From Deinococcales bacterium (GTDB lineage: Bacteria; Deinococcota; Deinococci; Deinococcales; JAAFIG01), in NCBI GenBank assembly GCA_043778225.1, contig JAYWGM010000040.1, forward strand, positions 1 to 27,831: DNA of 27,831 nt, given 5' to 3'. This document shows, piece by piece, positions 1-27,831 of this stretch. The notes beneath the pieces were generated by a model. It worked only from the letters and a program-made list of their open reading frames with translations, had not been told where the DNA came from and did not search any database. The position numbers were made by a program, and so were the translations under genes. Position 1 is the stretch's first letter. Every line of letters begins with the position of its first letter.

Positions 1-68
1 CTGCTGGACGAGCAATATATATACGGAACAGCCATGCAGCCCGCCTACGACCTAAGTACGAATAAACA

Positions 69-323
69 TTAGGCTTCGACCCGTCTTTTGGTGGGGGCAT
101 TGGTCTGCTGCATCTGCGAAGCCGCTTGTCCGACTTGTACGCCAAACATCCACGCCAAACGGTGCATAAACGAAACGGTTTCGTAGTCGCCAGCCAGCAC
201 TCGGTCGCGCATATAGGCATCGACACCAACAGGAAACTGTACACCTTTGATCTCTTCGCCATTGTGCTGTTTCATGCGTTCGATAAATGCCCGAACTTCG
301 ACTAAACCCTCGGCTTCTTTCAT
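69..323 (-). CDS. ddrH: DdrH-like small protein (Deinococcus DNA-damage-response protein H family), 84 aa
   Basis: C-terminal FMHRLAWMFGVQVGQAAS...RRVEA resembles the DdrH pattern as I recall it (FMxxLAWQFGAQVGYAAG...RVQA). Start moved to ATG 323 because TACACT (336-331) lies 7 nt upstream. Confidence 0.55.
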   Translation of the reverse strand: MKEAEGLVEVRAFIERMKQHNGEEIKGVQFPVGVDAYMRDRVLAGDYETVSFMHRLAWMFGVQVGQAASQMQQTNAPTKRRVEA

Positions 324-373
324 GGTCTTTAGTGTAATACTTTTACGGTAACTGTGCGTAGCCCCGAACACGA

Positions 374-1669
374 TTAAATATCTTCCTCGAGCAAAGGCAA
401 AGTAATCGTAAAAACCGTGCCTTGCCCTAATTCTGATTGCACGGCTACTGTCCCGCCATGAACTTTGGCAATTTGTGCCACAATCGCTAGTCCTAACCCC
501 GCGCCTCTCGAGCTTGCACCTTTGACAAATTTTTCAAAAATATGCGGCAGCAGTTCTGGGGCAATTCCAGCCCCTTGGTCAATCACAATAAACTCAAGTT
601 TTTGCCCAACCCGCCGCAGCTCGAGTTGAACCTTTTCTAGACCGGCGGCTCGGACAGCATTTGAAGTCAGGTTACGCAATAACTGGGCTAATCGGTCGGG
701 GTCGCCAAGTAACTCGAGCGGTTCTTGGGGAAATTTTAGATTTTTAATGCCAAACTCGCTGGCCACCCCGGTCATTAAATCCTTGGCATCCAAGACAAAA
801 GGCACAAGTTCTTGGACGACTTCGCCGCGTGAAAGTTGTAGTAAATCCGAGACCAAACGGGTCATGTTTTTGGCAACTCGGGTGGCATCATCCAGAATTT
901 TATGGCTTTCTGGCGTGGCATCGCGCTTGGCTTGGCGTACATAGCCCTCGAAAGCAGTGACGGGGGTGCGGAGTTCGTGGGCAACTTCAGCAAGAAAGGT
1001 TTTTTGCGCCGCAAACGCCCCATTTAAGCGCAGCACCAATCGGTTGAGGGTTTCTACCAAGACCCCAAGCTCATCTCGAGCGCCGTTATACAACAGTGGC
1101 TTGAGGTTTGATTCGCTTAAATCTTGGGCTTGACGCGCCACGCTAATCAAAGGGCGTAAACCCAATTGGGTCAGCAGATAGCCACCAAGCAGCGCCAGCA
1201 CAACCAGAATTGCGGTCACAATCAGGGTGGCAACTTGTACTCGAGATGCCAAATTGTTGATGTACTCGGTGCTGGCGGCAATGGTTAAAACCTTATTGGG
1301 TTGGCTCGAGAGAATCGCAATTGGCTCGAGCAGCACCAAGACTTGGTTAGAGCGCCAAAAACGCCGTGCCGCAAAAGCAGTTTGAATTTCGGCAACTGGT
1401 AACTCGAGTTGGACTGCATTCTGAAAAGCTGTGCCATCGCGGTTAAAAATAGCAAAACGAGTCCCGCCGAGTAATTCCCGCGACGGCACCGCCCCAAGTT
1501 GGTCTGAGGCATAGAGTTGCTTGAGTTGGGTAGCATCCGACTCGAGCAACCCACGCTGATAGGTTTCTAAAGTATTTGAGACCACGGCACTAACGACTGT
1601 ACCCAGTGTTAAGGCAAACAGCACCAGCAAAGCTGCCATGGCGGCGGCAATACGCCAACGGATGCTCAT
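374..1669 (-). CDS. Two-component sensor histidine kinase (2 TM, HAMP, HisKA, HATPase)
   Basis: H-box FLAEVAHELRTPV, N-box LLRNLTSNA, G1 DQGAGI, F-box HIFEKF, G2 GAGLGLAI; HAMP DELGVLVETLNRL; two hydrophobic segments. Confidence 0.95.
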   Translation of the reverse strand: MSIRWRIAAAMAALLVLFALTLGTVVSAVVSNTLETYQRGLLESDATQLKQLYASDQLGAVPSRELLGGTRFAIFNRDGTAFQNAVQLELPVAEIQTAFAARRFWRSNQVLVLLEPIAILSSQPNKVLTIAASTEYINNLASRVQVATLIVTAILVVLALLGGYLLTQLGLRPLISVARQAQDLSESNLKPLLYNGARDELGVLVETLNRLVLRLNGAFAAQKTFLAEVAHELRTPVTAFEGYVRQAKRDATPESHKILDDATRVAKNMTRLVSDLLQLSRGEVVQELVPFVLDAKDLMTGVASEFGIKNLKFPQEPLELLGDPDRLAQLLRNLTSNAVRAAGLEKVQLELRRVGQKLEFIVIDQGAGIAPELLPHIFEKFVKGASSRGAGLGLAIVAQIAKVHGGTVAVQSELGQGTVFTITLPLLEEDI

Positions 1670-1673
1670 GAGG

Positions 1674-1715
1674 TTGGCTTTGAGCTTTGAGGCTTGAGGC
1701 TCGAGCCTTGGGGTT
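1674..1715. repeat. Degenerate heptamer tandem repeat between response regulator and kinase
   Basis: + strand GCTTTGA GCTTTGA GGCTTGA GGCTCGA GCCTTGG, flanked by a CATGAGG (1667-1673) / CCTCATG (1726-1732) inverted pair. Confidence 0.6.
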
Positions 1716-1735
1716 GATTGCCCTGCCTCATGGCG

Positions 1736-2410
1736 CTATTGTCCTTTTAAGGCATAACCAATGCCGCGCACAGTACGAATTACGCCGTAACCATCCACGT
1801 CGCGCAGTTTAGAACGGATATTTGCCATATGGACATCCACAACATTGCTGTTTTCGTCGAGGTTGCTGCCCCAAACACCACGTTCGATTTCGTCTCGAGC
1901 ATAGACCCGCCCGGGTTGACGCGCCAAAAATGCCAACAATTCAAACTCTTTGGGTGAAAGCCGAATTTCTTTGGCGTTATAGCGCACCAAGCGCTTTTCC
2001 ATATGAATCTCGAGTAAGCCCAGTACAATCGCGTCGCCACCACGGTGTTTACGCAATTGTACCCGCACTCGAGCCACCAACTCGGCTGGTTCAAATGGCT
2101 TGGTCAGGTAGTCATCTGCCCCACCCTCGAGCAACGAAACTTTGGTGCTAACTGCATCCATCGCGGTCAGGATAATGATTGGAATATCGGAGGTTTTCCG
2201 CACCCGACGGGCAATTTCTGCACCATCAAAATCGGGTAAACCCAAGTCCAAAATCACCAAGTCGGGCATCACTTCACGAGCGGCGGTCAGACCAGAAATG
2301 CCGTCTATGGCGGTATGAACCGTAAATCCGGCTTCCTCGAGTTCAAAGCGCAGTACCCGTGTGATGTCTGGATCGTCTTCGATTACCAATATGCGTGCAG
2401 TTTCAGCCAT
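1736..2410 (-). CDS. OmpR/PhoB-family response regulator (DrRRA-like paralog)
   Basis: ILVIEDD, LVILDLGLPDFDG, GADDYLTKPF; winged-helix end SNVVDVHMANIRSKLRDVDGYGVIRTVRGIGY, typical of Deinococcus DrRRA-family regulators. Confidence 0.95.
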   Translation of the reverse strand: MAETARILVIEDDPDITRVLRFELEEAGFTVHTAIDGISGLTAAREVMPDLVILDLGLPDFDGAEIARRVRKTSDIPIIILTAMDAVSTKVSLLEGGADDYLTKPFEPAELVARVRVQLRKHRGGDAIVLGLLEIHMEKRLVRYNAKEIRLSPKEFELLAFLARQPGRVYARDEIERGVWGSNLDENSNVVDVHMANIRSKLRDVDGYGVIRTVRGIGYALKGQ

Positions 2411-2518
2411 TATTTTTGTATTGTACCGTATTCACACGGCTCTTGCACAAAAAGATGGTTTCTCGAGTATGCTGCTGCTTGGCAGTACCAAATTCAAAGT
2501 TGTGAAAGGACAAATTTT

Positions 2519-3067
2519 ATGCGTAAATGGTTGATTGTTTTTCTCGCTGTAATCGGTTTAGCGACCCAAGCCCAAGCTCAAGACTTTAGTATCCGAGCAG
2601 GAATTAATTTAGCTTTTGGTAATCCACTCGCTGTTGGTGTAGATGCACGGCTTTATGCCCTCGATGTGGCTCGGATTGCGCCGACAGTTAATCTGGGCAT
2701 TATTGGAAACGTTGTTTTTAATTTTGGCGGCAATGTTTCTGGTTTATTGTCAGCCGGTCCAGCCATTGTTTTTAGCTTTGACCGTGGAGCAGGATTTGCG
2801 TATGCTGGCGTTAATTTAGGACTGGCTTTTGGTGGTGGTACAGCCTTTATTTTTGCTTTTGTGACTGGTGTTGACTACGACATCAATTCTTCTATTGGGT
2901 TATTTGTTGACCTGAACTTAATTGTTGTTCCCGGTACATTTGGGGCGCTTGACTTGGGGGTTGATTTTGGGCTTTCTCGAGATATTGATGGCTACCTAAA
3001 ATTCATCATCGGTTTTGGCGGAAATAATAGTTTTGGCATTGGCGGCGGCTTAAAGTTCGCTCTGTAA
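2519..3067 (+). CDS. Exported outer-membrane beta-barrel-like protein, 182 aa
   Basis: SD AAAGGA before ATG 2519; signal peptide MRKWLIVFLAVIGLATQAQA; alternating Gly/aromatic strands; ends GGGLKFAL. Confidence 0.7.
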   Translation: MRKWLIVFLAVIGLATQAQAQDFSIRAGINLAFGNPLAVGVDARLYALDVARIAPTVNLGIIGNVVFNFGGNVSGLLSAGPAIVFSFDRGAGFAYAGVNLGLAFGGGTAFIFAFVTGVDYDINSSIGLFVDLNLIVVPGTFGALDLGVDFGLSRDIDGYLKFIIGFGGNNSFGIGGGLKFAL

Positions 3068-3144
3068 AGATTTTCATAGAAAATCTCATGTCATAAAGTA
3101 TCGTGATGGCGTACACTGGCATCTTAGGTTTCAAAAGGATTCGT

Positions 3145-3582
3145 ATGCGTAAAATTTTAATCGTTCTGGCAATCGTTCTCGGTCTCTCAGCTTCTGCAAG
3201 CGCCCAATCATTTGGGGTTAAACTGCTTGGTGTTCAGTACAATACCTTTGACCCGGGTCGTGGTACTGGCTTACAGGTCGCACTTTCAACGCTGTTCTTT
3301 AGCTTTGATTTAGAAGTAAATTATATCATCGGACGCGAAACCATTAGCGACGACCGTAAATTCTCCTTGTTTTATGGGGCTGGCGCACACGCTGGATTTC
3401 TTGGATTCTTCAGTTTCGGTGCAATTGGTTTTGGCGCACACGGAATTGTTGGTCTCGAGTACCTGATTCAGCCATCAACTTCGATTGGTGTCAGTTTGCA
3501 CCCCGGAATTAGTTTCTACACCCAAGGTTTTGGTGTTCTGCCATACTTTGGTGGTGGTCTGTTCGTCAATTTCAAAATCTAG
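3145..3582 (+). CDS. Exported outer-membrane beta-barrel-like protein, 145 aa, probable paralog of the upstream gene
   Basis: SD AAAGGA before ATG 3145; signal peptide MRKILIVLAIVLGLSASASA; FYGAGAHAG and GIVGLEY strands; ends GGGLFVNFKI. Confidence 0.7.
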   Translation: MRKILIVLAIVLGLSASASAQSFGVKLLGVQYNTFDPGRGTGLQVALSTLFFSFDLEVNYIIGRETISDDRKFSLFYGAGAHAGFLGFFSFGAIGFGAHGIVGLEYLIQPSTSIGVSLHPGISFYTQGFGVLPYFGGGLFVNFKI

Positions 3583-3596
3583 TACAGCCTTTCTCG

Positions 3597-3634
3597 AGAC
3601 AGCCCACAGTTTGCTTGTGGGCTGTCTTTCTTTT
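3597..3634 (+). terminator. Intrinsic terminator
   Basis: Perfect 12-bp stem AGACAGCCCACA / TGTGGGCTGTCT followed by TTCTTTT, 14 nt after the stop at 3582. Confidence 0.85.
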
Positions 3635-3683
3635 GGTACGTTCACCCCCTTCTTTAGCAGGACGCAAAGACCTAGAGTGACGT

Positions 3684-5531
3684 ATGTTTCAAGACCTCCA
3701 AGGATTTATCCACTACCTCGAGCAAAAAGGCGAATTGGTTCGCGTCAGCGCCCCCGTCTCGCACGAACTCGAGATTACCGAAATTGCCGACCGCCTCATG
3801 AAATCGGGCGGTCCTGCGGTACTGTTTGAAAATGTGGTTGGCAAAGAATTTCCACTGGTGATTGGCTTAATGGCAACCCGCCAGCGCATGGCATGGGCGC
3901 TTGGGGTGCAAGACCTCGAAGACATCCCAAACCGTTTAAGAAAATTACTCGACATTAAACTCGGTGGCGGTATTCTTGGCTTACTCAGCAATGTCCCTAA
4001 ACTTAAAGACCTAATTGCACTGCCGCCAAAACGGGTGCGAACTGCACCCGTCCAAGAAATCATTTGGCGCGGCGACCAAGTGGATTTGTCTAAAATCCCC
4101 GTTCTTAAATGCTGGGAACTGGACGGTGGACCTTTTGTGACCCTGCCTTTGGTGATTACCAACGACCCCGAAACTGGCGAGATGAACATGGGAATGTACC
4201 GAATGCAAATCATGAGTAAAAACACAACCGGAATGCACTGGCAACGCCACAAAACTGGAGCAAAGCACCTCGAGAAAGCCAAAAAGCTCGGCAAAAGGCT
4301 CGAGGTGGCGGTGGCAATTGGCGGCGACCCTGCCCTGATTTATGCTGCCACTGCACCAATTCCACCAGTCCCCGGCATCAACGAGTACAGCCTAACCGGT
4401 TGGCTGCGCGGCAAGGGGCAAGAAGTGGTGCGTGGTATTACGGTTGGGCTAGAAGTGCCAGCCAATGCCGAATTTATTCTCGAGGGCTACATTGACCCGA
4501 ACGAAGACTGGGTTCTCGAGGGTCCGTTTGGCGACCACACTGGGTTTTACACGCTCGAGGATATGTACCCACTTTTTCATGTCACGGCAATTACGATGCG
4601 AAAAAATGCAGTCTATCCCGCCACGATTGTTGGCAGACCGCCGATGGAAGATGCCTATTTAATCGAGACCACCGAGCGGATTTTTCTTGTGCCAGCGCAG
4701 CTTATTTTGCCCGAAATTGCCGATTATCATCTGCCACCTTGTGGTATCGCCCATAATTTGGTCAATGTGACGATTAAAAAATCCTATCCCGGGCAAGCCT
4801 ATAAAGTTGCCAACGGAATGTTTGGGCTTGGGCAAGCGATGTTTACCAAAGTGGCGGTCGTCTGCGAGGCGGGCGTGGCAAAACCACAAAACAACCTCGA
4901 GTTTTGGCAACACGCCCTGCTGCACTGTGAACCGGGGCGCGATACCGTGATTACCAAAGGACCAACCGACGTGCTTGACCACTCGAGCCGCGAGTGGAGC
5001 TATGGCAGCAAACTAATTATGGACGGCACAATCAAAACGTGGGAAGAAGGCAAAGCCATTCCGTGGACTCCAGCTTTTGCTCGAGATGCCCACACCTTGC
5101 CAAAACTTGAAGGGATGCTCGAGCAGAGCCAAGCCGGTGGCGGAATTTGGTGGGTCAGTTTACAGAAAACCAAAGCCCACCAAGGGCTAGAACTTGGTAA
5201 GACCCTAGCCACCACCCCAGAAGCGGCTGGAATTCGTTTAATTGCCATTGTGGACGAACAAACCGATGTGCTGGATGTCGAAGATGCTTTCTGGACGCTC
5301 TTAAACAACATAGACCCAGAGCGCGACTCGAGCATTGTGGCTGGTCCAACAGGCAATGTACTGGTGCTGGATGGCTCGAGAAAAATTGCCGAAGAGGGCT
5401 TCACAAGGATTTGGCCGCCAAAAATTTCAATGCCCCCCGAGATTGCCGAACTTGTAGACCAACGCTGGGAAGAATACAAACTGGGCGTAGCCAGACCCAA
5501 ATCTCCGACAGGGCGGAAAAGCCTAGGTTAA
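3684..5531 (+). CDS. ubiD: Menaquinone biosynthesis decarboxylase, UbiD family (futalosine pathway, MqnL-like)
   Basis: ELEITEIADR, GGPAVLFENV, DGGPFVTLP, NMGMYRMQ, EGPFGDHTGFY, GRPPMED, DVLDHS; long duplicated C-terminus typical of the menaquinone subfamily. Confidence 0.9.
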   Translation: MFQDLQGFIHYLEQKGELVRVSAPVSHELEITEIADRLMKSGGPAVLFENVVGKEFPLVIGLMATRQRMAWALGVQDLEDIPNRLRKLLDIKLGGGILGLLSNVPKLKDLIALPPKRVRTAPVQEIIWRGDQVDLSKIPVLKCWELDGGPFVTLPLVITNDPETGEMNMGMYRMQIMSKNTTGMHWQRHKTGAKHLEKAKKLGKRLEVAVAIGGDPALIYAATAPIPPVPGINEYSLTGWLRGKGQEVVRGITVGLEVPANAEFILEGYIDPNEDWVLEGPFGDHTGFYTLEDMYPLFHVTAITMRKNAVYPATIVGRPPMEDAYLIETTERIFLVPAQLILPEIADYHLPPCGIAHNLVNVTIKKSYPGQAYKVANGMFGLGQAMFTKVAVVCEAGVAKPQNNLEFWQHALLHCEPGRDTVITKGPTDVLDHSSREWSYGSKLIMDGTIKTWEEGKAIPWTPAFARDAHTLPKLEGMLEQSQAGGGIWWVSLQKTKAHQGLELGKTLATTPEAAGIRLIAIVDEQTDVLDVEDAFWTLLNNIDPERDSSIVAGPTGNVLVLDGSRKIAEEGFTRIWPPKISMPPEIAELVDQRWEEYKLGVARPKSPTGRKSLG

Positions 5532-5541
5532 AAGGTCAAAG

Positions 5542-5592
5542 GGTTAAAAGGGAAAAAGGTTAGGTCTTTACTTTTTCCCTTTTAACCTTTTT
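5542..5592. terminator. Bidirectional terminator-like hairpin built from octamer repeats
   Basis: Perfect 17-bp inverted repeat GGTTAAAAGGGAAAAAG (5542-5558) / CTTTTTCCCTTTTAACC (5571-5587) followed by a T run, between convergent ubiD and truA. Confidence 0.75.
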
Positions 5593-5613
5593 CCCCTGCT
5601 CTTGACCCTGCCC

Positions 5614-6444
5614 TTACCCCTGCCATGGGCTGTAGCCAGCTTTGACAAAGTACAGACCGTGGGCAGCAACGTTCTTACCAGCTTGGTCGCGGTCTTTGGA
5701 CTCGAGAACACCCAGCACATCCTCGGATTTTATTTTGCCACTGCCAACCTCGAGCAGTGTGCCAACAATGCCGCGTACCATATGGCGCAAAAAACTCTCG
5801 CCCGTAATTCGCACTTCAATAAAATCAGCATTCCTCGAGAACGGCGCAGAGATGGCGCGGACATCGCACGCCAGCACTTCGCGTTCGGTTTGGCGCTCCT
5901 CGCGGGTGGCAAAAGCTGCAAAGTCGTGTTCTCCGATTAAATGGGCTGCTGCATGGCGCATTGGGGCAACCTCGAGGCGGTAGGGTATCCAAAGGGCGCG
6001 AGAACGCTCTAGGGCGCTGGCGGTGGGTGTGTTGAGAATTCGGTAACTGTATGAACGCCAATTGCAGGAAAAACGGGCATGAAAATTTGCGTCTGTGTCG
6101 GTGCAACTTAAAACCCGTACATCTGGCGGCAAACGGGCATTCAGGGCTTTGACAACCTTCTCGGCTGGCGTGGTAAAGCCAACATCCACATGGACTGTCA
6201 TCTCGAGCGCATGAACCCCAGCATCGGTGCGTCCGGCTGCCATCGGGCGGTTATAGCGACCCAGTGGCTCGAGGGCGGTTTCTAATGCCCCTTGAATGGT
6301 GCGCTCGCCTTTAGATTGGACTTGCCAGCCCTTAAAATTCGTGCCATCCCACTCGAGCAGCAAACGCAAACGCCGCCAACTTGGGGGCAGACGTGTTTGC
6401 AGCGCCATCGCTTCGGATGTGTCGTTGGGTTCACTCAAATTCAT
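5614..6444 (-). CDS. truA: tRNA pseudouridine(38-40) synthase TruA
   Basis: LEWDGTNFKGWQVQ, AGRTDAGVHA, FHARFS, GEHDFAAF, FLRHMVRGIVG, AHGLYF. The start at 6444 (TACAAT 10 nt upstream) is uncertain. Confidence 0.95.
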   Translation of the reverse strand: MNLSEPNDTSEAMALQTRLPPSWRRLRLLLEWDGTNFKGWQVQSKGERTIQGALETALEPLGRYNRPMAAGRTDAGVHALEMTVHVDVGFTTPAEKVVKALNARLPPDVRVLSCTDTDANFHARFSCNWRSYSYRILNTPTASALERSRALWIPYRLEVAPMRHAAAHLIGEHDFAAFATREERQTEREVLACDVRAISAPFSRNADFIEVRITGESFLRHMVRGIVGTLLEVGSGKIKSEDVLGVLESKDRDQAGKNVAAHGLYFVKAGYSPWQG

Positions 6445-6539
6445 TCGATTCCAAATTGTACCGCCCAAGATGAGACTTGGCTGACCCGTGTGACCAAACC
6501 GCACCGTGCCATGACAAAAATCAGGTAGACTCGAGCCAT

Positions 6540-7667
6540 ATGTGGTTTAAGGTTCTGGTTTTAACGGGTTTATTACTCTTTTCTGTGGGAGCGGCACAAC
6601 CGCGCAACGCTGGCGTTTTACTGATTCGGGTTTTACTGAGTCAACAAAGTAAAGTCTCGCTTTTGATGCCCGCCAACCACAGTGCTTTATTTACCGACGG
6701 CACAACCATCTCGAGCAGCGATACCGCCCTCGAGTGGCGTATTTCTGTGACCAAAGGCAACATCGGTATTGAAACCGCCACAGGAATTTTTGATGCTGGC
6801 AAAGACCGCTTGATTCTGCAAAGCAACACCAGTTATTTTCAATTCGATGGCAAACTCTATCGTGGCGCAGCCATGCTGCTGGCTCGAGGCGGACAAGTGA
6901 TGCTGGTTAATGCCGTGGATGTCGAAGAATACGTGCGCGGTGTGATTCCACTCGAGATGCCAACCCACTGGCAAGAAGAAGCCCTAAAAGCCCAAGCCGT
7001 GATTGCCCGAACCTATGCGATTGCCAACCTCAATTCAAAAGCCGATTACGACCTCTGTGCCACCGAACGCTGCCAAGTCTACGGCGGAGCAACTGCCGAG
7101 ACCCCACGCGGCGACGCGGCGGCTGCCAGCACCCGTGGTTTGGTGCTGAGTTATGGCAACCGCCCAGCCCGCACGTATTTTCATGCCGAAAGTGGTGGCT
7201 TTACTGCCTCGAGCCGCGAAATTTGGGGTGGCGAATTGCCGTATTTAACCGCCCGACCAGACCCCGGCGGAGTCTCGAGTCCAAGCGCATGGCGCATCAA
7301 TGTCATCAGCAGCACCGCCCAAAGCGTGATTAGCCGTTTTGCCAGCGTTGGGCAATTTCGCAGTATGCGGGTGGTAGACCGCACCGAATCGAACCGCCCA
7401 AGCATGATTGAAATTGTTGGCAGCGCGGGTACAGCCAAAATTATTGGCACAAACATTTATGCCTTGGCTCGAGCTTTGGGCGCAAAAAGCAGCATGATTG
7501 ATGTGGTCTCGAGCAACCCACTGATTATTGAAGGCTACGGCAACGGGCATGGGGTCGGTTTATCGCAGTATGGCGCACGGTATTTTGCGGCACAAGGGTA
7601 TGGTTACACCCAAATTTTGGGGTATTACTATCCGGGTGTGGGGATTGGGGCTTACGCGGTGCAGTAG
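6540..7667 (+). CDS. SpoIID/LytB-domain secreted lytic-transglycosylase-like protein
   Basis: Signal peptide from ATG 6540; VEEYVRGVIPLEMP, EALKAQAVIARTYA, CATERCQVYGG, GHGVGLSQYGA, ILGYYYPG. Confidence 0.9.
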   Translation: MWFKVLVLTGLLLFSVGAAQPRNAGVLLIRVLLSQQSKVSLLMPANHSALFTDGTTISSSDTALEWRISVTKGNIGIETATGIFDAGKDRLILQSNTSYFQFDGKLYRGAAMLLARGGQVMLVNAVDVEEYVRGVIPLEMPTHWQEEALKAQAVIARTYAIANLNSKADYDLCATERCQVYGGATAETPRGDAAAASTRGLVLSYGNRPARTYFHAESGGFTASSREIWGGELPYLTARPDPGGVSSPSAWRINVISSTAQSVISRFASVGQFRSMRVVDRTESNRPSMIEIVGSAGTAKIIGTNIYALARALGAKSSMIDVVSSNPLIIEGYGNGHGVGLSQYGARYFAAQGYGYTQILGYYYPGVGIGAYAVQ

Positions 7668-7699
7668 ACCTCGAGCAGTAGGATTAGGCGGTACTCGAG

Positions 7700-7889
7700 A
7701 AATTTTTTGTGAGCCTTGCCCCAGCCAATGCGACAAGGTTTTGGTGGCATGAGGGTCTATTTCTGCAAGTGCCAATGGCGAGAAGCCAGCTTGGAAGACA
7801 CCGCTATCCAAGCCGCCACAACCACTGAAAAGAGAAAGAGATTTAAGGATAGAATGTACTACTAAATTATCTGTAGAAAATCGCTGTAT
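7700..7889 (-). pseudogene. N-terminal stub of a C5-cytosine DNA methyltransferase
   Basis: KSLSLFSGCGGLDSGVFQAGFSPLALAEIDPHATKTL matches motifs I-II; no ATG after the upstream stop (ATA at 7889); no catalytic PC motif; frame runs antisense into the SpoIID gene. Confidence 0.75.
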
Positions 7890-7893
7890 GTCT

Positions 7894-8577
7894 TTATCTA
7901 GTATATTTCTTATCAATAATAGCTTTCGACAAATATAAAACAATTGAATTTATTATCTGGAAAATTTCATCTTCTAATTCTTGATAGGTTTCTTTTTTAA
8001 TTCCATCCTTCATACTTCCATGAGCAATATTATTCCGATAGCGTAGTAGTTTATTAATTTTTCCAGACCATTTATCGACTTCTGAATGTTCTATGCCTAG
8101 TAAAAATAAAACTTTTTTAATCACAATTGGTTTTATATTCGACTCTAAATCAATAATTTCATCTTCATTAAGAAGTACCTTTTGCTCCATAAGGGATGAA
8201 AATTCTTCGACAAATCTTTTTCTACGTGAAAATTGGTGTAGTTCACTATCATCAGGTCTACCTTTATTAAATATGCTTTCTTTATCTGTAGAGTTTAATT
8301 CTTTAAATACTTTATTAAACGAACTTGCTAGAATAGACCATGATACTTCATGATTTTCCATAGCTAATTTATTGATGTTTCTAACGTAAGCCGTAAAAGA
8401 AAACTTGCAGATACCTTCAAAATAAGCGTAAAGCATAACAATCAAAGTTTTTCTTAAAATATTTTGCTTGTCAAGATTTTCAACTTCTTGTACTTTATTT
8501 TTTAGAAGTCTCAATTCATCTTCCCGCCATAATCTTTCGTGTTCTATTTCTTCTCGAAAACCCTGCAAATCAATCAT
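7894..8577 (-). CDS. HEPN-like nuclease, MAE_28990/MAE_18760 family
   Basis: IVMLYAYFEG N-terminal motif, ESNI segment, and HEPN Rx4H motif RNNIAHG; directly downstream of DUF262. Confidence 0.8.
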   Translation of the reverse strand: MIDLQGFREEIEHERLWREDELRLLKNKVQEVENLDKQNILRKTLIVMLYAYFEGICKFSFTAYVRNINKLAMENHEVSWSILASSFNKVFKELNSTDKESIFNKGRPDDSELHQFSRRKRFVEEFSSLMEQKVLLNEDEIIDLESNIKPIVIKKVLFLLGIEHSEVDKWSGKINKLLRYRNNIAHGSMKDGIKKETYQELEDEIFQIINSIVLYLSKAIIDKKYTR

Positions 8578-9719
8578 AAATTATTCGATAACCATGTATC
8601 AACATACGAAATTCTGTTGTTAAGTGCTGCTAGATAGTTTTTCCCACCCCCTTTTGTGAGTTTTTGAAACTGCTCATCCTTTTTTAAATCTATCAGACGA
8701 GTAACCAATTTCTTCAATTTAGAACCTGTTAAATCCTGTAGTTCTAACAAATGATTTTGAATACCTAAAGTGATAGCTTCAAAAATAAGAATTGAAAAAT
8801 TCCCTTGTGAGTTTCCCTTCTCGTTAAAACTTGAGAAGGGAAACTCATCTAAAATTTGTCCTAATACTCCAAATGTTGAAATGAAATTGCTCTTTTCGAG
8901 TTCGTAGTTAAAAATTTCATATTCTTCTGCGTCTTTATCAGATACAACTTCCATATATTTAGTCAGAAAGTCACCAATGTTTTTTGAGTATTTTTGACGA
9001 TAGTTTTTGAACGCAAAAAATCTTAAAGCACACTCTTCCAAATACATTTGTTGTTGCTTTTCTTCAGTTAATCCCTTCATACAGTTTTTATAACTATTTT
9101 CTTTAACTATTGCCTTTAAAAAGTTAATAAATGTACTATCCAATAGTCTGATTGTGCAGTTTCTTAGTTCTTGTTCACTTAAAAGCTCACCTCCAGTATT
9201 GAGTCTTTTGAAAATATGATACTTTAACTTATTATTACTTTCTTGACGTAAAACTTCCATTCGTATGAAATGCCGTTTTAGTTTAATCCGTATTGCATTC
9301 GGTAAATTATCATGTGTTAGACCGTTTAAGTTATTTAAAATATCGCAACCTGTAAGTGTAAGTTGCTTTTCTTCATAATTTAAGAAATCACCTGTATTTT
9401 CATCTAATTTAGATTTAGTACCCCTAAAATGAAAATAAGAAGATATTCTTTGAAGACCATCAATCAGCTCATATATACCTTCTTCTTTTTCAATAACATA
9501 AATCGGTGGTATTGGTAGTTCCAATATCAACGATTCAATAAATTGTGATTGTTTTATCTCATCCCATCTAAAAAGCCTTTGAAAATCAGGTGATATTATT
9601 AGTTCTTTTGATTTAAACATATCAAAAAGCTCATTAAATGAAATATCAACATTTTTTGGTCTTGCATTTTTAGTTGTTGAATCTATCTGTTCAATTAATT
9701 TTATTGGGTCATACGTCAT
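8574..9719 (-). CDS. DUF262 (ParB/Srx-fold, GmrS-like) protein
   Basis: PDFQRLFRW, FIESLILELPIPPIY, IDGLQR, IFKRLNTGGELLSEQELRN. ATG 9719 overlaps the methylase stop (ATGA) and has SD GAGAGG. Confidence 0.9.
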   Translation of the reverse strand: MTYDPIKLIEQIDSTTKNARPKNVDISFNELFDMFKSKELIISPDFQRLFRWDEIKQSQFIESLILELPIPPIYVIEKEEGIYELIDGLQRISSYFHFRGTKSKLDENTGDFLNYEEKQLTLTGCDILNNLNGLTHDNLPNAIRIKLKRHFIRMEVLRQESNNKLKYHIFKRLNTGGELLSEQELRNCTIRLLDSTFINFLKAIVKENSYKNCMKGLTEEKQQQMYLEECALRFFAFKNYRQKYSKNIGDFLTKYMEVVSDKDAEEYEIFNYELEKSNFISTFGVLGQILDEFPFSSFNEKGNSQGNFSILIFEAITLGIQNHLLELQDLTGSKLKKLVTRLIDLKKDEQFQKLTKGGGKNYLAALNNRISYVDTWLSNNL

Positions 9720-11011
9720 AATTTCCTCTCTATACAAAGAATAGATTCTTTTTGCATTTCATTTAGCTGCCTATACTGAGAAGAGTTAATATTTATTTGA
9801 GAAAGTGAACGGGACAAAACATTTTCAGAAAATATATTTGCATTAAATCCTAAACTTTTAAACATTTCTTGATACAAAAAAGGTAAATCTACATAAATTT
9901 CCTTATAAAATGAACCTTGAATAACTAAGTATGCCTTTCCATTTACTTTAAGTACCCTTGCAATTTCAATTATTGATTTTTCAAGATCATCAAAGTAGTC
10001 CCAATATGTCTTATAATAATATGAATTAGACGCTTTGCTAGGGTGTTTTTTTATTTTTTCCAGAACTTCTTTTATAGATTTTGACCAAGTTGCCTTAGGT
10101 TTTTTGACAATTTTATCCCTAACAAGAGGCGCACCCATTATCTTTTTTCTAAATTCCTTAAAACTTTCATGACTTATATCAAAGGAAAGAGCGCAAAGTT
10201 CAAAAGACGTACTGATAGCATAATCAATTCTTGTACAATAAGGTGGTGATGTTAAAATAAAATCAATAGAATTGTCTTTTACTGGTAAATTTTTTGAGTT
10301 ACCAATTTGAATTTGAGAATCAAAAAGCCTTCCATTTGTTGATTTCGGTATATCTTCTACCATAGACTGTATAAAAGAGAGCCACATTTTTGGAAAGTCA
10401 TGTGTGCATGAATCTTGTATTTCATCATTTCTAATCCAAGTTGGATTAGAACTTGGTTTTATCGAAGCATATGTTTTTGCTGCTCTAATCAGGGCATAAA
10501 TTAAAAAATAAGCAATACATGAGATTTTTCCCGATTGGGGAGTTAGTGTAATTTTTTCATGATTAGTTGCAACATTTTTAAGGATTTGCTGTTCAATAAA
10601 TCGGTACTGAAGCACTATTTTTCTTTCTAACCAAATATCTAAGGGGTCGGGTTGATTAGTTGCATTAAATGTCTTTTTTTTTATTTTTGAGCATATCTCA
10701 AATGCCAATCCTGACAACTGACTTGCATCGTCATACCTTATAAGTTTTGATTTGGCTATTAGAACGGCAACTGGGTTTATGTCTATACCTATTGACTGGA
10801 AGCCTAACTCTGTTGCTGCAAGAGTGGTAGTTCCACTTCCATTCCATGGGTCAAGAATAACAGAATCAGAAGAAAGGTTTGCAGAGTGAATAATGGATTT
10901 AGCAAACCTTGCGGAATAACCCGCATAGTAATCGCACCAAGATTCTATCTTTTCTTGTCCAAGTGAATTTCGTTTTGCATCAAAAACTTTTGTACTTATC
11001 ATATTGCCCAC
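9716..11011 (-). CDS. Amino-DNA methyltransferase, probably N4-cytosine, alpha motif order
   Basis: YYAGYS, N-terminal SAM motif ILDPWNGSGTT and GIDINP, C-terminal catalytic TSPPY; GTG start with TATAGT 7 nt upstream. Confidence 0.88.
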   Translation of the reverse strand: MGNMISTKVFDAKRNSLGQEKIESWCDYYAGYSARFAKSIIHSANLSSDSVILDPWNGSGTTTLAATELGFQSIGIDINPVAVLIAKSKLIRYDDASQLSGLAFEICSKIKKKTFNATNQPDPLDIWLERKIVLQYRFIEQQILKNVATNHEKITLTPQSGKISCIAYFLIYALIRAAKTYASIKPSSNPTWIRNDEIQDSCTHDFPKMWLSFIQSMVEDIPKSTNGRLFDSQIQIGNSKNLPVKDNSIDFILTSPPYCTRIDYAISTSFELCALSFDISHESFKEFRKKIMGAPLVRDKIVKKPKATWSKSIKEVLEKIKKHPSKASNSYYYKTYWDYFDDLEKSIIEIARVLKVNGKAYLVIQGSFYKEIYVDLPFLYQEMFKSLGFNANIFSENVLSRSLSQININSSQYRQLNEMQKESILCIERKL

Positions 11012-11073
11012 TTTATCTACTATAGTAAAATTTTAACCTGTTAGCAATCGCTCTTCGTTAAACTTGCAACCAT

Positions 11074-11131
11074 CTCGAGCATTGGCGTTTTGCTCAGGGC
11101 TGCACACAAAATTCTACCACGCTTTTGCTCA
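11074..11131 (+). repeat. Cassette-delimiting direct repeat R1
   Basis: CTCGAGCATTGGCGTTTTGCTCAGGGCTGCACACAAAATTCTACCACGCTTTTGCTCA. Confidence 0.9.
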
Positions 11132-11479
11132 CGCTGGGATTTCATCGCCCAAAGCAAAACCAGAAAACTGCCTCTGAAACGGCGCTTGAAAACCAAGCAC
11201 AATCCGATTCTCAGGTACTCCCTGCTCGAGTAACAAATCCACGATGTTGTACTCGGTGTTGTCCACTTGCACCCAAACAAAATCGTTTTTAATATCTATT
11301 TGAACCAAGGTGCTGTGCGTGAATCTCGAGTTTGCCCATCCAATGTTTTGCAGTTGGTAATGCCCGTTTTGGTCGTCCAGTAAGAATTGGCGTTCAATAC
11401 CTTTTGGTAACAGCACTTGCTTGGTTTGTAACTGATTAAAAATATGATGAACCGCTTTTTGTAATTTGTTCAATGCCAT
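11129..11479 (-). CDS. xisI: XisI-family protein
   Basis: DDQNGHYQLQNIGW, IDIKNDFVWVQVDNTEYNIVDLLLEQGVPENRIVLGFQAPFQR; overlaps the xisH stop. Confidence 0.9.
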   Translation of the reverse strand: MALNKLQKAVHHIFNQLQTKQVLLPKGIERQFLLDDQNGHYQLQNIGWANSRFTHSTLVQIDIKNDFVWVQVDNTEYNIVDLLLEQGVPENRIVLGFQAPFQRQFSGFALGDEIPA

Positions 11480-11880
11480 GCCTCTATCACCTCTTGTTCT
11501 GGATTGTAGACCACAAGTGCAATTTTGTGTAATGCAATCATTTCTGTGGCAAATCGGCTTTGAAAAAACCCGTGGTAGGCACTGCTGGGAATAGCAAGGA
11601 ATAACTGGCGGTCTGGGTCTATGTGTTGTAGGGCATGACGGTAACTGAGGTACTGTCCAAGTGAGGCGCTAAATTCATGAGATGCGGATTGGCGAATAAA
11701 GGTTTTAATCTCTATGGCAATCCGTTCGCCTGCCCGTTCAGCCCCGAGAATTCGTTCTGCTCCAAGGTCTATTTCAAAAGCCGCATCGCCGTACTCGAGC
11801 GAAAGTGGGTCGTTGGTGATTCGCCAACCATCTTTGCGAAGGGCGTTTTTTACTGCGTCACTAAAAAAGTCTTTTGCCAT
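11470..11880 (-). CDS. xisH: XisH-family PD-(D/E)XK-fold protein
   Basis: MAKDFFSDAVKNALRKDGWRITNDPL, IDLGAERILGAE, IAIEIKTF, LGQYLSYR, LFLAIP, YNPEQEVIEAW. Confidence 0.92.
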   Translation of the reverse strand: MAKDFFSDAVKNALRKDGWRITNDPLSLEYGDAAFEIDLGAERILGAERAGERIAIEIKTFIRQSASHEFSASLGQYLSYRHALQHIDPDRQLFLAIPSSAYHGFFQSRFATEMIALHKIALVVYNPEQEVIEAWH

Positions 11881-11913
11881 TTGAATACTTGTTTATTGTA
11901 CAGCAGTTATTGC

Positions 11914-11975
11914 TTCGAGCATTGGCGTTTAGCACGGGGCTACACACAAAACTCTACCACGGTTTACTCAAATAC
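11914..11975 (+). repeat. Cassette-delimiting direct repeat R2
   Basis: TTCGAGCATTGGCGTTTAGCACGGGGCTACACACAAAACTCTACCACGGTTTACTCAAATAC. Confidence 0.9.
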
Positions 11976-12299
11976 TTATCTTGCAAACTCGATTTTCTGC
12001 GTTTGGCTTGGCATCATGTACGCCAACACAATTTCATTTTCTGGAATCCCAAGGCGCATTAGTTCATTGACCACACCAATATCTGTTCCATCTTCTTGCA
12101 CCCAAATCAGGTTGTCTCGAATGTCCATCTGAGCCACAATGCCATGCACTCGCTTATGCTGTTGCCAACCACTGACCAAAAGTTGGTACTGATGCTTTTC
12201 TTTATCGGCAAGTAGCGAATACTCGAGTCTATTGCTGCTGCGTGGTGTGATGCTGTTCAGAACCTCGAGAATGGCTTGTTGAGCGTATTTTATGTCCAT
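11976..12299 (-). CDS. xisI: Second XisI-family protein (orphan)
   Basis: DKEKHQYQLLVSGW, MDIRDNLIWVQEDGTDIGVVNELMRLGIPENEIVLA; ATG 12299 preceded by GAGG. Confidence 0.88.
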   Translation of the reverse strand: MDIKYAQQAILEVLNSITPRSSNRLEYSLLADKEKHQYQLLVSGWQQHKRVHGIVAQMDIRDNLIWVQEDGTDIGVVNELMRLGIPENEIVLAYMMPSQTQKIEFAR

Positions 12300-12328
12300 G
12301 CCTCTGTCGCCTCTTGTGCTGCATTCTA
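12290..12328 (-). pseudogene. 3' remnant of a deleted xisH
   Basis: TAG AAT GCA GCA CAA GAG GCG ACA GAG GCA TGG ACA TAA aligns without gaps to the intact xisH end TAC AAT CCA GAA CAA GAG GTG ATA GAG GCA TGG CAT TGA. Confidence 0.65.
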
Positions 12329-12364
12329 CTTTTAAAACATTCAAAAATACAGTACACTACCATC

Positions 12365-12571
12365 ATGACCATGCAAATCACCCTCGAGAAGAACCTTGAA
12401 GCAGCCGTGCAAAAACTGGCTTTGCAACAAGGTCTAACTGCCGAAGAAGTGGTTCTCGAGGCGATTCGTAAAGAAATAATTCCAAAAGCATGGAGTTTTT
12501 ACGGCTCTGGCGACTCGAGCATAGACGATTTATCTTTGCGTGATGAAGAATTGCTGTTCAGTGAGGGCTGA
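12365..12571 (+). CDS. Putative VapB-type antitoxin (RHH/CopG-like), 68 aa
   Basis: Small acidic-tailed protein directly upstream of the PIN toxin; C-terminal GSGDSSIDDLSLRDEELL is typical of antitoxins; TACACT-N6-ATG start. Confidence 0.75.
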   Translation: MTMQITLEKNLEAAVQKLALQQGLTAEEVVLEAIRKEIIPKAWSFYGSGDSSIDDLSLRDEELLFSEG

Positions 12572-12973
12572 ATGTTTTTGCTGGACACCAATGCTGCTTT
12601 GGCTATTTTGAATCGTCGTGACCCAAATCATGAGGCGATGAAAGCATTTTTTGGACAACCCATTCTTGTGCCAACCACAATTCTTCCTGAAGTGGATTAC
12701 TTGGCAACCAAGTACATTGGTTCTCATGCAGCTCGAGCTTTTCTTGCAGGTTTGGTGGCTGGTGAAATGACGGTTCTTACATTTGAAGCCAGCGATTCTG
12801 AACGGTGTTTAGCGGTCATGAATCGTTATCCTGATGTACCGCTTGGTTTTGTGGATGCCAGTATCATTACCTTAGCCGAAAAGCATCGTATTCAAAAAAT
12901 CTTGACTTTTGACCGAAGGCACTTTTCGTTGGTCAGACCACTTGGTATGAGTCACTTTGATTTGTTGCCTTAA
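12572..12973 (+). CDS. vapC: PIN-domain VapC toxin
   Basis: LLDTNA, TILPEVDYL, LGFVDASIITLAE, ILTFDRRHF. Confidence 0.92.
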   Translation: MFLLDTNAALAILNRRDPNHEAMKAFFGQPILVPTTILPEVDYLATKYIGSHAARAFLAGLVAGEMTVLTFEASDSERCLAVMNRYPDVPLGFVDASIITLAEKHRIQKILTFDRRHFSLVRPLGMSHFDLLP

Positions 12974-12974
12974 T

Positions 12975-13037
12975 CTCGAGCATTGGCGTTTAGCATAGGG
13001 CTGCACACAAAATTCTACCATGCTTTGGCTCGAATAC
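12975..13037 (+). repeat. Cassette-delimiting direct repeat R3
   Basis: CTCGAGCATTGGCGTTTAGCATAGGGCTGCACACAAAATTCTACCATGCTTTGGCTCGAATAC, starting 1 nt after the vapC stop. Confidence 0.9.
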
Positions 13038-13079
13038 AGCATTTTAGCAAATCGTATCTTTTTTGGTACACTTGTTCTC

Positions 13080-13355
13080 ATGAAACACATTGGCAGTAAT
13101 TTCGATGATTTTCTACTCGAGGAAGGTATCCTCGCCGATGCCGAAGCACTAGCCATGAAACGAGTGATTGCTTATCAGCTTTTAGAAGCAATAGAAACCA
13201 AGAAAATCAGTAAAACCGAATTGGCTAAACGCATGAACACCAGCCGTGCAGCGCTTGACCGTTTGCTCGATCCGAACAATCAAAGTGCGACCCTACAAAC
13301 CCTCGAGCGAGCCGCGATTGCCCTTGGTAAACGCCTCGAGATTCGCTTGGTGTAA
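13080..13355 (+). CDS. XRE-family HTH antitoxin (orphan), 91 aa
   Basis: HIGSNFDDFLLEEG, KRVIAYQL, ISKTELAKRMNTSRAALDRLLDP, TLQTLERAAIALG; TACACT-N7-ATG start. Confidence 0.88.
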   Translation: MKHIGSNFDDFLLEEGILADAEALAMKRVIAYQLLEAIETKKISKTELAKRMNTSRAALDRLLDPNNQSATLQTLERAAIALGKRLEIRLV

Positions 13356-13358
13356 ATT

Positions 13359-13390
13359 CTCGAGCATTGGCGTTTAGTAGGATTCTCGAG
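13359..13390 (+). repeat. Truncated repeat R4
   Basis: CTCGAGCATTGGCGTTTAG (19 nt identical to R3), then TAGGATT and a second CTCGAG. Confidence 0.8.
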
Positions 13391-13398
13391 AAGTTTAC

Positions 13399-13743
13399 TT
13401 ACCAAAAGTAATGAACCAGATTTAACCATTCTTGGGGTTCTAAAGTCTCGAGCAACAAATGAATTTCTTCGATGCTTTGCAGTAACGCTTGGTCTTTTGG
13501 AATCATGATAATTCCAGCAAAGTTCTGACCTGCTTGTAGGCGTTCATATGCGTACTTTGGAATGGTTTTGTAATCGTGTGATAATAGAATTCGTTTTTCG
13601 GCTTCGCACCACTCGAGAACTGCTGGGTCTTCTAAGCCAAAAATTTCTGTGTCCTGAATGCGAATAATGTCTAAACTGGGAATAACCCGAAGTAAGCCTC
13701 GTAAAATTCGATTGTCAAAGTTTTCGTCAGCCGCGACTTTCAA
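13399..13743 (-). CDS. DUF5615-family PIN-like putative toxin
   Basis: ADENF, GLEDPAVLEW, RILLSHDYKT; TTG start overlaps the DUF433 stop. Confidence 0.88.
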   Translation of the reverse strand: MKVAADENFDNRILRGLLRVIPSLDIIRIQDTEIFGLEDPAVLEWCEAEKRILLSHDYKTIPKYAYERLQAGQNFAGIIMIPKDQALLQSIEEIHLLLETLEPQEWLNLVHYFW

Positions 13744-14084
13744 CCTAAACCCTTGGCTTTGGCTCGAGCTAAGACTTTTGAGCGCAAAGAAACTGATTCA
13801 GGAAACCATGTTTTGAGGTTCTCGAGGGCGGTTTTCTCGGCTTGCTTGGATTCTTCGAGGTATGCTTTGATTTGAACAGGGTGGCGCAGAACATAAGCAA
13901 TAACCGCGTAAACATCATCTAAGTGTAAGGCTGGGAATGCTTCAACAATTTCCTCTGGGCTAGAACCAGAATTCCAACTGTGCATCAGGGTTTCGAGTGG
14001 TACTCGAGTTTGCCCAATGCGGATGGTGTTGTCCGAATCGGTTCGCAAGGGTACTGCGGTGCTTGGCTCGAAGGTTAAAGTCAT
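13740..14084 (-). CDS. DUF433-domain putative antitoxin
   Basis: IRIGQTRVPLETL, GSSPEEIVEAFPALHLDDVYAVIAY; TACAAT-N6-ATG start at 14084. Confidence 0.9.
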   Translation of the reverse strand: MTLTFEPSTAVPLRTDSDNTIRIGQTRVPLETLMHSWNSGSSPEEIVEAFPALHLDDVYAVIAYVLRHPVQIKAYLEESKQAEKTALENLKTWFPESVSLRSKVLARAKAKGLG

Positions 14085-14120
14085 GGGCAGATTGTACAAT
14101 AGTTTGTTTGTGCGTGAGTT

Positions 14121-14161
14121 TTGGCGTTTAGCACAGGGCTGCACACGAACTTTCGCTCGAG
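14121..14161 (+). repeat. Partial repeat R5
   Basis: TTGGCGTTTAGCACAGGGCTGCACAC matches the R1-R3 core; followed by CTCGAG at 14156. Confidence 0.85.
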
Positions 14162-14167
14162 CGCATT

Positions 14168-14534
14168 TTACAATAAGGCTCGTATTCCCTACCCACCATG
14201 CTTTGGTCTTAGAACCAATTCAACTTCGTACTCGAGGGCTTCGGCTTGCTCGAGAATCGTTTTTATTTCTAGGTTAGCACTGGCTTGTTCGCGCTGATGC
14301 ACCCTGCCTTTGCTAATGCCAAGCTCCGAACCTAATTTACTCAGGCTTTTGCCTCGAGTTTCCCGTGCGTGGCGTAGTAAAATCCCTGCACTCCGAGCCA
14401 GTAATTCGCACTTGAAAGTACGCTCGAGTTCGGTTGGTGTGGTTGTTTCTACTGCTTTGCTGATTCTCGAGAATTCCAGTGCGGATTTCTTCGGGCGTGA
14501 ACGTCTCGAGCATGGCTTTGATTCGTGGGTTCAT
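14168..14534 (-). pseudogene. Frameshifted XRE-family HTH gene
   Basis: Strong SD AAGGAGG before ATG 14534 (MNPRIKAML...). After a shift near 14465 the other frame reads LLRHARETRGKSLSKLGSELGISKGRVHQREQASANLEIKTILEQAEALEYEVELVLRPKHGG*GIRALL*, with an internal TAG at 14189-14191. Confidence 0.75.
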
Positions 14535-14661
14535 ATTTTCCTCCTTGCGCGGTGCGCGACAAGAATTCCTAGCGCTTGTTAAAAAGTGTGAGGGGTTCAG
14601 TAAAAAGTTGTACTTTTTGTGAATATACGTCAAATTGGTCTTAAATTGGTAGACTCTACCT

Positions 14662-16278
14662 ATGCTGCCAGAAAAAAGACTTTCCATTTATGATTGCACC
14701 CTGCGCGACGGCACACAAGGCGAAGGCTTTAATTTGTCGCTCGAGGATAAACTCGAGATTGCCAAAGCCCTCGACCGTTTTGGCGTGCAGTACATCGAAG
14801 GCGGCTGGCCCGGTTCTAACCCCAAGGATGCGCGTTTTTTTGAAGCCATGAAAAGCGTGCCTCTACGCCATGCCAAACTGGCGGCTTTTAGTTTTACCCG
14901 CCAAAGCCATATCTTAAACTGCGAAGACGACCCCAATTTGCGCTCCTTAACCCAAGCCCAAACGCCAGTCATTACACTGGTTGCTAAAACATGGGATAAA
15001 CACGTCACCGATGCGCTTGGGATTAGTCTCGAGCAGAACTTAGCGATGATTAAAGACACCGTGCGCTACTATAAAAGTCTTGGGCGCGAAGTGGTTTTTG
15101 ATGCCGAACTTGCCTTTGCCGGTTTTCGCCACAATCCAGCTTATGCCCTCGAGGTTTTACGCACCGCCGCCGGCGAAGGCGCGGATTGCTTGTGCTTATG
15201 CGACACCCTAGGTGATGTCATGCCCGAAGAAGTGGCACGGTTTGTCACCCAGACGCTCGAGTTGGGTATCCCTGTGGGGATTCATACCCACAACGACCTC
15301 GAGATGGCGGTCGCAAATGCGTTGGTAGCAGTACGCCACGGGGCAAGCCAAGTCCAAGGCACAATCAACGGAGTCGGCGAACGGGTTGGCAATATGAACC
15401 TCATTACTTTTATTGGCTTGATGCAGGCTAAACTCGGGCTTGCCTGTGTTCCAGATTTAAGCAAACTGACCGAAATCAGCCGTTTTGTGGATGCTCGAGC
15501 CAATCGCACCCCGCACAATAATCAGGCTTTGGTTGGCTCGAGTGCCTTTGCTCATAAGGGTGGAATGCACGCTTCTGCGGTTGCCAAAGACCCAAGTTTA
15601 TACGAACACATCAACCCCGAAAGCCTTGGTAATCAGCGCCGCATTCTGATGTCGGATTTATCAGGACGCAGTAATTTGGTGGCTACCGCCAAGCAATACG
15701 GCATCGAACTGAGTGGCAAAGACCCAGCCGTGGCTCAAGCCGTGGTTAAACTCAAAGAACTCGAGGATGAAGGCTTTACCTTTGAAGGTGCGGATGCCAG
15801 TGTGCTGATGCTGCTGCGGCAAGCCCGTGGAGAGCCCGAATTTTTTCAGGTCAGTGTTTTCAGAGCGCAGATAGATTCTTTTGCCGATTTTGACACCGAA
15901 GCCGAAGCCAGCGTTCAGGTTTTTGTCGGGGCAACCAAAGAACACGCGGCAGCCCTTGGCGATGGTCCAGTCAATGCGCTCGATAAAGCCTTACGCGCCA
16001 CGCTCGAGCGCCATTATCCGAGCTTACGCCAAGTCGAACTGCTCGATTATAAAATTCGGGTTCTCGAGGGTTCACAAGGCACAGCCGCTCGAGTGCGGGT
16101 CTTGATTACTTTTGGCGATGGTAAAAGCCAATGGACAACGGTCGGTGCGGGGGTCAACAGCATCAAAGCCTCGTTTATTGCCTTGTGCGATGGTCTGAGC
16201 TTTAAGTTGGTGCAAGATGGAATTGCACCGCCTCGAGATGTCAAAAGCCTCGAGACCCCAGTGCCTGCAACTTTTTAA
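14662..16278 (+). CDS. cimA: Citramalate synthase (LeuA/CimA family)
   Basis: YDCTLRDGTQGEG, YIEGGWPGSNPKD, GIHTHND, AFAHKGGMH, YEHINPE, GDGPVNALDKALR, LLDYKIRVL. Confidence 0.92.
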   Translation: MLPEKRLSIYDCTLRDGTQGEGFNLSLEDKLEIAKALDRFGVQYIEGGWPGSNPKDARFFEAMKSVPLRHAKLAAFSFTRQSHILNCEDDPNLRSLTQAQTPVITLVAKTWDKHVTDALGISLEQNLAMIKDTVRYYKSLGREVVFDAELAFAGFRHNPAYALEVLRTAAGEGADCLCLCDTLGDVMPEEVARFVTQTLELGIPVGIHTHNDLEMAVANALVAVRHGASQVQGTINGVGERVGNMNLITFIGLMQAKLGLACVPDLSKLTEISRFVDARANRTPHNNQALVGSSAFAHKGGMHASAVAKDPSLYEHINPESLGNQRRILMSDLSGRSNLVATAKQYGIELSGKDPAVAQAVVKLKELEDEGFTFEGADASVLMLLRQARGEPEFFQVSVFRAQIDSFADFDTEAEASVQVFVGATKEHAAALGDGPVNALDKALRATLERHYPSLRQVELLDYKIRVLEGSQGTAARVRVLITFGDGKSQWTTVGAGVNSIKASFIALCDGLSFKLVQDGIAPPRDVKSLETPVPATF

Positions 16279-16302
16279 GCCAAAATCGCGTATTGTAAAC
16301 CA

Positions 16303-16647
16303 ATGGCACGCCTTGTCTTGGTTGAATTGATGATGTTTCTTGGAGCGCTCGGCATGACTTATTTGTTGCGTCGTGGCTTGGGTAAGCGTATTTCGGGTCC
16401 GCCGGTGATTTTGTGGTGCTTACTTTTTGCTTTTATCGGCGCTCATCTGATGAGTGTTTTTCTACGCCAAGTGGCGTTTGATTCTGACTTTATTGACTTA
16501 TCTAATGTCAGTCTTCTGAATATCATTGCGATTGTCACGGTGCGCTTTTGGGAGAATATCCTGCTCGGTGGAGTTCTGGGCATGATTGCTGCTAATTTTC
16601 CACTTCGCAAAAAACCAAAACTCGAGGACACCACGCCCAAGCGCTAA
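16303..16647 (+). CDS. Hypothetical membrane protein (about 3 TM)
   Basis: Hydrophobic segments; TATTGT-N6-ATG start; co-oriented with its neighbours. Confidence 0.65.
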   Translation: MARLVLVELMMFLGALGMTYLLRRGLGKRISGPPVILWCLLFAFIGAHLMSVFLRQVAFDSDFIDLSNVSLLNIIAIVTVRFWENILLGGVLGMIAANFPLRKKPKLEDTTPKR

Positions 16648-16664
16648 AAGCAATACTGCGTTTT

Positions 16665-17072
16665 GTGAACCTGACCGATTTTTTGCCAAGCCAAGAAACT
16701 TTGTACTCGAGAATCGGTGCAGCCCGATTGCGCCAAATTATTCAGGTTTTTTATGGTCTGGTCAAAGCTGAGCCAAGCATTGCCGATTTATTCCCAGATA
16801 ACTTATCGGAAACAATGAACAAACAAGAAGCCTTTTTAACTGGTTTTCTGGGCGGTCCGCAATTGTATCACCAGACCTACGGCAACCCAATGTTGCGTTA
16901 TCGCCATGCCAAATTTGCGATTACGCCAACTCGAGCTAAAGCCTGGTTTGACTGCTTTGCTGATGCCACCAAAAGTGTTGCCCTCGAGCCAGACCTTGAA
17001 CACGAATTGCTGACCGCCATTGCACGGACGGCATCAGCCATGGTCAATACCCCACAAGAAGCGTTAGAATAA
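16665..17072 (+). CDS. Group II truncated hemoglobin
   Basis: LYSRIG, VFYGLV, FLTGFLGGPQLY, GNPMLRYRHAKFAITPTRAKAWF. Confidence 0.9.
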   Translation: MNLTDFLPSQETLYSRIGAARLRQIIQVFYGLVKAEPSIADLFPDNLSETMNKQEAFLTGFLGGPQLYHQTYGNPMLRYRHAKFAITPTRAKAWFDCFADATKSVALEPDLEHELLTAIARTASAMVNTPQEALE

Positions 17073-17089
17073 AGACCAGAGAGGTGTAT

Positions 17090-17581
17090 ATGACTTGGCA
17101 AGAAATTATCAATGAACCAAGCCTCGCCAATTTGCCTTACAAAATCGAAACCAACGAACGAGGGCAAGTGATTATGAGTCCGACTGTTTTCCTGCACGGT
17201 ATTTATCAAGCCCAACTTGCCGAATTATTGCGCCAGACTTTGGGCGGTTTCACCAGCCTCGAGACTGCGATTGATACCAGCAAAGGCACTAAAGTACCCG
17301 ATGTGACATGGTTTACCCAAGACTTTTTTGAGCTTCATCAAGATGCCACCGACTTGCCTGTTGCTCCACCAATTTGTGTTGAGGTGATTTCCAAAACCAA
17401 TACACTGCGCGAAATTAACAGTAAGCGCAAACTCTATTTTGAAACAGGGGCAGAGGAAGTCTGGACTTGCGATCTTAAAGGCACAATGCGCTTTTACAAT
17501 CCAAACCAAGAACTCGAGCAATCCAAGCTCGCTCCAGAATTTCCAAAAAAAATCGAATTGACCGCCAGCCGCAAACTATAA
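17090..17581 (+). CDS. Uma2 (DUF820) family endonuclease
   Basis: GQVIMSP, HGIYQ, KVPDV, PPICVEVIS, KRKLYFETGAEEVW; SD GAGAGG before ATG 17090. Confidence 0.9.
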   Translation: MTWQEIINEPSLANLPYKIETNERGQVIMSPTVFLHGIYQAQLAELLRQTLGGFTSLETAIDTSKGTKVPDVTWFTQDFFELHQDATDLPVAPPICVEVISKTNTLREINSKRKLYFETGAEEVWTCDLKGTMRFYNPNQELEQSKLAPEFPKKIELTASRKL

Positions 17582-18646
17582 ATTTGCGCCAATCTCGAGC
17601 AAGGCTGGCTGTTCTGGGCTGCTTTCGAGCCTCACCGCGTTGCCAGTTTCGGCAGCTTTTAGGATACTGTGCATGACTTCCAGCACATGAAACGCTAAGT
17701 CGCCACTGGCTCGGTGCGGGCGGTTCTCGAGGATGGCTTGTGCCATATCCGCCAAGCCCACGCCTCGAGAATTTTGGCTGTATGGGCGGCTGACAGCCAG
17801 GTCGTGCCAATCTCCATTTCCCCAGTCGCCCAAGCCGTCGCAATAGCGCAGTGCGCCACTAAAATTATTTGGGTCGTTGACCACCAAAGCACCACTCGAG
17901 CCATAAATTTCGATGTTCTGGTTTGAACCGCGTACTGCGTCAAAGCTGATTGTTAAAGTCACCAGAACACCGTTCTGATGCTCGAGCAGCGCCGTGATGT
18001 GGGTTGGCACATCCACAGCAAAAGGATTACCGTACTTATCGGATCGGGTTGCCCTTGTTTGAGCGGCAAAGGCGGTCACACGGCGGACTGCGCCAAATAA
18101 ATGCAGCATTGCTGTGATGTAATACGGACCCATATCAAACAGCGGACCTGCTCCAGCCTGAAAGAAAAAACTTGGGTTGGGATGCCACCTATCCGGACCA
18201 CTCGAGACCATATGCAGGCTTGCACCAACGGGTTGCCCGATGCCGCCAGACTCGATAAAAGCCCGCGCCGTTTGTAAACCCGCGCCTAAAAAAGTGTCTG
18301 GGGCGCAACCGATTCGCAGATTTTTGGCTTTGGACAGGGCTAACATGGCACTTGCATCCTCGAGTGAAATGGCTAAGGGTTTTTCATTGTAAATGTATTT
18401 GCCAGCTTCTAAGGCTTTGAGTGCAATTTCGGCATGGGCGGCTGGGATCGTCAGGTTTAGGATTGTATCGGCATCACAAGTAAAAACCTGCTCGAGTGGC
18501 AAAGCCTGAAGACCATATTTCTCGGCTTGGGCGGTGGCTCGAGCCATCTCTAAATCGGCAAGATAAGCAATTTCAAAGGCAAACAACTTGGCATTCTCGA
18601 GGTACGTATCCGAGATGTTGCCACAACCAACCAAAGCAATTTTCAT
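17576..18646 (-). CDS. Gfo/Idh/MocA-family oxidoreductase
   Basis: GCGNIS, NLTIPAAH, YNEKPLA, GCAPDTFLG, GAGPLFDMGPYY. Confidence 0.92.
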   Translation of the reverse strand: MKIALVGCGNISDTYLENAKLFAFEIAYLADLEMARATAQAEKYGLQALPLEQVFTCDADTILNLTIPAAHAEIALKALEAGKYIYNEKPLAISLEDASAMLALSKAKNLRIGCAPDTFLGAGLQTARAFIESGGIGQPVGASLHMVSSGPDRWHPNPSFFFQAGAGPLFDMGPYYITAMLHLFGAVRRVTAFAAQTRATRSDKYGNPFAVDVPTHITALLEHQNGVLVTLTISFDAVRGSNQNIEIYGSSGALVVNDPNNFSGALRYCDGLGDWGNGDWHDLAVSRPYSQNSRGVGLADMAQAILENRPHRASGDLAFHVLEVMHSILKAAETGNAVRLESSPEQPALLEIGANL

Positions 18647-18678
18647 CGGGGCAGCATAACAAATAATTTGAGTGTGGC

Positions 18679-18708
18679 TTGACAGATTCGTGGTGGGTGC
18701 TGTAATTT
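18679..18708 (+). promoter_or_regulatory. Sigma70-type promoter for the sugar ABC operon
   Basis: TTGACA-N18-TAATTT with TG near the -10, about 80 nt upstream of rhaS. Confidence 0.55.
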
Positions 18709-18718
18709 AACATCACAG

Positions 18719-18764
18719 TGCAAAAAATAAACAGGTTTTTGTGCAAAAGCGTTTAGCTTTTGCA
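18719..18764. promoter_or_regulatory. Candidate DeoR operator sites
   Basis: TGCAAAAAATAAACAGGTTTTTGTGCA overlapping TGCAAAAGCGTTTAGCTTTTGCA; a similar palindrome lies upstream of the DeoR gene. Confidence 0.55.
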
Positions 18765-18789
18765 AGAATGGCGCTGCTTGGAGGCAATT

Positions 18790-19800
18790 ATGAATCGTCG
18801 TGCATGGATTTTAGGTTTGGCTGCATTTGGTACGTTGGCAATCGGTGTGGCAAGTCTGACCGACGCTCAGGCGCGTCGTTATAAAATTGCGATGCTGGTT
18901 AAAAGCCTTGGCAACGGTTTTTTTGAAGCCGCCAAGACTGGTGGCGAAGAAGCCGCCAAACAGCTTGGCAATGTGGATTTTATTTACACTGGTCCAACCG
19001 CCGCCACTGCCGAAGGGCAAATTGAACAGATGAATTCGTTGATTGCCCAAAAAGTCAGTGCAATTGCGGTCTCGGCAAACGATCCAAACGCCTTGGTAGC
19101 CATTTCTAAACGGGCGGCGGCTCGAGGTATCAAAGTTATTTCTTGGGACAGTGGCATTGCCAAAGCCGGTCGTTTGATGCACCTAAACCCATCCAACACG
19201 GCTTTGATTGGTCGTAAACAAATCGAAATGATTTCGGCAACCTTGGGCGGCAAAGGCGAAATTGCAATTCTTTCGGCAACCGCCCAAGCCACCAACCAAA
19301 ATGCTTGGATTGTCGCCATGAAAGAAACCTTGAAAGACCCCAAGTACGCTGGCTTAAATCTGGTGGATGTGGTTTACGGCGACGACCAATCGGATAAGAG
19401 CTACCGTGAAGCCCAAGGCTTACTGAGTAAGCACCCCAACCTCAAAGGCATTATTGCACCAACCACGGTTGGTATTGCCGCCGCCGCCAAGTATGTGATT
19501 GATCAAAAACTGGTCGGTAAGGTCTTTGTTTCGGGTCTAGGTTTGCCGTCAGAAATGGCGGGTTATGTCAAAGCGGGTGCAGTGGATACCTTTGCCCTTT
19601 GGAATCCAATTGACCTTGGCTACAGCGCCGTTTTTGCTGCCTACCAATTTGCAAGTGGCAAAGCCAGAGGCAAAGCTGGCGAAAAAGTCAGCATCGGACG
19701 CATGGGAACAATCACTTTAGATGCCAACACCGAAGCCCCAATGGGCGATCCATTTACGTTTAACAAAGATAACGTCGATAAATTTGCTAAAGCCTTCTAA
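18790..19800 (+). CDS. rhaS: Rhamnose-type sugar ABC transporter substrate-binding protein
   Basis: KSLGNGFFEAA, YTGPTAATAEGQI, SATAQATNQNAW, YGDDQSDKSYRE, LWNPIDLGY; SD GGAGG before ATG 18790. Confidence 0.85.
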   Translation: MNRRAWILGLAAFGTLAIGVASLTDAQARRYKIAMLVKSLGNGFFEAAKTGGEEAAKQLGNVDFIYTGPTAATAEGQIEQMNSLIAQKVSAIAVSANDPNALVAISKRAAARGIKVISWDSGIAKAGRLMHLNPSNTALIGRKQIEMISATLGGKGEIAILSATAQATNQNAWIVAMKETLKDPKYAGLNLVDVVYGDDQSDKSYREAQGLLSKHPNLKGIIAPTTVGIAAAAKYVIDQKLVGKVFVSGLGLPSEMAGYVKAGAVDTFALWNPIDLGYSAVFAAYQFASGKARGKAGEKVSIGRMGTITLDANTEAPMGDPFTFNKDNVDKFAKAF

Positions 19801-19980
19801 GTATCTCCCGCCTACATTTTAGATTTTTCACAAAACGGCAAATCTTTCATTACGGCGGCAGATACGCTTTCCTTACTCCTTTTAGTCGCAAAATGTTTTA
19901 GCAAAAAACTCTAAAACATTTCGAGGATGTACTTAATTCTAAATCAAAAAACCCCGTGCTGCTCGAGGGCGGCGCGGGGT
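19801..19980. other. Structured intergenic spacer with three inverted repeats
   Basis: Arms at 19801-19812/19854-19865 (1 mismatch), 19891-19901/19911-19921 (perfect) and 19951-19962/19969-19980 (GC-rich, G-U pairs, CTCGAG at the loop). Confidence 0.65.
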
Positions 19981-19990
19981 GGTGTATTTT

Positions 19991-21469
19991 ATGACTTTTT
20001 TAGCGGTCGAAAACTTAAAAAAACACTTTGGAGCAACCAAAGCCGTGACCAATGTCAGTTTTGGTCTCGAGCGTGGACAGGTCATGGCGCTGGTTGGCGA
20101 AAACGGGGCTGGCAAATCCACAATTGTCAAAATCCTGACCGGTCTCTATAAGCCCGATGCGGGCAGCATTCGCTTGGATAACACGCTACGGGCATTCTCG
20201 AGTCCACAAGAAGCGTGGCGGGCTGGAATTACCGCAATTCATCAAGAAACCGTGATGTTTGACGAGTTATCGGTTGCCGAAAACATCTGGATTGGCAATC
20301 AACCAAGCCGTTTTGGGCTGGTGCAATGGAAAACCCTACTCGAGCAAACTGAAATTATTTTAGCCCGTATTGATGCCAAAATTTCGCCCCAAGCGCCACT
20401 TAAAACGCTTTCGGTGGCGCAAAAGCATCTGGTGCAAATCGCTCGAGCGCTGACCCAAGATGCCAGTGTGGTGATTATGGACGAACCAACGGCGGCGCTG
20501 TCCAAAGCCGAAATCGAGGACTTTTTTCGGGTTGTGCAGCAGTTAAAATCCGAGAACAAAGCAATTATTTTAGTGACCCATAAATTTGACGAAATTTTTA
20601 CGTATGCCGATACTTATGCAGTGCTGCGCGACGGGCAGATGGTCGGGGCTGGGCAAATTGCCCAAACCTCGAGCGATGCTTTAATTCAACAGATGGCGGG
20701 GCGAGAAGTCGGGGACTTATTTCCAAAAACCAATGCCAAAAAACACGAAACGGTTCTCGAGGTACAAAATTTCTCGCATCCAACCGAATTTAAGGACATC
20801 AGTTTTAGCGTTAAACGCGGCGAAATTCTTGGTTTTTATGGTTTGATTGGTGCTGGGCGCAGCGAAGTCATGCAGGCGATTTTTGGCTTAAACCCAGAAG
20901 CCACGGGTACGATTTTGATTGCGGCTCAGGTGGTGCAGATTCATTCGCCTGCCGATGCGGTCAAGCATGGTTTGGTCTATGTGCCAGAAGACCGTCAGCA
21001 AGCGGGGGCAATCCTAGACATGAGCATCCTCGAGAACATCAGCCTCTCGAGTTTAGACCAATTGGGTTTTTGGTTATCACGCCATAAAGAAGAAAACCTC
21101 GCCATGCCTTTGGTGCAAAAATTGTCCTTGCGGGCGGCACACCTCGAGCAGCACGTTTCAGAATTGAGCGGTGGCAATCAACAAAAAGTGGTTTTAAGTA
21201 AATGGCTGGCAACCAAACCAACCATTTTAATTTTAGATGAACCAACCAAAGGCATTGATGTCGGCGCAAAATCGGCAGTTCACAGCCTGATGAGCAGCAT
21301 GGTCGAGCAAGGCTTGGCAGTGATTCTGGTCAGTTCCGAGTTGCCCGAGGTGATGCACATGAGCGACCGAATTCTGGTGATGCGCCAAGGGCGTTTGGTG
21401 GCAGAATTCGATGCTAAACAAGTCACGCCCGAAGAAATCGTGGCACAAGCAGCTGGAGTCAAAGCATGA
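19991..21469 (+). CDS. rhaT: Sugar ABC transporter ATP-binding protein (two ABC domains)
   Basis: GENGAGKST, IMDEPTAALS, YVPEDR, LSGGNQQKV, LDEPTKGIDVGAK. Confidence 0.9.
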   Translation: MTFLAVENLKKHFGATKAVTNVSFGLERGQVMALVGENGAGKSTIVKILTGLYKPDAGSIRLDNTLRAFSSPQEAWRAGITAIHQETVMFDELSVAENIWIGNQPSRFGLVQWKTLLEQTEIILARIDAKISPQAPLKTLSVAQKHLVQIARALTQDASVVIMDEPTAALSKAEIEDFFRVVQQLKSENKAIILVTHKFDEIFTYADTYAVLRDGQMVGAGQIAQTSSDALIQQMAGREVGDLFPKTNAKKHETVLEVQNFSHPTEFKDISFSVKRGEILGFYGLIGAGRSEVMQAIFGLNPEATGTILIAAQVVQIHSPADAVKHGLVYVPEDRQQAGAILDMSILENISLSSLDQLGFWLSRHKEENLAMPLVQKLSLRAAHLEQHVSELSGGNQQKVVLSKWLATKPTILILDEPTKGIDVGAKSAVHSLMSSMVEQGLAVILVSSELPEVMHMSDRILVMRQGRLVAEFDAKQVTPEEIVAQAAGVKA

Positions 21470-22443
21470 AAATTATTCTACAAAATTACCGTCGGGAATT
21501 AATTTTACTGCTCTTTTTGGCATTTGCTTTTGTGGCTGTTGGGTTGGTTTCGCCCAGTTTTATCAGCCTAAAAACCCTCGATGCGATTTGGCACGATAGT
21601 GTGCTGCTCTTGATTTTAGCACTGGTGCAAATGCCAATTATCATCTCGAGGGGCATTGATTTAAGCGTGGCTGCCAATCTGGCTTTGACTGGAATGCTGG
21701 TGGCGCTGTTGGCAAAAAGTAACCCCGAGTTGCCCGTGCTGGTATTGCTGCTGGCTGGTTTTGGAATTGGCGCGGTGCTGGGGGCGGTCAATGCTTTTTT
21801 AATCACCCTGCTCGAGTTGCCGCCAATTGTGGCGACGCTTGGCACAATGAGCGTCTACCGAGGCATGACCTATGTCGTTAGTGGCGGACAATGGGTCAAT
21901 TCTCAGGACTTTCCGGTGGGGCTGCTCGAGTTTCCAAATGCGCGTTTTTTAGGTTTGACCAGCCTCGAATGGATTAGCCTTGTGGCGCTTTTTTTGGCGT
22001 GGCTGCTTTGGCATCAGAGTCGTTTTGGGCGTGAAATCCGAGCGCTTGGCAACAACCCAAGTGCGGCTCGCTATGTCGGGGTTCTTGAGCGACCGCGTTT
22101 GGCGGTGCTGTATACGCTGGCAGGAGCGGTGGCTGGCTTTGTCTCGGTGCTGTGGGTGGCTCGCTATGCAATTGCCAGTACCGAATTGGCGATTGGCTTT
22201 GAACTACAAGTCGTGGCAGCGTGTGTGCTGGGTGGCGTGAGCATTGCTGGTGGAGTTGGTACGGTTTATGGCACAACCTTGGGTTCGCTTTTTTTGGTGA
22301 TGCTTTATAACGCTCTGCCAGTCATTAAAATTTCACCGTTTTGGCAAACCGCGATTGTCGGTGTGGCTATTTTGGTGGCGGTGATTGTCAATCAAAGTGC
22401 GGGTAAAAGAATCGGCAAAAACATTTTGAGGGTTCATCCATGA
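21466..22443 (+). CDS. rhaP: Sugar ABC transporter permease
   Basis: GIDLSVAANLAL, LPPIVATLGTMSVYRG, FELQVVAACVLGGVSIAGGVG; ATGA overlap. Confidence 0.88.
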   Translation: MKIILQNYRRELILLLFLAFAFVAVGLVSPSFISLKTLDAIWHDSVLLLILALVQMPIIISRGIDLSVAANLALTGMLVALLAKSNPELPVLVLLLAGFGIGAVLGAVNAFLITLLELPPIVATLGTMSVYRGMTYVVSGGQWVNSQDFPVGLLEFPNARFLGLTSLEWISLVALFLAWLLWHQSRFGREIRALGNNPSAARYVGVLERPRLAVLYTLAGAVAGFVSVLWVARYAIASTELAIGFELQVVAACVLGGVSIAGGVGTVYGTTLGSLFLVMLYNALPVIKISPFWQTAIVGVAILVAVIVNQSAGKRIGKNILRVHP

Positions 22444-23429
22444 GTCAGCCAACCAAACGTGCGCCGTTTAAGCTCAGTGCTTTATTTTTGCGTTGGGAAA
22501 TGATTCTCATCCCACTTTTGGCAATCGTAATGCTGGTCAATGGCAATGTCTCCGAATTTTTCTGGGACCCTTTTAACCTTGGCGATGCCACTTTTAACTT
22601 TAGCGAAAAAGGCATCATGGCGATTGCGATGGCGCTTTTAATCCTGACTCGAGAAATTGATTTATCGGTCTCCAGTATTATTGCATTGGCTTCTTTGGTC
22701 ATGGGTCTGGCGGCTCAAAATGGCGCAGAAACACCCGTCTTGGTGCTGTTGGCGGTTCTGACCGGTACACTGGCTGGATTTTTTAACGGCTTTTTGGTGA
22801 TTCGTTTTGCCGTGCCAAGCATTGCAATTACGCTTGGTACAATGAGTTTATTTCGTGGCATCTCGCAAGCCATTCTTGGCGACCAAGCCCTGACCACCTA
22901 CCCAGAATCCTTAGCCAACCTTGGGCAAGGCTATCTGCTTGAGCCAATTCCCTACAGCTTTGTGACTTTTTTAGGGCTGGCATTGGTGATTGGTCTTGTG
23001 CTGCACCGCACCCGTTGGGGCAGACAACTGTACGCGATTGGCAACAGCCCCGAAGCCGCCAAATTTAGCGGTATTCCAGTAGCTCGGTATCGTTTAATTT
23101 TATTTACCTTATCGGGGGCATTTGCGGGTCTAGCTGCGGCTTTTTTAACAAGCCGTATCTCGAGTACCCGCCCGAACATCGCTCAAGGCTGGGAACTGGA
23201 TGTGATTACCATGGTCGTACTGGGTGGGGTTGGTATTGCGGGCGGCACAGGTTCGATGTTTGGCGTGGTTTTAGCGGTTTTGTTGCTTGGGATGATTTCC
23301 TTTGGACTGGCGCTCTTAAATGTGCCGGGGATTGTTGCCAGTATTTTTATTGGTGCATTGCTGATTGGGGCGATTGCCCTGCCACCGCTTCTAAAAAAGA
23401 TTTTTCGCGTGGTGGGTCGGCAAAAATAG
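22440..23429 (+). CDS. rhaQ: Sugar ABC transporter permease
   Basis: EIDLSVSS, VPSIAITLGTMSLFRG, STRPNIAQGWELDVITMVVLGG; ATGA overlap. Confidence 0.88.
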   Translation: MSQPTKRAPFKLSALFLRWEMILIPLLAIVMLVNGNVSEFFWDPFNLGDATFNFSEKGIMAIAMALLILTREIDLSVSSIIALASLVMGLAAQNGAETPVLVLLAVLTGTLAGFFNGFLVIRFAVPSIAITLGTMSLFRGISQAILGDQALTTYPESLANLGQGYLLEPIPYSFVTFLGLALVIGLVLHRTRWGRQLYAIGNSPEAAKFSGIPVARYRLILFTLSGAFAGLAAAFLTSRISSTRPNIAQGWELDVITMVVLGGVGIAGGTGSMFGVVLAVLLLGMISFGLALLNVPGIVASIFIGALLIGAIALPPLLKKIFRVVGRQK

Positions 23430-23444
23430 CTCGAGATGCACACG

Positions 23445-24218
23445 TTACTTGGCGATAATCAATTTCAGACCACTGGCAACCAACCAACGGCGCATCGCGG
23501 CATCGGGTTCTTTGTCGGTAATTAGGCTGTCCAGATGCTCGAGTTCAATAATCGTGGTGAAAGCCGTAACGTTCAGTTTGCTGTTGTCCACTAAGGCAAT
23601 TGCCGATTTTGAGCTTTGGATTAAGCGGGTTTTGACTTCGGCTTCGATTAAACTGGCATCGGTTAGCCCAGCTTTTAAGGACAAACCCTTAACCGAAAAA
23701 AAGACTTTATCGGGGTGCAATTTACCCAGCACCAATTCGGTGATTGGTCCAGAGAAACCTCGAGCCACAGGATTAAATGTGCCACCCAACATTGTAAAAG
23801 GAGTTTTACTGGCAGCCAGCACACTGGCGGCTTCCAGCCCACTGACCAAAACATGAACCCGCCCTCGGGTTGCCAAGACTCGAGCCACTTCAAGGGCAGT
23901 GGTGCTGGCATCGAGCGCAATGGTATCGCCGTCTTGCACCAGTTTAACAGCTTCTCGAGCAATCGCACGTTTGGCGCTTAACTCGCGGCTGGCACGCATT
24001 TCGTAGGCAATATCGGCTTGGGCTTGCTCGAGGATTCGTGCGCCACCACGCACAATTTCAATCAGCCCTTCGCGCTCGAGTTCAGCCAAGTCGCGGCGCA
24101 CCGTGACCTCATGCACCTCGAGGGCGGCGGCGAGATTTTTTAAGGGAATTGAACGAGCGATTAAAATGCGCTCGAGAATAGCGTGGCGACGTTCAGTGGG
24201 TAGCATGACTTTAGCCAT
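23445..24218 (-). CDS. DeoR/GlpR-family transcriptional regulator
   Basis: HTH VHEVTVRRDLAELEREG, IALDASTT, ALVDNSK; start is 24218 or 24206. Confidence 0.92.
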   Translation of the reverse strand: MAKVMLPTERRHAILERILIARSIPLKNLAAALEVHEVTVRRDLAELEREGLIEIVRGGARILEQAQADIAYEMRASRELSAKRAIAREAVKLVQDGDTIALDASTTALEVARVLATRGRVHVLVSGLEAASVLAASKTPFTMLGGTFNPVARGFSGPITELVLGKLHPDKVFFSVKGLSLKAGLTDASLIEAEVKTRLIQSSKSAIALVDNSKLNVTAFTTIIELEHLDSLITDKEPDAAMRRWLVASGLKLIIAK

Positions 24219-24228
24219 GCTATTGCAA

Positions 24229-24256
24229 TTTGCAAAATAAAACAAGATTTTGCAAA
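24229..24256. promoter_or_regulatory. Palindromic candidate autoregulatory operator
   Basis: TTTGCAAAAT-N8-ATTTTGCAAA with perfect 10-bp arms, directly upstream of the DeoR gene. Confidence 0.6.
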
Positions 24257-24269
24257 TTTCTGTTTGTTT

Positions 24270-25877
24270 TTAGTAGACCAAAGCTGCGCCGTCGCATCTG
24301 GATTCTGTACCAGCCACCAAGGTTTCTCCATTGCGCCAAATAATCTGTCCGCGCCCAAAGCTGCCATTCTCGAGTTGCAAAATAACTTCATGACCTTTGG
24401 CACGCAACCCTTCGGCGATATGGCGTGGCGTTTGGCGCTCGAGTTCGATTTTTTTGCGCTCGAGCCATTGCCAACGTGGGGCATCCAGCGCCGCCTGTGG
24501 GTGCATTTGGTAATCGAGGGTATTGAGCATCATTTGCAGATGTCCTTGCGGCTGCATATAGCCACCCATCACCCCAAATGGTCCGATGGCTTGTTGGTCT
24601 TGACTTAAAAAGCTCGGAATAATCGTGTGATAAGGGCGTTTATTTGGCTCGAGGGTATTGGGGTGGTTTGGCTCGAGGTTAAAGTTTGCGCCTCGATTTT
24701 GCAGCGCAATACCCGTACCGGGGACAACAATACCACTGCCAAAACCAGCATAGTTACTTTGGATATAGCTGACCATCATACCGTCGGAGTCGGCAGTACA
24801 GAGGTAAACTGTGCCACCTTTTGGCGGTTGCCCAGCACTTGGCAGCAGGGCTTGTTCGCCAATCAAGGCGCGGCGTTCGGCAGCATAGCCTCTATCGAGT
24901 AAGCCCTGTGTTGGTACATCGGCTCGAGTCGGGTCTGCCACAAAGGCTAGGGTATCCGAAAAAGCCAGTTTCATGGCTTCGATTTGCAGGTGGTAGCTTT
25001 CTAGGCTGTCGCGTGGCAGCTGTGCCATCTCAAAACCCTCGAGAATGTTTAGGGCGCTCAGGGCGGCAATACCTTGACCGTTGGGTGGAATTTCCCAGAT
25101 GTCGTAGCCTCGGTAATTGGTGCTGATAGGCGCTACCCATGTGCTGCTGTGGCGGGTTAAATCCTCGAGGGTGATAACACCACCTGTCTGTGCCGCAAAA
25201 TCCTCGATTTGCTGCCCAAGGCTGCCGGTATAAAAATCTTGGCTGTAGGTCTGGCTGATACGCCGCAAGGTCTTGGCATGATTGGGCAAATAAAATACCT
25301 CGCCAGTCTGTGGACTGCGCCCAGCTTGGGTAAAGGTCTGTTGCCACGGCAAAAATTCTGCGCCCTCGAGCAGGGCATAATTTCGGGCAGCGTACTGCCA
25401 AAACCGCGCCACGGTCGGCGAAACCACAAAGCCATTCTGGGCATAATCAATCGCCGCTTCAAAAAGACGCTCGAACGGCAAACGCCCAAATTTTTGGTGT
25501 AAATCGCGCCATGCGGCTGGCGCCCCTGGCACAGTCACACTCAACCAACCGCGCTGGGGCATGGTTTGGTGTCCTCGAGCCTCGAGTAAGTTTTTTGTTA
25601 GGTTTTGCGGCGCTCGCCCCGAAGCATTTAAGCCGTGCAGTTTATTGCCATCCCAGACCAAAGCAAAAGCATCGCCACCAATCCCATTGCTGGTTGGCTC
25701 GACCACCGTTAAACAGGCTGCCGTGGCAATGGCAGCGTCTACGGCGTTACCACCGATTTTGAGTACCTCGAGTCCAGCTTGGGCAGCCAGCGCTTGGCTG
25801 GTGGCAACCGCGCCACGACTTCCAAAGCTCGAGGGGCGTTGGTTGCTGTATGAATTCGACTCGAGTTGCAGTTTCAT
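24270..25877 (-). CDS. ggt: Gamma-glutamyltransferase family protein
   Basis: GGNAVDAAIATAA, VVEPTSNGIGGDAF, nucleophile Thr in GGTVY, QSNYAGFGSG, RPYHTIIP, GVMGGYMQPQGH. Confidence 0.93.
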   Translation of the reverse strand: MKLQLESNSYSNQRPSSFGSRGAVATSQALAAQAGLEVLKIGGNAVDAAIATAACLTVVEPTSNGIGGDAFALVWDGNKLHGLNASGRAPQNLTKNLLEARGHQTMPQRGWLSVTVPGAPAAWRDLHQKFGRLPFERLFEAAIDYAQNGFVVSPTVARFWQYAARNYALLEGAEFLPWQQTFTQAGRSPQTGEVFYLPNHAKTLRRISQTYSQDFYTGSLGQQIEDFAAQTGGVITLEDLTRHSSTWVAPISTNYRGYDIWEIPPNGQGIAALSALNILEGFEMAQLPRDSLESYHLQIEAMKLAFSDTLAFVADPTRADVPTQGLLDRGYAAERRALIGEQALLPSAGQPPKGGTVYLCTADSDGMMVSYIQSNYAGFGSGIVVPGTGIALQNRGANFNLEPNHPNTLEPNKRPYHTIIPSFLSQDQQAIGPFGVMGGYMQPQGHLQMMLNTLDYQMHPQAALDAPRWQWLERKKIELERQTPRHIAEGLRAKGHEVILQLENGSFGRGQIIWRNGETLVAGTESRCDGAALVY

Positions 25878-25995
25878 TGGCGTATTCTAGCCTAAATAAA
25901 TAGTATCTTTTCTTACGATTTTCTGGTCGGATTGATACAGTCTTGACCTTATTAGTTTTGTATTCTGGTCTGAGAGCAATTTTTGGGGGGATTTG

Positions 25996-26712
25996 GTGGC
26001 GGTTTTTGGTAACTTGACAGAATTTCCTTTGCTTGAAGTCTTTGGGATGCTCGAGCGGCGTTGTGGTGTTTTGCGTTTTACCCGAGTTGGTCGTTTTGCG
26101 AACCTCGAGTTTCATTTGAATAATGCCCAATTACAGGGCTTGGTGGTGGATGGCAAAGTCATGCGTGATGGTTTGATGGCAAAAAATTTATTGGTCGAAA
26201 TTGCCAACATACGCGATGGGAAATTTGAATTTCAACGTGTTCCAGTTGGTTCAGATGTTCTCTTAAACGACCTTGCCATCAGCATCAACGAGGTTTTACT
26301 GCGACGCGCCACACTCGACGACGAATGGAATAATTACCGCGAAAACCTGCCAGATGGTGAAACGCGCTTTATGCTCTCGAGTCAAGAATTGGTCTGGTTG
26401 GATGGTGACTTGCAGTTTTTTTGGAATCAAGCTGAGCCGCTTTTGGAGTATGGTATCAGCGCCAAGGATTTGGCGGTTCGCCTTAGTCTCGAGGTCAAAA
26501 TGGTGCAAGTCAATCTGTACAAACTCCGTGTTTTGGGTGTGATTCGTCCAGCCAGACGAATGCAGGAAGTGTCAGACATTCGAGCCGGTAATTTCCCTGG
26601 TCGAGAAAGCCGTCCAGCCCCAGTGTATATCCCACCTGTTGCGCCACAAGCCAAGCCGACCTTGGTCTCGAGGTTACTTGGGGCGCTGCGTTTCTTTGGG
26701 AAGCCAGCATGA
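25996..26712 (+). CDS. DUF4388 (PatA-N-like) domain protein
   Basis: MAVFGNLTEFPLLEVFGML, GKFEF, EVLLRRATLDDEW and a C-terminal HTH-like segment; located before GTPase and Roadblock genes. Confidence 0.75.
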   Translation: MAVFGNLTEFPLLEVFGMLERRCGVLRFTRVGRFANLEFHLNNAQLQGLVVDGKVMRDGLMAKNLLVEIANIRDGKFEFQRVPVGSDVLLNDLAISINEVLLRRATLDDEWNNYRENLPDGETRFMLSSQELVWLDGDLQFFWNQAEPLLEYGISAKDLAVRLSLEVKMVQVNLYKLRVLGVIRPARRMQEVSDIRAGNFPGRESRPAPVYIPPVAPQAKPTLVSRLLGALRFFGKPA

Positions 26713-26798
26713 GTTCGCCCTGTGGGAAACCAGCATGATTTCGCTTTTGGAGAAGCCAGTATGAGTTCGCTTTTGGAGAAGCCAGTATGAATCCGCTT
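26700..26798 (+). repeat. 26-bp tandem repeat, about 3.8 copies, encoding three coupled 9-aa mini-ORFs
   Basis: GAAGCCAGCATGAGTTCGCCCTGTGG / GAAACCAGCATGATTTCGCTTTTGGA / GAAGCCAGTATGAGTTCGCTTTTGGA / GAAGCCAGTATGAATCCGCTT; ATGA at 26709, 26735, 26761 and 26787. Confidence 0.92.
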
Positions 26799-27344
26799 AA
26801 ATTGGTCATTTCTGGTCCGGTTGGGGCGGGTAAAACCACTTTTGTGCAGTCTTTGTCCGAAATTCCAGTGGTCAATACCGATGAAGCCGCCAGCGAAAAC
26901 ATTGGCAAAGCCACCACCACGGTTGCCTTGGATTTTGGGATGATGACGCTGGATGGTATCCCAATTCATTTATTTGGCACACCGGGACAAGACCGTTTTG
27001 ATTTTATGTGGGAGATTTTGTGCGAAGGCGCGCTGGGTTTACTGATTTTGGTCTCGGGCGATCGACCACAAGATTTTCCTCATGCACGGCGAATTCTCGA
27101 GTTTATCACCAGCCGAATTGCGGTGCCGTTTTTGGTCGGTGTGACCCGTCAGGATTTACCTCGAGTTTGGGAACCCGAGGATGTGGCAGAATACTTTGAT
27201 TTAGCCCCAGAATTTGTGATTGGCATCAATGCCACCAGTGCGACCTCGAGTTTATTGGCAACTGTGCGCTTACTCGAGTTAGTAGAAGCCTACGACCCGT
27301 ACTACGCCGAAAGCCTGCAAGGTAATTATATCTTTGGTCAGTAA
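26787..27344 (+). CDS. MglA/CvnD-like small GTPase
   Basis: G1 GPVGAGKTT, G2 TTTVALDFG, G3 GTPGQDRF, G4 variant TRQD. Confidence 0.9.
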   Translation: MNPLKLVISGPVGAGKTTFVQSLSEIPVVNTDEAASENIGKATTTVALDFGMMTLDGIPIHLFGTPGQDRFDFMWEILCEGALGLLILVSGDRPQDFPHARRILEFITSRIAVPFLVGVTRQDLPRVWEPEDVAEYFDLAPEFVIGINATSATSSLLATVRLLELVEAYDPYYAESLQGNYIFGQ

Positions 27345-27390
27345 CTCAAAAATTTAGTTGTAAACTGTGATTCTCTAAGGGGGCAATAAA

Positions 27391-27762
27391 ATGAGTGTAG
27401 GTAAACAAGAAGCCTTACAACAAGCGCTAACGGCATTGCGGACTGCAATCCCAGAAATTCGTGGTGCTTTAATCGCCAGCACCGATGGTTTACCGATGGC
27501 GCAAAACCTGTCGGGCAGCGAAGACCCAAATCGGGTGGCAGCCATGGCAGCCACAGCCCTTGGCTTGGGCAAACGTATTTCGGACACCTTAAATTCGGGA
27601 GCGCTGACCGAAACCACTGTGACCGGCACAAACGGTCAGATTTTTTTGTACGCGGCTGGTGGTAAAGGGGTACTGGTGGTGGTGGCGGCGGCTGGTGCAA
27701 ATGTCGGTTTAATCAATTTAGAAGCTCGAGATGCAGTGCGAACGATCGCTGCGGTGTTGTAA
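27391..27762 (+). CDS. Roadblock/LC7 (MglB-like) protein
   Basis: ALIASTDGLPMA, RVAAMAATALGLG, NVGLINLEAR. Confidence 0.92.
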   Translation: MSVGKQEALQQALTALRTAIPEIRGALIASTDGLPMAQNLSGSEDPNRVAAMAATALGLGKRISDTLNSGALTETTVTGTNGQIFLYAAGGKGVLVVVAAAGANVGLINLEARDAVRTIAAVL

Positions 27763-27770
27763 GGAGACTC

Positions 27771-27831
27771 ATGAATGTCAGACCAGAACTTGGCGAAATG
27801 ATGAGCCTGATTTGCTTTAAGGCAGCCATTG
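27771..27831 (+). CDS. Partial gene, probably a V4R-domain protein (runs off the window)
   Basis: SD AAGGAG then MNVRPELGEMMSLICFKAAI, resembling as I recall it the RxxLGxFxSxxCFKA start of V4R proteins in Roadblock operons; only 20 codons visible. Confidence 0.5.
   Translation, partial: MNVRPELGEMMSLICFKAAI

Follow-up and report, generated by a model that had tools for sequence, protein, structure and literature searches.

CTCGAG is a highly iterated palindrome in Deinococcales genomes and a possible methyl-marked counterpart of cyanobacterial HIP1

Introduction

Cyanobacterial HIP1 (GCGATCGC) and the alternate HIPs are each a single short, G+C-containing palindrome that occurs in tens-fold excess in all coding frames as well as in intergenic DNA, with a methyltransferase for the word in the genome. 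HIP1 is conserved between orthologues above background and missing from imported DNA, and its host genomes avoid many other palindromes. Several explanations have been put forward: a repair-type model (Elhai 2015, PMC4390886), a role in chromosome structure (Xu et al. 2018, PMC5861425) and, in a 2026 paper, the argument that HIP1 is an uptake sequence, while a preprint on HIP1 states that the motif improves transformation.

Two other kinds of word invite comparison, namely the uptake sequences (USS and DUS) of Pasteurellaceae and Neisseriaceae (Findlay and Redfield 2009, PMC2817400) and adenine-methylated palindromes such as Dam GATC and CTCGAG near oriC of Nocardia, for which no nuclease is listed in Blow et al. 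(2016, PMC4752239). Here, we describe the distribution, conservation and possible function of CTCGAG in a Deinococcales genome, beginning with a stretch of 27,831 nucleotides (the window) in which a sequence-only reading had seen a HIP1-like palindrome in a non-cyanobacterium and had suggested a methylation-directed repair, recombination or DNA-uptake signal.

Results

CTCGAG in the window and the genome

The window holds 158 copies of CTCGAG, 19 of them outside gene models, compared with 3.24 expected (sd 1.93, maximum 10) from 100 dinucleotide-preserving shuffles, none of which reached the observed number. The sequence-only reading had estimated about 50 copies (6-7 per kb) in positions 1-7700 and a similar density after 11074, and exact counts bear it out: native DNA at 1..7699, with histidine kinase, response regulator, UbiD, TruA and SpoIID genes and their spacers, carries 51 sites (6.62 per kb), and native DNA at 11074..27831, with genes for a LeuA-like synthase, an oxidoreductase, a sugar ABC transporter, DeoR and gamma-glutamyltranspeptidase along with small genes, carries 107 (6.39 per kb).

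Between them lies an island of about 31% G+C (7700..11073) with no site at all. Its three genes, all on the minus strand and each free of CTCGAG, encode a HEPN protein of the RiboL-PSP / MAE_28990 type (7894..8577, 28% G+C), a GmrSD_N-domain protein (8574..9737, 29% G+C) and an N6_N4-type DNA methyltransferase (9716..11011, 32% G+C). Contigs from two samples span the island without difference. Only three site-free stretches of at least 2.5 kb exist in the whole assembly, this being the third longest, and the island therefore reads as recently imported DNA. Site-free islands of the genome have low G+C, the 34 of 2,460 genes of at least 600 nt that lack the word have a median G+C of 0.37, and CTCGAG is missing from recently imported DNA. 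The methyltransferase at 9716..11011 was rejected as the CTCGAG enzyme because it sits within imported DNA.

The assembly under study (G000; 4.03 Mb in 107 contigs, 89% complete) confirms CTCGAG as a genome-wide iterated word. It contains 24,877 copies (6.17 per kb, about one per 160 bases), 26.7 times the expectation from base composition; CTCGAG ranks first among hexamers, even against strand-summed non-palindromes, and nearly all other palindromes are purged. As the sequence-only reading had it, all codon phases and intergenic DNA hold the word: phases 0, 1 and 2 contain 13,042, 4,347-4,361 and 4,442-4,454 copies, respectively, intergenic DNA contains 3,016-3,036, and 10 straddle gene edges. 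Density is almost uniform over genes (6.2 per kb; 5.9-6.8 in each gene decile), spacers (5.9 per kb), and gene starts and ends (5-8 per kb in each 25-nt bin). The flanks show no extended consensus. Spacing is more even than for 12 control words (trimmed coefficient of variation 0.877 versus 0.967-1.018). Pairs of the form CTCGAG-N-CTCGAG, with a 7-base spacing as at 25574..25586 of the window, number 123 in the genome, in 122 distinct contexts, compared with 30-53 for spacings of 8-11.

Codon choice, dipeptides and dicodons

Shuffling synonymous codons, with every protein and its codon usage preserved, yields 2,340 +/- 52 copies in coding DNA, and shuffling codon order 1,016, as against the 21,870 observed. 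CTC-GAG accounts for 69% of Leu-Glu pairs, where marginal codon use predicts 6.8%, and the Leu-Glu dipeptide itself has an observed/expected ratio of 2.31, versus 1.25 in G197, a G+C-matched, non-enriched genome. The force behind CTCGAG overrides codon choice and is strong enough to bring Leu-Glu to roughly twice its expected frequency. A dicodon-preserving model retains phase 0 by construction and hence provides no test of it; in phases 1 and 2, where it does, the model expects 2,650 and 2,153 copies, and both phases exceed it. Intergenic copies compare with 72-98 expected (31-42-fold). The claim that one dipeptide preference does not explain the word is borne out by the other two phases, the intergenic enrichment and its survival under synonymous shuffling.

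Conservation and turnover

We compared G000 with the same-genus genome G006 in 168 orthologues whose four-fold sites are just 43% identical. CTCGAG is kept at 58%, 52% and 50% of sites in the three phases, about three times the roughly 18% of other hexamers, although sites do turn over, with 654 sites common to both genomes, 536 confined to G000 and 496 to G006. Where Leu-Glu is kept in both, the motif is present in both at 423 positions, in one only at 102 and 87, and in neither at 68 (odds ratio 3.2). Maintenance of CTCGAG is still ongoing, and a continuing genome-wide push could supply part of its conservation above background. Compared with G197, motif positions conserve Leu in 51% of cases and Glu in 40%, as against 61% and 50% at other positions (p ~1e-7 for the Leu and Glu comparison); more conserved genes have a slightly lower CTCGAG density (rho -0.15).

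Spread across Deinococcota

Enrichment extends far beyond the window, being genome- and family-wide and reaching into part of the phylum. The family consists of uncultured Deinococcales, and each of its 18 other genomes is rich in CTCGAG (4.3-6.9 per kb); density is graded across the phylum. G253, from another family, reaches 7.2 per kb with an identical signature (Leu-Glu observed/expected 2.25-2.42; intergenic density at least as high as coding), and the classification used places this enriched genome in one genus with the non-enriched G197. Genus g14 has 2.5-3.4 copies per kb. G038, putatively M. ruber, has 2.5 per kb, 3.4-fold over synonymous shuffles, with CTCGAG as the top palindrome and in excess in every phase as well as in spacers. 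The host is not a cyanobacterium: neither PsaA nor PsaB was found in the 89%-complete G000 assembly, and the public sequence closest to a window gene, at 93% amino-acid identity, is filed under Deinococcales.

Methyltransferases

Cultured relatives of the CTCGAG-rich Deinococcales methylate exactly this word. CTCG(m6A)G is modified at 99.5% of sites in Meiothermus ruber (tables S3/S4 of Blow et al. 2016, PMC4752239) and, in the same paper, at 94.1% in M. chliarophilus and 94.6% in Marinithermus hydrothermalis, with the cognate-nuclease column blank for all three; the M. silvanus methylome as published lists no CTCGAG motif. The CTCGAG enzymes of M. ruber (G038) and Marinithermus (G025, 479 aa), whose strain and gene assignments are putative, are only 28% identical to each other, so that non-orthologous enzymes may have replaced one another. 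The Marinithermus protein aligns with M.TaqI along its entire length (E 1.7e-126).

The family f2 offers a comparison by enzyme content. Its median CTCGAG/GAGCTC ratio is 11.8 over the 26 genomes that encode a 465-629-aa homologue of the putative M. ruber enzyme and 1.7 over the 76 that do not; the corresponding medians by genus stand at 11.5 for 11 genera and 2.0 for 22, with a modest gap in density (1.68 versus 1.25 CTCGAG per kb). The association with the ratio is driven mainly by scarcity of GAGCTC, and related genomes are not independent. Some genomes, in genus g31, encode a counterpart of this enzyme at 47-48% identity, yet have only 0.7-0.9 CTCGAG per kb; in g14, the enzyme was matched in none of four genomes, and one genome of that genus has no Eco57I-family match whatever. 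All eight strongly enriched genomes searched (G000, G006, G009, G010, G011, G013, G253 and G196) contain at least one Eco57I-family methyltransferase match, these being without a common orthologue and of a specificity unreadable from sequence, and non-enriched G197 gave no match to this family.

G000 itself has about 24 DNA-methyltransferase genes or fragments. Among those tested for orthologues in five genomes, representing the five genera of the family (18 family genomes for L016), none is conserved at the orthologue level across the family. L001 has orthologues in none of the five genomes, L003 in one (43% identity), L015 in one (partial), L016 in one of 18 genomes, and L014 in all five, at only 30-50% identity; the m5C enzymes L009-L011 gave one orthologue at 82% and otherwise at most 57% over partial length. 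Neither putative known CTCGAG enzyme has a close homologue in G000 (best 23% identity). L001, with N6_Mtase, Eco57I and TaqI_C domains, and L003, which weakly matches the M.TaqI catalytic domain (E 8e-8), share only 21-23% identity with the G025 enzyme. G000 also has three Dam-class enzymes, which lie in low-G+C two-gene islets resembling ordinary restriction-modification pairs. In G013, a closed genome of the family, there is no N6_N4 match, and the sole Eco57I-family match is weak, in a 1,102-aa protein.

Discussion

CTCGAG is a true highly iterated palindrome, favoured at the level of DNA; neither codons nor peptides nor a repeat element account for it. We tentatively favour the view that it is a HIP-like, methylation-marked genomic word, an explanation to which we give nearly an even chance. 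A methyltransferase lacking a partner nuclease would most likely modify the word to CTCG(m6A)G, in line with the published methylation in cultured Meiothermus and Marinithermus. The word would serve as a dense methyl mark on the cell's own DNA, like Dam GATC or HIP1 with orphan methyltransferases. Candidate uses are the discrimination of old from new strands or of native from foreign DNA, in repair, recombination or transformation. Such a mark would require a nearby site everywhere, which would account for the even spacing and the equal coding and non-coding density.

The main rival, which needs no methylation and is compatible with a methyl mark, is molecular drive: competent cells favour CTCGAG-bearing fragments, and the word accumulates as a DNA-uptake or recombination signal. 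The signature of CTCGAG agrees with that of the uptake sequences in Findlay and Redfield (2009, PMC2817400). Encoded Leu-Glu is roughly doubled relative to G197, the word sits at less conserved residues with slightly lower density in conserved genes, genes without relatives lack it, site-free islands are low in G+C and control words are less evenly spaced. The transformation and uptake reports on HIP1 also count in its favour, as does the finding of ComEC and a secretin in G000 and in six of six other family genomes searched; however, both occur in all 15 genomes searched, enriched or not, and therefore do not discriminate. The methyltransferase complement and purged palindromes of G000 also speak for it; Neisseria and Haemophilus have many restriction systems alongside competence. 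On the other hand, a hexamer offers little specificity, known uptake sequences are non-palindromic, 9-12 nt long and spaced at about one per kb, and Thermus is not known to prefer particular sequences in DNA uptake. On balance, we consider such a drive a serious but somewhat unlikely account.

An abundant DNA-binding protein with a role in nucleoid or chromosome structure, with methylation absent or incidental, would fit the uniform density, the evenness of spacing and the above-background conservation; for HIP1, Xu et al. (2018, PMC5861425) read such conservation as selection and describe a periodicity of 10-90 kb. No candidate protein was found, and methylation of exactly CTCGAG in cultured relatives would be left unexplained, so that we think this improbable. 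Neutral biased repair, in which sequence-specific mismatch correction turns near-matches into a word without function, appears more improbable still. It could operate as very-short-patch repair with an m5C methyltransferase, as at CCWGG in E. coli, or along the lines of Elhai's G-m5C-dependent HIP1 model. In its favour, enrichment occurs regardless of function, the moderate G000-G006 motif association suits a genome-wide push better than site-by-site selection, and the repair-type proposal for HIP1 is a precedent. The deamination product CTTGAG/CTCAAG is nevertheless undepleted (observed/expected 1.41) and the commonest of the nine words one base away from CTCGAG; the three neighbours that differ by a transition have similar ratios (1.16-1.41), which argues that no single position is under correction; three m5C queries found no methyltransferase in the 91%-complete G010 and one distant match in G011; and the more even spacing is not predicted. 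The very-short-patch (Dcm/Vsr type) form was rejected on the undepleted product and the lack of any m5C match in G010, and that form of the methylation-directed repair suggested by the sequence-only reading falls with it. An artefact of codon or dipeptide preference, a dispersed repeat or a mobile-element footprint (e.g. a 6-bp insertion) could appeal to the 60% of coding sites in the Leu-Glu phase, but is practically inconceivable: it is refuted by the shuffles, the dicodon model, the intergenic excess, the lack of flanking consensus, the distinct contexts of close pairs, the ratio of 1.0 for CTCGAG in non-enriched G197 under synonymous shuffling, and the alignment of motif positions opposite gaps in outgroup orthologues, hardly raised at 2.8% versus 1.5-2.1% for other residues.

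The earlier interpretation is thus partly supported as a whole, and CTCGAG may, as it proposed, act as a methylation-directed repair, recombination or uptake signal. A bolder extension of the methyl-mark explanation, which we consider unlikely, makes CTCGAG the one palindrome that is "licensed" across Deinococcota, a methylated badge that marks DNA as the cell's own and is read in uptake, recombination or repair. The word would reach up to one per 160 bases in lineages that purge almost all other palindromes under heavy restriction traffic, and could arise or vanish within one genus as classified (G253 versus G197). If so, HIP1 in cyanobacteria and CTCGAG would be two independent answers to one problem, and with Meiothermus in culture the function of HIPs, a question 30 years old, could be put to a direct test.

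Comparison with known systems

Dam GATC and Nocardia CTCGAG share adenine methylation with the word in the cultured relatives, but Blow et al. (2016, PMC4752239) describe local clusters at replication origins, in contrast to the genome-wide 27-fold excess here, and the tested G000 enzymes include no nuclease-free methyltransferase conserved across the clade, as a Dam-like system would have. M.TaqI (TCGA, m6A) is related to the G025 enzyme; L001 and L003 themselves are not conserved in the family. CTCGAG is a 6-nt palindrome about six times denser than USS and DUS, which are asymmetric and 9-12 nt long. It resembles those sequences, as characterised in Findlay and Redfield (2009, PMC2817400), in roughly doubling encoded peptides, in lying at poorly conserved residues, in its absence from imported genes and genes without relatives, and in being lineage-wide.

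The closest likeness is to HIP1 and the alternate HIPs. CTCGAG, too, far exceeds about 1,000 copies per Mb with a tens-fold excess (6,174 per Mb; 26.7), fills all coding frames and non-coding DNA beyond what codon usage explains, is conserved between orthologues above background (50-58% versus about 18%), is missing from imported DNA and stands in a genome that avoids other palindromes. It differs in being a hexamer of 67% G+C and not an octamer, in visibly doubling an encoded dipeptide, and in having no family-wide conserved methyltransferase among those found; the published enzyme activity, m6A at CTCGAG, is that of cultured relatives, and the HIP1 methyltransferases named recognise GATC and CGATCG. 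As its host belongs to Deinococcales and not to the cyanobacteria, we file CTCGAG as HIP-like and not as HIP1. Set against the 1,000-2,000 copies per Mb given for alternate HIPs in Elhai (2015, PMC4390886), it is a denser counterpart, outside cyanobacteria, of the unexplained HIP1 word.

A genome-wide excess of CTCGAG

The window contains 158 CTCGAG sites, compared with the 3.24 expected from 100 dinucleotide-preserving shuffles, the largest of which yielded 10, in agreement with the hyper-abundance claimed in the sequence-only reading. Of these sites, 51 lie in positions 1-7699, none in 7700-11073, and 107 in 11074-27831. The window is contig C40 of an assembly (hereafter G000) that comprises 4.03 Mb and 107 contigs, has a G+C content of 48.7% and is 89% complete; in it, CTCGAG ranks first among all hexamers. 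The total of 24,877 copies amounts to 6.17 per kb, a 26.7-fold excess over the 931 predicted by base composition, and 68% of all TCGA tetramers are part of the motif. A fourth-order Markov model of the same genome “expects” 21,466 copies, an expectation that is so high because CTCGAG saturates its own sub-words.

The host was correctly described as non-cyanobacterial: PsaA and PsaB were not found in the 89% complete assembly, and the nearest public relative of one window gene, at 93% amino acid identity, comes from a Deinococcales metagenome-assembled genome. The enrichment extends well beyond the window, being genome-wide in G000 and shared by each of the 18 further family members (4.3-6.9 sites per kb; 5 genera, all metagenome-assembled). 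CTCGAG is a lineage-wide word that is favored at the DNA level, is still maintained and evenly spread, and has reshaped both codons and proteins.

Codon usage, dipeptides and the origin of the sites

For the coding analyses, we used a simple, crude and uncurated gene model of our own making, with 3,439 genes covering 87% of the G000 DNA. The motif is found in coding and intergenic DNA at similar densities (6.21 and 5.90 sites per kb, respectively) and in all three codon phases, with 13,042 sites read as CTC-GAG and 4,347 and 4,442 in the other two, as had been noticed by eye in the window. Shuffling synonymous codons within each gene leaves 2,340 ± 52 sites, and shuffling codon order leaves 1,016, versus 21,870 observed. 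The same synonymous shuffle gives an observed/expected ratio of 1.0 in a non-enriched relative, and therefore the method is not the source of the signal. Among Leu-Glu pairs, 69% are spelled CTC-GAG, compared with 6.8% predicted from marginal codon use; outside the motif, CTC accounts for 9.7% of Leu codons and GAG for 23.7% of Glu codons.

The proposal that dicodon-preserving shuffling could abolish the enrichment was only partly informative: the comparison is circular for phase 0 because CTCGAG is itself one dicodon, and in phases 1 and 2 the observed numbers (4,361 and 4,454) exceed the model (2,650 and 2,153). That a single dipeptide preference is insufficient is apparent from the intergenic excess, with 3,016 sites versus 98 expected from base composition or 72 from a first-order Markov model. 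An origin from dispersed repeats was rejected since the flanks lack an extended consensus. In the alignments, motif codons face gaps at nearly the same rate as other codons (2.8% versus 1.5-2.1%), and therefore the sites were not born as 6-bp insertions.

Effects on proteins and ongoing maintenance

Leu-Glu is the most over-represented dipeptide of G000, with an observed/expected ratio of 2.31, compared with 0.96 for Glu-Leu. In G197, a relative that matches G000 in G+C content (49.9%) and carries 0.27 CTCGAG per kb, the Leu-Glu ratio is 1.25; per 1,000 residues, Leu-Glu occurs 16.1 times in G000 and 8.7 times in G197. Across the aligned regions of 206 orthologue pairs, G000 has 1,129 Leu-Glu and G197 has 612. 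Only 176 of the 789 motif-encoded Leu-Glu of G000 are also Leu-Glu in G197, and the residues opposite them are mostly one-step neighbors such as LD, IE, LQ, LS and VE. Residues encoded by the motif are less conserved against G197 than others of their kind: 51% versus 61% for Leu and 40% versus 50% for Glu (p about 1e-7), and 49% versus 58% for phase-1 Arg (p 0.006), with a borderline difference for phase-2 Ser (p 0.055). The high-G+C outgroup G020 (152 orthologue pairs) gives the same picture. We infer that Leu-Glu was gained along with the word in the enriched lineages, a direction suggested by ratios of about 2.3 in two enriched genomes and 0.9-1.25 in two non-enriched ones, compared without polarization on a tree. 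CTCGAG distorts codon and dipeptide statistics in these genomes, which should be taken into account in gene finding and in work based on codon usage.

Comparison with G006, a genome of the same genus (168 orthologues, 70% nucleotide identity, four-fold sites only 43% identical), indicates that the force behind the excess continues to operate, although turnover is large. CTCGAG is kept at 58%, 52% and 50% of sites by phase, compared with about 18% for all other hexamers, which places it in the top 1% of hexamers or beyond; 654 sites are common, 536 are specific to G000 and 496 to G006. Of the Leu-Glu positions conserved between G000 and G006, 423 carry the motif in both genomes, 189 in one only and 68 in neither (odds ratio 3.2). 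These observations fit a pull that acts across the genome wherever the motif could form, together with some positional memory. As a rough estimate, Leu-Glu positions are in the motif state with odds about 95 times those expected out of context, which under a two-state model would translate, approximately, into a scaled advantage of about 4.5.

Distribution along the genome and imported DNA

Counted in 25-nt bins up to 200 nt from gene starts and stops, the density of CTCGAG in G000 stays at 5-8 per kb throughout, and it is 5.9-6.8 per kb in each decile of gene length. Only 34 of the 2,460 genes of at least 600 nt lack the motif, and their median G+C is 0.37, compared with 0.50 for the others. 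The whole assembly contains three CTCGAG-free stretches of at least 2.5 kb, all of low G+C, the third of which is the island at window positions 7694-11073, where genes for HEPN, GmrSD_N and N6_N4 methyltransferase proteins reside. At the edge of the island, a 127-amino acid frame on the minus strand (7560-7943) matches the m5C methyltransferase family at positions 2-40 only and looks like a cytosine methyltransferase remnant cut by an insertion. In these genomes, CTCGAG flags imported DNA. The 40 variants listed from assembled contigs of sequencing runs come from minor contigs and fall in CTCGAG-free stretches.

The sites are spaced more evenly than chance, with a trimmed coefficient of variation of 0.877, compared with 0.967-1.018 for 12 control words; distances under 25 nt and from 300 to 800 nt are in deficit. 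At a distance of exactly 7 bases there are 123 pairs, versus 30-53 at distances 8-11, with an unbiased middle base and distinct contexts. Pairs at distance 6 are absent from G000 because such a pair would create GAGCTC. The sequence CCTCGAGG is present in 243 copies, compared with about 800 predicted from flank frequencies.

Between the genes for a sugar-binding protein and an ABC ATPase, window positions 19797-19936 are occupied by a dispersed repeat some 140 bp long. It has more than 25 copies on other G000 contigs (80-91% identity), and each genome of the same genus contains dozens. In both samples, the contig depth over it is about five-fold higher. The repeat resembles a MITE or a REP-type element.

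Purge of other palindromes

The CTCGAG excess is accompanied by a second signature, the depletion of most other palindromes. In G000, 34 of the 64 palindromic hexamers have an observed/expected ratio below 0.1 (median 0.08), compared with 2.1% of non-palindromes, most of which contain GGCC. Versus 837-931 expected copies, there is a single GACGTC, GGGCCC and AGGCCT each, 3 GGCGCC and 24 GAGCTC; GGCC itself occurs 131 times versus 14,138 expected, and GATC has a ratio of 0.13. By the same threshold, 27 palindromes are purged in the enriched G253 (family f3) and 25 in the enriched G006, 21 in G207, an intermediate genome of family f2, 10 in G020, where CTCGAG is depleted, and 3 in the non-enriched G197. 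G000 carries some 24 DNA methyltransferase genes or fragments. We read the purge as the result of heavy, long-lasting restriction pressure. Within family f2, CTCGAG density shows no monotonic relation to GAGCTC scarcity (rho 0.11, p 0.27), and a lower GAGCTC density (0.15 versus 0.62 per kb) is confined to the 15 genomes richest in CTCGAG.

Distribution across the phylum

We examined 301 genomes of the phylum, which represent one order and five families in the collection used; relatives were sampled at 92-496 kb each, and family and genus labels are codes of that collection. G265, an unpublished genome, enters the overall tallies but supports none of the claims. CTCGAG density is graded across this set, from 0.01-0.25 per kb in genus g7 (100 genomes) and about 0.9 in g9 (31 genomes) to 0.3-2.8 in family f2 and mostly 2-3.5 in g13-g15. 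Family f3 includes two outliers, G253 at 7.0 and G196 at 3.6 per kb, and G197, filed in the genus of G253, has 0.3; direct comparison of G253 and G197 gives 40-71% identity over six proteins from one contig pair, and “same genus” is a collection label only. The sampled DNA of G253 has 7.2 sites per kb, 7.7-fold over synonymous shuffles, with an intergenic density at least equal to the coding one and a Leu-Glu ratio of 2.25-2.42. This genome is no closer to G000 (median amino acid identity of 52% over 40 proteins) than the other two relatives compared, at 46% for G197 and 50% for G020. The intermediate G207 has 2.25 sites per kb, 3.2-fold over shuffles, with enriched spacers and no dipeptide effect.

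Methylation in cultured relatives and the search for an enzyme

According to tables S3 and S4 of Blow et al. 2016 (PMC4752239), CTCGAG carries type II m6A methylation in three members of the Deinococcota: Meiothermus ruber DSM 1279 (Mrub_2385; 99.5% of sites detected as methylated), M. chliarophilus DSM 9957 (MeichDRAFT_0814; 94.1%) and Marinithermus hydrothermalis DSM 14884 (Marky_0034; 94.6%). In the table portions available, the cognate-nuclease column is empty for all three enzymes and no CTCGAG motif is listed for M. silvanus; the main text brings up CTCGAG only for Nocardia replication origins, and Meiothermus, Marinithermus, Thermus and “Deinococc” are absent from it.

Two genomes of our set putatively match these species. 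In G038 (M. ruber), a 597-amino acid Eco57I-family gene, L267, lies at 2.44 Mb, where locus tag 2385 should be, and is the likely counterpart of Mrub_2385; in G025 (M. hydrothermalis), the sole Eco57I-family match, L259, lies at 34.6 kb, the place of Marky_0034, to which it probably corresponds. L259 is a full-length relative of M.TaqI and is 54% identical to a 423-amino acid protein of a g9 genome, so that, judging by sequence, enzymes for TCGA and for CTCGAG seem closely related. L267 and L259, the putative CTCG(m6A)G methyltransferases, share only 28% identity; if the assignments hold, unrelated enzymes carry the same specificity within the phylum, which makes the lack of a conserved orthologue a weaker argument against methylation in the family of G000.

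The 100 kb sampled from G038 contain 2.5 CTCGAG per kb, 3.4-fold over synonymous shuffles (204, 14 and 16 sites versus 62, 1.2 and 4.9 expected), with 15 sites in spacers versus 3.7 expected, and CTCGAG is the top palindrome. A homologue of 465-629 amino acids of the G038 protein is present in 26 of the 102 genomes of family f2. The median CTCGAG/GAGCTC ratio is 11.8 in these and 1.7 in the others, related genomes being non-independent; by genus, it is 11.5 (11 genera) versus 2.0 (22 genera; p 0.0003), mostly an effect of the denominator, GAGCTC. Two genera run counter to this association: g14 lacks any match to the protein but has 2.5-3.4 sites per kb, and g31 has homologues at 47-48% identity but only 0.7-0.9 sites per kb.

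Candidate methyltransferases of G000 were searched for in five genomes, one per genus of the family, or in the whole family. The TaqI-like L001 (C65:15245-17197) was found in none of the five, and a protein search gave only five matches of at least 68% identity, followed by matches of about 50% in other phyla. The Eco57I-family L003 (501 amino acids; C92:61731-63236) has a match in one of five (43% identity), other family genomes encode Eco57I-family proteins of about 500-580 amino acids, and L002 is at best 27% identical to the Eco57I-family loci collected from relatives. The m5C loci L009-L011 have one orthologue (82%) and none in the family genome G010. Among the beta-class genes, L014 matches in all five at identities of only 30-50%, L015 in one, partially, and L016 in one of 18. 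L004 (1,341 amino acids) is sporadic, occurring in 14 of the 301 genomes, and therefore reads as a mobile defense gene. G013, a closed genome of the family, has no N6_N4 match. Dam-class matches occur in all eight family genomes searched, those in G006 and G010 being weak only. The three Dam-class (D12) genes of G000 (C101:10360-11568, C66:66701-68466 and C89:22856-24828) each form a CTCGAG-poor two-gene islet with a second low-G+C gene; these are probably ordinary restriction-modification pairs, and one such enzyme may be behind the GATC scarcity. Altogether, no conserved orphan methyltransferase was found among L001, L003, L004, L009-L011 and L014-L016; the assembly, at 89% completeness, may lack a gene. 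The XhoI-family nuclease PF04555 had no match in 19 genomes, nor in control genomes, so this search is uninformative.

Possible explanations and known systems

We tentatively favor, at somewhat under even confidence, the possibility that a methyltransferase modifies CTCGAG to CTCG(m6A)G and that the word would work as a dense methyl mark on the organism's own DNA. The main rival, which we consider rather unlikely and which does not exclude a methyl mark, is accumulation through sequence-biased DNA uptake or recombination. The signature of uptake sequences, as far as described in the accessible text of Findlay and Redfield 2009 (PMC2817400), is matched by the doubled encoded peptides, the location of the word at poorly conserved positions and its absence from genes without relatives; however, competence genes, present in 15 of 15 genomes, do not separate enriched from non-enriched ones. 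A role as a structural binding word appears improbable, and biased repair of the m5C kind more so: CTTGAG/CTCAAG is the commonest one-off neighbor (observed/expected 1.41) and the three transition neighbors are about equal, which argues against a very-short-patch mechanism.

The favored methyl mark can be approached experimentally. XhoI is blocked by m6A within CTCGAG, and XhoI digestion is a one-step assay for CTCG(m6A)G methylation. The question is made workable by culturable relatives with a moderate excess and published methylomes, a 25-fold difference in CTCGAG between two genomes filed in one genus, and the gradation of the trait across the phylum.

Searches of open-access PubMed Central papers and bioRxiv preprints returned no account of an excess of CTCGAG in Deinococcota. 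The closest known systems, in the portions of these sources available, are the cyanobacterial highly iterated palindrome HIP1 and the alternate HIPs (Elhai 2015, PMC4390886; Xu et al. 2018, PMC5861425), from which the Deinococcales case differs in having another word, at higher density, in an unrelated phylum. For three decades, HIPs have posed a puzzle specific to cyanobacteria; the Deinococcales case shows that the phenomenon is general and, as a second HIP-like case, makes it possible to tell causes common to both groups from accidents of the cyanobacteria.

Follow-up and report, generated by a model that had tools for sequence, protein, structure and literature searches.

In the Escherichia coli immigration control region and the Neisseria minimal mobile elements, defence genes are swapped between conserved flanks by homologous recombination after DNA uptake, and the frameworks are core genes at one locus. 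A pdif site is a 28-bp XerC-6-XerD dyad; such sites lie on plasmids and alternate in orientation. The dif (pdif) modules of Acinetobacter, moved by host XerC/XerD, resemble the array described here in that they are small, often toxin/antitoxin (TA) modules bounded by short conserved sites, found in shuffled contexts and without a recombinase gene of their own, as outlined in PMC6449649, PMC13141974, and PMC7399989. Integron arrays, sedentary chromosomal integrons, and CALINs (attC clusters without an integrase) resemble it in three respects outlined in Cury et al. (bioRxiv 10.1101/030866) and PMC3948777: (i) the modules are small and compact, often TA pairs, and each is followed by a lineage-specific repeat in one orientation; (ii) strain differences in order and content fall at the repeats; and (iii) in CALINs, no integrase lies nearby. 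R-M units with long direct repeats or a long target duplication, as outlined by Furuta, Abe and Kobayashi (2010, PMC2853133), are likewise selfish units of the defence/TA type that lack mobility genes and have direct repeats of >30 bp; the head of our array also holds a C5-methylase/R-M unit.

The array lies in a window of 27,831 nucleotides, the whole stretch of Deinococcales DNA that was analyzed. Comparison of its repeat, designated R, with these systems revealed that (i) unlike integrons, the array lacks an imperfect-palindrome hairpin, an R''/R' pair, and IntI, its cassettes have their own promoters and face both directions, the arrays are short and occupy many loci, and the fixed end is a methylase-gene stub instead of intI-attI; (ii) unlike pdif sites, R is ~55 bp long, lacks a dyad, and lies on the chromosome, always in direct orientation; (iii) in the R-M units, as far as PMC2853133 outlines them, the repeat duplicates the local target, whereas R is one family associated with many unrelated modules and loci; and (iv) the island has variable defence genes between conserved flanking pieces, as in E. 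coli and Neisseria, but those pieces are a portable repeat of 55 bp and a pseudogene stub of 137 bp, which recur at several loci. No RNA gene anchors the array, and scanning the window against Rfam (E ≤ 1) gave nothing within it.

Table 1. Features of the island in the window. Alternative limits of R copies are given in parentheses.
Feature	Position	Strand	Basis and remarks
5' stub of cytosine-5 DNA methylase gene (motif I region)	7716–7852	-	Pfam PF00145, residues 34–72 of ORF 7560–7943
Variable defence slot	7894–11011	-	HEPN (RiboL-PSP), GmrSD_N/NsnA-like protein, N6/N4 DNA methylase; Pfam
R1	~11074–11128 (11072–11128)	+	full copy; nhmmer E 1.3e-16
xisH-xisI cassette	11129–11880	-	Pfam
XisI	11129–11479	-	Pfam PF08869, 3e-29
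XisH	11470–11880	-	Pfam PF08814, 2.1e-49
R2	~11914–11971 (11910–11971)	+	full copy, left CTCGAG degraded to TTCGAG; nhmmer E 7.8e-16
Composite unit xisI_b + vapBC	11976–12973	both strands	Pfam; no repeat between parts
Orphan xisI (xisI_b)	11976–12344	-	Pfam XisI; relic of xisH 3' end upstream
vapB	12365–12571	+	68-aa ORF upstream of PIN gene
vapC (PIN)	12572–12973	+	Pfam PIN
R3	~12975–13029 (12970–13029)	+	full copy; nhmmer E 1.8e-18
Orphan XRE antitoxin-like gene, HTH_37	13080–13355	+	Pfam
R4	~13359–13378 (13354–13378)	+	left ~20 nt of R only; nhmmer E 2.3e-4
DUF5615 (PIN-like)	13399–13743	-	Pfam PF18480
DUF433	13740–14084	-	Pfam PF04255
R5	~14116–14161 (14111–14154)	+	partial: core kept, left CTCGAG degraded, right part diverged; nhmmer E 5.9e-10
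HTH_3 (HigA-like) gene, one frameshift	14168–14537	-	six-frame reading; terminal module, array right edge

All five copies of R claimed in the preliminary description were found, all on the plus strand (nhmmer E 1.8e-18 to 2.3e-4; Table 1). When scored by nhmmer against the whole 4.03-Mb genome (G000), these were its only copies, the next-best match being a doubtful relic (contig C32:297–352, E 0.029), and a genome-wide regular-expression search for the 28-nt core of R with up to 5 mismatches matched the 4 long copies only. Given these E-values and the confinement of genome-wide matches to the array, R is neither a chance similarity nor a dispersed repeat. The copies are 76–92% alike, and R4 (13358–13377) is 100% identical to the left end of R3 (12974–12993). 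As first delimited in the window, R measured ~55–60 nt; in the relatives CTCGAG usually stands at both ends, that is to say, the element is ~60–66 bp long. The CTCGAG cap noted earlier is indeed present on R, but the word is over-represented genome-wide (24,877 copies versus 931 expected; 158 within the window), so that by itself the cap is weak evidence.

R matched none of the known repeat classes compared, in agreement with the preliminary description as regards attC and CRISPR. With 5 copies in one array only and no fold, it is not a genome-wide REP/MITE; its irregular spacings (840, 1061, 384, and ~760 bp) are filled with genes, which is not the pattern of a CRISPR. Six single-stranded DNA folds (3 copies, both strands) gave z values of −0.73 to +0.65 against shuffles, the best 11-nt arm match (7/11) was equalled by 806 of 2000 shuffles, no Xer-type dyad with spacers of 4–9 rose above shuffles, and the core symmetry of tyrosine-recombinase/Xer sites is absent from R. 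A dif or pdif site is excluded by the lack of 11-bp inverted arms and by the uniform, not alternating, orientation of all copies in a locus. The consensus has no conserved attC ends (RYYYAAC/GTTRRRY): a single GTTTAGC in mid-R, one mismatch from GTTRRRY, lacks an inverse partner. A complete integron was likewise rejected, as no Phage_integrase match occurred in the 32 window ORFs or in 13 further R-bearing loci; the Pfam scan of the 32 ORFs found neither integrase nor transposase, as had been stated.

The gene units described earlier were confirmed by Pfam. XisH with XisI, the PIN protein with its upstream 68-aa ORF (VapB, for which a Pfam scan gave no match), and DUF433 with DUF5615 are type II TA or small nuclease pairs by Pfam, and a Gp49 and HTH pair was found in relatives. 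The array cassettes, in which small neighbouring genes encode corresponding toxin and antitoxin domains, are thus putative TA modules. Several units that are incomplete in the window have fuller counterparts: the XRE gene is partnered in G003 by a Gp49/HigB-like gene, xisI_b is paired with its own xisH at locus L015, and the HTH_3 gene is intact in homologues at L017 and L023. The single frameshift in the window copy makes the earlier label of pseudogene right. The HTH_3 gene also ends the arrays of L013 and L018, its outer edge being without a repeat, and the DUF433-DUF5615 pair also adjoins R in L016, L021, and L038. Stop codons abut R edges at 11129, 11976, 12973, 13355, and 14168, as noted before, and the one at 13399 lies 21 nt off. 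No repeat occurs at the xisI_b/vapBC border (~12325), so R does not mark all module borders. A direct repeat, D8, links 11449–11508 with 12269–12328.

The island has the order C5-methylase 5' stub, one variable defence slot, (R-cassette)n, an arrangement repeated at 7 loci that differ in chromosomal position. The stub, a 137-bp pseudogene whose start codon is mutated in this window, is 86–96% identical across 8 loci in 6 genomes, and the homology ends exactly at the methylase ATG. A full-length C5-methylase gene occurs at L013 only, and no intact close paralogue was found in G000. At its left end the island is anchored by this conserved stub. The slot, bounded by 2 conserved pieces (the stub and the first R), is AT-rich (27–35% GC) and scored by PADLOC as NsnA (9.5e-59) and MTase_II; positions 8001–11000 contain no CTCGAG, which elsewhere occurs ~3 times per 500 bp. 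In the relatives the slot holds a 345-aa ORF, AAA_15 plus 178 aa, AAA_15 plus 147 aa, or a 135-aa ORF.

R is confined to one genus of uncultured freshwater Deinococcales, with 30 copies at 14 loci in 7 genomes (3–7 copies per related genome). All 30 copies are intergenic, with one orientation per locus, and the arrays are short (1–5 cassettes). In the genus the array is not tied to the SpoIID-cimA interval, to which the earlier proposal looked for strain comparison: R arrays have no fewer than 9 distinct right-flank contexts. Five other arrays could each be matched to G000 by one flank, and the matching regions there carry no R. These findings bear on the earlier suggestion that R is a target duplication left by each insertion. 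In one form of this reading, each module would have entered a pre-existing R by the poorly understood route of R-M units, with the target copied each time. Such a process would agree with the features that PMC2853133, in outline, takes as criteria (a direct repeat of >30 bp, here ~55 bp; TA or R-M-like selfish modules; no mobility genes in the cassettes), and with the CATTGG variant common to all 4 G000 copies whose left end is retained (CCTTGG in most other genomes). However, it predicts a locus-specific target and a single copy at the empty site, whereas one and the same R is found at many unrelated loci and is lacking from the matching G000 sites. One cassette with R on both sides in 5 genomes would need repeated identical insertions, and R copies are overall no closer within a genome than between genomes (identity 0.869 versus 0.871, p 0.62), that is to say, there is no gene-conversion signature. 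We regard target duplication as quite improbable.

R stands at module borders in all 14 loci examined in the 7 genomes, and cassettes are shuffled there. After R, the HTH_3 cassette has 7 different left neighbours, Uma2 has 4, and xisI_b has 3, and the end of the XRE gene before R has 4 different right neighbours; in 5 genomes, one and the same cassette is bordered by R on either side. Synteny between related genomes breaks on the repeats, as the preliminary description had expected, with BLASTN matches ending on R at window positions 11087, 11915, 11951, 12975, 13377, and 14121. Cassette absence is likewise bounded by repeats, as independent metagenome contigs lack one whole cassette with the joint inside R. 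In contigs of runs X3 and X5, freshwater metagenomes of different studies, the XRE cassette is absent and 12973 is joined to 13358, with 20 letters common to both sides. In one contig of X5, 11128 (R1) is joined to 11975 (xisI_b), and the 846 bases skipped correspond to the xisH-xisI cassette plus one R, which are also absent in G003:C70 and G006:C66; contigs of X3 and X5 further carry an internal deletion of vapC. Part of the junctions come from contigs assembled from metagenomes, where repeats can cause misjoins, but several recur in independent assemblies (L013/L018, L014/L019, and X3/X5). For a given difference, we infer gain or loss. The earlier term "capture hotspot" stands for the shuffling of cassettes at R but not as a mechanism; "integron-like gene capture" is therefore partly supported, as the behaviour of the array and not as a demonstrated mechanism.

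The left 32 nt of R (the core) are uniform, at ~0.87 identity whatever the neighbours, and the right 20 nt track the right-hand cassette (identity 0.848 versus 0.761, permutation p 0.012; 0.838 versus 0.759, p 0.04, without 2 same-locus rows). This pattern places the exchange in the core or at its edge. The non-coding core (~87% identity) is better conserved than the coding flanks (73–84%), which suggests that something recognizes it. Core conservation above that of the coding flanks and the lack of a gene-conversion signature both count against recombination by homology.

The right part of R also bears on a regulatory reading, in which R would be mainly a protein-binding element (an outward promoter, operator, or insulator) needed by each module, and shuffling a by-product of the sole shared sequence. 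On the minus strand, many copies read TGnTAGAAT there by our inspection, a similar TAGAAT/TAGACT precedes the start codons of the permease gene and cimA by a few bases, and the Uma2 start codon is only ~24 nt from R, including the ribosome-binding site, so that Uma2 cassettes may need a promoter inside R. By contrast, none of the R copies gave a promoter in a two-hexamer scan. Conservation is lowest in the TAGAAT-like part, which R4 and R5 lack altogether; a dyad such as HTH antitoxins usually bind is absent from R, and genes face R in both orientations. A mainly regulatory R is highly improbable.

Alternatively, R may be the recognition site of an unlinked site-specific recombinase or nuclease, with cassette circles excised and re-inserted at R or at secondary sites and the methylase stub as the fixed platform end. 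The core kept in non-coding DNA whatever its neighbours, the one orientation of all copies in a locus, the right part moving with the right cassette like the part beyond the attC crossover, and the spread of arrays to many R-less loci are consistent with such an enzyme, as is the stub-adjacent module, which is the most variable and in G000 compositionally the newest (AT-rich, without CTCGAG). Homogeneous, lineage-specific sites are typical of sedentary integrons too. No recombinase, however, lies beside R in the 14 R-bearing loci (longest non-overlapping ORFs scanned), where the sole mobility gene is an IS transposase interrupting DUF5615 in L016. G000 has 3 tyrosine recombinases, all on other contigs, and no serine recombinase; its 2 phage-type integrases do not follow R, having no homologue in R-bearing G006 and many in R-less genera. 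No recombinase of the kind sought on the earlier proposal was thus found linked to R or co-distributed with it. R also lacks a hairpin or dyad, and its truncated copies end at 3 different places (~position 20–27, from position 19 on, and ~45–50), which leaves no single crossover point. A 20-nt stump, moreover, carried a cassette-sized difference. We consider a site-specific enzyme unlikely.

The mechanism we prefer, with a probability of roughly 0.4, is homology-driven recombination between the conserved 32-nt left cores of R copies. In its favour are the siting of R at module borders, the combinatorial neighbours, the match ends and joints that fall on R, the lack of a hairpin, a dyad, and a linked recombinase, and the exchange in or beside the core. 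The joint lacking the XRE cassette uses the R4 stump (20 nt, most of the core absent), so 20 bp of identity sufficed, as homology-driven deletion predicts and unlike what a complete recombinase site would require. On the other hand, copies that are 76–92% alike, with perfect tracts of ~20 bp common to most of them by our reading of the alignments, are poor substrates for RecA. The many right-flank contexts and the R-less matching sites in G000 further indicate that homology alone can neither seed new loci nor put R beside unrelated modules. The enzyme, the first placement of R beside unrelated modules, and its arrival at new loci we infer.

On our reading, R marks the seams of a modular accessory island restricted to one freshwater Deinococcales genus, in which XisHI, VapBC, HigBA-like, DUF433/DUF5615, and Uma2 cassettes are each followed by one R in the same orientation. 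Modules are lost, gained, re-ordered, and found at different loci, with the break in R or at its edge. Under homology-driven recombination, these changes would arise by RecA-type crossovers inside a single array, from one array to another, or with DNA acquired from related strains. Allelic replacement of the defence slot through its flanking homology (the stub and the first R) would fit the 2 conserved bounds. R would thus serve the genus as a portable homology linker, making a dedicated recombinase unnecessary.

Five copies of the direct repeat of about 55–60 nt at the cassette borders (R; R1–R5 from left to right, Table) were found by a profile search of the 4.03-Mb, 107-contig assembly of the window's own genome (G000), all of them in the window array, with E values from 1.8e-18 to 2.3e-4. 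A regular expression of the core, run over the whole of G000 with up to 5 mismatches, returned the same four long copies. Beyond the array, the profile search gave one doubtful relic (C32:297–352, E 0.029). This 56-bp, CTCGAG-bounded stretch, weakly like R, lies at the beginning of a contig on which xisHI homologues and a phage-type integrase are also encoded, and may represent a sixth copy in decay.

Pfam agreed with the preliminary description on XisI and XisH, the second XisI, a PIN VapC, an HTH_37 XRE protein, DUF5615, and DUF433, and the "XRE pseudogene" at the array end proved to be an HTH_3 gene carrying a single frameshift. Stop codons abut the R edges as had been stated, and zero recombinases or transposases were found among the 32 window ORFs scanned. 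The border between the second, orphan xisI (xisI_b) and vapBC (~12325) has no repeat; thus, not every module border is an R. The CTCGAG "cap" named in the preliminary description carries little weight because this hexamer is overabundant genome-wide, being the commonest in G000 (24,877 copies versus 931 expected). With about 1 copy per 160 bp of G000 and 158 in the window, it behaves as a HIP1-type iterated palindrome. In the relatives, both ends of R typically carry CTCGAG, with the consensus CTCGAGCCTTGGCGTTTAGCACAGGGCTGCACACAAAATTCTAnCACGCTTT followed by (A)CTCGAG. Restriction and ligation at these two ends was considered and dropped, since both orientations of R would be expected.

Repeat copies, methylase stub, variable slots, and right array flanks. 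G000, window's own genome; G001–G007, other genomes of the genus; C, contig; L, fetched locus; slot, variable genes between stub and first R.
Feature	Position or locus	Strand	Description
R1	11072–11128	same for all copies	full length
R2	11910–11971	same for all copies	full length
R3	12970–13029	same for all copies	full length
R4	13354–13378	same for all copies	left ~20 nt only, identical to R3 start
R5	14111–14154	same for all copies	core retained, right part diverged
Cytosine-5 DNA-methylase 5' stub	7716–7852, 137 bp (ORF 7560–7943)	-	left of array; start codon mutated in window
Slot	L013		345-aa ORF
Slot	L014, L019		AAA_15 + 178-aa ORF, NsnB-like
Slot	L017		AAA_15 + 147-aa ORF, PDC-M29-like
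Slot	L021		135-aa ORF
Slot	window, G006		HEPN + NsnA-like GmrSD_N protein + N6/N4 methylase
Right flank	window		cimA
Right flank	G003:C44, G005:C678		BPD_transp_2 permease
Right flank	G006		DUF2200/OEP
Right flank	G004:C106		DUF3809
Right flank	G007		glnA
Right flank	G001:C490		cytochrome c
Right flank	G001:C274		BPD_transp_1 permease
Right flank	G003:C111, G005:C675		BCS1-type ATPase
Right flank	G004:C175		cupin gene

The array is a cassette bank with R as its seams: (i) BLASTN matches between the window and its relatives end at 11087, 11915, 11951, 12975, 13377, and 14121, all inside repeats; (ii) in the flanks of every copy and the gene maps, the HTH_3 cassette after R has seven different left neighbours (XRE end, 345-aa ORF, xisH, two AAA_15 module kinds, Uma2, 275-aa ORF, and DUF433), the XRE gene end before R has four different right neighbours, and Uma2 and xisI_b after R have four and three left neighbours, respectively; (iii) in X3 and X5 (Logan contigs of freshwater metagenome runs from other studies), the XRE cassette is absent and 12973 is joined to 13358, with 20 letters fitting either side; and (iv) a second X5 joint connects R1 (to 11128) with xisI_b (from 11975) and lacks 846 bases, which comprise the XisHI cassette and one R. 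The comparison asked for in the preliminary description thus came out in favour of cassette gain or loss at the repeats. A caution is that most of the cassette junctions come from metagenome assemblies, although several recur in separate assemblies (L013/L018, L014/L019, and X3/X5). A backward alignment in X5 (11960 to 11102) with unrelated left context is read as another cassette order. In the arrays of four other genomes (G004, G005, G006, and G007), Uma2 forms single-gene cassettes; the window, too, has a gene for a Uma2-family endonuclease, located outside its array (17084–17581).

The simplest mechanism would be homology-driven exchange at the R core, by which cassettes would be deleted and re-ordered and the slot replaced between two conserved pieces. 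We favour this account, at a probability of roughly 0.4, as the most economical one for these three kinds of change; it also fits the XRE-less joint, which uses the 20-nt R stump.

A sequence-only covariance model found strong R copies in 6 of the 7 other genomes of the genus, with at least 3–7 apiece, counts that are lower bounds because 150 candidates were scored per genome; in other genera of the family, it gave weak partial matches in 3 of 11 genomes (E 7e-4 to 4e-3). Searching for an exact 21-nt R pattern in one genome per species (185,579 species) returned five contigs, all from Deinococcales/Deinococcota MAGs of the genus set. A scan of a metagenome collection returned a single contig of 2.7 kb (L029), which matches over 21 nt, scores poorly as a complete R (E 0.0056), and has no informative genes; it was set aside. 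In total, the profile search of the fetched contigs yielded 30 copies at E<=0.01, spread over 14 loci in 7 genomes. In other genera, homologues of xisHI, xisI_b, vapBC, XRE, and DUF433/DUF5615 (67–83% identity) are present at five loci, none of which has an R at E<=10. Because these homologues come without R, the repeat is taken as an invention of this genus, now flanking modules that exist elsewhere without it. Serial long target duplication, which PMC2853133 describes for R-M units, would suit the kind of module found here; a single repeat family at many loci speaks against it, and we regard it as improbable.

The methylase stub, to the left of the array, recurs at eight loci in six genomes (86–96% identity), with the rest of the gene gone in most. 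Its homology ends precisely at the methylase start codon; the full gene is kept at L013 only, and G000 holds no close intact paralogue. All 7 loci showing both stub and R have the order stub, one variable slot, first R. At L013 (5125–7340; G003:C44), the 345-aa ORF upstream of the intact C5 methylase has no Pfam or PADLOC match; it is presumably the restriction partner of the methylase, an uncharacterised restriction enzyme. The island in the window slot (8001–11011), the HEPN protein of which is RiboL-PSP, is AT-rich (27–35% GC) with zero CTCGAG, a composition that flags recent import in G000. A 67%-identical version of this island occupies the slot of G006:C66, and the three genes likely form one defence system.

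R arrays are not tied to the SpoIID–cimA interval, which the preliminary description named for comparison between strains, as their right flanks differ among loci (Table). No R was found at the G000 places matching foreign array flanks, and each foreign array was matched on one flank only. The outer right edge is of three types: an HTH_3 gene with no repeat, an R raggedly cut at about position 45–50 (L016, L023, and L038), or a full R (L036 and L037). The region upstream of cimA (window 14580–14680; loci L002–L006) is different in every genome of the genus, which makes the interval to the left of cimA a hotspot of rearrangement outside the array as well; in G002, this region joins a homologue of window 70–336. 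Next to the solo R of L037, a 129-bp stretch (3603–3731; G005:C675) is 93% identical to G000:C67:19291–19419 over a background of about 80%, which makes it a further candidate for a small mobile or repeated element.

R itself lacks the signals of known repeat classes. Rfam at E<=1 over the window gave no match in the array or to R, and ARAGORN found neither tRNA nor tmRNA genes in the window. Three copies, folded single-stranded for each strand, scored no better than shuffles (z -0.73 to +0.65), and the best 11-nt inverted arms pair at 7 of 11 positions, a value reached in 806 of 2000 shuffles. On these grounds, and with no promoter or terminator signal, identification of R as an attC-like site, a dif/Xer-type core, REP/MITE, or CRISPR was rejected; in line with the preliminary description, R is neither a genome-wide REP/MITE, having five copies in one array, nor attC-like, having no fold. 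A coding remnant was also dropped: two frames are open, but the copies vary by 1-nt indels. That R is mainly a regulatory element we consider the least probable account; the only hint of it would be a word resembling TGnTAGAAT, located where R is least conserved, and a simple scan found no sigma-70 promoter or terminator inside any copy. Elsewhere in the window, a 21-nt inverted repeat (5538–5591; 95% complementary, 12-nt loop) separating UbiD and pseudouridine synthase genes that converge probably serves as a bidirectional terminator, its weak Rfam mir-335 match being spurious, and four to five tandem 26-bp units (26695–26798) lie near the border of ORFs 25993–26712 and 26787–27344.

The left 32 nt of R (CTCGAG through GCTGCAC) are uniformly conserved (~0.87 identity) regardless of either neighbour, and the more variable right 20 nt tend to track the right-hand cassette (0.848 with the same right neighbour versus 0.761, permutation p 0.012; 0.838 versus 0.759, p 0.04, when two same-locus rows are left out). 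This pattern places the exchange in the core or at its edge. Identity of R within genomes (0.869) is no higher than that between genomes (0.871, p 0.62), with no sign of concerted evolution or within-genome homogenisation of the copies. Truncated copies end at three different places (the left ~20–27 nt only, R4 and L020:4219–4239; from position 19 on, behind one xisH type; and the left 45–50 nt), so no single crossover point emerges. Homology-driven exchange must contend with a homology that is short and imperfect, a conserved non-coding core, arrays spread to loci without R, and copies that are not homogenised. A trans-acting site-specific enzyme acting at R would explain the conserved core, the single orientation, the spread of arrays, and the position of the newest module beside the stub; yet R lacks symmetry, a fixed crossover is not evident, and no gene stands out as a candidate. 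We rate this account as less likely than homology-driven exchange.

Among the longest non-overlapping ORFs (~55 aa or more) of the 14 R-bearing loci, no recombinase was found, and mobility genes are limited to one IS transposase, which interrupts DUF5615 in L016. An Xer-like recombinase gene is expected in all genomes. G000 (89% complete) encodes three tyrosine recombinases, all on contigs other than the window, and no serine recombinase was found in it. Neither of its two phage-type integrases follows the distribution of R: G006, which bears the repeat, encodes no homologue of them at E<=1e-10, and genera lacking R encode many. PMC4853749, citing Hwang 2014, describes XisH/XisI as endonuclease and directionality factor for XisF; no XisF-type serine recombinase was found alongside XisH/XisI in G000. 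In a bolder version that we think unlikely, the 32-nt core would be the site of an undescribed trans-acting recombination system, an integron analogue with an asymmetric double-stranded site, in which the dead methylase 5' end would serve as a fixed platform with the newest acquisition, here the CTCGAG-free defence island, beside it. The enzyme of such a system might, speculatively, be among the cassette nucleases.

Integrons, pdif modules, and tRNA-anchored islets are bacterial banks of small selfish or defence modules shuffled at short sites. In its behaviour, the array resembles a sedentary integron or CALIN and also Acinetobacter dif modules, but R fails the defining site features of both, and no published description of such an arrangement was found in open-access text. 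The array does the job of such banks with a site that shows none of their structural hallmarks, and no recombinase is in view. Purely homology-driven exchange would make it a clear case in nature of a portable linker of 55 bp that, together with a pseudogene stub, organises a defence and TA bank in a lineage of which little is known; a dedicated enzyme would make it a new gene-capture system. Under either reading, the stub–slot–R architecture offers a simple handle on the variable defence genes of the genus.
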